Made by a program: the position numbers and the translations under genes. The notes beneath the pieces were generated by a model that was not told the DNA's origin, searched no databases, and saw nothing but the letters and a program-made list of their open reading frames with translations. A stretch of DNA of 64,000 nt, taken from NCBI GenBank assembly GCA_965206645.1, contig CBDBKE010000004.1:2048001-2112000 (forward strand). Direction: 5' to 3'. The stretch is from Terriglobia bacterium. GTDB taxonomy: Bacteria > Acidobacteriota > Terriglobia > JAJPHL01 > JAPKYU01. Below, one piece after another: positions 1 to 64,000 of this stretch (position 1 is the stretch's first letter; the number at the start of each line of letters is the position of its first letter).

Positions 1-660
1 GCGGTGAAGAAGCGACGGCTGGCGGTCAATCCGTGTAATGGGGTGGAGTTTCCGGTCGCGTTGGCTGGTGCGACGCGCAAGCCTCACTATCTGACCGCCT
101 CGAAGCAGGCCTGGCTGGAAGCCTGCGCGCCCCTGTACCTGCGCAACATCATCGCGATCATGGTGGAGATGGGGCTGCGGCCCTATCGCGAGTTGATCCC
201 GATGCGAAAGGGACAGGTCGATCTGGAGAACGGGATCGTACATCTGCCGGATTCCAAGACGGTGAACGGCATCGCGGACATGCCGATGACCGACAGAACC
301 CGCGAGGCGTTCGCCTCGCAGATGAAGCAGAGCGGCGATTCCAACTACCTGTTCCCGAGCCCGCGGATGGACTCGAGCAAGCCGCACATCACGACGGTGC
401 AAAAGCTGTGGAACCGGACGCTCCAGCGCGCCGGGCTGCCGCATTTTTCGCTATACGAGCTGCGCCACACGTTTGCGACCCGGCTCAGCGCCGGGGGCGT
501 AGCGGATCATTTCGTGACGCAGATGCTCCGACAAGGCGACGCCTCGGTGTTCAAGCGCTACAGCCAGGCGAAGCTCAACATGATGCGGGAAGCGCTGTCC
601 AAGCTCGACCGACAGGCGAACGAGCACGGCGCGAGTTCCTTTACAGCGCTGGCCATCTAG
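1..660 (+). CDS. Tyrosine recombinase/integrase 1 (5' end outside window)
   Basis: Motifs GLR, DSKT, YELRHTFATRL and KRYS; ends 86 bp from the 3' end of tRNA-Val. Confidence 0.9.
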   Translation, partial: AVKKRRLAVNPCNGVEFPVALAGATRKPHYLTASKQAWLEACAPLYLRNIIAIMVEMGLRPYRELIPMRKGQVDLENGIVHLPDSKTVNGIADMPMTDRTREAFASQMKQSGDSNYLFPSPRMDSSKPHITTVQKLWNRTLQRAGLPHFSLYELRHTFATRLSAGGVADHFVTQMLRQGDASVFKRYSQAKLNMMREALSKLDRQANEHGASSFTALAI

Positions 661-745
661 AGCCAGTTTTTTGACAGTTTCTTTACAGTTCCGTCTTCGG
701 CAACGAGACGCAAGGCAGACGGGTGATGAAAACAAATAAGTTAAA

Positions 746-822
746 TGGTGGGCGGTGGAGGGCTCGAACCTCCGACCTCCTGCTTGTAAGGCAGGCGCTC
801 TGACCAACTGAGCTAACCGCCC
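746..822 (-). tRNA. tRNA-Val(TAC), intact, CCA encoded
   Basis: Reverse complement reads GGGCGGTTAGCTCAGTTGGTCAGAGCGCCTGCCTTACAAGCAGGAGGTCGGAGGTTCGAGCCCTCCACCGCCCACCA; cloverleaf with anticodon TAC. Confidence 0.97.
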
Positions 823-923
823 GACTGAAATCACTCTATTGATTCTAAACCACTTCCGAATTTCGAAAAACTCCAGAACGCCCCCAGAGAGGGCCAAATA
901 CCCCTCGACCGTGACAAAACCCC

Positions 924-2066
924 TCAATTTGGTCGCTCCGTGACAAAACTCCGGTTGGCCTCGTTTGCCATCCGGTTCAGCTTTTGTAAAGCCTCACGCT
1001 TCATTTGCAGCTTCATTTGCGAATATTTCTTGAACACTTTCGCGTCCCCTTGACGGAGAAGCTGCGTAACCCACTCGTCCGCCACTCCGCCGGCGCTCAA
1101 CCGTGTCGCGTACGTCGAGCGCAGATCGTAGATGCGGAAGTAAGGGACCTTGGCCCTTCGCGAAACGGCGTGCCAGACTGTCTTCAGAGTCTTTTGGTGC
1201 GTGCTTGGGTTATTGTGACTCGGGAAAAGCCAAGGGCCAGGCCCCGAGATTCGAATCTGACCACGAAACGCTTCAAGAGCAACGTTGGTCAGTGGGACCT
1301 CCGAGATTCCGTTGGGCGTCTTTGAATCCGCAATCCAGACCACCGCATTGTCCAGGTCCACCTGATCCTTTTTCATCGGCAGCAGCTCCTTGTATATGCG
1401 GAGTCCGGTCTCGGTGATGATCCGAATAATGTTTTGCAGATACTCGGGCGCTTGAAGTTCAACTCTCTGTTGTTCGGACCAGGATATGTAGTGCGGCCGG
1501 AAGAGCCCCTTGACTTTGACGGGGAACTCGACTCCCAGACACGGATTTGCCGGAAGCAGTTTCTTCCGCACCGCGACATTCAGCATTCGGCGAAGTACCC
1601 GCAATTCCTGATGCACCGTTGCGGGCTTGAGCCGCCCGCGCTGAACGACACCTACGGCAGTTCGGACTGGCACTCGATCCTGCAGCCGGCGCCGCAAGTA
1701 GAGCTCCACATCGTCGGCTGTGAGATCGCCCAAATTCCGGTCCTCGAAAGCCTTCTTAAGATGCGCGCTGCACCGCAGATTAGCTTCGTGGGTCCGGTGC
1801 GCGCGAATCGGAGGCTGCGAGTAATTCTCCAAGAAAAACTCCACCCAATCAGCAAATCGAAAATGCTCTCCTTTCCGGACGATGTCCAAGATCCTATCGT
1901 CCCTTGCCTGAAGGCGCTCTCGGAGCTTCCGCTGCGCCTCGTCCCAATTCTCGGTGAACGTCGACTCTCGGATCCGCTTACCGCTACGGTCCCGATAGGA
2001 CATCCAGAGAATCCTGCCGTCATTGCGTTTATAAACGGCGCCATCGTGTTTACTCGGCCTTGCCAT
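924..2066 (-). CDS. Tyrosine recombinase/integrase 2, full length
   Basis: 380 aa; N-terminal arm-binding region; GLR, DSKT, YDLRSTYATRL, KKYS; C-terminal half closely similar to integrase 1. Confidence 0.93.
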   Translation of the reverse strand: MARPSKHDGAVYKRNDGRILWMSYRDRSGKRIRESTFTENWDEAQRKLRERLQARDDRILDIVRKGEHFRFADWVEFFLENYSQPPIRAHRTHEANLRCSAHLKKAFEDRNLGDLTADDVELYLRRRLQDRVPVRTAVGVVQRGRLKPATVHQELRVLRRMLNVAVRKKLLPANPCLGVEFPVKVKGLFRPHYISWSEQQRVELQAPEYLQNIIRIITETGLRIYKELLPMKKDQVDLDNAVVWIADSKTPNGISEVPLTNVALEAFRGQIRISGPGPWLFPSHNNPSTHQKTLKTVWHAVSRRAKVPYFRIYDLRSTYATRLSAGGVADEWVTQLLRQGDAKVFKKYSQMKLQMKREALQKLNRMANEANRSFVTERPN

Positions 2067-2271
2067 TCTCCACCTCCTGTCTGAAGCTTGCGCGGAAGGG
2101 CTCGAGATCCGATTTGAGAAACCGGATGTTCCGGCCCATCACGCGGAGATGGGGAATCTGCTTTCGCTCGACCCAAAGATACACGGTTTGAGGGCTAACA
2201 CCAAGGTACATGGAAGCATCTCTAACGGTCAGGGGAAAATCCGTATTTCGCTGCTCTGCGCTCCCCGGCAT
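2050..2271 (-). CDS. Excisionase-like HTH protein
   Basis: LTVRDASMYLGVSPQTVYLWVERKQIPHLRVMGRNIRF; overlaps the integrase start. Confidence 0.88.
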   Translation of the reverse strand: MPGSAEQRNTDFPLTVRDASMYLGVSPQTVYLWVERKQIPHLRVMGRNIRFLKSDLEPFRASFRQEVENGKAE

Positions 2272-2493
2272 CAACTCTCCCCGTCCTTCCTCATGGCTGG
2301 TCCGGGCCATATTTGCCTTCCCTTAAGAGTCCAGAAAAAACGATTAGCGACCTGGGTGAAAGCTTGCCACGACGATTGCCCCACGCTGAAAACTCAGTCG
2401 CATCAGCGCTACACGCAGGTTGAAGTTCCGCTCTTGGGGCTTTGTTAAGTAGGGTCGCGCTGTCCGATCCGACCTCCGGAAAGGTGTTATGGC

Positions 2494-2772
2494 TTATCGC
2501 AGCACAGGGGAGCCACGAAAAATTTGAACGTGGTCTTGGGAAGGAGCGACGCGAACCCCCGTCCTCTCCCCTCTCCACGCCGGACCGAGCGCTTTACCAG
2601 ATCCACCTTCCGCCCCGGATCGGCGAGTCCGGCGGCCTGCGTCTTCGGGAAAGACGCCGTATTCCTCGGCGATCCAGGCCGGGACTTCCCGCGTCTCCTC
2701 ACCGCCCCGGCCGAGCTCCCGTTCGAAGTCTTCCAGAGTCTTCACTCGTATGATTTTTTCTTCATCCGTCAT
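2494..2772 (-). CDS. Hypothetical protein
   Basis: GGAG RBS, overlaps the stop of the upstream ATPase. Confidence 0.5.
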   Translation of the reverse strand: MTDEEKIIRVKTLEDFERELGRGGEETREVPAWIAEEYGVFPEDAGRRTRRSGAEGGSGKALGPAWRGERTGVRVAPSQDHVQIFRGSPVLR

Positions 2773-3490
2773 CGTGTTCCCTCCAGATCGGCTTGATAAG
2801 CCAGCGGTTTTGCGGCGCGTCGTAACCCTGGACGAGCAGCGCTTCCTCCACGAACCGACGTCCCTCTCGCCGGGTCATGTGAATCACCATAGCGATGCCG
2901 TCCACCACGCCCCGGCAGGTCACCTCCCAGGGAAGCTCGCCGCCGCCCTGCATGGCGCAACTGGCGATGCGCGACAAGGCCGACTCGGCGTTGTTGGCGT
3001 GTACGGTCGTGAGGGAGCCGCCGTGTCCGGTATTGAGGGCTTGCAATAGATCAGCGGCCTCCCCGCCCCGGACCTCGCCCACCACGATGTGATCCGGGCG
3101 GTGGCGAAGCGCGTGGCGCACCAGGTTGCGGATCGTCACCGCGCCGGTTTCCAGCCCGCGAGCCTCGAAGCGGACGCAATTAGAGCGATCAATGCGAAGC
3201 TCCAGCGTGTCCTCGATGGCGACAATTCGCTCGTCATCCGGTAGTAGTTCGATCAGCGCATTGAGCAAGGTGGTCTTGCCCGAGCCGGTGCCGCCTGAAA
3301 CCAGAACGTTGCGTCGGGAGCACAACACCCGCTCGGCTTCCGCCCGCACGTTTTCGGGGAGTGCGCCTTGCCCCACCAGATCATCGGCGGAAAACGAGCG
3401 CTTGCCAAAGCGCCGCACCGTAATAGCCACGCGAGGACTTGCGGGCGGCACACAGATTGCAACCCGCGAGCCATCCTCCAAGCGGGCGGC
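2762..3490 (-). pseudogene. CpaF/TrbB/VirB11-family secretion ATPase, 5'-truncated
   Basis: Walker A GGTGSGKT, IEDTLEL, RHRPDHIVVGEVRG, TGHGGSLTTVHAN; N-terminus replaced at ~3490 by repeat A. Confidence 0.9.
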
Positions 3491-3494
3491 GACT

Positions 3495-3744
3495 TTCCAC
3501 GGTTTTCTCCCAACTCTTTCCTCTCGTTGCTCTTACACGGTTTTGGGGCGTCTGCTTTCGCTCGCACGCCTACAGCCTAGCCCGCTTGATGGGCGAGTTT
3601 CCTGACGGTTTCTTGACGGTGGTTACTTCTACGGCCATGCTCTACTGGCTGCGCAGCACGTTGTTGCAGTAATGGTTTTTGATCTGCTATAGCCCGGCTC
3701 GTCGTGAGGACCGTTTTGTCGAGCCATGGAATCTACTTTCCCTA
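3495..3744 (+). repeat. Repeat A copy 1 (att/element-end-like)
   Basis: Aligns with 13888-14139 and, inverted, 41405-41575; begins TTCCACGGTTTTC. Confidence 0.9.
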
Positions 3745-3772
3745 TTATCAATCGGGGCCAGGAGAGGAAACG

Positions 3773-4291
3773 ATGCCGCGATTCAAGGAACATCAATTAC
3801 AACTAGTGGGCTTGATAGGTCGTTTTGAGACTGATTCATCATCGACTCACGTCCGTAACGCGCTCGCGGCGATAGGGCGCTTGAAGGATGCCGGAGCCAA
3901 AGTTTGGAATGAGGATCCCCAGAAACTACGCCGATGGCAAGAATATTGCGCCACTTTGTGGACGTTTCTCAACAGCAGTTTGCGACAACGCCGGCATCTT
4001 AAGAAGCAAGATTTGGCTACGATCAATCGTCACGACGTGCCGTCCAGTCTGCACCGTTGCGTGGCGACGACGAATGTGATCGAGAGTCCGCAATCGGGGG
4101 TGCGGAAAAAGACGGGCAATGTTTGCCGCTGGCGCGACGGGGAGATGATCTTGCGCTGGGCAGCGGGAGCGTTCCTGCTGACTGAAAAGAAGTTTCGTAG
4201 AACCATGGGCTATCAGGACCTGTGTGCCTTGGCCGGCATTCTCGGCCGAACGAGTATCGCTACTGCCGCTGAGAAGGAGAAAGGGACGTAA
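3773..4291 (+). pseudogene. Chimeric ORF: unknown N-terminus fused to an IS256-family transposase C-terminus
   Basis: TTNVIESPQSGVRKKTGNVCRWRDGEMILRWAAGAFLLTEKKFRR is typical of IS256 C-termini. Confidence 0.75.
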
Positions 4292-4564
4292 CATGAACCT
4301 GCAAAGTAGTTTAAGACACCCTCACCTCAAGATTCCGCGGGCAATGATGCGGATGCAGACCCGCTGGCTTAGAAGATTCTACGACGAGGGCGAAGAGCAC
4401 TTCGACTTCGGGTTCAATAAACTGAAGGCCGAGACAGACCACCTTACGCCCGAGGAATGGGAGAAGGACGAGGATTTTTACCTCGAACAGCGCTACGACT
4501 TGAAGTCTTTGCGGGAGCTGAAAAGGCACTTCTCAATTGTTGGACTGTTCACGGTGTTCGAGAT

Positions 4565-5793
4565 TGCCAGCTCAACCGGTCGATGCAACACAAGCGTTAA
4601 ATCGTTCTGCCGGAGTTTCAAACTCCAGCGTCTGACGGGGCCGTTCGTTCAGCTGACGTGCCACCTTGTTCAGATGCGCCTGAGAGTGCACCGACAAGTC
4701 CGTTCCCTTGGGGAAGTACTGTCGAAGTAGACCGTTGGTGTTCTCATTCGAACCGCGCTGCCATGGACTCTGAGGATCACAGAAGTATACGTCAATGTCG
4801 GTCGCCAACGTGAACCGTCGATGCTCGGCGAGCTCCAGGCCTCGATCCCAAGTCAGAGATTTGTACAGTTCCGTCGGCAGCTTCTTCGCGTGCTTGATGA
4901 GCGCCGACACGACCGTCTCCGTTTTCTTGCTGGATACTTTCGTAAGCATCACGTAGCGCGTATGACGTTCGACCAGAGTCGCAATGTGGCTGTTCTTCGA
5001 TCCGGACAGCAGATCGCCTTCCCAATGACCGGGCACGGCACGATCTTCGACCGAGGCCGGGCGCTCACGGATCGATACGATGTCGGTGATCTGTCCTCGT
5101 CCATGGCCTCTCAGACTTGCATGTCGGGATCGACGAATCGTCCGCTTTGACCGCAGATGCTGCATCAGCTCTGCCTTCAGCGCACCGCGGGCTTGAACAA
5201 ACAGGCTGCGGTAGATGGTCTCGTGAGACACGTGATAGGACGGATCCTTCGGATAGGCTCGTTTCAGCCAGCTGGCGATCTGCTCAGGCGACCAGTTTAT
5301 GCTGAGCTTTCTGGCCACTACCCGTCGTAGTTGTGGATGCTTGACCAGCTGACACCGCTTCGGCCGGCGGGCCCTCTCCCCGGCTTGCTCATCGGCCTCC
5401 GCTGCTCGATAGTCATTATCGCCGCCATTCCGCCGAATCTCCCGGCTCACCGTCGATGGTGAGCGACCCAGCAACCCGGCGATGGATCGTATCGATTGAT
5501 GTGCCGCAATGCCTCGAGAGATCTCTTCGCGCTCCGACAACGTCAGTGCCCAACATGAACGGCGTGGTGGCCGAGGACGGATGCCTCCGTACGGAGCAAG
5601 CTGATGGTAAACAGACGATGGCTGCTTACAAAACACTCGTCCAATCGACTTGAGCGACTCCCCTCGTTTCCACCGATCCCACACCTCCTCCAGTTCCGCC
5701 AGCGTGTAACCGCGACGAGCTCTTTGCTTCATCCGCATACACTCCACCTCCTCCTTTCAAGGCAAAGTGTTGCGTCGATGGGTTGAGACCACC
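4565..5793 (-). mobile_element. IS30-family element copy 1 (1229 bp, AT target duplication)
   Basis: Near-identical to 29074-30302; imperfect terminal inverted repeats; AT on both flanks. Confidence 0.95.
4572..5747 (-). CDS. IS30 transposase
   Basis: GHWEGD, LTWDRG, PWQRGSNENTNGLLRQYFPKG. Confidence 0.97.
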   Translation of the reverse strand: MECMRMKQRARRGYTLAELEEVWDRWKRGESLKSIGRVFCKQPSSVYHQLAPYGGIRPRPPRRSCWALTLSEREEISRGIAAHQSIRSIAGLLGRSPSTVSREIRRNGGDNDYRAAEADEQAGERARRPKRCQLVKHPQLRRVVARKLSINWSPEQIASWLKRAYPKDPSYHVSHETIYRSLFVQARGALKAELMQHLRSKRTIRRSRHASLRGHGRGQITDIVSIRERPASVEDRAVPGHWEGDLLSGSKNSHIATLVERHTRYVMLTKVSSKKTETVVSALIKHAKKLPTELYKSLTWDRGLELAEHRRFTLATDIDVYFCDPQSPWQRGSNENTNGLLRQYFPKGTDLSVHSQAHLNKVARQLNERPRQTLEFETPAERFNACVASTG

Positions 5794-6594
5794 ATGTTTA
5801 TCCGGAATACGCTGCAGGAGCTTTACTTGGCGGGTGCGGATGTGCCAAAGCTGAATAAGCGCTGGTGTCTCGACAAGATGAAGGAGATATTCAAGGCAGC
5901 AGGCGTGCCCATAACGGAACCCGATCGTGACTGGAATTCCATCAAGAAATTACAGGCCATCCGAAACTGCATAACCCACCTCGACGGCCGACCTGACGAG
6001 GAAACCGTGCGGCAGCTTAAAGGCTATAACTGTCACGTAATCAAGGGCGTGTGGATGAAACTTCCTGCTAGCTATTTTGAGGAGAGCGCCGACTTGGTCG
6101 AACGAATCTGCGAGTGCATCGTCGAGGACTGCCAGAACGCCGTGAAGGAAAAGCGTGTCAAGGCGCGTGCCCGCAAGGCCCGAGGCGAGAAGACGACATC
6201 ATCCGCACGTTCCTCTTAGCGTATGAGGACACATACTGGAGCAGCATCGAGCCGACGTTTCGCCTTTTCTTGGACCCCGTGTTGAAGACCCCCCTGTCCC
6301 ATAGTCCGAGCTTCAAGGTGAAGTGGCCCGTATGCGAGCGGAAGAAGTTTCCCGGCGGCGCGCCTTATCTGTCATCACTGTCCGCTTGAGGGGTGTTATT
6401 GGTGCGCCGCGCCCGCACGGTCTCTCCGAGGTCGTCGTTCCGGCGCCGCCAGACTGACCTCCACGGAGCCGCACTGAAACCACTAAGGACACCAGGCGAC
6501 GCCCCGTAGCGTTGGATTTTGCCCCGTTGCTATCGTAACCCCGAATGGGTCCGGCTTTTCGAGGGTACCGACCAGATTCGTGTTGAAATACACG

Positions 6595-6720
6595 CTAACG
6601 GCTCGGCCTGAGCCCTCGGGCGCGCATGAAGCTGTAGAGGGTGGTACGGGACACGCCCGTGATCTTGGCGATGGCGGTCTTGGAAACGCCCAGCTCGAGG
6701 AAACGTCGGATTTCGTCGTT
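6595..6720 (-). pseudogene. Serine resolvase C-terminal HTH remnant
   Basis: Minus strand reads RFLELGVSKTAIAKITGVSRTTLYSFMRARGL. Confidence 0.6.
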
Positions 6721-6736
6721 ACGATCACCGCTGCTT

Positions 6737-7058
6737 TCACGGCGCCTGGCGATCCGCTTCCAGAATCCGGTCGATGCGCGGCCGCACCGGCCTCAGCTTG
6801 CCCGGCCGTCGCTCCGGTTTCTTGCGCCGAGGAGGCACGGCCTGCGCAATCGCCTCCCGCACTATCCGCCGGTGTACTCCCAGCTTCCGCGCTACCCCAC
6901 GGATCGTTCCCACCCCGAACTCGTACTCCCGTCGAATCTCTTCAAATAGTTCCACCCTCGATCTCCTCGTCACCCGTCCCCTCCGTTCCAACTCCAAACT
7001 TGAAACAGACTCTCCTGGTCAGTTGTCAGGGGTGGGCCAATTGAGAGTAGCGAAATCA
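6737..7058 (-). mobile_element. IS21-family left end with istA N-terminal remnant
   Basis: [30 protein letters not shown]...[15 protein letters not shown]. Confidence 0.8.
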
Positions 7059-7062
7059 CCAC

Positions 7063-7401
7063 GTGTGCTTCGATGTAACGAACGTGGGAGAACGGCCCGT
7101 AATCATCACCACAGTAGGTTGGGTTGTCGGAAAGCGAAAGAAGCGCAGGTACTGTGTTCAGCCCCTATTGGCGTCCAGGTCGCAGCATTGCCCTGTTGAA
7201 CTCACGCACGAGAAAAATGCCAAGCTCATGGTTTCGCTGACCGAAGCGCCGAGCTGGGTAAGTGATTTCAAGAAGTTCCTCGATGACACCTCAGACCAGT
7301 CACTGAAGACGCTCAGGGCGCAGGTCTTTACATCGGTAGGACAAACCTTCGAAATCAAACCCGAAAGCGAGCTGATTGGTCGGCTTCGTTGGGGTTGCTG
7401 A
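7063..7401 (+). pseudogene. Hypothetical protein, probably 5'-truncated by the IS21 end
   Basis: Protein-like ORF starting immediately after the IS end. Confidence 0.45.
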
Positions 7402-7439
7402 AACGGTGCCTTGAGCCGTTTTGATTTTTCTGGTCGGTT

Positions 7440-7600
7440 TTGCATAGTAGTCGTCGCTCCTACTACTTGTTCTTTAACTACATGTCTTCTATTTGTATGG
7501 TCTTCCCGAAACAGCGAAGAATCGGCCCGGCGAGTCTTCCTGAAACGGCGTGGAAAACTCCCTCGATTCACCGGCCCTTGTGGAAAAATATCGTCACAGG
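7440..7600. other. Candidate plasmid oriV (AT-rich tract plus iteron-like repeats)
   Basis: TCTTCCCGAAACAGCG (7501) and TCTTCCTGAAACGGCG (7536), GTGGAAAA twice, next to the repA 3' end. Confidence 0.4.
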
Positions 7601-8017
7601 AAGTCCCAGGAGCGATTTTCAGCGTCCGGAGGCCCTGCAACCTTCGGGCAAACGCAAGAAGCCGTCAGAGGCGAGCTTTGCGGTTCTAGCTTGCTAGCTG
7701 AGGATGATCCGAAGGTGGAATGGTGGGCCGTGAGGGGTGAAGGATCAGGACGCCCGGCGCGGTTGTGTAGTTCAGGCCGGACCAGGCTAGCTTGATCTTC
7801 TTCAACTCCCGGATCACCTTGCGTTGGAAGTTGCGGACGGTGACTCTGTCGCTGGCCTTGTCCGGGTGTGCTCCGAACTGGCGGTACACCTGTCGCCAGG
7901 AGAGACGCTGCGGAGCGGGAAGGTGCGGTAGACCAACCAGAGGTAGAGGTCGAGGCCCAGCGAAGAGCGTTTGAGCGCCGTGAGGGTGTTCATATCGAGC
8001 GGTACAGGGTGGCGGAT

Positions 8018-9297
8018 TGACCTGCCTGGCGATTTCCGGACCAGCTGAAGCCTGAGAGAATGGCGCCCTCGGAGAAACGAGGGAGCCATGAAGAAGACCC
8101 GGTTTACCGAAGAGCAGATGGTGACGATCCTCCGCGAGGCCGATCAGCGGCCCGTTCCGGAGGTGGCCAAAAAGAACGGCGTCAGCGCCCAGACGCTCTA
8201 CGCCTGGCGGAAACACTTCGGCACGTTGGAGCCCGCCGATGTGAAGCGGCTGCGGCAGCTCGAGCAGGAGAACGGCCGGCTGAAAAAGATGGTGGCCGAT
8301 CGAGATCTGGAGATCGACGTGCTCAAGGAGATCACCCGAAAAAAATGGTAGGCGCACGCGTGCGCCGGCCGCAGGTCGCGTATGCACGTGCACGCGGTCT
8401 GTCGGGTCGCCGCGCGTGCGCCTTGCTCTCCGTCGCACGGTCCACGCTGGGCTACCAGTCGCGGCTGGTCGACCGGGATGCCCCGGCGCTGGCCGCGATG
8501 CGTCGTCTGGCGGCGCAGTATCCGTGGTACGGCTATCGCCGGATTCGGATTTTCCTAAAACGCGAAGGGCACACGATGAGCACGGACCGGACCCATCGCC
8601 TCTGGCGCCAGGCGGGGTTGCAGGTGCCTCGGCGGCGGCCGCGGCGCCGGGTCGCCCTGAGCCGGCCCCGCCCGGTGCCCGCCACTGCGGTCAATCACGT
8701 CTGGGCGTACGACTTCGTGTTCGACACCTGCGCGAATGGGCAGACGCTCAAGTGCCTCACCGTCGTCGACGAATGGACCCGCGAGTCACTCGCGATCGAC
8801 GTGGCCGGCGGCATTCGGTTCGGGCGCGTTATCGAGGTGCTCACGCAGCTCGTGAGCCTCCACGGAGCCCCACGTTACCTCCGGTCCGACAACGGCCCCG
8901 AGTTTGTCGCGGGTGCGATTCTCCGGTGGCTGCTCCAGGCGCAGATCGAAACCGCGCTCATCGAGCCGGGGAAGCCGTGGCAGAATGCGACCGACGAATC
9001 GTTCAACGGGAAGTTCCGCGACGAGTATCTGAGCCTGCAGTGGTTTCGGAACCGCGTGGACGCGAAGGTGGGGATCGAGCAATGGCGACGGCACTACAAC
9101 GACGTGCGACCGCACTTGAGCCTTGGCTATCTGACGCCAGCCGAGTTCAAAGCGCAGCTCCGTGCTGGCTCGGATGACGGTGGGCGCTCGCCGGCGATGC
9201 CGGCTCACGCTGACCAAGAAGAACACGAGAGCGACTTAACCATGCCGACTGGCGCTGTTCTCCAGTAATCGGTGGTCCGAAGAAAGCCGGCAGGTCA
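8018..9297 (+). mobile_element. IS3-family element copy 1 (GGAT target duplication)
   Basis: TGACCTGCC...GGCAGGTCA ends; orfA 8088-8351, orfB to 9268; A7 frameshift window near 8339. Confidence 0.96.
8088..9268 (+). CDS. IS3 transposase OrfAB (-1 programmed frameshift)
   Basis: MKKTRFTEEQ HTH; WAYDF, RSDNGPEF, ESFNGKFRDE DDE motifs. Confidence 0.93.
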
Positions 9298-9936
9298 GGA
9301 TGATCTCGTTGAAGAACGCCTCAGCTAAATAAATCTTGCTGTCCCACAGCATCGGCTCGTCAGGCTTACGCTCGTTCCACCAAAAATCAGTAAGGTCGGC
9401 AATCAGAGCGGTGGCGGTCGTTTCGCGCCGCGCATCCCCATAGACCAGCGAGACGCTGCAACCAAACAGCCGCTTCATCTGGTTGCGGAGGCGGGTGTAC
9501 TTTCCGCCGCTGGTGCTGTAAACACCGAGCGCTCGCATGAAGTCCGCCAGCGATTTCCCCAGAACCAGCTCGCGGTTTTGGGTTCGTACCGCTTCGGTGC
9601 AGAGCCAGGCCAGGATCAAACGCGGCAGGTTGCCGAAGGGGAGCTTGTTGCCGCCCGTCACCGTCATGTAGAGGGTGAATGGCCCGTTGACGCGTTTGTA
9701 TTGAAGCCGGTTGCCGGGGTTGCTCCGGGGCAACGAGCAGAGCGCCATCGTTCGCGCCATAAAACCCCAGTCGGGGTCCGCTTCGCTGGCCCCGACCAAC
9801 TGGTTTACCTGATCGGCGAGGGTGAAGCCCCGCCGCGCCGGTGGTGGGGTTTCGCGGAGCGCCTTGACCGGCCCGTCCAGATCGGCGATGACTTCACCGA
9901 CGGGAACCAACTCGCCGCGTTGACGCTGCATGCCCT

Positions 9937-9966
9937 ATTCTCCCATGCCCCTCAGACAAGACAGGG
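9937..9966 (-). promoter_or_regulatory. Repeat B copy 1, promoter-like, directly upstream of repA
   Basis: Minus strand ...CATGGGAGAATAGGGC-ATG; TGn plus GAGAAT resembles an extended -10. Confidence 0.55.
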
Positions 9967-10003
9967 ACACCACTCATCACAACCAGAGAAAGCGACAGAG
10001 AAA

Positions 10004-10744
10004 TCAAAACCGGAATCGGATGCCTGACTCAATCTGGTCGGCATCGATCGGCCCACCTCGGCTGGAGCGAAAGCGATAGCCAAAGCGGAACTCCACGCGT
10101 TTGGAGACCCGAGCCGAAAGGCCCCCCATGATCTGATAGGCAAACCGGGAATCCTCGTATGCGGTGGTATTGAGGGCTTCGGTGGGGATGCCGCCTGGTC
10201 CAATGATGATGTCGCCTAGTCCAATGACGCCGGACGGGAGGGGGCCGAACTCAATGGAGACGGTAGAGGTTTTATCGTGGAAGAAAGCTCCCAGGCCGAA
10301 CCCAACATAGGGACTCACTCTCCATTTGGGATAGCGGTAGTAGACATTGCCCATGAGGGACTGGGTCTTGATTTCTCCGTCGAACCCTATGACGGGCGTG
10401 ATGATGGTGGCATCTGGTTGGGAGACTTGTCCGTCTGGCTCGGAGAAGGTGAGGGGCGGGATGTTCCGAGAGGAATTTTCAATACGATTGCCAATCCCGG
10501 CTTTCTGGTATCCCCATTCAATCTCGGTGGAGAAACCCTCTTTGAAGGCGTACCCGAAAGCCGCCGTAAAACCAGGGCCAGCTTTCAAACCGAGGCCCGC
10601 TAGGGGATTCGGGTCGTATGGAAAAACGGCTGATCCAGCAAAACCGAGGAAGAACTTGTCGTCTTCGTCAGTCTCCTGCGCACTCAGAGGGCTAGACAGG
10701 GGCAAAACGACAAGCAGGGTGAAAAAATATCGACGGAGATTCAT
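10004..10744 (-). CDS. Outer-membrane beta-barrel protein
   Basis: Signal peptide MNLRRYFFTLLVVLPLSSPLSA; SPYVGFGLG, FAYQIMGG, terminal IRFRF. Confidence 0.85.
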   Translation of the reverse strand: MNLRRYFFTLLVVLPLSSPLSAQETDEDDKFFLGFAGSAVFPYDPNPLAGLGLKAGPGFTAAFGYAFKEGFSTEIEWGYQKAGIGNRIENSSRNIPPLTFSEPDGQVSQPDATIITPVIGFDGEIKTQSLMGNVYYRYPKWRVSPYVGFGLGAFFHDKTSTVSIEFGPLPSGVIGLGDIIIGPGGIPTEALNTTAYEDSRFAYQIMGGLSARVSKRVEFRFGYRFRSSRGGPIDADQIESGIRFRF

Positions 10745-10757
10745 ACCGCGCTCGGCC

Positions 10758-10922
10758 CTAGCTGGCCGTGGCCCGCCCGCTGATAGCCTCGCGTAATCCT
10801 TCCAGCAAGCATTCCAGGTGCGCCATGCGTTCGCGCGGTTGAGCAACTTCGGCGCGAATCTCTGCGATCTCGCCGCGCAGTCCCGCGATCTCGCCAATGG
10901 GTCTCAGTCCGTCTTTACTCAT
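10758..10922 (-). CDS. Small coiled-coil protein (54 aa, not in ORF track)
   Basis: MSKDGLRPIGEIAGLRGEIAEIRAEVAQPRERMAHLECLLEGLREAISGRATAS; ATGA overlap with the upstream ORF. Confidence 0.5.
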   Translation of the reverse strand: MSKDGLRPIGEIAGLRGEIAEIRAEVAQPRERMAHLECLLEGLREAISGRATAS

Positions 10923-11494
10923 GGGTTGCACCAAGCGGCGATTGCGCTAGCGACGGCAGCCGTGGCGGCTACCACCGCAGCCGCTACGACAATCCAAGCT
11001 ATGATCTTTTCCTGCCGTCCCAGGCTAAGCCCCGCCGTTGTCGCAGTTAGCGAGGTGAGCGAGGAAAGTGAATCTTTGTTCCACCCTGCGTTGAACTCGC
11101 CGTCGGCGTTTCCGACTTGTTGCCAACTCTCGCTCTCAAGAATCAACGCTGGGAGTAGTTGACCTGTTCTGACTGGGTTGCCGTCAATTCGTCCTACTCG
11201 TTGGCATGCTTCTCCCCAGTCACCGACGGGTAGTTGAATTTCGATTTTGTGTTTGGGGGACTGGCCAACCTCATGCTCACCTTGGGCCTCTTGGGCAACC
11301 TCCTCGCAGCGCTTTCTTATGTTCTTTACAGCCTCTGGATTCTTGCGGATCTGATCAATTCCTTCGAGGATGACATCCCTAGCTGGTTTCTTGCCCCGGC
11401 CTTGCACCCAGTGGCTCCATGCGTTATCAGGCATCTCCCAACACAGGGTTGTCGTTTCTTTCGAGCTTGGCCTTCCAGCAAGCATGGCTGTCAC
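10919..11494 (-). CDS. Hypothetical protein with C-terminal TM helix
   Basis: 191-aa ORF, hydrophobic C-terminus, preceded by repeat B. Confidence 0.5.
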   Translation of the reverse strand: MTAMLAGRPSSKETTTLCWEMPDNAWSHWVQGRGKKPARDVILEGIDQIRKNPEAVKNIRKRCEEVAQEAQGEHEVGQSPKHKIEIQLPVGDWGEACQRVGRIDGNPVRTGQLLPALILESESWQQVGNADGEFNAGWNKDSLSSLTSLTATTAGLSLGRQEKIIAWIVVAAAVVAATAAVASAIAAWCNP

Positions 11495-11522
11495 CCGTCT
11501 CTTTTATGCTTCACAGCTTTTC

Positions 11523-11552
11523 ATTCTCCCATGTTCCTCAGACAAGACAGGG
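11523..11552 (-). promoter_or_regulatory. Repeat B copy 2
   Basis: ATTCTCCCATGTTCCTCAGACAAGACAGGG; 28/30 identical to copy 1. Confidence 0.55.
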
Positions 11553-11600
11553 GTGGCTACGTCACTTGGCGGGCGCGGCGGTTTTTAGCTCAGCGCCAGG

Positions 11601-11813
11601 TCATGAAGCAGCTTCGACGTACTCGGCGGTGCTCGTAGGTTCCGGAATGGGATCTCCAGTCTCTCGCATGCCCTTGAGATGTAACTGGATGCCCTCGTGG
11701 ATAAGTTCTCGGACCTCTTCTTCGGTTTCACCAGCGGCCACACACCCCGGAAGGTCCGGCACGTAAGCAGAGCAGCCCTTACCGCCCTTTTCTATGATGA
11801 TCAGATATTTCAT
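11601..11813 (-). CDS. hicB: HicB antitoxin
   Basis: AYVPDLPGCVAAGETEEE. Confidence 0.92.
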   Translation of the reverse strand: MKYLIIIEKGGKGCSAYVPDLPGCVAAGETEEEVRELIHEGIQLHLKGMRETGDPIPEPTSTAEYVEAAS

Positions 11814-11998
11814 CTCTTTAACCCTGCCTGACGCCTGACTGAGGCCACGGTCCCTTTCTTCATTTCCGCTCCGAGACGCCCGCTGATGGTTACTTTGCCT
11901 TTTTTGACAGAATGATGGTACTGCCGATGACTACCACGAGTCCCCACTAAATACCACCCGTCGTTTTCGATCATCCTGATAACATCCCGCACCTTCAC
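11810..11998 (-). CDS. hicA: HicA toxin
   Basis: GWYLVGTRGSHRQYHH. Confidence 0.92.
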   Translation of the reverse strand: MKVRDVIRMIENDGWYLVGTRGSHRQYHHSVKKGKVTISGRLGAEMKKGTVASVRRQAGLKR

Positions 11999-12147
11999 GA
12001 CGCATGCTCAAGGGCGGTGGCGATCTGGTCCACTTGGATCAAGTGGTGAAGCGCCTGGGGCGTGGCGTCGTGGATTGCCTTCACCGGCGCGTCCAGGTCG
12101 GAGAGGGCATCACCGATGGGAACCAACTCGCCGCGTTTACGCTGCAT
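11995..12147 (-). pseudogene. Second RepA N-terminal fragment
   Basis: MQRKRGELVPIGDALSDLDAPVKAI versus repA MQRQRGELVPVGEVIADLDGPVKAL. Confidence 0.75.
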
Positions 12148-12540
12148 GGCTTCTCATAGTCCTGAGCGCCGATGGCCCTATTCGTCACCACCAGGCTCTT
12201 TAGGGAGCAGAACATCAAGGGCATCATGTGCATCCTTGCCCGTCTTCCCGATGGCATGCGAGCTCACCGTCTTCGGTAAAGCCATCAATGCCAATGATCT
12301 GAACGGCCCCATAACTCTTACGAATCCGCTCCGCGAGCGCGGGGGCTTCGTAGACGACCATCACGGCGCTGTGAACTGTAAATTCTGAAAACTCAAACAA
12401 GCTTGGCTCACCTGGAGCCCCCGTCGGCGTCATGTCTTGAAGAACCGAATCTCAAGAAGTTCTTGCGCTTCTTTGTCGCCCTTCTTGGCCTCAGAGATGG
12501 TGTGTAAAATCTGCTCAAGCTCATATTCCCATCCGCCGTG

Positions 12541-12575
12541 TGTCAAGGGCGGAGTAAAACTAGACCACTCCGGCG
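12541..12575. mobile_element. Solo IS21 terminal repeat
   Basis: TGTCAAGGGCGGAGTAAAACTAGACCACTCCGGCG is the reverse complement of 56987-57021. Confidence 0.85.
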
Positions 12576-12579
12576 AGAT

Positions 12580-13431
12580 TTACTTGTCCTTCAGTAGCTC
12601 CCGGGTCTTTGGTTGCCATTCCCGCGCCAACCGCTGGGCTTCGGCGATTTGTGAAGCAGTCATCTGCTCTGCCAGTTCGTCTCTTCCTGATCGGTAGCTC
12701 TCCGCCAATTTCCCCGTAGTCGTTCGTAAAGCGGCCAAGTTAATCCACTTGTGGGCTTGGACATAGTCCTGGGGAACGCCCTCACCAAGGGCGTACATAA
12801 ACCCGAGGCGGTATTGGGCGTCGGCATCCCCCTGCTCGGCGGCCTTGCGATACCAACCCACGGCCTCTTGGTAGTCCCGGGGAACGCCCACACCGTTGTC
12901 GTACCTGAGCCCGAGGTTGTATTGGGCGTCGGCTTGCCCCTGCTCGGCGGCCAGGCGGTACCACTTCACGGCCTCCTGATAGTCCTGGGGAACGCCATCG
13001 CCGTTGTCGTACATGTCCCCGAGGTTGAATTGGGCGTCGGCTTGCCCCTGCTCGGCCGCCAGCCGGAACCACCTCACGGCCTCCTGGTAGTCCTGGGGTA
13101 CGCCATCGCCGTTAGCGTACATGACCCCGAGGTTGAATTGGGACATGGCGTCTCCCTGCTCGGCGGCCAGGCGGTGCCACTTCACGGCCTCATGGTAGTC
13201 CTGAGGAACACCCTCGCCGTTGTCGTACTGGACCCCGAGGCTGAATTGGGCGTCGGCTTGCCCCTGCTCGGCGGCCAGGCAGTACCATTTCGCGGCCTCC
13301 TGGTAGTCCTGGGGAACACCCTCGCCGTTGTAGTACCTGCGCCCGAGGAGGAATTGGGCGTCGGCGTCTCCCTGCTCCGCATTCAAACACAGTTGTTCGA
13401 CTTCTGTGGTATGTTTCATCTGGGTCTCCAT
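12580..13431 (-). CDS. Sel1-like repeat protein
   Basis: Tandem 36-aa (108-bp) units AEQGxADAQFNLGxMYxNGxGVPQDYQEAVKWY. Confidence 0.95.
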   Translation of the reverse strand: METQMKHTTEVEQLCLNAEQGDADAQFLLGRRYYNGEGVPQDYQEAAKWYCLAAEQGQADAQFSLGVQYDNGEGVPQDYHEAVKWHRLAAEQGDAMSQFNLGVMYANGDGVPQDYQEAVRWFRLAAEQGQADAQFNLGDMYDNGDGVPQDYQEAVKWYRLAAEQGQADAQYNLGLRYDNGVGVPRDYQEAVGWYRKAAEQGDADAQYRLGFMYALGEGVPQDYVQAHKWINLAALRTTTGKLAESYRSGRDELAEQMTASQIAEAQRLAREWQPKTRELLKDK

Positions 13432-13555
13432 TTCGTCCCTTCCCCCGGCTTTCCTCCCAATCCGTTCTGCCCATTCTCCCACGTCCCAAGACAAGAATCA
13501 CCGGAAACGACCAGAGAAAGGGGGCGAACGGATCAGCCGGGTGATCTACAATCCA

Positions 13556-13885
13556 ATGGCGTTTCACGCGGATCGAGCCGCTGTCGCGGAGCAACCCTCA
13601 ATCATCGAGCATCTGGACGACGGCCCCCTCGAAGCCCTCCTGGCTGATGAATCGGTAACTGAGGTGAATCCGGAGACCGGCGAAGAATTGCTTTCGATCC
13701 GATTCGCCAATAGCGATGATAATGTGCTCCTAAGCCGGTCCTACACGCTGCGCCATGATCAGCTGGCGCTGGCCCGCGCGCTGAAGTTCCTGAGGCCCCG
13801 GTTCGGCAAGCAGAAACTATCGGACATCACACCGAAGGATATCGAATCGTACCTGATGACCAGATTGAACACAGTCAGGATGGCG
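13556..13885 (+). pseudogene. Chimeric remnant: CpaF-like N-terminus plus integrase core-binding fragment
   Basis: GPLEALLADESVTEV then FGKQKLSDITPKDIESYL; cut at repeat A copy 2. Confidence 0.55.
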
Positions 13886-13887
13886 TC

Positions 13888-14139
13888 TTCCACGGTTTTC
13901 ACCCAACTCCTTCCTCTCGTTTCTCTTGCACAACTTCGGGGCGTCTGCTTTCGCTCGCAACGCCTACGGCCCAGCCCCCTTGATGGGCGAGTTTTCTGAC
14001 AGTTTCTTGACAGTCGTTGCTGCCACGGTCATGCTCTACGGGCTGCGCAGCACGTTGTTGCAGTAATGGTTTTTGATCTGCAATAGCCCGGCTCCTCGTT
14101 AGGACGCGCTTTGTCGAGCCGGGGGAACTACTTTCCCTA
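13888..14139 (+). repeat. Repeat A copy 2
   Basis: Aligns over ~250 bp with 3495-3744. Confidence 0.9.
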
Positions 14140-14553
14140 ACCCACCACCCTCTGCGTCGGGGTCCACAACGAAGCTGTAGTGACCGCTCTCTATTTTCTT
14201 CTTCGCCTTTGCAAATCATTTATCCGGAGGCGTCAATTTCTCCTTTTCTCCGCAACCCACGAGTGATTGGGCAAGCGCTTTTTCCGCCAGGGATCGGCCG
14301 ATACGTCCCTTTCCATCCTCAGAAGGGATGGATGTGCGATCCTGGCCCAAGTCAGAGCAGACCCCCTGTCCGGCATGGCTGCGACCCGACCGTATCATGC
14401 GATGAAACGATCCATCCTCCGCCGTTATTCGGTTGGACGGTGGCGCTTCGTAGTGGACCCTCTGCTAGTGAGTTGGGGGCACCGGGCCGGCAACCACCAA
14501 TACCTTTTCCCATGGAGAGGACATTCAGGAACCCGGCCTTGGGTGAGGACGGA

Positions 14554-14880
14554 TCAGGCTGTGACTTGGACGCTGTGCGCCGGCACCTGATCGAGCCTGT
14601 CGGCCAGGCGATCCTGTTCCCTCTCCAGGTCGTACTGGCTCTGGAGGCCCATCCAGAACTCTGCAGAGTTGCCAAAGAAGCGCGAGAACAGTAGGGCTGT
14701 CTCCGCCGTGATCGACCGCTGACCGTGGATGATCGCATGGATCCGGCGAGCATCCACACCGATTACCTGAGCCAGTCGGTACTGGCTGATCTTCAGAGGG
14801 CCGAGAAACTCCTCATTAAGAATCTCACCGGGGTGAATGGGGGGTAGTTTTTTGCGGCTACGCGCCACTGATCTGCTCAT
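14554..14880 (-). CDS. higA: HigA antitoxin
   Basis: PIHPGEILNEEFL, SITAETALLFSRFFGNSAEFWMGLQ. Confidence 0.95.
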   Translation of the reverse strand: MSRSVARSRKKLPPIHPGEILNEEFLGPLKISQYRLAQVIGVDARRIHAIIHGQRSITAETALLFSRFFGNSAEFWMGLQSQYDLEREQDRLADRLDQVPAHSVQVTA

Positions 14881-14917
14881 GTCTTTGACTCCTTCTTGCT
14901 CTCAGGTCCTTGCGCTC

Positions 14918-15199
14918 TCAATGGTAATCCACGATCTCGACCTGATAGGCATTCCCTGGCTTCCAGAAAAAGCAGATCCGCCACTGGTCGTTGATACGAA
15001 TGCTGTGCTGACCTTTTCGGTCTTCTAAAAGCGCCTCCAGACGGTTCCCTGGAGGCACCCGCAGATCGTTCAAGTTCTTGGCGTTGTTCAAGATCATCAG
15101 TTTGGCCTGGGCACGGCGCTGGATGTCCGCGGGAAATGTCCTGCACCGTTCGCGGTTTGCAACCGCTTCGGTATCGAGGTTCTTGTAACTCTGGATCAC
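14918..15199 (-). CDS. higB: HigB/RelE toxin
   Basis: PPGNRLEAL, HSIRINDQWRICF. Confidence 0.95.
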   Translation of the reverse strand: MIQSYKNLDTEAVANRERCRTFPADIQRRAQAKLMILNNAKNLNDLRVPPGNRLEALLEDRKGQHSIRINDQWRICFFWKPGNAYQVEIVDYH

Positions 15200-15820
15200 C
15201 TCTCAGCTATAGTGTGATCCACTAATAGTGTCAAGAGCTATTATCGATCGAAATTATGATCCGCCGGTCGAGTTCGAGCAGCAGGCGGAAGGACTGCTAA
15301 TGATGTCGCTCCGCGACGACATGCTTGCTTGGCCCCCCCGACTCTCGGGACTTGCCGCTTTCGGGCCAGAATTGATGCCTCCAGATGTTGTCTGAGCTAT
15401 GGGTACTTGATCGAAGCTCGCATATTCGTAGCTAGAAAGTAGGATCGGAAGCGTCGGGAACTGTCCCCCCGTTGATGCGCGTGTTGCCCTGGCGAGGCTT
15501 CCTGCTGAAATGAAGCTTGTGGCCCCATACCGTTCACTTTGGCAAGAATACATCCTGTAATTTCCTTCGCACTGCGGTCCATTCGCCGGGGGATAACGGT
15601 CCGGTTCCAGGTGCCCCGTCCCGGCTGCGATTCCCCAAGCAGGCTTGCCGCCTACGACCGGAGAACGGGTGTGAGGTTGCGCCATTTGCCGCTGGCCTTC
15701 GCTGGTTCCGCTTTGTTCCGACGCAAGGCTCGCGCCAGAACGGTCCCCTCGCCTGGGGGCGTCTGTCACTCCCTCTTGCCCTTGTCGGCCCTGCCCGTCA
15801 CTGGCTTCGTCGGCGCTGTT

Positions 15821-15890
15821 CCTCCCGTGTCAGGGTTTGGCCGTTTCCGCCATTTGCGGGTGAGCGGAAACGCTCACAAACCCTTAAACT
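15821..15890 (+). promoter_or_regulatory. Long hairpin, candidate single-strand (Frpo/ssi-like) promoter
   Basis: AGGGTTTG..CGTTTCCGC..GCGGAAACG..CAAACCCT stem upstream of an AGGAGG RBS. Confidence 0.45.
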
Positions 15891-15908
15891 TTCAGGAGGA
15901 AACACATC

Positions 15909-16157
15909 ATGGCTAACCCCAAACCCATCTCTGAAGTCCGCATCGGTCGCGTCAAGGCTGCGATTTGGCCGAACGGAACCGACGGCCGCACGCGGCACAA
16001 TGTCACCTTCTCCCGTCTCTACGAGGACGGCGATGAATGGAAGAACACGCAGAGCTTCAGTCGCAACGACCTGTTGCTGCTTGCCAAAGTGGCCGATCAG
16101 GCCCACTCGCGCATCTTCGAGCTTCAGCAGGAAGAAGAGCCTCAGGCAGAATCCTAG
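15909..16157 (+). CDS. Small plasmid/phage-type protein, possibly ssDNA-binding
   Basis: Strong RBS; VKAAIWPN...NVTFSRLY..GDEWKNTQSF; acidic tail. Confidence 0.75.
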   Translation: MANPKPISEVRIGRVKAAIWPNGTDGRTRHNVTFSRLYEDGDEWKNTQSFSRNDLLLLAKVADQAHSRIFELQQEEEPQAES

Positions 16158-16370
16158 TGCGACGCGCATCAGAGAGCGGCGGGGCCGGTCCCCGCCGCTC
16201 TCCGCTCCTTATCGTGAGTGAAGTTTACGAGGCGCTCCGCGAGATTGGAGCGAGCAAAGAAACGGCCAAGGCCAGCAACTGAGACCAAACCTTAAGCCGA
16301 CAATGAAATCTCTTGATTCAGTGTTTCATCTAGTCTATACTAGAATAGTCTAGATCGATTAGAGGGTATT

Positions 16371-16646
16371 ATGACCGCCCAACATGCTAAGCCTCACCGT
16401 GTATGGACCGTCGCCGAGGCCAAGGCGCGCCTGTCTGAAATCCTGCGGCTTGCCGAAGAGGAGGGGCCGCAGCACATCGGCACACGCAGGCCGTTCGTTG
16501 TTGTGCCCGCCCCTGCATGGCATGCAAAAATGCGAACACGGAAACCTCTCGGCCAGTGGCTGGCCGACAACATGCCGCGTGGGATAGAGCTGAAAACCCC
16601 GAGCCGGCGCGAGCCAGGACGAGAGATTCCATTCGTTGACGGGTAA
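16371..16646 (+). CDS. Phd/YefM antitoxin
   Basis: WTVAEAKARLSEILRLAEEEGPQHI. Confidence 0.9.
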   Translation: MTAQHAKPHRVWTVAEAKARLSEILRLAEEEGPQHIGTRRPFVVVPAPAWHAKMRTRKPLGQWLADNMPRGIELKTPSRREPGREIPFVDG

Positions 16647-16651
16647 GGCGC

Positions 16652-17077
16652 GTGACTGGATTTCTGCTGGACACCAACGTGGTCTCGGAGCTGACGAAAG
16701 AGTCGCCGGACCCAGGGGTCATTGCGTTTCTGTCGGAACAGGACGACCTGTGGCTATCGGCGGTCGTGCTGCATGAGTTGGAGTTCGGTTTGCAACTCCT
16801 TCCGCGGGGACGCCGTCGAGACGGCTTGCGGCAAGCTCTATCGGAACTCATAGCGGAGTACGAAGACCGGATCCTCCCGCTGGTGCGTAACGAGGCGGAG
16901 TGGGCTGCGCGGCTTCGAGCGCAAGCTCATCTGTCCGGGCGCGTGCTGCACCTGGGCGATGCGCTAATCGCAGGAACAGCCAAAGCTCACAGCCTCTCGA
17001 TCGCAACGCGGAATATAGGGGATTTCAACGGACTGGACATCAACGTCATCAACCCCTGGGAGGTACTGTCAAGTTAA
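16652..17077 (+). CDS. vapC: VapC PIN-domain toxin (last codons supplied by the MITE)
   Basis: LLDTNVVSE, DALIAGTA, ATRN. Confidence 0.92.
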   Translation: MTGFLLDTNVVSELTKESPDPGVIAFLSEQDDLWLSAVVLHELEFGLQLLPRGRRRDGLRQALSELIAEYEDRILPLVRNEAEWAARLRAQAHLSGRVLHLGDALIAGTAKAHSLSIATRNIGDFNGLDINVINPWEVLSS

Positions 17078-17192
17078 GCAGTTTGGCGGCATTCTCGCCG
17101 CCCGCCGCCACCGCTAAGTCATTGATTCTCAGCCTCTGATCCAGCAGAATCCTTCCGCAAAACGGGCAGATTCTGCTCAACTTGACAGTACC
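17062..17192 (+). mobile_element. 131-bp MITE copy 1
   Basis: 20-bp TIR GGTACTGTCAAGTTRAGCAG; three near-identical copies in the window. Confidence 0.9.
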
Positions 17193-17251
17193 CTCCTGAT
17201 ACCTCTTCGAATATGGTCTTTTGCTGGCCAGTTATCAGCAGCGGCCTTGAC

Positions 17252-19597
17252 CTACTTCCGGCTCTGCTCCGGGAGCTTATCCGCTTTCTTCTTCTTTTTC
17301 TGCGTCTTCAAGGACTGCTGGATTACGTCATTCACCGGTCGCTCATATAGGTTCTCTTTGAACATGTTGAGGGTATTGCCGCTCGGCAGGATGCGGCGAA
17401 GGCGTCTGTCCTGTTTGCGCATGAGCTTGGTGCGTTCCTTGACATTCTTGCCCTCGTGCCAGAGCGCTAACTGGAGGTCGACGGGCAAGTCCTCCTGAAT
17501 TCGTCTCAGCATGAAGTCAAATGTCTCGCCCTCGCCGATATCGATGTGCGCGACGTTAAGGAAAAATAACGCATACGCCTTCGTCTCGTCCTCCAGCGAT
17601 GAGTCGTCGATTCGCAGCGCCGCATCCTCAAAGGCCTTGGCGAAGAACGGATACGAGTAGCCTTCCCTGATGAACATCTGGAGGAGGTAGAGCAAGTGCA
17701 TCTGCGGTAGGTTACTGAACCACATCTCCGAGCCTTGCTTGACAATCTTTTGATAGAGCTCCGCCGCCGTCACTGCTACGTTCCGTACGCCTTCCGCAAC
17801 CACCTGGTACGGCGTCGTATACGCCGCCAATAGGTAATTGGAGACGCTCACAATCTTCAGCCATTCTTCCAGTTCAGAACCGGTCGGCATCTTGAATATC
17901 GCCTGGAGATCGTTGGGACAGTCCTTGCGCAGCCCGAGATAGAAAAAGAACGTGTTCATCCAGTAAACGTTGAACACCCGGCTATCGACGACGAGCGACT
18001 GGTCCTGGATAAAGGACTTGGCGTAGAAAAACTCCGTGAAACTCCGGTGCTTGAACCCGAGTGTTTGGGAATTGCTATCCAAGAGGACGATTTCGCAACG
18101 GTTGACCATCTTGTTGAATAGTTGGTCCGCATCTATTTCGAGGTTGCGCTGGTCCAGGTAGTCATTGAACGCGTCCTTGACCTCATCCACTGATATGAAT
18201 AGCCGTTGTTCGTCAATCATCTGCCGGGCCAGCCGCATCAGGATGTTGTCGAGCGCTTGGTATTCTTTCTGCGACTGGAGACCCTTCTTTTCATCCCACC
18301 TGCCAAGCATCAGCTCCGAATACTTCGCATATAGCTCCGTCATGTTTGACGGTATTTCCTGCTGGCTTTCGTTCAGCAGACGCGCCAGGAGGATGGCCAA
18401 CATCGGGCTCCGGGGCAGGTCCCGAAAGAGGGCTGACTTCTTGAGATCTTCGAGGATACGGTCCGTAATATTGACCTTCGCGCAAATCTTGGTGATGATT
18501 TCTATGGTGCGCTGCATCGAGAGGTGATGCAGCTCGCAGCGGGAAATGTCCGGCTGCAAGACATCGCTCCGCTCGACGCCTTGAAGGAACCGGCTCGTCA
18601 CCACGACGCGAATATGGTTCTCTTCCGACGCTTGGCTGAAGAGTGCGTTGAGCTCGTCGGCTTGGCAGTTGATCTCCATCCGCCGCTCGTCGAAGGCGTC
18701 AATCAGAACCAGGTATTCGCTATCGCGGCATGCCTCCCTGACCGCCACTGGCACCCGCTGCTCAATGAGCTTCTTCAGGTCGCCTGAGTGTTTCTCCATC
18801 AGCTCCGTGTAGCTGACGCTAAGCGGAATTACCTTGGTCTTGCTGAAGTCCTCCGGGGTAGTGGCTCTGGCGATTAGCCGCCAGAGCAATTTCGATTTCC
18901 CGGAACCGACGCTGCCCTCAATGAGAATGCAGCGGTGTGACTCAGCAACGTGGTCGACATCGACCTTCTCCGGCAGGAGACGGCCCTTCCTCTTATAGCG
19001 GTATTCTATGTCGGGAATGTGATACAGGTCCTGCTTAACGTAGAAGGACTTGTCAGACATCTGCAATAGGCTGACGCTCTTGTCATGCTCTTCTGTCCGT
19101 ACCCGCAAGTCCTGCAGATAGTCACCGACGACAATCGGCAGCCCCGACCAAGCCAGAGGCGCATAACGGTCGACCAGCTTTTCAAGGGCGGCACCATCGA
19201 TAAACTCAATCTTCCGAGTGCTGTATTTTTCGAAGATCTTTGCCTTGGCGCCCTGCGTTATGTGCTTAGTGGCGACGACCCATATTTCGGTAATGCGGAT
19301 CTTCTGTTTGCCACCTTGAAAATACCGGGGCAATTTGCACTCATAGATCTGGCCCTCAATGTCCGCGAAGTCCTGGACGATCCTGCCGACCTTGGCGATG
19401 ACGCCGATATACTCAATGTCGCCGAAGATATCTTTGGTCCGGCTGATAACAAAATCAGCACCCATCTCGCCGCCGCCGTGGTGGTACTCCACGTTTTGGA
19501 CCCTCGGGAGCTTCGGCAGCACCGCGTTGAGCAGCGGATGGAGGTCCTTGATCTCCCGCTTAATCGAATCGAGCTTTTCGTTAGCAATTTGCGCCAT
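17252..19597 (-). CDS. Restriction-endonuclease-like domain fused to NACHT/STAND NTPase (candidate defence protein)
   Basis: N-terminal EMGADFV..IAK nuclease-like motif; Walker A GSVGSGKS; Walker B LVLIDAFDE; FKHRSFTEFFYA winged helix; start chosen at MAQIANEK. Confidence 0.82.
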   Translation of the reverse strand: MAQIANEKLDSIKREIKDLHPLLNAVLPKLPRVQNVEYHHGGGEMGADFVISRTKDIFGDIEYIGVIAKVGRIVQDFADIEGQIYECKLPRYFQGGKQKIRITEIWVVATKHITQGAKAKIFEKYSTRKIEFIDGAALEKLVDRYAPLAWSGLPIVVGDYLQDLRVRTEEHDKSVSLLQMSDKSFYVKQDLYHIPDIEYRYKRKGRLLPEKVDVDHVAESHRCILIEGSVGSGKSKLLWRLIARATTPEDFSKTKVIPLSVSYTELMEKHSGDLKKLIEQRVPVAVREACRDSEYLVLIDAFDERRMEINCQADELNALFSQASEENHIRVVVTSRFLQGVERSDVLQPDISRCELHHLSMQRTIEIITKICAKVNITDRILEDLKKSALFRDLPRSPMLAILLARLLNESQQEIPSNMTELYAKYSELMLGRWDEKKGLQSQKEYQALDNILMRLARQMIDEQRLFISVDEVKDAFNDYLDQRNLEIDADQLFNKMVNRCEIVLLDSNSQTLGFKHRSFTEFFYAKSFIQDQSLVVDSRVFNVYWMNTFFFYLGLRKDCPNDLQAIFKMPTGSELEEWLKIVSVSNYLLAAYTTPYQVVAEGVRNVAVTAAELYQKIVKQGSEMWFSNLPQMHLLYLLQMFIREGYSYPFFAKAFEDAALRIDDSSLEDETKAYALFFLNVAHIDIGEGETFDFMLRRIQEDLPVDLQLALWHEGKNVKERTKLMRKQDRRLRRILPSGNTLNMFKENLYERPVNDVIQQSLKTQKKKKKADKLPEQSRK

Positions 19598-19689
19598 GTG
19601 TATCGCCCCCAATTTTCTGGTCAGAGTGAACTCACTATAATCAAGCCGCCGACTCAAGTGCAAGACGTTGTTGATCCTGAACCGAGGAT

Positions 19690-20080
19690 TGAAAGTCGAT
19701 GCGCTCGGCGTCGATGTGGACGACATCCTTCACATGGTCTTTCGTCCGCCGGACTCGCCGGAAGTGACGGCGCTCCGAGAGGAGTTGGTAGAACTGAAAC
19801 ATACTCGCACCGACCGGGATTTGTTGGATCTCGCAATAGCCGCATCCTACAACGGGCAGGCTGATTGGCTTGAAACCGTAATCAGGAAAGACCGTGCATC
19901 GAAATTCGCTTGGCAACGCCACCGCGCTACGGTCCTCGCGGGCTTCACTGCGAACAACGAATTGCCCGTCGCCGGTGCCTGGCCTGACGGCGAGATTAAA
20001 ACCAATCATGCCGGACTTTTCCATCGATCAGCCCGCTATAGGTGGCGAGAGGCGTGCGCTCGTCATTGGTGCCGGGTTTT
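19690..20080 (+). pseudogene. Internal fragment of an unknown protein, cut by IS5
   Basis: Protein-like open frame with no good start, ending at the IS terminus. Confidence 0.4.
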
Positions 20081-21142
20081 GGCGTTGTTGCAGAAATCTG
20101 ACTCCATCCCCAACGCTCTCGCCCCTGATAGGCTAGGGGAGGGGCAAAAGCGACTACACCTTCCGATATAAGGTTCGCAACTGGCCGGAGTACAACCGGG
20201 CTCTGGTGAAACGTGGGCAGCTGACACTGTGGTTCGACACGGAGGCAGTCGCTGCCTGGCGTCATCCAGGACCCTTCGGAGGGCGAGGCCGGCCCAAGGT
20301 CTACGCAGATGCGGCGATCCAATGTGCGCTGGTCCTGAATTCGGTGTTTCACCTCAACCTACGGACCACTGAAGGGTTCCTTCAATCCATCGTGGCGCTC
20401 ATGGCTCTCGACCTCCCAGTGCCCAACTACAGCACGGTGAGCCGAAGGCAAAGCGCCGTCGACGTCCGACTGAGTGTAGGGCCCACGGATCGACCACGAC
20501 ATGTCGTCATCGATTCGACGGGCCTGAAGATCTACGGAGCCGGTGAGTGGCACATCAGAAAACACCGAACCCTCCGCCGTAGGACATGGCGAAAGCTCCA
20601 CCTAGGCGTCGATGAGACGACGAAAGAGATCGTTGCGATGGACCTGACTGCGAGCAACGTCCACGACGCCCGAAGGCTCTCTTCGTTGCTGTCTAAGACT
20701 CCTGGTTCGATCGGGCAAGTCTCCGCAGACCGGGCCTACGACACGGGTTCCTGCTACGAGGCCGTGCTCCAGCACGACGCTATCGTGACGATCTTGCCGC
20801 GACGCAATGCACGATGCAGCCGAGACTCTCATCCGCCTCCGTGGCGTGCGATGCGTGATACCAATCTCCGGCGTATTAGGACGCAGGGCCGTTATGAGTG
20901 GCGGAAGTCGAGTGGCTGCACTCGCCAGAGCGTGGCGGAGAATGCGGTCTCACGGTACAAGGCGATACTCGGGGTAAGCCTCTCGGCCCGCACGGTCAAG
21001 AACCAAAAAGTCGAAGCCGCGATCAAGTGCGCTGTGCTGAACCGGATGGCGGAGCTTGGAATGCCACGATCGGAGCGCGTGTACTGAGGCGGATGAGCTT
21101 CTCCGCCCGGTTCGCCGCGAGCGCGAATTACGCAACAACGCC
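20081..21142 (+). mobile_element. IS5-family (IS903-like) element, frameshifted near 5' end
   Basis: TIR GGCGTTGTTGC; IDSTGLK, RRTWRKLHLGVD, ADRAYD in 20206-21087. Confidence 0.9.
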
Positions 21143-21212
21143 CTGCAGCCGTACCAGTGCCGAATGAAAATCCGAGCTCTAACAACTTTCTTCGTGTTTC
21201 TTCGTGTCAATT

Positions 21213-21340
21213 ATGCCATTCCGCTTCGTTCACACCGCCGATATTCACCTTGACTCCCCGCTGCGATCTCTCGCCCTTCGAGATTCCGCACTTGCCGAAT
21301 TAATTGGTGGCGCGACCCGCCTCGCCTTCGAGCAGACCAT
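21213..21340 (+). pseudogene. SbcD/Mre11-like metallophosphoesterase N-terminal remnant
   Basis: MPFRFVHTADIHLDSPLRSL. Confidence 0.75.
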
Positions 21341-21664
21341 AGCGCATAAACGCGTTTTAGCAATTCACCAGGGACAAGCGTCAGCGTCGAGCAACCGCCA
21401 GTGTCAGCGGTCCGTCTATCGAAGAACTGGAAGAGTTTGCGGAGAATGAGGAAGCCGCTTAGTCGTCGAGAGTGTATGGCTATTTCAAAATGCGAGCGTT
21501 GTGGTAGGCCGCGTGGCGCGAACGTTAAGCCACCGGGCTACGCCGATGATCAAAACTGATCTCAGTTTGTGCGCGTGCGGTGCGATAGCCTCATGTTACG
21601 GGCGGGTCCCTATGCTCCGTACTCAGCGTTCCCACCCGCGAGAATCGTCCTGTCTTGATCGGGA

Positions 21665-22230
21665 CTATTCGCTCGACTCCATAGTGAATTGCTCAACTGC
21701 TTCAAGCGTCTCCCGCACATCGTCCCATGTCGTGTTGTGGTTCACGATACACAGCCGCAGGACGAATTGCTTGTTGACCATAGTGGACGACAGGAATGCC
21801 CGCTCGCCCCAGAACACGCGTGCCAGCACCTTGCGGTTCAGGTCGGCCAGGGTGTCCTCGCCGACGCCGCCGGGGTTGACACGGAAGCACACCATGCTAA
21901 GTAACACTGATAGCAGCTCCAGTTTCGGGCTCCGTCTGGCGTACTCCGCAGCTTGGGCGGCCAAGTCGAGCCCGTTCTCGATTGCCGCACGAAACGCCGC
22001 CATCCCGAAAGTCTGAATCGACATCCAGATCTTTAGCGCGCGGAAACTGCGACTCAGTTGGATGCCCTGGTCCGCCAGGTTGGTGTGCTTCGCGCCCCAC
22101 ACCGAATCCTGCAGCACATCGTGCTGAATCGAGAAGGCGCGTTCAAGGGTGTTGACGTCGCGGACCAGGATGCAACCGGCCTCGTACGGCTGGAACAGCC
22201 ACTTGTGTGGGTCGACGTTGAGGGAGTCGT
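21665..22230 (-). pseudogene. PLP-dependent group II amino-acid decarboxylase, C-terminal remnant
   Basis: DSLNVDPHKWLFQPY, LSRSFRALKIW. Confidence 0.85.
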
Positions 22231-22555
22231 GTGTCCAGAGCCCAGAAAAAGGGAAAAATGGAGCCAACGCAAAGCCCCATAGGTCTATGAAAGCTGCTGA
22301 AAGGTTCCCAGGAACAGAGAATCTTTATTTTTTCTGCCTTTTTCAGCAACCTGCTAGTACCACATCAGGCACCCACCTCGCACTGCTTTCATGCCCCTGG
22401 AATAGCCCGGCCCGCTACAATTGGCCCCATGATTACCGTGGCCCTACTGGTGGCGTCCGTGGCTCTGCTAGCTGCACTGCTGGACACACCCAGAAGAGTC
22501 TAGGGGCAATCCTTCAGCACCCTTTCCAGCGCATCCCGTTCCCGACGGTCAACCG

Positions 22556-22810
22556 TCAGTCCGTACTTGCGCTTGACCTTGACCACGTGCTGGCAAACCA
22601 GCAGCGGTTGATGTTGGGCATCCAGCCCGTGGCATCCTTGCCACGTTTGATCTGACGACTGACACTGAGGCTTGCCAGGGTGAAGTTCAGTAGGTCGTGG
22701 CTGAACCGGCGGCGCGTCTCCATTTCGGCATCGCGCAGGCCGGAATCACGCACCTCGCTCAGGGCGACGATGTGCTCGATGTCGGTCTTCTTCAGGCTGT
22801 CAAACGTCCG
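22556..22810 (-). pseudogene. HNH/DUF1524-like nuclease remnant
   Basis: TDIEHIVALSE...FSHDLLN...KDATGWMP. Confidence 0.55.
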
Positions 22811-23089
22811 TCCGGACCGATCGGTAGGAACCGATCGGCCAAGCCCAAGGCAACCCCTACCGTTTCAGGGAATGCCTGCAGTCTGAAAAAGTATTAGGAG
22901 CCAGGTGGGTTGGAGGCGGCACATAGACCAGACAATTCCACTTCCCGACGCAATCATTATACGAGTACGAGGTAACCCCGGCGGGGTGGGGCACGTCCCA
23001 CGTTTGACACTGTAGGGGGGCACCTGCCCGCGCCGGTCGCGGGACCGCGCGAGGGGTTTCAGGGAGACAAAGGCCCAAAGGAAGGTGCA

Positions 23090-24379
23090 ATGCGAAGGCT
23101 AGTTTCTGCATTGGTCCTTGTGGGTTGGTTCACTGGCCCAGCGTTGGCCCAGGATTTCTTGATTTCTCCGGACAACTCCAAGGGTGTAAAGCTGCAACGC
23201 CGGGCAGGTCCGTCAGCAGGGAGCGAGCCCGCAGACAGGGGAAACGAGCCTGCAGACAGTTGGAAGAATCTGAGGCAGTTGCCGGTGTGGAAGAAGATTC
23301 GGATGGTGGATGCAAGTTTCAAGAGATTCAAGGGCCAATTAGTAAAGGTCTCGGAAAATGCCCTGACGCTTAGATCAAGAACGAACGGGCGTACAGAACT
23401 ACTGACCTTTCCGCGATATGAAATCCGTACGGTGAGCATTAGGAATTCCAAGGCCAAGCGGATCTTGTTACTGGCTCTGGCAGGCGCATTGCAGGGCGCG
23501 ACGGCAGCAATGAACACCGAACGGGCTGGATCTTTCTGCAAATTCCCTGATGACAAGCGCCCCTCCGCTAAACAGGTTGCCGTCGGTGCCGGGGTCGGAG
23601 CGGCGGCGATGGCCTTAACCGGTGCGTTTTCGGATTCATCCGAAGAGCTAGTCTACTTCCAGGATTCCTCCACCCTCGAGAAGTTGGCTGCCGAGGCCAA
23701 GATCTCCCCTTGGCGCCCGGCGGCGGCTCCCACTGCTTTTTTGCCGGTCAGCAGCGAGATTCGGCGTCAACTGATGGGGGGGAGAGTTGGACGCGACGTG
23801 ATTTCGATCCAACTCGATCGCCCCGTCAACATTTCTGGAACCGCCCTGAACCCTGGCCGCTACCGGCTCGTGCTACTCAAACGCCACGGAAGTGCGGGCG
23901 ATCTGTACTTCTTCCCGAGCAAGCGAGTCAGGACCAAGCAGGTCATGGCGGTGGTGCCCGTCCAGGTGGCGCCTCAAGCGGAGGCTGAGAATGCTCCACG
24001 TGTCGCCTACGTGGATGAAGATGGAACCACACGCATCTCGGCGATTCGAGCCTCAGGAAAGGTAATGCGGTTTCAGCCTCCGGCACGGATGGGTAAGAAC
24101 CGTCAATCGGGTCCCGTAAGGCATATATTGACGGCGGTCGAACCCGGTTCGGGCAAGCCGGGCGAGACCGCCACCGCTTGGGGCGAAAACCTGGCTGACT
24201 CCAGTGTCGTCGCCGTCTTCCTTTCTGATACCAAATCCGACTACAAGGTGATGGTGCTCGAACAGACGCCTGAGAAAATCGTCTTCAAGGTACCCTCGGT
24301 GGAGCCGGCCAGCTATAACGTCTCCCTGCAAGTGCGCAGCAATATTTATATTCACCCCGTTCGCTTCAAGATAGAGTAG
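23090..24379 (+). CDS. Exported hypothetical protein with C-terminal IPT/TIG-like domain
   Basis: Signal peptide; AVEPGSGKPGETATAWGENL. Confidence 0.7.
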   Translation: MRRLVSALVLVGWFTGPALAQDFLISPDNSKGVKLQRRAGPSAGSEPADRGNEPADSWKNLRQLPVWKKIRMVDASFKRFKGQLVKVSENALTLRSRTNGRTELLTFPRYEIRTVSIRNSKAKRILLLALAGALQGATAAMNTERAGSFCKFPDDKRPSAKQVAVGAGVGAAAMALTGAFSDSSEELVYFQDSSTLEKLAAEAKISPWRPAAAPTAFLPVSSEIRRQLMGGRVGRDVISIQLDRPVNISGTALNPGRYRLVLLKRHGSAGDLYFFPSKRVRTKQVMAVVPVQVAPQAEAENAPRVAYVDEDGTTRISAIRASGKVMRFQPPARMGKNRQSGPVRHILTAVEPGSGKPGETATAWGENLADSSVVAVFLSDTKSDYKVMVLEQTPEKIVFKVPSVEPASYNVSLQVRSNIYIHPVRFKIE

Positions 24380-24539
24380 GCCGACTCTGGAAGGTGTGGA
24401 GGGTTCTGTCTACGTTTTTACAAAGGCCCAAGAAACGATTGCTGGTCGGAGGCGAAATTGCCTTTGGTTGGGTCCTAGGTCAGAAAAACGGTCTCGGCCC
24501 CGAAGGCCGGTCGGCTCGCCCCGCCACTCCCCGGTGCTT

Positions 24540-24660
24540 GTACCGGCGATACCAGCCGCAGGATCTGCTGCGCGGGGGACTCCCAACTCCCGCAGTGTCG
24601 CCGGCACCGACAACTCCGAGTCTTCGACCAGCCGGATTGTTTCCAGCTTTTCGGCCTCCT
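24540..24660 (-). pseudogene. IS481/IS3-type transposase N-terminal remnant
   Basis: AEKLETIRLVEDSELSVPATLRELGVPR. Confidence 0.55.
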
Positions 24661-25040
24661 CAGGACTGGAGTCCGATAAGCAGGAGGAACGCGGCATCCT
24701 CCGCGGCCGAAACCCGGTGCTTTTCGCCTTGTCCGATGAATAGCGTCCGGCCCGAGCCCAGCGTGAGAGATTGACGGTTCTTGAGTCCCTCGACAGTGAC
24801 TGCCCCGGTGACCGGCACGATGACGACGGGGCCCGGCGCCGCGTGTTCGTGAATCTCTCCCCCCGCCCGGACGGCGGTGAGTACGGCCGTCATTCCTTTG
24901 CCCTTCGCCAGCGTGCGCGCCGAGCGGCCGTTGCGGGCGAGCTCTTCGGAGCCCAGCAAGTCGTGAGCGACCGCCGCCACGTCGAGAGATTCGAGCGTGA
25001 TGGCTCCGAAGTCAAGCGGTGCGTCCCGTTGCGTGGCCAT
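24660..25040 (-). CDS. Cupin-domain protein
   Basis: EIHEHAAPG...KHRVSAAEDAAFLL. Confidence 0.85.
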   Translation of the reverse strand: MATQRDAPLDFGAITLESLDVAAVAHDLLGSEELARNGRSARTLAKGKGMTAVLTAVRAGGEIHEHAAPGPVVIVPVTGAVTVEGLKNRQSLTLGSGRTLFIGQGEKHRVSAAEDAAFLLLIGLQS

Positions 25041-25187
25041 CGATTTACTCCATTCTTGAGCCGGTGAACCGTCCCGGGTTGACCAGGCCGAAGTTTTGCA
25101 CCAATCGTTGCGAGAGAGTTTACATTACTGTACGTCGTCAGAGTAATTTGGACAGAAGTACGCCTTTTCTAAGAGACGGTTTTCAAG

Positions 25188-25392
25188 TTATAGCACTCCA
25201 GTCCTGAGATTGGCAATCCGGCGGTGAGCCAGAGTTCGCTGTTTGATCCTCTCCCTACGGGAGAGGATTTCCTGCTGACGGCCAAAGAACACATCCGCCG
25301 GGGTTACGTTGTTGAGCGATTCGTGATATCGGCGGTGGTTGTAGTGCTCGACGAAGCTGGAGATGGCGCCTTGGAGCTCCCACGGATAATAG
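25188..25392 (-). pseudogene. IS481/IS3-type transposase C-terminal remnant cut by the MITE
   Basis: FVEHYNHRRYHESLNNVTPADVFFGR. Confidence 0.75.
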
Positions 25393-25523
25393 GGTACTGT
25401 CAAGTTAAGCAGTTTGGCGGCATTCTCGCCGCCCGCCGCCACCGCTAAGTCATTGATTCTCAGTCTCTGATCCAGCAGAATCCTTCCGCAAAACGGGCAG
25501 ATTCTGCTCAACTTGACAGTACC
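25393..25523 (+). mobile_element. 131-bp MITE copy 2
   Basis: One mismatch to copy 1. Confidence 0.9.
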
Positions 25524-25636
25524 ATCCGCCGCCCACCGGAGATGATGTTCCCTGACGGGTTCAATATGCCAACTAACCAAGGACCACGCTAGCTGTTGGG
25601 CTCCCTAAAGGAATTGCCATTCATACCCATCTCCGG

Positions 25637-26461
25637 CTACGGGCTTACCGGAAGTGCCGGATGTCTAGGATCTTCCCACAGTGCGTAGAAGCATTTGGGC
25701 AGCTTCGGTGGTGGCGGTGTAGTTTGAAATCGGCTCACCATTACGATTTTGCTCCACTGTTCTCTGCCGTCTCCTTCTTGCACTCTCACTTTGATTGTTG
25801 CCCGCTCATCTCCTCCCAACACTCTAATGGGCGCTCTGAGAATTTCATCATCAAAGACCAACCACCACCGTCCATATTTCCTTGACCGTTTGCCCCGTCG
25901 AATCTTGTTGGTTTTCTCCCCCACACAAGCAACGATCCGCTCGGCCAGTATTGGCCCGACCAAATAGCCTCTGTCCACACTAAGCCCCGAGAAGCTTCCT
26001 TCGTTGCTCGCCGGTACCAAATTCAAATACACTCCGCATCCTCGCATCCTCCCTGGAGACAATAACTGAAAGTTCCCTCCTGCTCCCGGGGTTCGGAGTG
26101 CTTGTCGGACTTTTCCCTTCCATCCTTCGCAATCAGATCTTGGCGGTCGGGGCTCTCTGGGGTCGTACTCACAGCGCGAGTGCCATCTCGGGGCGTTCAC
26201 CTCTTCCATCGACACCTCTTCGATCAAGTGCCTAAGCTTCCGCTCGAAGGCACATTCTTCTGTTTTGCTCCATCCTTCAGAATCATGCAAGAGAGTTACT
26301 TCCACTGCAATTTCTTCATCCGCGTACTTCATTAAAAAGTCAGGAGGACCACCTCCTTCTTCGTCACCGACATACCGAATCTCCGTTGCCCCGATTTGTT
26401 TGAGCCATTCCTTTATCGAAACTTCGCTTCCTCTTGGGCCTTCCTGTTGTTTTCCTGCCAT
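25637..26461 (-). CDS. Hypothetical protein with PD-(D/E)xK-like motif
   Basis: PPDF...IAVEVT. Confidence 0.6.
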   Translation of the reverse strand: MAGKQQEGPRGSEVSIKEWLKQIGATEIRYVGDEEGGGPPDFLMKYADEEIAVEVTLLHDSEGWSKTEECAFERKLRHLIEEVSMEEVNAPRWHSRCEYDPREPRPPRSDCEGWKGKVRQALRTPGAGGNFQLLSPGRMRGCGVYLNLVPASNEGSFSGLSVDRGYLVGPILAERIVACVGEKTNKIRRGKRSRKYGRWWLVFDDEILRAPIRVLGGDERATIKVRVQEGDGREQWSKIVMVSRFQTTPPPPKLPKCFYALWEDPRHPALPVSP

Positions 26462-26659
26462 CGTTCGCTTCCTGGTTCCTCCCAAAGAGACCGTCATTCT
26501 ACAACCTGAGAAGCAGCTTTATTGTCCTGTTTCACCACTTGTGAAGGTCCGCCGGTGCAATCTGTCTGGATTCTACGGCGCTCCGAACAATGGGGTGCCC
26601 CTGTCGTCCGGTTGGCAAGCTAACTTGCAGCCGGTCGGGCACTCAACTAAACTTTCGCC

Positions 26660-27247
26660 ATGAACATTTTTCAGTCGCTCAAGAATGATCGCGTGACGCT
26701 CGTCAAGAAGGACGGCCAACGGTTCGAGAATCTGCCCGCTTCAGTTCAGTCCGGTTTGATATTGACGGACAACACGAAAATCCCGATTGAGGATGGCGAC
26801 CAGTTTGAGCGACAACTGCCGAGCGGGATTGTTGACGTCTTCACGGTGGTGGACTCGGAGTTTCAGCAAAGTTTTCACGGCACTCCGCCGCACTATCAGT
26901 CGAAGGTGCGAAAGAACACCGCCGGGTCTCGACCAGCGGCGGGACCGCAAGTCGTCTACAACCTCATTGGCCCGAACGCACGCGTCAACATTCAATCATC
27001 GGACTCGTCCACAAATGTGGTCAGCGTCGAATCTGCCGTTCTGTTCGACAACTTGCGAGAAGTAATCCGAAAATCCTCGCTAGATTCCATCGTCGAGCGG
27101 CAGCTCATCCAAAACGTCAGCGCGATGCAATCGGCGGTCGGGACAAAGACGTTCGGCGAACGCTACAAGGAGTTTATCGCGGTAGCGGCTGACCACATGA
27201 CGCTCGTCGCTCCGTTCCTCCCGGCGTTGACACAACTGCTGCTGTAA
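26660..27247 (+). CDS. Hypothetical protein
   Basis: 195-aa ORF with an N/S-rich linker and helical C-terminus. Confidence 0.75.
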   Translation: MNIFQSLKNDRVTLVKKDGQRFENLPASVQSGLILTDNTKIPIEDGDQFERQLPSGIVDVFTVVDSEFQQSFHGTPPHYQSKVRKNTAGSRPAAGPQVVYNLIGPNARVNIQSSDSSTNVVSVESAVLFDNLREVIRKSSLDSIVERQLIQNVSAMQSAVGTKTFGERYKEFIAVAADHMTLVAPFLPALTQLLL

Positions 27248-27829
27248 GGGTAGCGGGCAGAAGTTGGCAGACTGGGCGGGGCAGGATTGACTCGACGGCG
27301 CGATTTACTTCGCATCTCGTTCTGACGCTGAGGCGCTCACCTACATCAAGGACATGCCGAAGTATGTGCTTGCCATTTTTCGGGCCGCTGTGGACGAGCA
27401 CTGCCAAGGCCAAGCGGTAGGCTCACTGAGGGGAGCTTGGTTTCCGGCGCCGACGGCTCCATGGTGAAGGTTCCGTCGTTTCCTCCGCAGGCGTCCAGGC
27501 GGTATTACTCGCAGACGTAGGGGCCGCCGGTCGGCTTAGGGTTCCACCATGCGCCGCCCGCCCGCTACCAAAGGGCGTCACGGATTCGGTTAATGTGACT
27601 TTGATCAGGGAAAATTATGGGTTACGCACTACCGGTTGCTGAAAGCTGCGAACAGACGACATGCAGTCGGCATGAGACTACCATCTTAGGTACAGCCCGA
27701 ATGGGTTTACGTTTCCATGTGCGCGCCGCCGACATCTGTTCATCAGTCTCCTTGACAGGCGTGTCAACCGTGGCACGTCGTGGGCAGCTGACTCACGAAG
27801 CTCGCTCCTCCAACAGTGTCACTCCCTCC

Positions 27830-27868
27830 TGACCTGCCCCTAGTTATTGGTCCACTTTTTATGTTAGT
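27830..27868. mobile_element. Solo IS3-type end
   Basis: TGACCTGCCCC..TGGTCCA, resembles the IS3 termini in this window. Confidence 0.5.
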
Positions 27869-28170
27869 CCATAAGCCGTTGCAGCCGGGTGGAGCGGAGC
27901 GGAACCCGGCGGTAACGGCAAGATCGTTTCCGGGGCTGGCGACCACTAAGGCCGAAAGGGAACCTTGGGATCTGTACTGTCGGATTCAGCATCATCGGCA
28001 CGGTCCTTACTGGCATCGGGATTGCGAGCGACATCTCCATCCGGGTATTAAGCTAATACGCATCGCGGCCCCTTCGCCGGGTCATTCCCGGAGCTTGCAT
28101 CCAGTTATGCGGCAGGGGGCAACGGTGGCCGGTTCGATCTCTTCTAGCTTTAAACGTAAAAAGGTCTTTT

Positions 28171-28236
28171 CCGGCTTCAGGATCGTCTCTGAGCGCCATT
28201 CGCGGATTCACAGGCACCGGAACACCCGCCGATCCG
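28171..28236. repeat. 66-bp direct repeat C copy 1
   Basis: Two mismatches to 29001-29066. Confidence 0.92.
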
Positions 28237-28274
28237 GCAGGGACACGCGAGCGACGCCGGGTGCACCGCCAGGC

Positions 28275-28994
28275 TTAGTTGCCCTCTTGTTCCTGAGCAC
28301 GTGCCGGAACTACGAGGTCAGCGACGAAAGGATCCATCGCATCGCCATCTAGGCCGAACTCCTTGAAGACATAGTGAGCCAGATGAACTGTGTGAAGCAC
28401 CGGCGTTACTGCAACGTCGTCCGGCGTCAGCGATGAGTCCACAGAGACTGCCCAGTCACCGTCTCCGTAAACCAGATGTCCGCCGATCGTCGTCAAGTTC
28501 GCATGGCCAGAGACGAGCGACTCGTAGCCGTAGGTCACATCATAACCAGTGACTCCTGCTGGACCATCGACCGATTCTCGTTCGCGGAGTAGCTCAAGCA
28601 TGCGGTCGTACAGTTTCTTGTAGTTCAGTTTCGCGAGCCTTCCATCCCAGTCCGGATGATAGTCATCTCGTTCCAGCCGGAGCGCCTTGGATAGGCGGCG
28701 CTTCCAGTAGATGTCGTCACCAGCGATGACTTGCAGAGCTTCGTCTCCAGCCAAGAGAACGTAGAGCGAAACGAGCCAGGCTTCCCAGTGCTGCCGAGCA
28801 AGGATGCTTGCCAGCGCTGGCATTCTGGCCTCGTCGAGCACAAGAATGCCCTTCAGCAACGCGCAGCACCGCATGAGTCCTGCCGCAGCGAATTGTTTCG
28901 CTGGCCGTGGCGGTCTCGCCCTGAATGCGTCTACATGCCCGTAGACGTGGGCAAGGATCCGATCGGCAGCCTCCTTTGCCTTCATGGGTTGCAT
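28275..28994 (-). CDS. Hypothetical helical protein (DUF5677/HEPN-like)
   Basis: ASILARQHWEA, YESLVSGHAN; GGAG RBS. Confidence 0.65.
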   Translation of the reverse strand: MQPMKAKEAADRILAHVYGHVDAFRARPPRPAKQFAAAGLMRCCALLKGILVLDEARMPALASILARQHWEAWLVSLYVLLAGDEALQVIAGDDIYWKRRLSKALRLERDDYHPDWDGRLAKLNYKKLYDRMLELLRERESVDGPAGVTGYDVTYGYESLVSGHANLTTIGGHLVYGDGDWAVSVDSSLTPDDVAVTPVLHTVHLAHYVFKEFGLDGDAMDPFVADLVVPARAQEQEGN

Positions 28995-29000
28995 CTTCTC

Positions 29001-29066
29001 CCGGCTTCAGGATCGTCTCTGAGCGCCATTCGCGGATTCACAGGCACCAGGACACCCGCCGATCCG
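29001..29066. repeat. 66-bp direct repeat C copy 2
   Basis: Lies 6 bp upstream of the start codon of 28275-28994. Confidence 0.92.
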
Positions 29067-29073
29067 CTGACAG

Positions 29074-30302
29074 GGTGGTCTCAACCCATCGACGCAACAC
29101 TTTGCCTTGAAAGGAGGAGGTGGAGTGTATGCGGATGAAGCAAAGAGCTCGTCGCGGTTACACGCTGGCGGAACTGGAGGAGGTGTGGGATCGGTGGAAA
29201 CGAGGGGAGTCGCTCAAGTCGATTGGACGAGTGTTTTGTAAGCAGCCATCGTCTGTTTACCATCAGCTTGCTCCGTACGGAGGCATCCGTCCTCGGCCAC
29301 CACGCCGTTCATGTTGGGCACTGACGTTGTCGGAGCGCGAAGAGATCTCTCGAGGCATTGCGGCACATCAATCGATACGATCCATCGCCGGGTTGCTGGG
29401 TCGCTCACCATCGACGGTGAGCCGGGAGATTCGGCGGAATGGCGGCGATAATGACTATCGAGCAGCGGAGGCCGATGAGCAAGCCGGGGAGAGGGCCCGC
29501 CGGCCGAAGCGGTGTCAGCTGGTCAAGCATCCACAACTACGACGGGTAGTGGCCAGAAAGCTCAGCATAAACTGGTCGCCTGAGCAGATCGCCAGCTGGC
29601 TGAAACGAGCCTATCCGAAGGATCCGTCCTATCACGTGTCTCACGAGACCATCTACCGCAGCCTGTTTGTTCAAGCCCGCGGTGCGCTGAAGGCAGAGCT
29701 GATGCAGCATCTGCGGTCAAAGCGGACGATTCGTCGATCCCGACATGCAAGTCTGAGAGGCCATGGACGAGGACAGATCACCGACATCGTATCGATCCGT
29801 GAGCGCCCGGCCTCGGTCGAAGATCGTGCCGTGCCCGGTCATTGGGAAGGCGATCTGCTGTCCGGATCGAAGAACAGCCACATTGCGACTCTGGTCGAAC
29901 GTCATACGCGCTACGTGATGCTTACGAAAGTATCCAGCAAGAAAACGGAGACGGTCGTGTCGGCGCTCATCAAGCACGCGAAGAAGCTGCCGACGGAACT
30001 GTACAAATCTCTGACTTGGGATCGAGGCCTGGAGCTCGCCGAGCATCGACGGTTCACGTTGGCGACCGACATTGACGTATACTTCTGTGATCCTCAGAGT
30101 CCATGGCAGCGCGGTTCGAATGAGAACACCAACGGTCTACTCCGACAGTACTTCCCCAAGGGAACGGACTTGTCGGTGCACTCTCAGGCGCATCTGAACA
30201 AGGTGGCACGTCAGCTGAACGAACGGCCCCGTCAGACGCTGGAGTTTGAAACTCCGGCAGAACGATTTAACGCTTGTGTTGCATCGACCGGTTGAGCTGG
30301 CA
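29074..30302 (+). mobile_element. IS30-family element copy 2 (transposase 29120-30295), no target duplication
   Basis: Protein identical to copy 1. Confidence 0.95.
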
Positions 30303-30334
30303 CTGGGTTTAGTGGTTCTTGCTAAGATGCTGAG

Positions 30335-31423
30335 ATGCGCAATCTCGTTATCCTTGTTGTCCATGTCATGGCTACTCTTGCCCGGCTCTTGGGTCCGGGT
30401 GGCATTCGCTCTGTGATCGCCGAGTCCGTTCTTGTCAAGCAACAACTCCTGATCCTCAATCGTTCGCGACAGCGATCTCCCAATCTACGCACTTCAGATC
30501 GCCTCGCCGCCGGCCTGTGTGCTCTCCTCATCCGCCCCGCCCGCCTGATCCGCTCAGCAATCGTGCTGAAGCCTTCGACTCTTTTGGGCCTCCACCGGGC
30601 TCTGAGGAACCGAAAATATTGCCTGCTCTTTTCATCCAAGCACCGGCGTAAGCCCGGACCAAACGGACCCAACAAAGAACTCATCGACGCTGTTGTCCAG
30701 ATGAAGCAGCGCAATCCCACCTGGGGCTGCCCGTGAATCGCTCAGCAGATTGCCTTGGCTTTCGACATCCCCATCGACAAAGACGTTGTTCGAAGGATTC
30801 TCGCCAGCCACTATCGGCCGAAAAAGGACTCCGGTGGTCCATCCTGGCTGACCTTCATTGGCCACATGAAGGACAGCCTCTGGAGTATAGATCTGTTCCG
30901 GTGCGAATCGGCCACGTTGCGGACCCGCTGGGTCTTGGTCGTCATGGATCAATACACCCGCCGGATCATTGGGTTCGGCGTCCACGCCGGAACCGTCAAT
31001 GGCGTGGCACTTTGCCGCATGTTCAACTGCGCCATTCGATGGCAACCCTGTATGCCCAACTACCTCAGCTCCGACCATGATCCCCTGTATCGGTTTGGGC
31101 AGTGGCAAGCCAATCTGCGGATCCTGGAGGTAATCGAAATCAAAACCGTCCCCTATGTTCTCCTGTCCCATCCCTTTGTGGAACGGTTGATCGGCACGAT
31201 TCGACGCGAGTATTTGGATCGCAGGTTGTTCTGGACGACGGCGGACCTGGAGAACAAGCTGCTCGATTTCAGGACATATTTCAATGCGTATCGCTCGCAC
31301 ACTGGACTGGAGGGGAGAACGCCTGATCCAGTCACGCCTATACCACGACCAGTCGCCAGGCTCCATTCCTATGGATGGCAACGCCACTGCAGAGGCCTCT
31401 ATCACACCCCAATGACTGCCTGA
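30335..31423 (+). pseudogene. rve integrase-core transposase with internal stop
   Basis: NPTWGCP*IAQQ (TGA 30734-30736); ERLIGTIRREYLD. Confidence 0.82.
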
Positions 31424-31935
31424 TTCTCCAAAGACTGGTGCTCCCTGTGTAACCGGCGGACATCGGCAGGCGGGCACTTCCTACGAAACCATTCGCTGTT
31501 TTAGCTTGTCAACGCGGAGCGGTTGTCTGATCTGATTGTTTCGCTGCTACCGAGGGTACTCCGCCAGTGTGCACTCGCCTCACTGGGGCAGCGGTCACGG
31601 GTAGAATCGCTCAACATATCAATTCGCAATGGACAGGCGGCCCGATTCGCGCCGGAGCCTGAAGTGCTGCATAAAACTGGTGGGCTTCGCCAGTCCCAGG
31701 GTCCGATCGACGATTCAATATCTCGCCCGTCACACAATCAACCATTGCTATCTGCTGAAAACGTGTGTGAAAATCGCATCCGATTAAGTGGATCGCTCAG
31801 TTCCTCCCTTCCAAGCCTGGGGCGTTCCATCACGACCCAGTCTACTCGGTCTCAAGAAGCCAACGCCTTCATCTAATCACTCACTAGGGTTGGTACAAAA
31901 AATCGGTCTGGTCAGTCTCAGTACTGGAGGCTTGA

Positions 31936-32364
31936 ATGGACAGAAACTATTGGCAGATTGCAGCGGGTTCTAAAGGACGTGATAACGCGGAGAACTTTCT
32001 GTCTACTGGAATGGCGTTTGTTGGTGGCAAAACGCAAGAAGACACAATGACGCCGCTGCAATTGGAAGATGTAGTAGTCCTTAAAAAAGGTCTTTCTAAA
32101 ATCGTAGCTGTGGGCGAAGTGATTGAGCAAAACGGTATCTTCCAAGGGAATGGCAATAAGGAGTGGCTAAACCACTTCGACGGATGGCAGCTACCTGCCT
32201 ATTGCTACGTTGCATGGCGCAAGCCTGACAAGCCGATGACAACAACGAGATTGACCATAGCGACAATTCAGCAGTTACCAAGGCCAAAACATCAAACGCT
32301 AGCTGACGAACTTCTCCAGACTCCTATCCATCCTATCGACGGCGAACCGACCCGTCATCGTTGA
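31936..32364 (+). pseudogene. EVE/McrB-N-like domain, probably a truncated restriction protein
   Basis: YWQIAAG...DVVVLKKG..IVAVGEV. Confidence 0.5.
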
Positions 32365-32439
32365 CAACCCACCACGTCTCGGTGTTGCCGCTCTCGCTGC
32401 TGAATATCTGGATCCCCATTCATCCTTCTTGTGGGTCGG

Positions 32440-34380
32440 TCAGGACATCTCCGTCCACTCAACCGGTACAAGCGCTACGTCCCCGCGCCATTCTTCGACG
32501 ACGGAGGCATTGAACCAATCATCGTCAAGATGGGCGTGATCCAGGACGATAAGTTGAAAGCCGTCGCCGATGGCTTGGCTCTCTGAGTGCATGAATTCAA
32601 AAAGATTGTGCACAGCCCGCCGATCCGCGTCCTGGAGCGCGTCAATGCGACCACTCTGATCGGCTTCGGGCGGATAATGTGCCTGAGACGGTTGATCGAA
32701 CACGAGAATTCCGGGGACTGGACGGTTCTGCTCTCTGAACCAACGATGCAGAGCCAAGAGAGTTACCACGTGATACCCGACCCAATTTTCTCCGCTACCG
32801 ATCCGGTTGAGGGGGATCGGGCCCGTAACCGTTTCAGCTACGACTGAGAGCTTCTTGAGATCGAGCCGTATGCGTCCTTCGGCGTGTTCCAGGTCAAGGC
32901 CGGACGCATAGCTCGTCATATGATCGGCGATCAGGTTGAGAAAGGTATAGACTCTTTCCCCCACATCGTCGGCGCTCACGTGCTCAGCGAGCACTTCAAC
33001 CCGTCTCCGGGCTTCCTCGATGAGCGTGTCGAGATCATCCCTTTCGTCCGACAGGTTGGTTTGATCCAGGAATGCGCTGATTCGTCCGACAACGCGTGCC
33101 CGTTCAATGACCTGATCGCGTTGCAGGCGTGCCTTTTCGTCATTCGCATAAGCGTGTTCGAGATCGCGCTGCGTCGAAACAATCGCCTTCTCGATATCGC
33201 TGCGTTTCTTGCCGAACGCATCCAGGCGCTCCTGAAGGTGCGGACGTTCGGCCCCAACCGCCTCCAACTGTTTTTCAAGCACCCGAAGAGAACTGGAAAG
33301 GTCTGACACCGCCGGCGTCGGCGTCTTGAGATGTGCTTCGCAAAGTGGGCAGATGTTGTCTGCATTCGATGTCCCCGTATAGAGGTCGAGCGAAACGAGA
33401 CGCGCACGCTGTTCACTCACTTCCGTGGAATAGCTGGTCTGCTCTCGTATAAAGTGTGTCGTAGCGCGTATTCCGTTCTGAACGTCGTCCAATTGCCGAT
33501 GAAGGGTGCTGATCTCGTTCTCAAGCCGAGCGATCACCTCGCTAGAGCCGGAAACGATGGACGGCGAGTGAAGATCCATCGATATAACGCGTTCCAACTC
33601 CTGGAGCGCCAGCTCAACTTCGGTGGGTTCAAAGTCTTCGTTGACGAGGCCGGCACGGCGCGCGTCGAGAACGAAACGACGAATTCGCGCGTGGGCTCTA
33701 TTGTCGTCGCTCTTCATGGCTTCTCGACGCGCTTCCAGTTGGCGCAGTGACAGTTTTGCGTCATCCAGTTCGTTTTGGCGAAGAAAATGCTCTTCATCAA
33801 CAGCGCCGAGGAAGTAGGGGATCGTGTCCTTGATAGCCTGCGGAATGAATTGTTCGCCCTGGCGATGAAACAGTCGGTCCCGGCTAGCGATCTCATCCTG
33901 CTTCTGGAAGCATAGAAAAAGAGCGTGTCGGATCGTCGCCTGCAACGGCCCTCGGGTCCCTGTGAGCGGCCGATTCTCATTCTCGGCGATCCCAGTGAAT
34001 CGAGTCAGCAACCGGATCAGCGCCTCTTCGGTCGTATTCTTGTGCAAGTTGGTATATTCTGGCGGACCATCGTGCCGGCCGCGACGAACATGGATATCTG
34101 GTCTGGTGCGCTTGCCGAGATCCGGATTGCGCCGCCCTATGAACAGAACATCGTCCTTGTTCTCAATCTCCACACCAAACCAAGACACATGCTGTCGGAT
34201 GACGCCTTCGGCGACATAGCACTCGGAACGGCCGAAGCAATAGTCGAGAATATCTATGATGGAGGATTTGCCGGTCTTCGCTCGGCCAGTGAGAATATTG
34301 AGACCGGATCTTCGAAATGTAACTGTCCGGCACTCACCACGGATACTGTAGACGCTAACGGAGCGAAGTGTGAAGCTCAT
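32440..34380 (-). CDS. lmuB: Lamassu/ABC-3C SMC-like ATPase (DUF3732-type)
   Basis: Walker A GRAKTGKS, coiled coil, IGSGENW signature, VFDQPSQ, LDH. Confidence 0.88.
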   Translation of the reverse strand: MSFTLRSVSVYSIRGECRTVTFRRSGLNILTGRAKTGKSSIIDILDYCFGRSECYVAEGVIRQHVSWFGVEIENKDDVLFIGRRNPDLGKRTRPDIHVRRGRHDGPPEYTNLHKNTTEEALIRLLTRFTGIAENENRPLTGTRGPLQATIRHALFLCFQKQDEIASRDRLFHRQGEQFIPQAIKDTIPYFLGAVDEEHFLRQNELDDAKLSLRQLEARREAMKSDDNRAHARIRRFVLDARRAGLVNEDFEPTEVELALQELERVISMDLHSPSIVSGSSEVIARLENEISTLHRQLDDVQNGIRATTHFIREQTSYSTEVSEQRARLVSLDLYTGTSNADNICPLCEAHLKTPTPAVSDLSSSLRVLEKQLEAVGAERPHLQERLDAFGKKRSDIEKAIVSTQRDLEHAYANDEKARLQRDQVIERARVVGRISAFLDQTNLSDERDDLDTLIEEARRRVEVLAEHVSADDVGERVYTFLNLIADHMTSYASGLDLEHAEGRIRLDLKKLSVVAETVTGPIPLNRIGSGENWVGYHVVTLLALHRWFREQNRPVPGILVFDQPSQAHYPPEADQSGRIDALQDADRRAVHNLFEFMHSESQAIGDGFQLIVLDHAHLDDDWFNASVVEEWRGDVALVPVEWTEMS

Positions 34381-34886
34381 ACGCGTATTCCCCATGCCGC
34401 TAGGATAGTTGGCGTGTCTCCAGCCGCGGCGAACCAGCGGGCAATTGTTCGAATGGCATCGACGGTCTCGCGAATATCCGTCGTAGTGTCGTCAAGCGCC
34501 GATTGTGTGAATGAAGCCCGCGTAGACCCGGTGGTAACCACGCCGCCATCACCAAAGCGAATCGCGTGACGCACCGACGCGTAGCGAAGTGCTTCACGAA
34601 CATAGGGGCTTAGATTACGGGCACGGTCAGCAAACCCCACCCGGACATCGTGGTTCTCTTCGAGCCACGGCAATAGTCCTGTTACGGTGGATCTCGGTAG
34701 GCGGTTGCGGGTCGCAGGATGAAGAGCGATAGGAAGAGCGCAAAACACCAATGCGAATGATGCCGGCGCTTTCCTAGCCTTCTCATAGGCACGGACGAAT
34801 TCATAAATGAGCACACCGCAATAGGCCGGGTTGAAGTGGTTAGCCTCTTCGGGTACCCAGCGGTCGCGCCAAGGATTCAGACTCAT
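34377..34886 (-). CDS. lmuC: Lamassu/ABC-3C middle component
   Basis: EANHFNPAYCG, LPIALHPATRNRLP; ATGA overlaps on both sides. Confidence 0.85.
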   Translation of the reverse strand: MSLNPWRDRWVPEEANHFNPAYCGVLIYEFVRAYEKARKAPASFALVFCALPIALHPATRNRLPRSTVTGLLPWLEENHDVRVGFADRARNLSPYVREALRYASVRHAIRFGDGGVVTTGSTRASFTQSALDDTTTDIRETVDAIRTIARWFAAAGDTPTILAAWGIRV

Positions 34887-36085
34887 GATTCATCTTTCGG
34901 GGAATCAAGCAGGGTTTCATAATCGGGATGCCAACCGATTCTCACTTCATCGGCAAGCATCTGAAACGATCCTGAGGACAACCAGATTTCGTCCCGGTTG
35001 CGCAACGGCTTTTGATACTCGCGCGCCCAACGGAACACCCTTCTGCCTTGTGCTTCTCTTGTGGCATCATCACAACCCCCGGTGACATCAGCCGTACAGG
35101 CAAGGAAGCGGCGTTGCCACGCATCACGAAGGCCCCGGTCGTAGCGATCGGTTTCGCTGTCCAGCAACAAGTTTTCCCGTGCCCATCGAGAACGTTGCTC
35201 ATATGCACGATAGTAGTCGTGCACCGTTGCCCTTACTTCGTCTTCGGACACGTGGACGAAGTTCATTTGACGGATGAACGTTCTGTTATCCCTGGGCAGG
35301 TCTCTAACGGCCGGCATCGCCTCAATCGTCTCATCGAGAGGAAGATTGCCGAGTCGGAAGCTTTCCCGGAGCTCCGAGACTTTATTTTGAATAGAGGCTA
35401 GAGGTATTGCCGCAGAATTCGGGTCCCTCATGGCGATGACAACCCGGTTGAACCACCACCCTTCCAGATGGTCAGTCAAGTTGCCTACTTGGTTGGGCGC
35501 AGCCGAGTAATGAAGCACTGTTTCAATCTCGTCGCGCACATCGATTATGTTCGGTGCCTTGTCGAACACCCAGGTATTGCCAACCAGAACCTGTCTTGCG
35601 GCATCTGTGAGTCCCAGGAACGCATCGCGGGCCGCCGCAGTTGCCTGATTCCGCGAGTCGTTCGCTGCCGAAAGGAGTAACTCCACAGCGCGAGGCTCGT
35701 CACGACCATCACCGGCTTGGCGCAACATCGACAACGCTGAGCCGGCGGCGGCGGCACTGGTGGTCAGGAAAACAAGACGCGTTCTGGGCGCACCTGCGGG
35801 ATCTTCGATAATCCGCTTGATCCAGATGTTGAGCGTCTTCCAAAGATCGACGCTGCCGTCCGATACATCGCCGCGCTTTCCGTGATGTTTGGTCTGCATG
35901 AGTTCAACGGGGTGCCCAGCATCCTCGAAAGCCACATCATCAAACTTCTCGATGGAGAGCGCATAACCGGGATGGCGCCTGCCTTCTTCCAAGCCGCGTA
36001 GCAGGGCGTAGCGCGCCTGAAAGAGGTAGCCGGTCAGAGAAGCGGAGGCGTCATGCGATGCGCTCAAGGGGGGCGACGTCTTCAT
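34883..36085 (-). CDS. lmuA: Lamassu/ABC-3C effector with Cap4-like nuclease N-terminus
   Basis: GYLFQ, EKFDDV, QTKHH; C-terminal GSFQMLADEVRIGWHP. Confidence 0.85.
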   Translation of the reverse strand: MKTSPPLSASHDASASLTGYLFQARYALLRGLEEGRRHPGYALSIEKFDDVAFEDAGHPVELMQTKHHGKRGDVSDGSVDLWKTLNIWIKRIIEDPAGAPRTRLVFLTTSAAAAGSALSMLRQAGDGRDEPRAVELLLSAANDSRNQATAAARDAFLGLTDAARQVLVGNTWVFDKAPNIIDVRDEIETVLHYSAAPNQVGNLTDHLEGWWFNRVVIAMRDPNSAAIPLASIQNKVSELRESFRLGNLPLDETIEAMPAVRDLPRDNRTFIRQMNFVHVSEDEVRATVHDYYRAYEQRSRWARENLLLDSETDRYDRGLRDAWQRRFLACTADVTGGCDDATREAQGRRVFRWAREYQKPLRNRDEIWLSSGSFQMLADEVRIGWHPDYETLLDSPKDES

Positions 36086-36086
36086 C

Positions 36087-36310
36087 CTATTTCCCGCGGG
36101 CCCAGGAATCGCTCCCGTCGTAGTGGATCATGTGGTCGGGGGTGTCGCAGAGCCACACCTCGGTCTCCCAGGCGATGTTCTTCATATGCTTCCGGAACTC
36201 CTCGAAATCCGGAAATGCGCTGACATAGACGACACCCGCAGGACACGCCGCAAGCATGGCCTCCAAATCAACCATCCGCGTGGGTGACACCGATCCGTGA
36301 GACGTCGCCT
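36087..36310 (-). pseudogene. BsuBI/PstI-type restriction endonuclease C-terminal remnant
   Basis: YVSAFPD...IAWETEVWLCDTPDHMIHYDG. Confidence 0.8.
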
Positions 36311-36772
36311 TCTCTGGCGATGAGCTCCGTCGCGCGAAACGGCACCACGGGGCCGGTCGAGATGTTCCCCATCAGGTTTTGAAAGTACCCCGGATTCAGC
36401 CTGACGATGCTTGCCAACGCTTCCGACTGAGAAGAAGTCGAACCTAAGCGCGGGTTGTCTAGATCCAGAAGCAACTCATCAATGAATAGTTCTAGGTGTT
36501 CGATCATGCCTTTCAGTGCTCTTCGTTCCATTTCATCGGCAACACTTGTCTCTCAGCCCACTTGCCGCCGGTCCTCGACGGCCAAATCGCGCTATCGCAG
36601 CACGCCCACATCTATCTGCCTCGCATAGCATAGCCAAGTCGGCACGATCAATGCCGATTTACTGTCAACCGCGGTTGCGCGTACGCCTCGGCAAGCCGCC
36701 TCTGCTGTAGCTCCCGCTTGGCGCCGGCCGCGGCAACGCGCCGGTTATCATGTGCAGGACAACCCATAGGCA

Positions 36773-37700
36773 TCACAGGTCGACGCTTTGCGTCTCCCGT
36801 TCCCGTTGCCACGACTCGCCCGCGACCACCTTCAGGCCGTCCGCGCGGAAACCTCCCTCTTCCAATGCGGGTCCGAGTTCCCGCGCCCGCAATCGGGCTG
36901 CGGCACAATCGGCGGCCAGAAGCAGCTTGAGGACCGCATCGTGAACCTCTATGTTGGTGTCCGTGGCAACGCGGGCGTCCTTCAGCCCGGCCGTGGTAAG
37001 TGCCAGCGCTGGCGCGTAGTAGTAGCGCCAGGCGTCTTCCGGCAGATTCACCTCGATCGGCTCTAGCGGCTCCGCGTCCTCTGGGTTGGGGTCGCGCCAG
37101 TGGAACTCCAGCGCGTCCTGTCGGAAGTAGGAAATCGCCCCGACGTGCAGTGAGCAGTCCGTCGAACCGACGCGCACCAGACGCTGCGCTTGTGTCTTTG
37201 CCTTCCGCCGTTCCTCCGCATTCGGAACGCTCGACCTGCCCTTGCATTCGAACGCGTGCCATGCGCCTTTGTCGTCCTGGCCGATCAGATCCCGGTCGGG
37301 AACGTCCGCCGAGGAGGGCAGAATCCAGCTGATCGCGGAACACATCGAGATGCAGAAGCCACATGGTGTGCAGGAACCTGCTCGCGAACAGCTTGCAGAA
37401 CACCATTCCGAGAAAGTAGCTGACCGCGCCTTTCTCCGTCGGGTCCAACGATCGGAAGGCGTCCGTCCGTTGCAGCGATCCGCTGAACGGACGCTGTTCC
37501 AATGCCATCCGCACGAGCGACAGCCTGAACAGGGCCTCGTGGTAGGAAGCGTCGCCGTGGGCTAGGACGTACGCAGTATTCGGTCTGCCCACCGTCCGGG
37601 CCGCCCACAGGAGATCGCCCACCCGGTTTGCAGATCTCCCCTACCGGCAATGGTTCCGCTCGGGAAGTCCCGGCTCGTGTAGGGAATCCAAAGTGTGTTT
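36773..37700 (-). pseudogene. PD-(D/E)xK nuclease-like gene, frameshifted
   Basis: DPTEKGAVSYFLG...SRP / DLIG..AFECKGRS split across frames near 37295. Confidence 0.65.
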
Positions 37701-38473
37701 CCGTACCTAGCATTCAATTCCTAGATCCTCCAACCAGCTAGCGCGCGTGTCAGCGCCGAGCTGCTTGATCGCTCCGCCTTCCAGGCATCGCCGATGGCGC
37801 CGATGGTGGTGCTCTTGCATTCGATCACGGCGAGCGCTTGCCGTCACGGGAGTCGGCAGTCGGGATCGCCGGAAAATGTTGGAGTGTCCGAAGGCGTCGA
37901 TGCCGTTACGTTGGCATTGATTTCCTCCCCGGACTTGAGTCGATCCAGGTAGTCGGCCCATTCTTGCATCAGCTGCAATCGATCAATTTTACTTCACTGA
38001 TAATAGAATACTTAATATTGATCATCCCGCTTCAATCCCCTCATTGAATCCCTCTTTGTGAACGGGAATCCATTGGATCTTCGAAGACGTTCCCGGACAA
38101 GTCGTCCCGAGTGATCAACCCTGGAGTCCCTGCGTCCGAGGCCTTGAGTGAGGTAGGCAACCTGCGCGTGCCGCGAAATCGGAGATCGCTGGTATCACCT
38201 CCCCGTTTACACGGAACCAGATCACAGGACACAGGTGCCGGACGTAATCTTCAGCCGTAGGGGACTGCTGAGCGGGTAGAAGGCTGTACCGCTAAGACGA
38301 TGGCAGATGCGAGCTTCTCCTACGATTACGATATCAACCAGGATGTCCGGTTGCATGTTTCCCGTCTTATGGCCGCCGATTATAAGGCTCGACCATGGAA
38401 ATGCTCGACGGTGCAATCAGGAATTCTGGGACCTGGTGCACGTTTTGGAACCCTTGGCCATCGGCACTTTCTC

Positions 38474-40825
38474 TTAATGTTCATGCTTCCTGCGTTGAAG
38501 TTCGGCGGCGATCCAGTCCGACATCTGACTCCGATGTAGGCCGCAAAAGACATTACGAACAGGAAGACTGCGGTCGAATTTCCGCCGGATCTCCGCATTC
38601 TTTATGCCCTGGTCGTCGGCCACAATCGTTTCCCATTCGACCTTCACGTGGAACTCTTCATCCTCATCGAAAACCGTATGGCCATGGATAACGCTACCGT
38701 CAACGATACGCCCACATGCCAGGATGCCCTTTACGTTGACATAGGCGAATACTCTCTGTCCTGCGATACTTCCTTCCAGATTTACCGGACCGTTGGGATA
38801 GCCATAAATGGCAATTACACCCTGATCAAACATCTTGGAGTATGCGCCCGGCGCGTAGGTTTCATTCGTATTGAAGAACCAATCGCCATGCCAATCGCCA
38901 TCGGCACTTTCTCTTGCTGTCTGAAGCTTTGGCAGTTGCTCTATTTCCAACAGAAATTCCCCAGCATCGTTGTCTCCATCGGTGTAAATCGCGAAGGGTA
39001 TGAAGCTGATCGGCACACCATACCCCCTTAGCCATTCTATAATCCGAGCCAGACCCTCGTCGGAGGCCGGTGCCACGATACAAATTCGATGACCTCTCGG
39101 ACGTTTCGGAATGTCTTTTGTTTCAACTGTTGGTGACCTGCCTGGCGATTTCCGGACCAGCTGAAGCCTGAGAGAATGGCGCCCTCGGAGAAACGAGGGA
39201 GCCATGAAGAAGACCCGGTTTACCGAAGAGCAGATGGTGACGATCCTCCGCGAGGCCGATCAGCGGCCCGTTCCGGAGGTGGCCAAAAAGAACGGCGTCA
39301 GCGCCCAGACGCTCTACGCCTGGCGGAAACACTTCGGCACGTTGGAGCCCGCCGATGTGAAGCGGCTGCGGCAGCTCGAGCAGGAGAACGGCCGGCTGAA
39401 AAAGATGGTGGCCGATCGAGATCTGGAGATCGACGTGCTCAAGGAGATCACCCGAAAAAAATGGTAGGCGCACGCGTGCGCCGGCCGCAGGTCGCGTATG
39501 CACGTGCACGCGGTCTGTCGGGTCGCCGCGCGTGCGCCTTGCTCTCCGTCGCACGGTCCACGCTGGGCTACCAGTCGCGGCTGGTCGACCGGGATGCCCC
39601 GGCGCTGGCCGCGATGCGTCGTCTGGCGGCGCAGTATCCGCGGTACGGCTATCGCCGGATTCGGATTTTCCTAAAACGCGAAGGGCACACGATGAGCGCG
39701 GACCGGACCCATCGCCTCTGGCGCCAGGCGGGGTTGCAGGTGCCTCGGCGGCGGCCGCGGCGCCGGGTCGCCCTGAGCCGGCCCCGCCCGGTGCCCGCCA
39801 CTGCGGTCAATCACGTCTGGGCGTACGACTTCGTGTTCGACACCTGCGCGAATGGGCAGACGCTCAAGTGCCTCACCGTCGTCGACGAATGGACCCGCGA
39901 GTCACTCGCGATCGACGTGGCCGGCGGCATTCGGTCCGGGCGCGTTATCGAGGTGCTCACGCAGCTCGTGAGCGTCCACGGAGCCCCACGTTACCTCCGG
40001 TCCGACAACGGCCCCGAGTTTGTTGCGGGTGCGATTCTCCGGTGGCTGCTCCAGGCGCAGATCGAAACCGCGCTCATCAAGCCGGGGAAGCCGTGGCAGA
40101 ATGCGACCGACGAATCGTTCAACGGGAAGTTCCGCGACGAGTATCTGAGCCTGCAGTGGTTTCGGAACCGCGTGGACGCGAAGGTGGGGATCGAGCAATG
40201 GCGACGGCACTACAACGACGTGCGACCGCACTCGAGCCTTGGCTATCTGACGCCAGCCGAGTTCAAAGCGCAGCTCCGTGCTGGCTCGGATGACGGTGGG
40301 CGCTCGCCGGCGATGCCGGCTCACGCTGACCAAGAAGAACACGAGAGCGACTTAACCATGCCGACTGGCGCTGTTCTCCAGTAATCGGTGGTCCGAAGAA
40401 AGCCGGCAGGTCATTGGGTCGTCGGTTAAATCTCGAAACCGATCAAGCAACGGGACGTATTGCTCTTCACTGTGGTTACGTGTCCAGTATTGTCGATACA
40501 GCTCTTCCAAATCCTCATACGCACTCTGGGTCTTGTCAGCTGCATATTCAAGTAACTGCCCGACTGTTGCCCTATCGGACCAGTCTCGTTTTATCTCGAC
40601 AATAACCAAACTCCCTTCAGCGTCCAGAGCCAATATATCAGCCATGCTGAGACCACTGACGGATTGAGCGATCACCAATACCTCCTCGCCTCCAAACAAC
40701 AACTTCGGGTGCCGGGACATCCAGTCCTCCAAGTCCTTCTCTGCGAAGCCCAACTCTGATGCTGAACTTTCCACAAATGCCTGAAATTCGATTTCGTCTC
40801 GCTCACGGATGCGTCGAAATAGCAT
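38474..40825 (-). pseudogene. NucS-like endonuclease plus EVE/PUA-like domain, interrupted by IS3
   Basis: EKDLEDW, DILALD..LVIVEIKR; C-terminal part WFFNTN...VFAYVNVKGILACG; TTGG duplication. Confidence 0.78.
39134..40413 (+). mobile_element. IS3-family element copy 2 (TTGG target duplication)
   Basis: Near-identical to 8018-9297. Confidence 0.96.
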
Positions 40826-41040
40826 CCGTGCCTCCTTCAGCAACGTTTACAACATTAGTCAAGGATGCTAGGGACAGAGACTCGTCGACCGCTTCACTTA
40901 ATTGCGTGCCGCGGTCCGTCAAAATCGTCGCCGACCGCACTCATCTCCATCACTTCGCGTTTCGGGATATACCGATTTGGCAGTCGCGCCTGCCTGTAGG
41001 TCTTATAATGGGAACGGAAGTAAGGCCGGCGGCAGCGGTA

Positions 41041-41143
41041 GATCAGGCCCACTCGCGTATCTTCGAGCTTCAGCAGGCAGAAGAGCCTCAGGCAGAATCC
41101 TAGTGCAACGCGCATCAGAGAGCGGCGGGGCAATCCCCGCCGC
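41041..41143 (+). repeat. Duplicate of the 3' end and downstream hairpin of 15909-16157
   Basis: DQAHSRIFELQQAEEPQAES* followed by GCGGCGGGG..CCCCGCCGC. Confidence 0.88.
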
Positions 41144-41160
41144 GATCCGATCCTTTCGAC

Positions 41161-41291
41161 GGTACTGTCAAGTTGAGCAGAATCCGCCCGTTTTGCGGAA
41201 GGATTCTGCTGGATCAGAGACTGAGAATCAATGACTTAGCGGTGGCGGCGGGCGGCGAGAATGCCGCCAAACTGCTTAACTTGACAGTACC
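41161..41291 (-). mobile_element. 131-bp MITE copy 3 (inverted)
   Basis: Reverse complement of copies 1 and 2. Confidence 0.9.
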
Positions 41292-41404
41292 CGGGATTCC
41301 AACCGAGACGGAGTGGATCGAAGGAGGAACGGGGAGCGAACTGCGGGAGCAGGTGGGGACCATCAAGCGCTGCTATCGCAACGATTGGATCACGCTCGAC
41401 AACA

Positions 41405-41575
41405 AGCTGCGCGGCCAGTAGAGCATGGCGATGGCAGCAACTACCGTCAAGAAACCGTCAGAAAACTCGCCCATCAAGCGGGCTAGGCGTAGGCGTTGCG
41501 AGCGAAAGCAGACGCCCCAAAACCGTGTAAGAGCAACGAAAGGAAGGAAATAGGAGAAAACCGTGGAAGACGCCA
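41405..41575 (-). repeat. Repeat A copy 3 (inverted)
   Basis: Reverse complement begins TGGCGTCTTCCACGGTTTTC. Confidence 0.9.
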
Positions 41576-41579
41576 GCCT

Positions 41580-42092
41580 GCTTCAGGAACAACTCATCGA
41601 TGCGCCGCATCAGCGCAAGGCTCTCCGCGCTTTCGCCCTTGGGCGTGTAATAGAGCCAGGATCGCCCGATCGATAGCAAACGGCATTGACGACTCAAGCT
41701 CAGTCCCGGGTGAGGGCGCCTCACTATCACCCGCCGCTCGGCCCGGCTCATCGACCGGACCCTGTGGACAAAAAATCCCGTTCAACCGTCAATTCGCCGA
41801 TCTTGGCGTGAAGCTCACGTACCTCGCTTTCATGATCTCGCCGGCCGCGATCCACACCGTTCGAGAACACCCCGCCAAGCCCTTCGATCGCTTGGCGCTT
41901 CCATGTGCTCACCTGGTTCGGATGCACCTGGTGCTTCGAGGCAATCTCCTGCAGCGTCCGGTAGCCCCGCAGCGCTTCCAGTGCCACCTTCGCTTTTAAA
42001 TCACCAGAAAACCTGCGCCTCCTCCTCATCGCATATCCCTCCTCAGTCGGTGGAATACACCTTAAAACGTCTGTCCGATTTTCCGGGGCCAC
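41580..42092 (-). pseudogene. Different IS3-family orfA/orfB remnant truncated by repeat A
   Basis: KAKVALEAL..HQVHPNQVSTWK..LHAKIGELTVERDFL; LSRQCRLLSI..MRRIDELFLK. Confidence 0.85.
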
Positions 42093-42152
42093 CTCACTCT
42101 ACCGCTCTTTCCTAGAACTAGCTCGGAACCCCGTCCTGGACCTGAGCGCCTT

Positions 42153-42515
42153 TCACAATCCCCTGCTGTATACCGCAATTGAAGTCCGGTACGACTTGGC
42201 TCCGCCGTCAGCTCCTGAGCCTTCACCCACTCCTCCATTCTCACCGGCTGCGTCCCCGGCAAAATCGGGCGAATCTGCTTCGGAAAGCCCCTGCCATTCC
42301 TGATCGAAGAGCGCGTGCCATTCTCCGGAAAACTCATCGTCGGGACCGGCGAGACCTTCGCGTTCGTAATGGCGTGCGATCGCCCCTGCGATCCAGGCGG
42401 CTTGTTCCGACAAGGAGAGGAGTGTCAGCTCCTCCCCCTCGTCGGTTTCTTCATCGTCACCGAAGTCATCCGCGAGGTCTGGAAGTTCAGGTTCGTCGAA
42501 TAGGAACTCATCCAT
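42153..42515 (-). CDS. Acidic hypothetical protein
   Basis: AAGAG RBS; operon-like with the upstream ORF. Confidence 0.5.
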   Translation of the reverse strand: MDEFLFDEPELPDLADDFGDDEETDEGEELTLLSLSEQAAWIAGAIARHYEREGLAGPDDEFSGEWHALFDQEWQGLSEADSPDFAGDAAGENGGVGEGSGADGGAKSYRTSIAVYSRGL

Positions 42516-42519
42516 CTCC

Positions 42520-42693
42520 TTACTCCTTGGTTTGGGTCGCCTGATTGTTTTGGCCGCCGTTCAGAATTGCGAGCGCCTTCATGTGATTCCGGATTTTGGT
42601 CTTCTTGTTCTTTTCAGCAAGCTTCAGTTCATCAAGTTCGCGTTCGAGGCGTTCGATTGCCGACTGAATGTCGGCGGTGATTTCTTCTGGCAT
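42520..42693 (-). CDS. Small coiled-coil protein
   Basis: AAGGAG RBS; MPEEITADIQSAIERLERELDEL. Confidence 0.55.
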   Translation of the reverse strand: MPEEITADIQSAIERLERELDELKLAEKNKKTKIRNHMKALAILNGGQNNQATQTKE

Positions 42694-42960
42694 CGTTGGC
42701 TCCTTTTGTTGATAGATTTGCGATCGGACGGTGTTGGTCCCGAGCCGCAAACGGCCCAGGACCGCAATAGACGGAGATCTACAAACGGGCGGTCCCCGGA
42801 TCGGATGATGCCTGCGATATGGATCGGAAAGGTGAGGTAGTACGTGCTCCATTTGTGCTCCATTAAGAGGAGCCTTGGAGCAAGCTGCTGAAACTACAGG
42901 GCGTCAGATTGGCCGAAAGTGAGCGCCATGGACGCTATGTTTTTTATTTTCAATCTAAGC

Positions 42961-43010
<50 letters not shown>

Positions 43011-43099
43011 TCTTTCCAATAACTTAGGAAGCCCTGCCACAACGGCCTGCTCCAAAATGCTCCATTAAGTGTTTACATCACCTGAAGAGCCGCCTCCAG

Positions 43100-43392
43100 G
43101 GTGCTGTCAAGTTAGCGTGAATGGCGCGTGTCGGTCCCTCGAAGGCTGACTGTCCCCAGGGTTTAGCAGGCGCACGTCACCTCACGCCAAACCTCGAAGG
43201 AGCGAGTTCTCAGCAGGCGATGGTTGACGGCCCGCATCAGGTGACGTCCGACGCGGAAGAGATTGAGCGCGAGTCCGTGCACCGACAGGAAGCGTTGCTC
43301 AATCTGCATCATTAGTGTCCTCTTCTTAAGGACTGCCCGGTTTTAACGGCTGGCGTGCATTCCGAGTTCTCACGCCGGGAACCTGACAGTCC
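43100..43392. mobile_element. IS6-like remnant sharing its terminus with the MITE
   Basis: GGTGCTGTCAAGTT ... AACCTGACAGTCC. Confidence 0.45.
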
Positions 43393-44180
43393 GGTTCTCC
43401 CTTCTAATAGCTAATGTGAAATCGAGATCAAAAACGGCTCAGGAAAATGAACCGATTCCGGGTGGCCCTCTGCCGCTTCGTCGGCCGGGTGGATATAGAC
43501 TCTAATTGTGATTTATCGACGTATGTTGTTGAGCGTAGCGGAGTGTTCGATACTCGCGATCATCTGTTCATGCAGGTCGGCACGCTGGGGGAAACATGGC
43601 GAGGCAGGGCGTTCGAGCTTTTCTATGCTAGTCGGGAAAGTGCTTAACCCCGAACTCCCTAACCCGTGCTTGCAAGGCCGGACGGGCTTCGGTTGTCTTG
43701 GTGATGACGCAAGTGATGAAGTTCGCCTTATTCCAGCCGTGGGCTTGATTGCGGTTGCAAGTCTCTGAGCAGAAGACGTTGCCTCAGATTCAGTGGATAG
43801 GTCCCCACTAGCCTCCGACTGACACAGGCCAGACAGCACCAAGGAGGAACGGGGTTAGTTAGTTCCTCAGGAGTCGGCTAGAGTTTACCTATGGTGCCAC
43901 GCAGGCCACTTGGATGTATAACGCCCTAACCGGACAAGTGCCTAGATTCCCTTCGGGGAAGTATGACCTGGCGCACAAGGCCGATAATCTCCACAAACTG
44001 TGGCAGTACTCACCTATGTTCCAGCCGGGCAAGCTAAAAGACCCTACTACCATGATTACCTCCCGCTTTGCCGGCGGGCCGCAGCGTTCGGGATTCGATT
44101 CAGTGACTACACCGAGGCCGACTGAGCTTGCCGGAGAACTTGCACGGCACCTCCTTGACCAACCCGGACACGGTCCCGTA

Positions 44181-44690
44181 TCAGCCTCTAAAGCTCGGGA
44201 TCTGCGATCCACACTGCCGCGCGTGCACTACCTGCCCGTACACATCGGCGGGCACGGACGGCCCCTTGCGAGTGCAATGCTGACGGTAAGCCTTCTCAAG
44301 CTCTCCGGCGATCTCATCAGGCGTCATGCGCTCGATGTGCCGACGCTCCAGCGCGTAGACAAACGCGCCGTCCTTGAACAGGGCGACGGACGGCGACGAT
44401 GGCGCAACCTCCGGCATGCGCTCGCGCGCGCGTTGGGTCGCCTCCATATCGACCCCCGCAAAAACCGTGGTCAAGTGATCCGGGATGACAGCGGCCTGCA
44501 GCGCCTGGGTGACCCCGGGTCGGGCGCCTCCAGCCGCACAGCCGCAGATGGAGTTTACGACAATGAGCGTGGTTCCAGGCTTGCCAAGAGCCTCATCAAC
44601 ATCGGCAGCGGTCTTAAGCGGTGTGACGCCACATTGCGCCAGCTCCTCCCACATCGGCCGCACTGCTTCCGGATCATACAAAGGCTGCAT
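44181..44690 (-). CDS. BrxA/BrxB bacilliredoxin-family protein
   Basis: VVNSICGCAAGGARPG, TVFAGVD, PSSPSVALFKDG. Confidence 0.92.
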   Translation of the reverse strand: MQPLYDPEAVRPMWEELAQCGVTPLKTAADVDEALGKPGTTLIVVNSICGCAAGGARPGVTQALQAAVIPDHLTTVFAGVDMEATQRARERMPEVAPSSPSVALFKDGAFVYALERRHIERMTPDEIAGELEKAYRQHCTRKGPSVPADVYGQVVHARQCGSQIPSFRG

Positions 44691-45078
44691 ACGAAACTCC
44701 CTCCATTTTGGTTTCTGCACTCTCTCGGGCGCTCGGGCTAAAACAGCGTCGAGCCCACCGCCATCACAAGAACCTATTAAGTATAACTCTTCGGTCACCG
44801 TTAAGATACTGCATATCGGGCAACTGCGCGATCACGAGGCTCAATGGGCTTCCGGCAGCTCGGGAATGGTGACAAGAGAGGAAGGCCATATTAGTGCAGA
44901 TGCACGCCAAAGCATGACCATAACAACTGCTGCAAGGACCCAACTCCGGCGAAACGGTCCCGGTAGAACGCTGCTTTGGATCACGACAGGCCCCCTTTGC
45001 AAAGAGCCACTGCCCGCACTCGTTTCTCAACTGAGGCCAATATCCGTCTGCGCTCTCTCGCCGAGGATCCGATATCGA

Positions 45079-45360
45079 TCAACAGGCCCAAGTCCGCCGA
45101 ACCGGGGCGCTCAGCGGCGGCGTGACGTGCCGTCCGCTGCAGCGCGTTGTTGGACGGCGTCGTCCCTCACTCCACAACCCTTCCTGCTCTTGCCGGGCAA
45201 GGACTAGCTCCCTCGGAAGGTCACTGGATTTATGCCTATGTAAGGCCGAAGCTGATGTTCCGAAACGGCGGGCAACGCTCCGCAAAGCTGTCCCGTTAAC
45301 CAGGGCAACCTCGATCTCCCTTCTAGCGGGGTGTTTACAGATGCTGCATTCCCTCGCCAA
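45079..45360 (-). pseudogene. Phage-type Cys/HTH protein remnant
   Basis: CSICKHPARREIEVAL..RSVARRFGTSASALHRHK. Confidence 0.55.
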
Positions 45361-45707
45361 CTTTGGACCTCCTCGTTTTGAAAATCTCAAACAATCGTTC
45401 AGACCTGTCGTCTAGGGGGTTTGATGCGCCTATCGGCGGGAAGGCTTCCATCCTACCAACAGGTTATAGGGGATTACCCGATAGGAAAATCAGGTGGGCA
45501 CGATTGGTGGGAACGGCCAGCGGTGAGGGGCCAGAATTTTCCTCTGAACGCTTCTCCATCGAAGGTGCAGTTTCGTGAGTTTCTATGAGGAATTACGAGG
45601 CTAGTCATCGTCACCTGGGCATGCACAACCCGCCCCCCTGGCCATTCCGACGCTCCTCAGGGGGAGATCCGCCCGAGTTTGAGTGACTGCTTTCGGCCAG
45701 AAGCGGA

Positions 45708-45771
45708 CATTAACGATTGAGCTCAGCCGCCCCGAGCGAAGCGAGGGGTCGGCTGGAGCGACTTGTTGTGC
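45708..45771 (-). other. Integron attC site
   Basis: Minus strand GCACAAC-AAGTCGCTCCAGCCGACCCCTCGCTTCGCTCGGGGCGGCTGAGCTCAATC-GTTAATG; 16 bp after the VOC stop. Confidence 0.8.
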
Positions 45772-45787
45772 TGCCCATAGGATCATG

Positions 45788-46225
45788 TCAATTCGAACTT
45801 TTCTTGACGTTGTCCACGACGTCCTCCATTGACTTTTGCTTATCAATGGGTTTCGTAAAGACGAGACGATAGCCATCCAGGTCGAACACAGTGATCTCAC
45901 GCGCGTTCCACGGCTGGTTAACTGGCCCACTAGCGATGCTTCCGCCCTTGCCGGCAATCTTAGCCGCAAGATTGTCCACTGAGCCTTGCGTCATGGCAAA
46001 GGTCAGACTCACTCCAACGCCCTTCGCTTCTGAAGTTTGACTGATGTCAGAAACGAGAAGCACGTCAGCATACTTGGCCCATCGCAGATGAATGAGAACC
46101 GGCGCACCAGTCGGGCCGGGCATCTCAAAGACAAGCTGAAAACCCAGCACGTCTTGATTAGGAATTACCACCATTAGTGTGCTTTTGCTCAGTATTACGG
46201 CGAAAGACTGTTGCTGGGATAGCAA
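45788..46225 (-). CDS. VOC/glyoxalase-family cassette gene (N-terminus looks degenerate)
   Basis: QDVLGF, PVNQPWNAREITVFDLDGYRLVF. Confidence 0.75.
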   Translation of the reverse strand: MLSQQQSFAVILSKSTLMVVIPNQDVLGFQLVFEMPGPTGAPVLIHLRWAKYADVLLVSDISQTSEAKGVGVSLTFAMTQGSVDNLAAKIAGKGGSIASGPVNQPWNAREITVFDLDGYRLVFTKPIDKQKSMEDVVDNVKKSSN

Positions 46226-46683
46226 CGATCAATCGCTCAGCGCCTCTCTCAGCCGACGACCGGACCGGGGAAGGCCCAGGGCTCGGCCTGGGCGAGTACG
46301 TGGCGCACACGGCGAATCTAGCCCGCGCCGAATGGCGCATCCACGGCGCGCCGCACGTCCTCCGAGCTCCTAGCCGTTCTCCAGCATGTATGGTTCAAGC
46401 TTCAGCCATTTGATGGATTCTAAGCACTTAAATGGGAATCTTCATTCTCATCATCTGGCACTTCCACGAGAAAACTCTACCAGCAGCAAGATAGAAATAC
46501 CTACTCGGCTTGGACTGAAAGCTCTGCGGGAGAGACAGTTCTGCCGAGTCCGGTGCAACTCATGCTCTTTCAGAGACTTGCATTACCGGCCCCTCTAGCG
46601 GGACAAGTGGAGAGTTTAACATCCCGATTCTGGGCCAGGCCTTGCACGAGGCGTGCTTAAGGCCCGTCAGCATTTCTCGGCCG

Positions 46684-47286
46684 TCACTTGGCTTCCGCTG
46701 CCAACAGGTTCTCGAACGCCACCTGCAGCTTTTCGTGACTGCCGATAATCGTGCGGCCCCAGGTGATCATGTGGGAGGGCGCATCTTCCGCTGGGTCGGG
46801 CCACCTGGCGGGCCGGCCGTAGAGAAAGAAGGCGTCCCACTCGACGCGATCGGAGCCGGGACGAGTCACGTGGGAGGCGTACCAGCGGCCCGCGACTTTT
46901 TGCGCGTCCCAGAAGTGGGTCACCCGGGAGTCGGCGAGCCTGTCGGTGGGCCACTCCGAACGGGCATCGGTGGGAATCATGTTGAACCACACGGCATACA
47001 CCGCAACGTCCAGCTTGGGATTTTTCTCCAGGATCTTTTTCTGCACCCACCGGGTGCCGGCCGTGCAGACGGGTCACGTGGGAGAAAGCAGCAGCACAAT
47101 GCGGATCTTCCCCTCGTCGCGGTTGAAGGTGGCCTGAAGATCCTCGACCCGCGCCAGGGTGTTCAGCCGCGTATCCTCCGCGGCCCAGAGGTCGCGAACC
47201 GGCGGCAACGAAGACAGAAGAGAGATGGCAACCAGCACGAAGGTCCAGGGACGGCCGTGGCGCATGTTTCGGGCTTTGTTCATCAT
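46684..47286 (-). CDS. Exported thioredoxin-fold selenoprotein (UxxC)
   Basis: Two track ORFs are in one frame joined by TGA 47074-47076: LLLSPT-U-PVC-TAGTRWVQ; hairpin follows the UGA. Confidence 0.82.
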
Positions 47287-47500
47287 GGTTCTCTCCATCT
47301 TGGTTCTCTGCAACGCGTCCGATGCACGGTAAGAGTCCCCTTATCCCCTCTTCCGGGTAGTTTCCCACCTATCCAGGCGGGTCAGGCCGCCTCCTCAACC
47401 ATGCTCCGCAACTTCGTGCCCTTGTACTTGCCCCAGCACGTGGGACATGGCCCGTACTTCTCAGCCTGGGGTGGCGGCGATTCCCGCTACGATGAATGAG

Positions 47501-49159
47501 CCGGAATTTCCATTTTGAGCTTCCCCTTCACCCGAAAACCTATGCCTCTTACCCTGTCGTGTCAATCGCAAATCGCCCGGGCCTCTTTGAGGTGGTAGTG
47601 CGGCACATTTTGGCTGTTCTTCGGAGTCGCTGTGCGGGTTTCGCCTGCCCAGCCTGCCTCGCCGCTGACACTTGTCCGGCCCGACCACTTCTGAGCACCT
47701 AAAATTACCCTCTCTCCTGGGTCGCTAGCCGTCTGGCAGCGGCAGTGCCGAGATCGTTCGCAGCATGCTGCTGAACAGCCTCCGGCTCAAGTGCCCTTCG
47801 GCCAGCAAAAGCCAGTAATATCGCGCATGTTTCACCAGCCGTCCTCCCGTTTTCACCAGCCGCTGCTGCAAACTCGTCAGCGACCAGTTGTTGATCCTCT
47901 TCGGTAGCACCAGCCGCCGCCACAGGTTTCCCAAGTTGTAGGCGATCAGGCTCAGCCATAGGCGCACCTCGTTCGACCGAAACCGATGGCAACTCAGCCG
48001 GGTCATCTTTACCGCCTGCTTGCCTTCCTTGATCCATTGCTCTGCGGTGCCCCGCTTGTTGTAGAACCGGACCACCGCCCGGCTGTCGGTCTCCAGATTG
48101 GTGACGATGAACCCCACGCGAGGGAACAGTTCGCCAAAGTGGAACTCCACCTTCGCCACCACCCGCCGCGCCTTTTTCCAACTGGCTGCCTGGTAGAGAA
48201 AGCTCTTGTGCCAGACCACCGGCTTGTGGCTCGGTCGCCCCACTGACCGCGTCAACAACTCCGCGATGTCCCTCTCCAGACTGTCGTTGGCCGGGATGCG
48301 AATCGCATACTTCACGTCCCGCTCCTCCAGTGCGTCGTAGATCTCCGGCTTGGCGAAGGCGGCGTCGGCGCGAAACACCACTTCCTTGCCCAGCTTCTGC
48401 TGCCGTTCGATCTCTGGCAGGAGAAGTTCTTCCCAATCCTCGGCGCTGTGCACGTTGCCGGGTCGCAGCTTGGCCGCCAGACAGTCACCCTCGCGACTGA
48501 ACAGCAACAACGGGTGATAGCAACTCGACTCGAAATGCCCGTTGTAGGCGCTCTGCTCCTGTTCGCCGTAGACCGGGATCTCGGTGCTGTCCATGTCCAG
48601 CACCACCCGGCGCGGCCCATCCATAGCTTCCGCCCTGGCGATCAAATCCCGGTTGATCGCTGCCAAACCAGCAAGGTTCTCGTCTTGCGTCAGCAGTTCT
48701 GTCTCGAACGACTGTAACCGGGAAGTCAGGGCTGCGCCACGTTCCCAGATCTTCTCCGAACCGATCAGCCGGAACGTCGGATCTTGGGAAAGCCGCTCGG
48801 CGTCGTTGACGTCTTCGTATCCTGCCAAGCGGCTGTAGATGGACTGCCGCAGCAAGTCAGCGAGGGGCAACCGGGTGTTCTTCCCCCGAGAGTCGATCAA
48901 GTGCTGTTCGATAAGTTCGCCGAACCCCAAACGTTCGTCCAACTCGCGCACCACAATCAGACCGCCGTCGGAAGTGATTCGCGATCCCTGAAATGTGACC
49001 CGCAGAAACCGGTTGAATGACAGTTGAAACGCCTGTTTTTGGCTCTCACCCATTCGGTGTACACCTCCGGAAGGCAATGTTGATGCTGGAACCCGCATCA
49101 ATACTGACGTTGGAGTCATTCAGAAGGTTGCCGCCGATAGTTCATAAAGGAAATCCGGG
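47501..49159 (-). mobile_element. IS1380-family element (transposase 47725-~49053)
   Basis: TSDGGL, VLDMDST, RADAAF, YNKRGTAEQWIKEGK; ends CCGGAATTTCC / GGAAATCCGG (approximate). Confidence 0.88.
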
Positions 49160-49519
49160 TTGATACCAACGCGAGGAGACAGCCAAATCTCGAACGGCCA
49201 GCATTGGAAAGGACGGCATCGGATAGAACTCAATTTCCATACTCATAATGATTCCTTGTATTGGCACCGCACGCAAGCAGCACAACGGATAAAGTTTTAT
49301 CCAGCATGCCTCGATCTATAGGAAAATCAAAAACCGATTTCTGATGCGAATCGGGCGCAGTCGGCCAGCATCCGGTAGCGAAGTGCCCGCGCGCTATGAG
49401 GGGGGTGCCGCCGTCACTCGCGCCTTGAAGATTGTCCGTAGCGGCCCGGAAGAGCCGGCAGCCTTGAGCCGAAATTTCCGATTTGAGCTTTCCCTCGCCC
49501 GAAAGCATACACCCGCCGC

Positions 49520-49890
49520 CCTGTCGCGACTGTTGCGGTTCAGCAACGTGTCCCCAGTTTTGTAGAGGACGCCCACGCCGCCGCCACCCAGCTTCTCCAG
49601 AATGGGGTAGTGGCCGACCGTGTGGCCGATCATGGGAAGAACCCCCGTCTTGGCAGCAATCCTACGCCCCACCCGCAGGCAAGTCAACGTGCCAACCTCG
49701 ACCCGAACAGTCCCGCTGGTGATCACCCAGGACGGCGTCCCCAGCAACACCTTCACCCTCACCGTGCAATAGCGGCAGGGCCTACGAGATATGCAAGGTT
49801 GCATAAGTCTGACCCTCCCTCTAGGCAGAGTCGCCGATTAAGGGACGGCGGGAAGTTCATGCGCCGCAGCAGTTCCTGGAAGCGGGGGTC
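49520..49890 (-). pseudogene. Ser/Thr protein kinase remnants
   Basis: DPRFQELLRRMNFP (C-terminus) and MIGHTVGHYPILEKLGGGGVGVLYK (N-terminus). Confidence 0.7.
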
Positions 49891-49985
49891 GGAGGCCAGA
49901 CGACAGATCACTTTTGTCCGGTGGGGACGAGGCGCTTCAGCTTCACGAACCAGTTGAGCCCGATGTTGATTTGCAAAGCTAGTAG

Positions 49986-51353
49986 CTACTTCGCAACTCG
50001 CAATAACAATAGTCGCCGTAGAAAGACCAGGTATGATACTACGGCGGTGAAGGCTAGGGCTGGCAGCACAAACCCACTCACCCCACCCAACATCGCCACG
50101 AACAGGCGGCCATCGCGATTGGGCAGAAGATAACGAGACCATGCGTCGTCGGCTTGACTGGTAAAGGAGCAACCGAAGGCGATTCGGTAGCGATCTTTGA
50201 ACGCCATCGACAGAGGGACACCCAACAGGGCAGCCGCAGTCACTAAGAGCGGGGCCCAGCCGGGCGAGAGCGTGTAACTGTAGTAGCCCATCGCCAACAC
50301 GATGAGCCCATCAGCGTAGCGGTCAAGCAAAGAATCCAAAAGGGTGCCAAAGGCCGACGTTCTTAGTTTCAGCCGAGCCAGTTCGCCGTCCACGCCGTCC
50401 ACAATCGACGCCAGTTGCACGGTCAGTCCGGCCCATAGCGGTTCTCGGACTGCAAACAGTACAGCTCCCGCCAGCGCCATGAGGAAAGAAGCAATGGTTA
50501 CCTGATTTGGCGTGACCGCAGTTCGTGAGAACCAAGCGGTGATGGGGCGCGAGAATTTCCGGTTAATGTGGCGAGCGACCAGGCCGTCGCCGGGGCTGGC
50601 CAGAGACGTAAGAAGTCTCTTCTTGGCATTCTGGTAGTCGGCCGGGGTGTCGATGTCCTGCCAGGACCCTTCCCTGAGGGGGACGTTGGCTAAGCCGTGC
50701 TGCTCGGCGAGACAGCGGCAGCCGCCTGTAAGAGAATTGTCTCCCGCAGCAAAAGACGTTTCCAGAGCCGAAAAGATGGCTGGGGTGAAGACAAACAGGC
50801 CACAGTCGACACCGTGGTCTCTTTCCAGCCCCTTGCCGATGGCGCAAACTTCACCGTCATCCGAAACGCGGACGTAGGTGGCGTCTTCCTTATCCACTTC
50901 GACGTTAGGGGAGAAATCCACCAGCATATGTGCGTGACCATTGTCGGGGACCCGGAGCAAGAAATCACGCAGCGTGTTCACCTCAAACAGATGGTCAGCC
51001 ATCAACACAAGGAAGCGGGCTTCATCGCTCACTGCCGCCTGGGCCCGCATCAAGGAGACCCCATTGCCCAACCTCCAGTCGGGAGTTGGCAGGCAGCGGA
51101 CATTGAGGCCGTCGCAATCCAGCTGCCCCACCGCCTCTTCAATCGCATCGCCCTGGCAGCCCACCACCAAGAGGACATCCAAGATGCCCACTTCCTTCAA
51201 GGCACGCAGGTTGCGGGCGAGCAGGGTGAGTCCCAACAGGTTCACCAGGCACTTCGGCTTTCCGTTCGTCACCTGGCGCAAGCGGTGTCCACCACCGGCG
51301 CCCAGCATCACAGCGGTGCGGATGCTAGTGCCCTGCTTTTCGGCTAGTTTCAT
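49986..51353 (-). CDS. Bifunctional NTP-transferase / CDP-alcohol phosphotransferase (IPCT/DIPPS-like)
   Basis: LGAGGGHRL..PKCL, MADH, WQDIDT; DGVDGELAR..FGTLLDSLLD. Confidence 0.88.
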   Translation of the reverse strand: MKLAEKQGTSIRTAVMLGAGGGHRLRQVTNGKPKCLVNLLGLTLLARNLRALKEVGILDVLLVVGCQGDAIEEAVGQLDCDGLNVRCLPTPDWRLGNGVSLMRAQAAVSDEARFLVLMADHLFEVNTLRDFLLRVPDNGHAHMLVDFSPNVEVDKEDATYVRVSDDGEVCAIGKGLERDHGVDCGLFVFTPAIFSALETSFAAGDNSLTGGCRCLAEQHGLANVPLREGSWQDIDTPADYQNAKKRLLTSLASPGDGLVARHINRKFSRPITAWFSRTAVTPNQVTIASFLMALAGAVLFAVREPLWAGLTVQLASIVDGVDGELARLKLRTSAFGTLLDSLLDRYADGLIVLAMGYYSYTLSPGWAPLLVTAAALLGVPLSMAFKDRYRIAFGCSFTSQADDAWSRYLLPNRDGRLFVAMLGGVSGFVLPALAFTAVVSYLVFLRRLLLLRVAK

Positions 51354-52054
51354 ACACAAAGATGAACCGCCCCGGCCGTAATTCAGCAAGTCGAGGTTGA
51401 AAGACAACACTGAACATCTTGATTCGCGTGTGTCATGGGGACTATAGGGGATGAGGGTGAGGGAGTGGGTCGAGAGGGGGCTATGGTGCGACTCTCTTCT
51501 CTCCGCAACAGATCGCGTCCTCCGACAGCAACGCCGACCCACCAATGGAGAGGAATTTCCAGGGGCTGCTCGGAATTCAAGTGGCGCGAACAACTGCGCC
51601 AACCTCGGTGGGAGGCGCGCGGCCCATCCTGGCCGCGGAGCAATTTTGTCATCAACTCAGGCGCTAACTCTACTTTCCGTATAGGGATGGCTGCAACGGG
51701 CGCAGCCCAACAGGCCGAACTTTACCTTACCTTGGCGAAACAGCGAGCAAGAATACCATCGCCTCGCGGCCGGTGTAAAGGAAAAGGTGAGTTAGCGGTT
51801 GATATCTCTGTGCACCACCTTGGTGCTGAGGCTGGCTTCCGACAGGCGCTTACGGATGGTTTCTGCCAGTGTCACCGAGCGGTGCTGCCCGGCGTGCCCC
51901 CGAGCGTAGCTTGCGGAACATGGCGGGAAGCTGCCCCAAGGCTCCTCGCTCCCGGATGTCCATCACTAGGGCCGCTTAGTCAAGAGGATGGAGTTCGGCC
52001 TAGGATAAATTCAGGTGGATTTATAGGGAAGTGGGTGTCGTACCGACTTGTCGG

Positions 52055-53299
52055 CTATCGAAGCTGCTCCATCAAATCGCAGGCCTGTTCAAGGGATCTG
52101 CTGTCGGCGACGTCGCCGACTCGCCGTATGCAGTTCTCCTTCACTGCCGGCGACCTGAGCAGGCGGTCCAAATATTTGAGAACTGTAGCCGTCTTGTAAT
52201 CCCTCGGTAGAAGAAAATCTCCGACCCCAAGATGCCGGATGCGAACAGCGTTGTCCGGCTGGTCGTGAGCTGAGGGAACGACGATCTGCGGGACGCCCGC
52301 GGCGAGTGCTTGCGCGGTTGTCCCAATGCCGCCGTGATGCACAAAGGCGGCCGCTCGCGGCAATACCGTACTGAACGGTATGTAGTTGAAGTGACGAACC
52401 CCGTTGGGGAGTCGTGCGGGGAGTTGCTCAGGATACTGGGTCAGAAACAAACCTCGCCGCCCACTGGCGCGGCAGACTTCCGCCGAAATCCGGAAGAACT
52501 CTCTGCCCTGGACCATAGCCGAGCCCGCAGTGAAGACGACTGGTGCATCGCCGGCATCGAGGAACTCTTCCGCCTCGGGAGTACGTTGCCGCAGGTCTCC
52601 TTCGTCCCAGAGTGGAAAGCCAGTGAGACGAACATTGGGGGGCCAGTCGGGAGGGGGCGTCGCGAACCATTCCGGGAAAAGTCCGATGATGAGCTGGGGC
52701 GAGTGAAACCAGCGATCGAACAGCCGGCGAACTGGGGGCAGCCCGAGTTCGGCGCGAAACGCGTTTGTATCCGGTGCCAGCAGACGGTCAATGAGAAACC
52801 GGTCCACCGCTCGTAGGTAAGCACTCCTCAGCGGGCGCGGCAAGTGACCGATGATGTCCGGAAAGCCAAAGCAACCAGGCTCGAGTGTGCTGCGCAGCAT
52901 GATCGGTTGCAGGTGCACGGTTGCCAGCGGCACGCCGAGCTTCTCTTGTGCAATGCGGGCGCCGAGCGCTGTGCCCGGGGCGGCAACGACGGTTTGGCCG
53001 GGCTCATTAAGCCTGGCAATGAGATCGTAGATTCGGGGCACCGAAGGCAGGATCAAGCGTCGAGCCAACACAAAAAAGGACCGGAGAGGATGCCACATGT
53101 CCGGATCGCGAATGGCCTCATAGTACTCGTCGTCGGTGCCGAGTCCGGCGAACTCCAGACCGGCGCGCTGCGCCAATGAATGGAAGATCGAGGCAGCGAC
53201 AAGGAGGACCTGGTGGCCACGCCGGCGTAGGGCCAGGGCAAGGCCCACGTTGGGGTGAACGTCACCGGCGCTGCCGAGGCCGATTACGATGACTTTCAT
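52055..53299 (-). CDS. GT1 (RhlB-like) glycosyltransferase
   Basis: GSAGDVHP, HHGGIGT, AHDQPDNA. Confidence 0.93.
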   Translation of the reverse strand: MKVIVIGLGSAGDVHPNVGLALALRRRGHQVLLVAASIFHSLAQRAGLEFAGLGTDDEYYEAIRDPDMWHPLRSFFVLARRLILPSVPRIYDLIARLNEPGQTVVAAPGTALGARIAQEKLGVPLATVHLQPIMLRSTLEPGCFGFPDIIGHLPRPLRSAYLRAVDRFLIDRLLAPDTNAFRAELGLPPVRRLFDRWFHSPQLIIGLFPEWFATPPPDWPPNVRLTGFPLWDEGDLRQRTPEAEEFLDAGDAPVVFTAGSAMVQGREFFRISAEVCRASGRRGLFLTQYPEQLPARLPNGVRHFNYIPFSTVLPRAAAFVHHGGIGTTAQALAAGVPQIVVPSAHDQPDNAVRIRHLGVGDFLLPRDYKTATVLKYLDRLLRSPAVKENCIRRVGDVADSRSLEQACDLMEQLR

Positions 53300-53537
53300 T
53301 GTCCTGTGGACAGTCTAACAGCACGGCAGCTTGGGGGACTGATGCCCTCCACCGGCGGCTAGCGCTCCGGCTGGCAAATTTTCGCTGCTCCGCCAGTTTC
53401 TGGTAATCCGACTATACGCCCATGTGAAACCGGGATTGGTAAACACTAGCCCGTTAGTAAGGACCTATCCGGCATCGCTGGACATGCAACCCCTCCGGTT
53501 GTAGTCTTGGGCAATCGTTTCCGAGGGGGAACAGCCA

Positions 53538-53830
53538 TGCGCAGGCCCTTGATTCGTCAAATAGGACCGGGAATGGCGCTGCTAGCGCTCGGGCTGCTCG
53601 CTAGCGACGTGGTGGAGGTGGGTTCCGGCCCTGTCCTTGCCGACAAGCCATACTCCGTAGCGAAAGCTCCAGAGGCCGACAAGCTGCAGGTGGTGGAGAG
53701 TTTCGGAAAACTGCCTCTTTATTTCATTGAGAACCAGGAGCAGCTCGCCCCTCGCGTCGCCTACTACATCCATGGTGGCGACAAGAGCAATCTACTTCAC
53801 TGGCCGCGGTGTCACATTCGCGCCAACGGC
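53538..53830 (+). pseudogene. N-terminal remnant of an SBBP-repeat-type surface protein
   Basis: Signal peptide; FGKLPLYFIENQ; frameshift follows. Confidence 0.55.
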
Positions 53831-54089
53831 CTTGCTGTGGGAGAGGGGTTGGCCGCCAAGGCCAAGAAACAATCGGGGCGCGATTAGAAGTACCCCGGAT
53901 GCAGGGACGCTCAAGCTTACGGCTGGAAGTTCAGGCGGCGCAGCAAGGTCTTGGAAGCGGGCGTCGGAACGCAGTTGGTTCCAGAGTCAGCTCATCCTTC
54001 TTTCCGGCTTGCTTCCCGCGGCCCAGGCGGGTGTTCTTAACGTGGACTCGCAGATTCACTTCCAGCCGACCCTCGGGTTGAACTTGAGG

Positions 54090-54410
54090 TTAAAGGTGTA
54101 GGCGCGTCTCCACCATCACGTTGTACCTCACGGAAATGTTCACCCTGTAGGTGCTCTTGACCACCCGTACTTGGTCCGGTTTGACGGGCAGACCCAGGTC
54201 CTTGGCCCTCCTCAGGACCTCTTCTCGAATATTTCCCTCGGTTCTACTCTGAGCATAGCTGGCAAAGCGGGCCACCGTGTTGATGTCGTCCTGGAACTGG
54301 TAGTTGTTTACTAGGGGAGGGCCAAGCTTGATTCCCAGGTAGACGAGGACCCCAAACAGCGCGACCGCAAGCAGGGCCTTGAAGCTGATCATTCCAGATT
54401 GCCTGCTCAT
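54090..54410 (-). CDS. Pilin-like/DUF4845-like membrane protein
   Basis: RQSGMISFKALL TM helix followed by a soluble domain. Confidence 0.6.
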   Translation of the reverse strand: MSRQSGMISFKALLAVALFGVLVYLGIKLGPPLVNNYQFQDDINTVARFASYAQSRTEGNIREEVLRRAKDLGLPVKPDQVRVVKSTYRVNISVRYNVMVETRLHL

Positions 54411-54567
54411 AGATTGACCCCTCGGTCGTGCACTTATGAACGCCGGAGCAATAATAGACCAGGGAGCGCCGCGTAAGCGGCGATTTCTGGCGGTGCAAAA
54501 TTAGACCAGCGCAGTTCGATTCCATCAAACATTGTGATTCTGATGTGTTTTGTGAAACACCGGAGGT

Positions 54568-56067
54568 GTGCACACAGTGGAACTCTATGCGCGTGTTCGA
54601 CGAGCAGTTCAGGCTGAGGGGATCAGTGAACGGGAGGCGGCGCGGCAGTTCGGGCTAGCCCGCGAGACGGTCCGCAAGATGCTGCGGTACTCGATCCCTC
54701 CGGGCTATCGGCGGCAGCAGCCGGCGCGGCGGCCGAAGCTGGATGCCTGGGTGGGGATCATCGACCAGATCCTGGAGCAAGATAAGGCCCAGAGCAAGAA
54801 GCAACGCCACACGGCCAAGCGGGTTTTTGAGCGGCTGCGGGAGGAGCACGGATTCCCGGGCGGCTACACCATCGTGAAGGACTACGTGCGGCTGCGGAAG
54901 CTGAGCCAGCGGGAGATGTTCGTGCCGCTGGAGCATCCACCGGGGGAGGCCCAGGCCGACTTTGGCGAAGCGCAAGTGGTGATCGGCGGGGTGGAGCGCA
55001 AGGCGCACTATTTCGTGATGGAGCTGCCGCAATCGGACGACTGCTTCGTGATGGCGTTTCCGGCTGAGACGACCGAAGCGTTCTTAGAAGGGCACAACCA
55101 GGCGTTCGGCTACTTCGGCGGAGTGCCTCGCACGATCCTGTACGACAACACCAAGCTGGCGGTGAGGCAGATCCTGGGTGACGGAACACGGAACAAGACG
55201 CGGGCGTTCTCCGAACTGCAGAGTCACTACCTGTTTGCGGAGAAGTTCGGACGACCGGGCAAGGGCAATGACAAAGGGAAAGTGGAAGGACTAGTGGGTT
55301 ACGTGCGGCGGAACTTCCTGGTGCCGGTGCCGCGGTGTGCCAGCTGGGAGGAGTTGCACGCGAAGCTGCGGGAACAGTGCACCCGGCGGCGAGAGCGGCG
55401 TCTGCGAGGACATCAAGAGACGATCGGCGAGCGGTTCGCGAAGGATCAACAGAGGCTGCTGCCCCTGCCGGCGACGCCCTATGAGGCCTGCGACAAACGG
55501 ACCACACGGGTGACGTCACTGTCGCTGGTGCGGTATCGATCCAACGACTATTCGGTGCCGGTGGCTTGGGGGCACCGGGAGGTGCTGGTGAAGGGATTCG
55601 TCGAGGAAGTGGTGATCTGTGCAGCGAGCGAAGTGATCGCACGCCATGTCCGGAGCTAGGAACGGGAAGAGATGATCTTCGATCCGTTGCACTATCTGGC
55701 GCTGCTGGAGCAGAAGCCGAACGCGTTGAACCAGGCCGCCCCCCTGGCCGGCTGGGAGTTGCCGGAAGGCTTCGCGCAACTGCGGCGGCTGATGGAGGCG
55801 CGGTTAGGCAAGAAGGGCAAGCGGGAGTATGTGCAGGTCCTGCGACGGCTGGAGACGTTCCGTTGGACGGAAGTGTCGCTGGCCGTCGAGGACGCCTTGC
55901 GGCTGGGGGCGATCTGGTCTGACGCGGTCAAGCATCTGCTGCTGGGCCGGATCGAGCAGCGGCCGGCGCGGCTGGACCTGGAGCACTATCCGCACCTGCC
56001 GGCGACGCAGGTGGCCACCACAGCCGCCGCCGACTATCTGACCCTGCTCCGGGAAGGAGTCTGCTGA
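54568..56067 (+). pseudogene. istA: IstA transposase with premature TAG (55657-55659)
   Basis: QADFG, YDNTK, KGKVE; frame continues after the stop. Confidence 0.88.
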
Positions 56068-56831
56068 TGGACACGCCCCAGGTGTTGCTGGAACACCATC
56101 TGAAGGCCCTGCAATTACCCACCTTTTTGCGTGAGTACGACAAGGTGGCGCAGCAGTGCGCTGCCGAGGGCGTGGACTTCCCGCGCTACCTGCTGCGGTT
56201 GACGGAGCTGGAGCTGCTGGACCGGGAACGGCGCGCCACCGAGCGGCGCATTCACCAAGCCAGGTTCGACGTGGTGAAGAGCCTCGACAGTTTCGATTTC
56301 CTGGCCCTTCCGTCGCTGAATAAGGCCTTGGTGCTCGAGCTGGCCCGAGGCGAGTTCATCGAACGCAAGGAGAACATCCTGGCTTTAGGGAACTCGGGCA
56401 CGGGAAAAACCCACATTGCGTTGGCGCTGGGACTGGCCGCCTGTCAGAAAGGGTTCCGGGTCCGGTTCACTACGGCGGCCTCCCTGGCGCATGAGCTGAT
56501 CGAGGCCAAGGACGAGCGGCGCCTGATGCGGTTCCAGAAGATGCTCTCCAGTTTCGAGCTGTTGATCATTGACGAGCTGGGTTTCGTGCCGCTATCCAAG
56601 ACTGGGGCGGAGTTGCTGTTTGAGGTCTTCAGCCGGCGCTACGAACGCAGCGCCACCGTGGTGACCAGCAACCTGCCGTTCAACGAATGGACGGAGGCCT
56701 TCGGATCGGAGCGGCTGACCGGAGCCCTGCTGGATCGTCTCACCCACCATGTCCACATCCTGGAGATGAACGGGGAAAGTTGCCGGCTCAAGGACAGCAA
56801 ACGAAGGCGTTCCGGAAAGCCTCGCGCCTGA
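56067..56831 (+). CDS. istB: IstB ATPase
   Basis: GNSGTGKTH, IIDELG, ALLDRLTHH. Confidence 0.96.
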   Translation: MDTPQVLLEHHLKALQLPTFLREYDKVAQQCAAEGVDFPRYLLRLTELELLDRERRATERRIHQARFDVVKSLDSFDFLALPSLNKALVLELARGEFIERKENILALGNSGTGKTHIALALGLAACQKGFRVRFTTAASLAHELIEAKDERRLMRFQKMLSSFELLIIDELGFVPLSKTGAELLFEVFSRRYERSATVVTSNLPFNEWTEAFGSERLTGALLDRLTHHVHILEMNGESCRLKDSKRRRSGKPRA

Positions 56832-57071
56832 TCTCACCCAATACTGGGCGACGAGTTGCGAGGGCGGCTTCCACTCCGGCCTAACCGCGCCGCCCTGCGG
56901 GCGTCGCAGGCCTCCGCTCCAACCGCCCCCGCAACTCCCTCTCAAATCAAAGCTTCCACCACCCCTGAACTGGTCTACTTTCTCTCCGCCGGAGTGGTCT
57001 AGTTTTACTCCGCCCTTGACACGCGTACCGATTCCAGACCGCGGCCAGCCCCAATTGCCTCAAGAAGACGC

Positions 57072-58133
57072 CTAGGTTGGGAACATAGGCCCCCGAACGA
57101 AACGCGTTCTGATAAGGATTGCAGCGACGGCAGCAGGGGTGTCATGGACGTGGCGCCAATGGTGGGCTTGGGTCACGTAAGCAATTTCGTCGCTGAGGAT
57201 GAAAGCCAGTTGAGCCTCGTTCTTGAGCGCGGCTAGGAGCCCCGTGTTGACCAATATTGTTCCATCCGGAAACGCTGACGCATTGATGTCTGCCTTCTCG
57301 ATTACGTAGAACCGAAATTCAATTCCGCTGTTGGAAGGTAGGCGGATAACGCTGGGCGGAATCAATTCTTCGCCTAGGCGCGCGATGTAGTTCTGCACTT
57401 CTTTTACCGGGAAAAGCTTGAGTCTTCCCAAAACCTTTTTCTTTTTTCGGAACTCTAGAATATCAATATCTGTCTGCAGGTCTCTGGCGCGAACCACCTT
57501 CACACCGCCCATTTCGTAGGCTTCGGCGGGAGACCGCTCTCCAAACTCCACGTTTTTGGCCGTCACGAGTCCGTCCTCGCGCCGCACCCCACGATAACGT
57601 ACAAATCGGCCGGCCAAGTCTGGTCTTGTGTGATCCGTTCCAACTGCGCCGGGTTGGATTTTGTCGTCCTGCGACAAGACAACCCTGGTGTTCTCGTCGA
57701 GCAACAGCACCTCTCCATTGACTGCGACTTGGGATGGCGCACCGTTCGCCACCTTCTGCAGCTTTCCAGGGTTGTCTTCCAGGAAGTATCCGCTTCCTTT
57801 GATCTCTGCTCTAAACTGGTCCCACCGGCAGGCTGCCTTCCGGGCCTTTAACCTGTGCCTCCCCGCCCAGATTCCATCCACCTGGACCAGCATTCCCACT
57901 GTCAACTCACTCGGTCCGAACTTCCGTCCCGGCGGCGCTCCCAGCATTTTGAACTTAGTCGAGCGATCGTAGGCGATGACGTCCTCCAAGATTTCGAATG
58001 TTCCTTTCTGGCTCACGGCGGTGATATATCCCTGGAACTTCCCCCGCACTTTCACCGCAGGCGAGGACAGGCTGGGTGTCGCGGGCTTCGGCGTCTTGAT
58101 GGTGGCTTCGGCTATCCTGGGGATCGTCAACAA
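57072..58133 (-). pseudogene. M48 peptidase-like protein, truncated and degenerate
   Basis: INASAFPDGTILVNTGLL..NEAQLAFILSDEIAY (HExxH lost). Confidence 0.7.
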
Positions 58134-58151
58134 AATTTGATTCTTGGCCCA

Positions 58152-58473
58152 CTACTTCAGTTCGTAGACCGGTTCCATGAGGGCCCGCAATTCGCCTGGC
58201 TTGGCCTCCGGGACCACTTCCTGGAACGTGCGCATCAGTTGATCCCACTGCGCGCATTTAGGGTTCTCGAGATACTTGTCGAAGTCGCGCGCCAGGTCGA
58301 AGTCGCCCCGCGCTCCATGTACATGAACATTCGTCGGCCGAGCAGGAAGATCTTTATCCCCGTGATACCCACCCGGCGGATGCTCCACTCCACCTCCGGC
58401 CATACCTGCCGGTGGTGCTCCTTGTAAGCAGCGATGCCTTTGGGATCATCAGGGTCAGGCCAAAATATTTCAC
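58152..58473 (-). pseudogene. L-rhamnose/L-fucose mutarotase, frameshifted
   Basis: YKEHHRQVWPEV; C-terminal CAQWDQLM in another frame. Confidence 0.78.
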
Positions 58474-58503
58474 CGTTGTCCTCCTCGAGGAGCTTCGCTT
58501 CTT

Positions 58504-59343
58504 CTATGCAAGCTGGTAGAAGCGGCGGGCATTACCACCCCAAATCTTGGCCGCCTCCGCCTCACCCAGCGGCCCCAGGGCGTGCCGCAGCGCGTCCACA
58601 ACCTGCTGATAAGATCCGGCCAGCGTGCACACCGGCCAATCACTCCCGAAAAGCAGGCGATCAGTGCCGAACTGCTTGACCACATGCTCCACGTAAGGCT
58701 TAAGGTCGTCGGGAGTCCAGGTTTGCCAGTTGGCTTCCGTAATCATGCCTGAAAGTTTGCACCACAGCTGGGGCAGGCGCGCCACAGTTTCCAAGTCGCG
58801 GTCCCACCCGTCCATCTTCGCTTGCGCAATAGGCGGCTTGGCAATGTGGTCCACCACCAACTTCAAACCCGGGCAGCGGTCTCGGAGCCTGGGAATATAG
58901 TTCAGGTGCCTGGGCTGCACCAGAAGATCATAGGGGATGCCGCGGCGTTCGAGCTCCCCCAGTCCCGCGAGCACAACTTCGCGGACCACCCAGGCGTCGT
59001 CGGGTTCGTCCTCAATGATGTGCCGCACACCTTTGAACTTGGGGTGGCGCTGGAACTCATCCAGATCTCTTCCCAGGTTGGGGCTGGTCAGGTCCACCCA
59101 TACCACCGCTCCGGCGATGAAATCGTTAGCCCCCGCCATCTCCAGAAACCAGCGCGACTCCTCCAGCGAGTGCTGCGCCTGCACCAGGATGGTGCGGTCC
59201 ACTCCCGCCTGAGCCAGGAGCGGCTTCAGGTCTCGAGGAAGAAAATTGCGGCGCAGGGGATCGACCTGAGGCGTCATCCAGGGATACTGGAAGCGACCGA
59301 CGTCCCAGAAGTGTTGATGGGCATCTACGACCAGCTCGCTCAC
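58504..59343 (-). CDS. Amidohydrolase (L-fuconolactonase-like)
   Basis: DAHQHFW, VDHIAKP, KLSG, FGSDWP. Confidence 0.92.
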   Translation of the reverse strand: MSELVVDAHQHFWDVGRFQYPWMTPQVDPLRRNFLPRDLKPLLAQAGVDRTILVQAQHSLEESRWFLEMAGANDFIAGAVVWVDLTSPNLGRDLDEFQRHPKFKGVRHIIEDEPDDAWVVREVVLAGLGELERRGIPYDLLVQPRHLNYIPRLRDRCPGLKLVVDHIAKPPIAQAKMDGWDRDLETVARLPQLWCKLSGMITEANWQTWTPDDLKPYVEHVVKQFGTDRLLFGSDWPVCTLAGSYQQVVDALRHALGPLGEAEAAKIWGGNARRFYQLA

Positions 59344-59363
59344 GCTGCCACCTCTTCAGCTTC

Positions 59364-60365
59364 TCAGTGGGATTTCTCCCCCGGCAGCGGCGCTTCGGGG
59401 GGAAGGTGCTTTTTCGAGCGCAGTTCGGCCCAGAACTCGGGCGGGATGGGATGACTCATCAAACGGAAGTTTTCTTCCACTTCCGCCACCGCCCGGGCTC
59501 CGGGGATGACCGTGGCCACGGCGGGATGCGCCAAGGGAAACTGCAAGGCCGTCGCCCGCAACGGCACCGCATAGCGGGCGCAGATGCCCTCGATCTGCCG
59601 CACTTTCTCAAGCAGCTCAGGCGGCGCCTCCGCGTAGTTGAACTTGGCCCCGGGCTGAGCTCCGGTGGCCAGAATGCCGCTGTTGTAAGGCCCGCCGATG
59701 CTGATGCTGATGCCCTTCTTCAGGCAGAGCGGCAGCAGCTCCTCGTGGCTCGTGTGGTCAATCAGGGTGTAACGGCCAGGCAGCAGAAAACAGTCAAAGT
59801 TGGCTTCGCGGGCAAAACGCGCTGGCATCTCCCTTTGGTTCATGCCCGCTCCCACGGCGCCAATCACGCCCTGGCTGCGCAGCCTATCGAGGGCACGGTA
59901 GGCGCCTTGGAGAGCCTCGTCGTAAGCATCATCAGGGTCATGGATGTGCAGCACGTCAACGCGGTCCAGATTCAACCGCTTCAAACTCTCTTCGAACGAC
60001 CGCATCACGCCGTCATAGCTGAAATCAAAGACAGGTATGAAGGGAGGAAGGTTTTCAAACCAGATGCTTTCCACCTTGCTGGGATCTTCCGACTCCAGCA
60101 CCCTTCCCACCTTGGTGGCTAGCACGTAGGAGTGCCGCGGGCAGCCAGCCAGCGCTCGGCCCAGGCGCAACTCGCTCTTTCCATGACCATAGAGCGGCGC
60201 CGTGTCGATGAAGTTGATGCCCAGCTCAAGAGCGCGCCGTACCGTGGTCGTGGCCGTCTCTTCCGCAATGTCCTTGTAAAGCCCGCCCAGCGGGGCTCCT
60301 CCCAGGCCCAGGCGTGTCACCTGCACTTTGGTCTTTCCGAGTTGAACTTTTCCCAGTGGGTTCAT
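59364..60365 (-). CDS. Aldo/keto reductase (L-fucose dehydrogenase-like)
   Basis: DTAPLYGHG, TKVGR, FDFSYDG, HDPD. Confidence 0.92.
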   Translation of the reverse strand: MNPLGKVQLGKTKVQVTRLGLGGAPLGGLYKDIAEETATTTVRRALELGINFIDTAPLYGHGKSELRLGRALAGCPRHSYVLATKVGRVLESEDPSKVESIWFENLPPFIPVFDFSYDGVMRSFEESLKRLNLDRVDVLHIHDPDDAYDEALQGAYRALDRLRSQGVIGAVGAGMNQREMPARFAREANFDCFLLPGRYTLIDHTSHEELLPLCLKKGISISIGGPYNSGILATGAQPGAKFNYAEAPPELLEKVRQIEGICARYAVPLRATALQFPLAHPAVATVIPGARAVAEVEENFRLMSHPIPPEFWAELRSKKHLPPEAPLPGEKSH

Positions 60366-60653
60366 GACGTCCTCCCCCGTGCCAATGAGTCCGATACGCT
60401 TACATTGAAAGGACGCGCCAATTTCGGTAGTGCGCTAAGAGTGCGTTGCCCTAGAGTCAGATAGTAACCTCTTGTCAACGCGGGCGCTAAGGAGTTTCGA
60501 CTCCGTCCATGCGGGTGGGCGTTGAACACTTAGGGGAAGAGTCTGGCCGGTCATGCGAATCCCCCTCTTGCTCGGCCATCCTACTCTTGGCTTCCATGAC
60601 CGAGGGTGGGCACTGCGTAGTTTGATGATACAATCGCGAGGAAGAAGGCCTGA

Positions 60654-61547
60654 ATGATTTGCTTGGTGCTTGCGCTCTTCTTGGTTCTGTTTTCGGCTGG
60701 ATCCAGTTTCGGGCAGACCAACCCGACCCAGACAGATCCGTCCCGCTTGAAAGAAACCACCCAGCATACCTATGGGCCGTTCACCTTGAAGGGCCAGTCC
60801 CTGCAACAGATGGCGGAGCCCAAGGAGGTGATCTTCCCGGATGACGACGTGTGGCTGGTGGGCTACCACACCGAAATAGTTGATGGCTTGGGCAACCGGC
60901 TTCCCCGGGAACTGCAGTGTCATTCCTTTCTAGGAAGCAGCAATCCGCACAACCTTCCCGACGACTTCGCCTTGGGCCTGTTCTCGGATGGCTACACGGA
61001 AAGCATCCAATTGCCCCCAGGTTTCGGCATTTTCTTCAAAGCCGGCGAGCGTCTCACGTGGACCCCGCTGTTTAACAACCGGAATCCGCTGCCCGTGACT
61101 GCTTCCATGCGGGTTCGGTTGGATTTGATTCGCGCCCGCGACCTGCCCCAAGGGCTGAAGCCTCTCACCACGACGGTCCGCAGCGTGCACAAGGACAAGG
61201 GGAGCAACATGTATATGGTTCCGCCGGGTAGAGACGTGCGGGAAAACACGTCCCACTTGCCTTTCGTTGGGAAAATCCATGTGATGGGAGCTCATCTCCA
61301 TCCCTACGGAGTGTCGGTGGAACTGGTGAACCTGACGCGCGGCCACTCGGTTTGGAAAGCCGTGGGCACCAAGGATGGAAGCGGAAAACTGGTGAAGATG
61401 CCGGTCTACGTGAACCCGGAAGGCTATGACGTGGAAGCAGAAGAGCAGTTCAAGGTAGTGGCCGTCTACGAGAATCCAACCGAGCAGCCGGTGGATGCCA
61501 TGGCCGGGGTCTTCATTCTGTACTCGCAGGCCGAAACCGCTCCCTGA
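60654..61547 (+). CDS. Exported protein resembling copper type II monooxygenase domains
   Basis: Signal peptide; GAHLHPYG, YENPT..DAM. Confidence 0.65.
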   Translation: MICLVLALFLVLFSAGSSFGQTNPTQTDPSRLKETTQHTYGPFTLKGQSLQQMAEPKEVIFPDDDVWLVGYHTEIVDGLGNRLPRELQCHSFLGSSNPHNLPDDFALGLFSDGYTESIQLPPGFGIFFKAGERLTWTPLFNNRNPLPVTASMRVRLDLIRARDLPQGLKPLTTTVRSVHKDKGSNMYMVPPGRDVRENTSHLPFVGKIHVMGAHLHPYGVSVELVNLTRGHSVWKAVGTKDGSGKLVKMPVYVNPEGYDVEAEEQFKVVAVYENPTEQPVDAMAGVFILYSQAETAP

Positions 61548-61905
61548 CGGGTCGTCTCCCTTCGCCCCGCCCGTAAGCAACCCACCAAAGCCCAGGGGTA
61601 TAGCGCAGGAACAAGACTGGCGAGAAAAGCCGGTAGTGGGCTACCTTGATTCCCGTGGGAGCTGTCGTGGTCGTAGCGGCGGCCTTTAGGCCGCCATGGT
61701 TTTGGCAGGCCGAAGCCTGCCGCTACGCCAACAACCCGTGGCAGGCTAAAAGCGTCCAAAAGGGTCAAAACAGCCCACTACCCCCAAGCCTCAGTACTTC
61801 ACGGCTGAGTGCCTCGTCAGAGCCACCAGAACGCACCTGGCGCGCCCCAGCCGCGTTGTCACGACTAGCTTAGACTCATCTGGTGATTATGATGGGAGAA
61901 AGCAA

Positions 61906-61937
61906 GTCCGCCTCCAGACTTGCGTCTGGAGGCGGAC
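61906..61937 (-). terminator. Terminator-like hairpin after the TonB receptor
   Basis: Perfect 14-bp stem GTCCGCCTCCAGAC / GTCTGGAGGCGGAC. Confidence 0.75.
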
Positions 61938-61955
61938 CATGTGTGTGGATAGGAG

Positions 61956-64000
61956 TTAGAAGTTGATCTTCAATGCCATCTGCCCATTTCGAGGCGAGTT
62001 CCCCAGGCCGCCAACCAGGCCAAAGGCAGCAGAGGTGACATCAGCATTAGAACCACCGAACCGCGTGCGGTTGAGGACGTTGTAAAACTCCATCCGCCAT
62101 TCGATGTTGATGGTTTCGGTGATAAACGTCCGCTTCATCAAGCTGAAGTTCTCGTTGTAGAAGGGGAATTGCCGGGCATTCCCAAAGCCACCAGGCGCGT
62201 TTCCGATGGTAAACGGGTCGGGAACCGTAAAAGCAGATTTGTCGTAGTAGCGGTCGCCGTTACCGGGGTCGAAACCGCTGGTGACTCCTAGCGGACTCGC
62301 TCCCGAAACCACGTTGGGAACGCTGCGGCGAGTAAACAAGCCCACGAGGTTGGGGGTAACAAACGCACTCGGATTTCCCGACTGGTAGTGGACAACCGTG
62401 TTGATTGACCAGCCGCTCAGCACCTTGGCCGTAACGCCGGTGGTGCCGCCGCCTACCAGCTTTCCGGGACCGAACGGCAATTCATACATCAACGCCGTGA
62501 CAAATCGGTGCGGAATGTCGGCAGGCGAAAGCGACTTTTCCAGTTGGCGGTTAAAGAAGTCGCGCGAATTGTGCCCAAAGAAGCCGCCCCAATTCGAATC
62601 CGAGTCGGTAATCATCTTGGACCAGGTGAACGAACTCAGCAGGTAAAAGCCCTGCGTGAGCCGTTTCTCGAGCTTCAATTGGAATGAGTGGTAGGTTGAG
62701 TTTCCGATGGGGACCGCGTCAAGTGTGCCCCCCCCGACTCCCGAATCAACGGTCCCGACATCGCTGAACTGCGGGAAAGGCCGCAAGGACTGGGCCAGGG
62801 AGCCCTCGAAGCTTGGGTAGGGACGCCCGAAACCAGCGGCCGCAACCAAAGGGTCGTCAATGTTGCGTTGGAGCAGGGTCCCCAGCGAGAGGAAGCTGGG
62901 ATTGACCTGGTTCTGATTAAATATTCCGCTCATCAGCCGCGTTCCCTTACTGCCCACATAGCCGGCGTCGATGAGCCAGCTGCCGGGCAACTGATGCTGA
63001 ATATTGAAGCTCCATTCCTGCCTGTAAGGTATCGTGGTGGACTCGTGGAAATTGTTGGCTTGGCTGCCATTGGCGAACGCAGGATCGATAAGCGGAGGCC
63101 GTAGATAGGTTGGAAATCCCACGGCATCCCAGTTGAAAGCAGGCGTGAGGCCGTCATCGGGCGATCTGGGAGTGGGAAGGGCCTGAAAGCCTAACGCCGA
63201 GCGCCGCATGTTTCCGCCCAGTTGATAGGTACTCCCAAAGAAGTGAATGCCGTATCCGATCCGAAGCACCGTGTTCGGCGCAAACCTATAGGCCAGACCG
63301 AGGCGCGGAGAAAAGTTTGTCTTCTCGGTCCCTACATTGCCGAGCAATTGACTGGTGCCGGTGCGGCCCGGGCCTTGCCCAGCAAAGATCAGCGCGCCAG
63401 GCCGTCCGCCGGCGCCGGGATTGGCCAGGTTCAGATCCAGGGTGGACCAGCTATCACCGGCCTCCCCCATGGGAGTGAACATATCCCACCTCAAACCCAG
63501 GTTCATAGTGAACTTCGGAGTGATCTTCAAGTCATCCTGGAAGTAGAATCCCAGCCAGGTGGACCGAGCCCGCGATGTATCGCCCACAAAGGACGGGTCA
63601 AACATTGTGGCGTTGTCCACCGCGCCTAACAAGTAGCTCCCAAACGCGTAGCCCGTTGAGCCCAACCCAGGAAACCCAGTCTCGGTGTTCTCGAACACGT
63701 AGGTGGGGTTGGATGGTTTTGAAAACTGGTCCGCTCGCACATAGCGAACGTCTATACCGAACTTCATGTTGTGCTTGCCACGAATCGCAGACAAAGTGTT
63801 CTGAAACATGAAGGTGTCTGCAATGAAGTCAGTGAAGGTACCGAAGTCGCCCCCTGCAGCGCTAACGTTGACATAGGGAGCCATTTGGATCACGGGAAAC
63901 GCGCCGTCAAGGATGCCTGCGAAGGGCGCCTGCCCCTGCGGACCCCGGGTCCCGAGGCCCAGAATGTCAGCCCACCCGTCTCCATGGCCCGTGATAAAGA
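61956..64000 (-). CDS. Oar-like TonB-dependent receptor (5' end outside window)
   Basis: YFQDDLK, NLGLRWD, FSPRLGLAY, terminal QMALKINF. Confidence 0.93.
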   Translation of the reverse strand, partial: FITGHGDGWADILGLGTRGPQGQAPFAGILDGAFPVIQMAPYVNVSAAGGDFGTFTDFIADTFMFQNTLSAIRGKHNMKFGIDVRYVRADQFSKPSNPTYVFENTETGFPGLGSTGYAFGSYLLGAVDNATMFDPSFVGDTSRARSTWLGFYFQDDLKITPKFTMNLGLRWDMFTPMGEAGDSWSTLDLNLANPGAGGRPGALIFAGQGPGRTGTSQLLGNVGTEKTNFSPRLGLAYRFAPNTVLRIGYGIHFFGSTYQLGGNMRRSALGFQALPTPRSPDDGLTPAFNWDAVGFPTYLRPPLIDPAFANGSQANNFHESTTIPYRQEWSFNIQHQLPGSWLIDAGYVGSKGTRLMSGIFNQNQVNPSFLSLGTLLQRNIDDPLVAAAGFGRPYPSFEGSLAQSLRPFPQFSDVGTVDSGVGGGTLDAVPIGNSTYHSFQLKLEKRLTQGFYLLSSFTWSKMITDSDSNWGGFFGHNSRDFFNRQLEKSLSPADIPHRFVTALMYELPFGPGKLVGGGTTGVTAKVLSGWSINTVVHYQSGNPSAFVTPNLVGLFTRRSVPNVVSGASPLGVTSGFDPGNGDRYYDKSAFTVPDPFTIGNAPGGFGNARQFPFYNENFSLMKRTFITETINIEWRMEFYNVLNRTRFGGSNADVTSAAFGLVGGLGNSPRNGQMALKINF

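Follow-up and report, generated by a model that had tools for sequence, protein, structure and literature searches.

Repeat A and the genes that it abuts

The window, by which we mean the whole stretch of 64,000 nucleotides that we analysed, opens with part of a tyrosine recombinase gene (integrase 1) and tRNA-Val(TAC), and it holds three dispersed copies of a repeat (repeat A) next to truncated genes. The features are listed below; a colon within a site marks the cut.

1..660 (+): integrase-1 gene, 3' part (219 aa), tyrosine recombinase; Pfam Phage_integrase (PF00589), E 2.5e-18
668..689 (+): tandem arm-type motif of the integrase-proximal arm; pattern match 672-689
746..822 (-): tRNA-Val(TAC), primary attachment site; Rfam tRNA, 76 bits, and ARAGORN
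924..2066 (-): integrase 2, second tyrosine recombinase; Pfam Phage_integrase
2762..3487 (-): VirB11/TrbB-type ATPase gene of the integrase-2 element, truncated; Pfam T2SSE, E 3e-44
3482..3744 (+): repeat A copy 1; core half-site ~3482-3494, conserved box GGGGCGTCTGCTTTCGCTC ~3544-3562, tandem arm motif 3603-3620
3704..4291 (+): IS256-family transposase gene fragment; NCBIfam IS256, E 1.3e-6, below cut-off
13776..13877 (+): integrase-1-type gene fragment, ~100 nt; cut at pseudo-site ACAG[T/G]CA:GG
13875..14139 (+): repeat A copy 2; tandem motif 13997-14014
14554..15199 (-): HigA-like antitoxin (14554-14880) and HigB-like toxin (14918-15199); Pfam HTH_3 and HigB-like_toxin
41158..41292 (no strand): miniature inverted-repeat element, 135 nt, from the repeat search; not part of repeat A
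41296..41421 (+): type IV coupling protein gene fragment, from tblastn; residues ~319-384 of a 709-aa ICE protein
41399..41581 (-): repeat A copy 3, inverted; tandem motif 41443-41460, core half-site ~41569-41581
41579..42092 (-): IS3-family remnant; orfA (41748-42092) intact, orfB cut at the end of pseudo-site CCTGAAGCA; Pfam HTH_Tnp_1

The original prediction had placed the three copies at 3495-3744, 13888-14139 and, inverted, 41405-41575, each abutting a truncated gene. Alignment and the repeat search agree with these positions, and the cut ATPase gene, integrase fragment and IS3 orfB were all verified. All three copies share ~170 to 185 nt, and the likeness between copies 1 and 2 reaches ~250 nt. 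Extending the search beyond the window, as had been proposed, we found 15 copies in the whole genome and 54 matches in all, from 5 of the 41 genomes searched; the four other genomes, which belong to the same class, carry repeat A at 81 to 92% identity. One sharp edge was common to all 46 copies inspected (41 plus 5 more) rather than varying among them. These copies are in register at TTCCACGG, with 8 to 13 conserved nt upstream, and on its right side the repeat splits into at least three unrelated continuations. The cut point is therefore fixed, as predicted, but not where it had been put: when the cut genes are compared with their intact counterparts, the true junction falls 8 to 13 nt to the left of TTCCACGG, inside (G/T)CAGG-CTGGCGTC, which in the window corresponds to ~3487/3488, ~13877/13878 and 41578/41579. 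The single copy in genome G001 has the same junction as the canonical element in genome G003. The suggestion that the junction resembles a tRNA 3' end proved wrong; it is the 5 nt beside the junction that mimic one strand of an anticodon stem, and the edge itself is a core half-site resembling this stem.

The ATPase reading frame (2762-3481, minus strand) has lost its 5' part at the pseudo-site CCAAGCGGGC, and the likeness of this gene to 10 other copies stops at the repeat A junction. The IS256-family fragment adjoins copy 1 only, is absent beside the other copies and is not part of repeat A. Beside copy 2, the integrase fragment shares 92% identity with intact integrase-1-type genes, again stopping at the junction, and C4:1068379 carries the same junction. 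The end block of copy 2 is conserved on through higA/higB to ~16209, and three places in G003 match the window from ~13873-13876 onward at 93 to 98%, up to 16209. In G003 the HigA/HigB pair has been kept alongside repeat A, and we conclude that it is distal-end cargo of this type of island.

At copy 3, the coupling-protein fragment, whose 709-aa full-length counterpart has TraG-D_C and TrwB domains, terminates in a TAG within the repeat. The gene fragment beside this copy is interrupted by the 135-nt miniature element, which has ~22-nt terminal inverted repeats and 35 near-full copies in the genome. The IS3 remnant is 98% identical to an intact copy at C4:374399 as far as the junction, and the missing half of its orfB was found at C4:1180107, 910 kb away and inverted, joined to another IS fragment. 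The sequence there is also IS3-like (12 of 15 nt), and this likeness of the partner IS to IS3 at the join leaves the case ambiguous. For the ATPase and integrase genes, a search of the genome gave no match to the missing half. All window copies have the same half-site type of junction and lack an integrase-proximal partner, and we conclude that they are solo arms, that is, far-end junctions left after erosion or rearrangement of the element bodies, in a genome very rich in IS. As for the suggestion that recombination between the copies could excise ~10 kb or invert ~28 to 38 kb, assembled contigs of public runs, a kind of data in which rare rearrangements would not appear, gave no informative joints at the repeat and no circle or excision product.

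Integrase 1, the tandem motif and complete elements

The pattern TGACRGTTTCTTKACRGT has exactly four matches in the window (672-689, 3603-3620, 13997-14014 and, on the minus strand, 41443-41460) and none in 100 dinucleotide shuffles, supporting the earlier observation that the motif in repeat A is nearly the same as that at 668-689. The latter lies 8 nt past the integrase stop and ~100 nt from the core; within repeat A, the motif lies ~100 nt inside the edge. The 21 matches genome-wide comprise the repeat A copies, four integrase-1-type proximal arms and two others, and the same arm and motif adjoin all four integrase-1-type genes in the genome. The presence of the tandem motif in both arms is what would be expected of an arm-type site, as had been supposed, and the two motifs are in direct, not mirrored, orientation about the core. 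The core in tRNA-Val reads CCTGC-TTGTAAG-GCAGG, with the 7-bp overlap formed by the anticodon loop (784-790) and the inverted core sites by the two halves of the stem (779-783 and 791-795); integrase-end copies in relatives lose homology at 783-787.

A full-length, 390-aa paralogue of integrase 1 is encoded on contig C1, and its gene matches integrase-1 DNA at 97.8% over a 450-nt stretch. The structure predicted for this protein includes an N-terminal three-strand sheet and helix (pLDDT, 69 to 89). Full-length lambda integrase gives the best hits to it in the PDB, with 376 aligned columns versus 286 for the fragment of residues 75-356, in a model of moderate quality (mean pLDDT, 71.8; pTM, 0.41; TM, 0.31 to 0.35). 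The N-terminal domain may be what binds the tandem motif.

Integrase 2 has a tandem motif of its own, GTTTTGTCACGG twice at ~898-950, and the 5' half of tRNA-Val lies on its element. The genome has six additional 5' halves of this tRNA gene, three of which share the window's integrase-2-side upstream flank, and the integrase-2 motif recurs in the distal arm after one of the six. Distal arms of other island lineages in this genome have the same layout and a CTGCTTTCGCTC-type box, with different tandem motifs.

We found three complete elements, of 78 kb and 66 kb in G003 and of 36 kb in this genome, and an integrase-1-type gene (PF00589) stands opposite the repeat A end in all three. In the 78-kb element, on contig C2 of G003, an intact tRNA-Val(TAC) and the integrase-1 arm lie at 1407302-1408123, and the far end (1485470-1485734) has an orphan tRNA-Val 3' half and repeat A in the same orientation; both ends carry a 45-nt direct repeat. 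The 66-kb element, on the same contig, sits in a chromosomal gene with the 7-bp CCAAGAA duplicated at its flanks, as its integrase end (2829264) reads ...CTCTGC:CCAAGAA GTATC and its repeat A end (2895498) CATGA CCAAGAA:GCAGG. The corresponding site is empty in this genome (G000), where the outer flanks are contiguous at C4:298793-299251 and overlap by 7 nt (298910-298916); this comparison of an occupied with an empty state, G003 versus G000, covers one site only. The 36-kb element, on contig C1 of this genome, splits an IS, the left part of which meets repeat A at 311244 and the right part a tRNA-Val half at 275271, and TTGTCGAGCAG was found at both of its ends.

The ICE at tRNA-Ala encodes VirB3, a VirB4-like ATPase, TrbL/VirB6, VirB8, CagX/VirB9, TrbI/VirB10 and ArdC, and both it and G003 have open reading frames sized like VirB11 and the coupling protein, in the same order. 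In the C1 member, VirB11 and a TraG/TrwB-type coupling protein were assigned by Pfam and NCBIfam; this member and the window remnants are without most type IV secretion genes. No relaxase was found among the 10 + 10 ICE proteins that were domain-profiled. This genome also has an integrase-1-type ICE at tRNA-Pro(GGG), whose far-end arm does not resemble repeat A.

Based on 34 distinct flanks from five genomes, the targets resemble CTGC-N7-GCAGG, with preferences for T at -23 (24/34), G at -22 (23/34), T at -20 (23/34), A at -15 (22/34) and A at -14 (23/34); binomial p values for flank-position bias range from 1e-10 to 9e-6. Pseudo-sites occur within IS elements, chromosomal genes and genes of the ICEs themselves, and an IS3-family orfA site, CACCTGCTTCTCCAG, was used in both orientations. 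Flanks that are tRNA 3' halves were seen at 4 of 41 copies, plus one more in the further set of 5. The overlaps of target and element can differ (TTGTCGA versus TTGTAAG, and CCAAGAA versus the tRNA loop). The relaxed target choice that had been predicted, often in favor of other mobile elements, is borne out by the 34 flanks and the complete elements.

Interpretation and alternative explanations

We conclude, with a probability of roughly 0.85, that repeat A represents the integrase-distal arm of the attachment site in a family of integrative conjugative elements (ICEs), which encode an integrase-1-type recombinase, a VirB11-type ATPase, a type IV coupling protein and a type IV secretion system of the P type. 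What can be read directly from the DNA is the fixed edge, the complete elements, the empty and occupied site, the duplication of the overlap and the target consensus. The original prediction that the copies are recombination ends of a tyrosine-recombinase element, tied to integrase 1, is upheld by the three complete elements, which show both junctions. The attP of the family would run from the integrase gene through the tandem arm motif, ~55 nt and an element-borne tRNA 3' half to the 7-bp overlap, which would be the anticodon loop, and then through the (G/T)CAGG half-site and ~100 nt of repeat A to the second tandem motif. In normal integration, as the sequences show, strand exchange by the integrase flanks the 7-bp overlap of tRNA-Val(TAC), and variant elements use tRNA-Pro(GGG) or tRNA-Arg(TCT) instead. 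Integration rebuilds the tRNA beside the integrase and leaves an orphan tRNA 3' half and repeat A at the far end. The sequences also show that this reaction takes pseudo-sites like CTGC-N7-GCAGG, and for this reason every repeat A copy cuts its neighbor at one fixed point.

Only two integrase-1 ends with a tRNA-Val 3' half occur in this genome, one of them the intact tRNA-Val in the window, versus 15 repeat A copies, so most copies are solo; we infer that these result from integration and subsequent decay, from exchange at the junction at a later time, or from both. The surplus of arms would also be expected if the solo copies and their varied left flanks came mostly from later events at a few old junctions, whether segmental duplication, IS-mediated deletion, RecA recombination between arms of 85 to 92% identity or integrase-mediated swapping of a junction with a pseudo-site, a "hopping" that inverts or deletes DNA. 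Some junctions are indeed duplicated along with their flanks (C1_311234 and C3_149077, C2_6388 and C4_12688, and C4_1068379 and window copy 2), the IS-A junction is common to G003 and occurs twice there, and the inverted IS3 orfB halves, one of them on repeat A, fit a single inversion at the junction. However, the ambiguity at the IS3 join weakens the last example, the consensus shared by the 34 flanks is explained only by site-specific choice, and the complete elements show that whole elements integrate. We consider such a predominance of later events improbable, and it would alter the history of repeat A, not its identity. It is somewhat less doubtful, though still unlikely, that repeat A junctions stay active after the element body has decayed, with integrase from the several resident ICE copies acting in trans to swap them with pseudo-sites in IS elements, ICE genes and chromosomal genes, so that solo arms hop, cause large inversions and deletions and serve as landing pads for incoming elements. 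A tRNA-targeting integrase would then be a major uncounted agent of genome scrambling in IS-rich Acidobacteriota, with the 910-kb split of the IS3 orfB as an example.

The number of copies, the IS-rich genome, the sharp edge and the IS256-family transposase fragment just to the right of copy 1 might instead point to the terminus of a DDE-type insertion sequence, or to a miniature non-autonomous transposon, with other mobile genes as its targets. However, there is neither a second matching end nor a terminal inverted repeat, the right sides are unrelated and no transposase is regularly adjacent. Canonical copies have an orphan tRNA half on one side and an element with an integrase on the other, and the flanking duplication is the 7-bp overlap that is also in the element's core, not a duplication of the transposase type. 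This reading is largely refuted, and we regard it as very improbable. Nearly all copies have a Shine-Dalgarno-like sequence and a GTG, 6 to 7 nt apart, just inside the edge, as would befit a promoter or leader with a start codon (GGGAGAAAACC-GTG-GAA-GAC-GCC, reverse strand) fused to varied gene fragments in a shufflon or by phase variation. Yet the gene fragments next to repeat A point either way and do not share its reading frame (the frame of copy 1 does not match that of the ATPase, and copies 2 and 3 run antisense to the genes they adjoin), the flanks include tRNA halves, and no Rfam family matched, which makes such a leader an exceedingly remote prospect.

Comparison with known systems

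The Int protein of phage lambda is a heterobivalent tyrosine integrase that recognizes arm-type and core-type sites. The integrase-1-type model best matches full-length Int, including the small N-terminal domain, and lambda attP likewise has tandem repeats in both arms ~100 nt from inverted half-sites around a 7-bp overlap. The two differ in the number and orientation of the arm sites and in that the integrase-1-type protein has only 18 to 19% identity to Int and a core in a tRNA anticodon stem-loop. To our knowledge, ICEBs1 of Bacillus subtilis has not been reported to possess a long arm in which arm-type repeats of this sequence stand in tandem; moreover, the host of repeat A, unlike that of ICEBs1, is a Gram-negative-type Acidobacteriota, and the secretion system is VirB-like.

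According to passages of Menard and Grossman (2013; PMC3715440), ICEBs1 has a primary site in a tRNA gene, with 5-bp inverted repeats around a 7-bp spacer, and its secondary sites in ordinary genes keep only part of this 5+7+5 pattern. The tRNA-gene primary site, the partial-pattern secondary sites and the use of one site in both orientations are thus common to the two systems, whereas the insertions described in those passages were obtained in the laboratory after deletion of attB, and the repeat A sites are natural, numerous and often in mobile elements. The original prediction had seen in repeat A the best candidate for an undescribed system; it is instead an ordinary distal att arm of a tRNA-targeting ICE, and ICEBs1-like use of secondary sites is already documented in the same passages (PMC3715440).

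In the excerpts of the Islander study (Hudson et al., 2015; PMC4383910), an anticodon-centered crossover is given for 2083 of 3919 islands, a displaced 3' fragment for 3760 and the rarer 5'-fragment class for 159 of 3919. As in the islands described there (PMC4383910), the tRNA is restored, a displaced fragment marks the far end, the crossover is centered on the anticodon and tandem arrays occur. Unlike in those islands, a tRNA fragment is absent beside most repeat A copies, and the neighboring integrase-2 element differs in belonging to the rarer 5'-fragment class. Because most copies lack the tRNA fragment, automatic annotation would miss the ends of this island family, which repeat A marks exactly. 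Recombination here appears to proceed despite differing 7-bp overlaps, similar to the tolerance of overlap heterology reported, in the text available from PMC2817482, for CTnDOT/IntDOT and Tn916-type tyrosine recombinases; those lack a tRNA primary site, whereas the repeat A family has a clear one.

A puzzling dispersed repeat is thereby explained as an ordinary ICE part. Its family is a ready test system, since the integrase-2 lineage bears a tandem arm motif of its own and the motifs of further distal arms differ again. The 34 distinct flanks from five genomes, together with one empty/occupied pair, form a large natural set of secondary integration sites that defines what the integrase needs in a target and shows that overlap heterology is tolerated in nature. 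We conclude that repeat A reflects a known kind of behavior, not a new kind of system, with unusually many natural examples of secondary sites that, for tRNA-anticodon-targeting integrases such as that of ICEBs1, have otherwise been mapped mainly in laboratory crosses.

Copies of repeat A and their fixed edge

The three copies of repeat A, which we read as the far-end attachment-site arm of an ICE family encoding integrase 1, align well with one another and were also found independently by a repeat finder. A tandem motif common to repeat A and the integrase 1 side had been claimed, and it is there: TGACRGTTTCTTKACRGT has four exact matches in the window, three in the repeat A copies and one at 8 nt past the integrase 1 stop, and was absent from 100 of 100 shuffled sequences.

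Copies of repeat A in the window
3482-3744: copy 1, truncates the integrase-2 element's ATPase gene
13875-14139: copy 2, cuts an integrase-1-type gene remnant, with a conserved higBA-containing block after it
41399-41581, inverted: copy 3, cuts an IS3 orfB and is preceded by a coupling-protein gene fragment

Using the 170-nt core as the BLAST query, we found 15 copies in the 4.4-Mb genome, and the identical first base in all of them bears out the proposed fixed cut point. To the right of this edge, the copies are similar for 110 to 250 nt and then run into at least three unrelated continuations. The left flanks are pieces of multi-copy IS elements and conjugative-element genes. We placed the edge by comparing the left flanks with intact copies of the cut genes. 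The edge is fixed, as proposed, but does not lie at the point proposed: gene homology stops 8 to 13 nt left of TTCCACGG, so repeat A starts (G/T)CAGG-CTGGCGTC. Between 3 and 8 nt at the junctions fit both partners (GAGCAG, CTCCAG, GAAGCAGG, AAGCGGGC, CAGGCA, and GAAGCA, each ending at the join), and the targets show a short resemblance to the sequence around the repeat A start. An Rfam scan of the whole window matched only the tRNA and nothing on repeat A. We rejected repeat A as a gene 3' end plus intergenic leader; the short open reading frame that ends inside copy 3 is the coupling-protein gene fragment (residues ~319 to 384), which is present at only 4 of the 15 copies and is therefore a neighbor rather than part of the arm. 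In one further genomic copy (contig C4, 12441-12702), 48 nt are duplicated internally, so that the arm motif is doubled and four arm repeats result.

The tRNA-Val(TAC) gene (746-822) has an integrative element on each side; the two differ, and both point at this gene (window 1-689 and 746-2066). To its left lies the integrase-1 element, of a type that carries the tRNA 3' half, and to its right lies the integrase-2 element, which carries the 5' half. Six further tRNA-Val 5' halves are scattered through the genome (100% identical, bases 1-40/42), three of which share the upstream flank seen on the integrase-2 side in the window. The block from repeat A through higBA occurs three times in the related genome G003, each time from the same edge. 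It is the only part of window positions 9300-19800 shared with G003 and a second relative, G001, so synteny with these genomes is uninformative on a 10-kb deletion.

IS elements and defense-type cargo lie between the repeat A copies. In the cargo (17252-19726 and 32440-36085) are an NCH1-domain NACHT NTPase and the two members of an ABC-3C-type pair, a DUF3732 protein and a CTD7-domain protein. The coupling-protein fragment beside copy 3 is broken by one copy of a 135-nt miniature inverted-repeat element (window copies at 17062-17196, 25393-25527, and 41158-41292) that has ~22-nt terminal inverted repeats (GGTACTGTCAAGTT...) and 35 near-full-length copies in the genome. Two inverted copies of a 1,233-nt IS30-like element (HTH_38 plus rve; 4565-5797 and 29070-30302) are 100% identical and 23 kb apart; through homologous recombination, this pair could invert the stretch holding copy 2. 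Direct copies of an IS3-family element with a 402-amino-acid (aa) rve transposase (8018-9300 and 39134-40400), 31 kb apart, are identical over at least 300 nt. A Sel1-repeat protein gene (12580-13494) contains six 108-nt tandem units with 61 to 85% identity to the reference unit; contigs from public runs have joints skipping 81 to 298 nt of this stretch, so unit copy number may vary between strains.

Complete elements and their targets

Judged from its predicted gene content, the element family is an ICE. The integrase-1-type member at tRNA-Ala encodes VirB3, a VirB4-like ATPase, TrbL/VirB6, VirB8, CagX/VirB9, TrbI/VirB10, and ArdC, along with open reading frames of VirB11 and coupling-protein sizes in the same order; VirB11-type and coupling proteins were assigned by Pfam and NCBIfam on the member on contig C1. 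The assignment follows from the type IV secretion gene set of these two members, and a relaxase was not among the genes identified.

The canonical element lies on contig C2 of G003, where a single strand has in succession an orphan tRNA-Val 3' half, repeat A, 78 kb of sequence, integrase 1, the arm with its motif, and an intact tRNA-Val(TAC). It has a 45-nt direct repeat at both ends, and open reading frames of 330 and 709 aa adjoin the integrase, as in the source genome. A second element on the same contig has its integrase end at 2829264 (...CTCTGC/CCAAGAA-GTATC, with a slash at the join) and its repeat A end at 2895498 (CATGA-CCAAGAA/GCAGG), 66 kb apart in the same orientation. The outer flanks are contiguous in the source genome (C4:298793-299251) with a 7-nt overlap, CCAAGAA, and this empty site falls inside an ordinary open reading frame. 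The two loci are an occupied/empty pair with the 7-bp overlap duplicated. The element on contig C1 of the source genome is a 36-kb segment splitting one IS copy. One end carries a tRNA-Val 3' half, the integrase (390 aa), the VirB11-type ATPase, and the coupling protein; the opposite end is repeat A, and TTGTCGAGCAG occurs at both junctions. In both the 66-kb and the C1 elements, the two junctions carry the overlap of the target instead of the tRNA loop sequence, indicating that overlap heterology is tolerated. The genome's motif map contained no cis-mobilizable mini-element with repeat A and an integrase-proximal arm within a few kilobases.

Another integrase-1-type ICE of the source genome, at tRNA-Pro(GGG) (C4:1637767-1674644), ends 37 kb away at an orphan tRNA-Pro 3' half. 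Its far-end arm is unlike repeat A, with another tandem motif (ACGTCACAA, twice). In G003 and a further relative, G033, by contrast, repeat A itself directly adjoins a tRNA-Pro(GGG) half. The difference may derive from a tandem array or from arm exchange.

Repeat A was present at 81 to 92% identity in 4 of 40 other genomes searched, two from the same genus and two from another family of the class. Once flanks more than 70% alike had been merged, 41 copies (15 from this genome and 26 fetched loci, out of 54 matches listed) yielded 34 distinct left flanks. For four of the 41 copies, the neighbor is a tRNA 3' half severed within the anticodon loop (two of tRNA-Val[TAC] and one each of tRNA-Arg[TCT] and tRNA-Pro[GGG]), and a further such flank, the tRNA-Pro(GGG) half in G003, is outside this set. 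The remaining flanks are unrelated sequences, yet they have common bases at fixed positions: T at -23 (24/34), G at -22 (23/34), C at -21 (20/34), T at -20 (23/34), A at -15 (22/34), and A at -14 (23/34). Binomial p values range from 1e-10 to 6e-4 against backgrounds of 0.19 to 0.31, and because the genomes are kin these values overstate independence. Together with the repeat's own GCAGG, these bases make up a consensus site, CTGC-N7-GCAGG, that has the shape of a tRNA anticodon stem-loop.

Arm architecture and the origin of solo junctions

Each of the four integrase-1-type genes in the source genome (at tRNA-Val, tRNA-Ala, and tRNA-Pro and on C1) has next to it an integrase-proximal arm bearing the repeat A tandem motif. 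Other islands of this genome have far-end arms that adjoin orphan tRNA-Val(CAC) and tRNA-Asp halves as well as orphan tRNA-Val(TAC) 5' halves, and these arms share the build of repeat A: pyrimidine-rich sequence comes first, followed by a GGGnnnCTGCTTTCGCTC-type box and, ~110 nt from the core, a tandem repeat.

Positions of the box GGGnnnCTGCTTTCGCTC in far-end arms
~3544-3562, window: repeat A copy 1
~13938-13956, window: repeat A copy 2
~41500-41520, window: repeat A copy 3
C4:433305, + strand, source genome: other far-end arm
C3:285439, - strand, source genome: other far-end arm
C4:1975021, + strand, source genome: other far-end arm
C3:689648, - strand, source genome: other far-end arm

The tandem repeat is lineage specific, being GGTTTTGATACGG in the tRNA-Val(CAC) and tRNA-Asp arms and GTTTTGTCACGG in an arm beside a tRNA-Val(TAC) 5' half; the latter motif also adjoins integrase 2 in the window. 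In every island lineage compared, the far-end arm has the box ~65 to 85 nt from the core, while the tandem motifs differ; the box may be where a shared accessory factor binds, either an excisionase or a host bending protein.

Recurrence of a motif beside its own integrase and in the distal arm is what arm-type sites would predict. The integrase model is of moderate quality (mean pLDDT, 71.8), with an N-terminal domain of three strands and a helix. In PDB it is matched best by full-length lambda integrase; that alignment is longer by ~90 columns than the one to the lambda fragment without the arm-binding domain. The tandem motif is a putative arm-type site for the integrase N-terminal domain. 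On an integron attI reading, NCBIfam XerA/integron-integrase-like scores were only sub-threshold for both integrases, and no cassette array was seen. One fetched locus (L046; G003 C2:91350-92050) has repeat A head to head with the far-end arm of an integrase-2-type element via a TTGTAAG core. This hybrid site of two distal arms presumably formed when two different elements occupying one tRNA-Val recombined at their junctions.

On the best reading, an integrase-1-type enzyme would carry out conservative site-specific recombination between the element attP and tRNA anticodon stem-loops or look-alike sites, and the integrated elements would afterwards be eroded by IS activity. The original prediction of tyrosine-recombinase ends with relaxed targets was right in substance, given the target consensus, the complete elements, and the occupied/empty pair.

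Each window copy has the far-end edge only, and no type IV secretion genes were seen between the copies, so all three are solo far-end junctions. Such arms could be left by the decay of whole elements. They could also be produced by duplication of junction-bearing segments, and several junctions were indeed duplicated together with their flanks. A third possible origin is exchange between an existing junction and a new pseudo-site: the two halves of the IS3 orfB are 910 kb apart and inverted, one joined to repeat A and the other at C4:1180107, an arrangement that one inversion at the junction would produce. At the join, however, the partner IS fragment is similar to IS3 (12/15 nt), and it also has 10/15 nt (counted by hand) in common with the right-hand part of the tRNA-Val site, so another origin is possible and we treat the inversion as a lead, not as evidence. 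The missing halves of the cut ATPase and integrase genes were not found near the copies, multi-copy IS matches being uninformative. By the original suggestion, recombination among the window's copies may excise 10 kb or invert 28 to 38 kb. The best-matching public run shared 0.65 of the sequence words, and runs labeled as sponge metagenomes shared 0.19 to 0.23. Among the contigs listed for four runs compared with window positions 1-15000, all shorter than 1 kb, no joint lay at a repeat A edge. Three listed contigs begin at 3658, inside repeat A.

Comparison with known systems

The observation is real, and the kind of system is known. It had been put forward as an undescribed system, a claim that does not survive comparison with the secondary sites of ICEBs1 and the anticodon-centered islands of Islander. 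In Islander (PMC4383910), the commonest class is that of islands with an anticodon-centered crossover that reconstitute the tRNA gene and leave behind a displaced piece of it. For the element family itself, we found no description in Acidobacteriota in the literature searched.

The ICEBs1 site is reported as 17 bp in a tRNA gene, with 5-bp inverted repeats around a 7-bp spacer; with this primary site deleted, ICEBs1 integrated at 15 or more secondary sites that had as many as 12 mismatches, and used one of these in both orientations (PMC3715440). Like ICEBs1 as reported there, the repeat A family has a 5+7+5 site and uses one site, in an IS3-family orfA, both ways. Particular to the system described here are the number of natural secondary insertions, many of them inside other mobile elements, and a 170-nt arm that is highly conserved across two families of the class.
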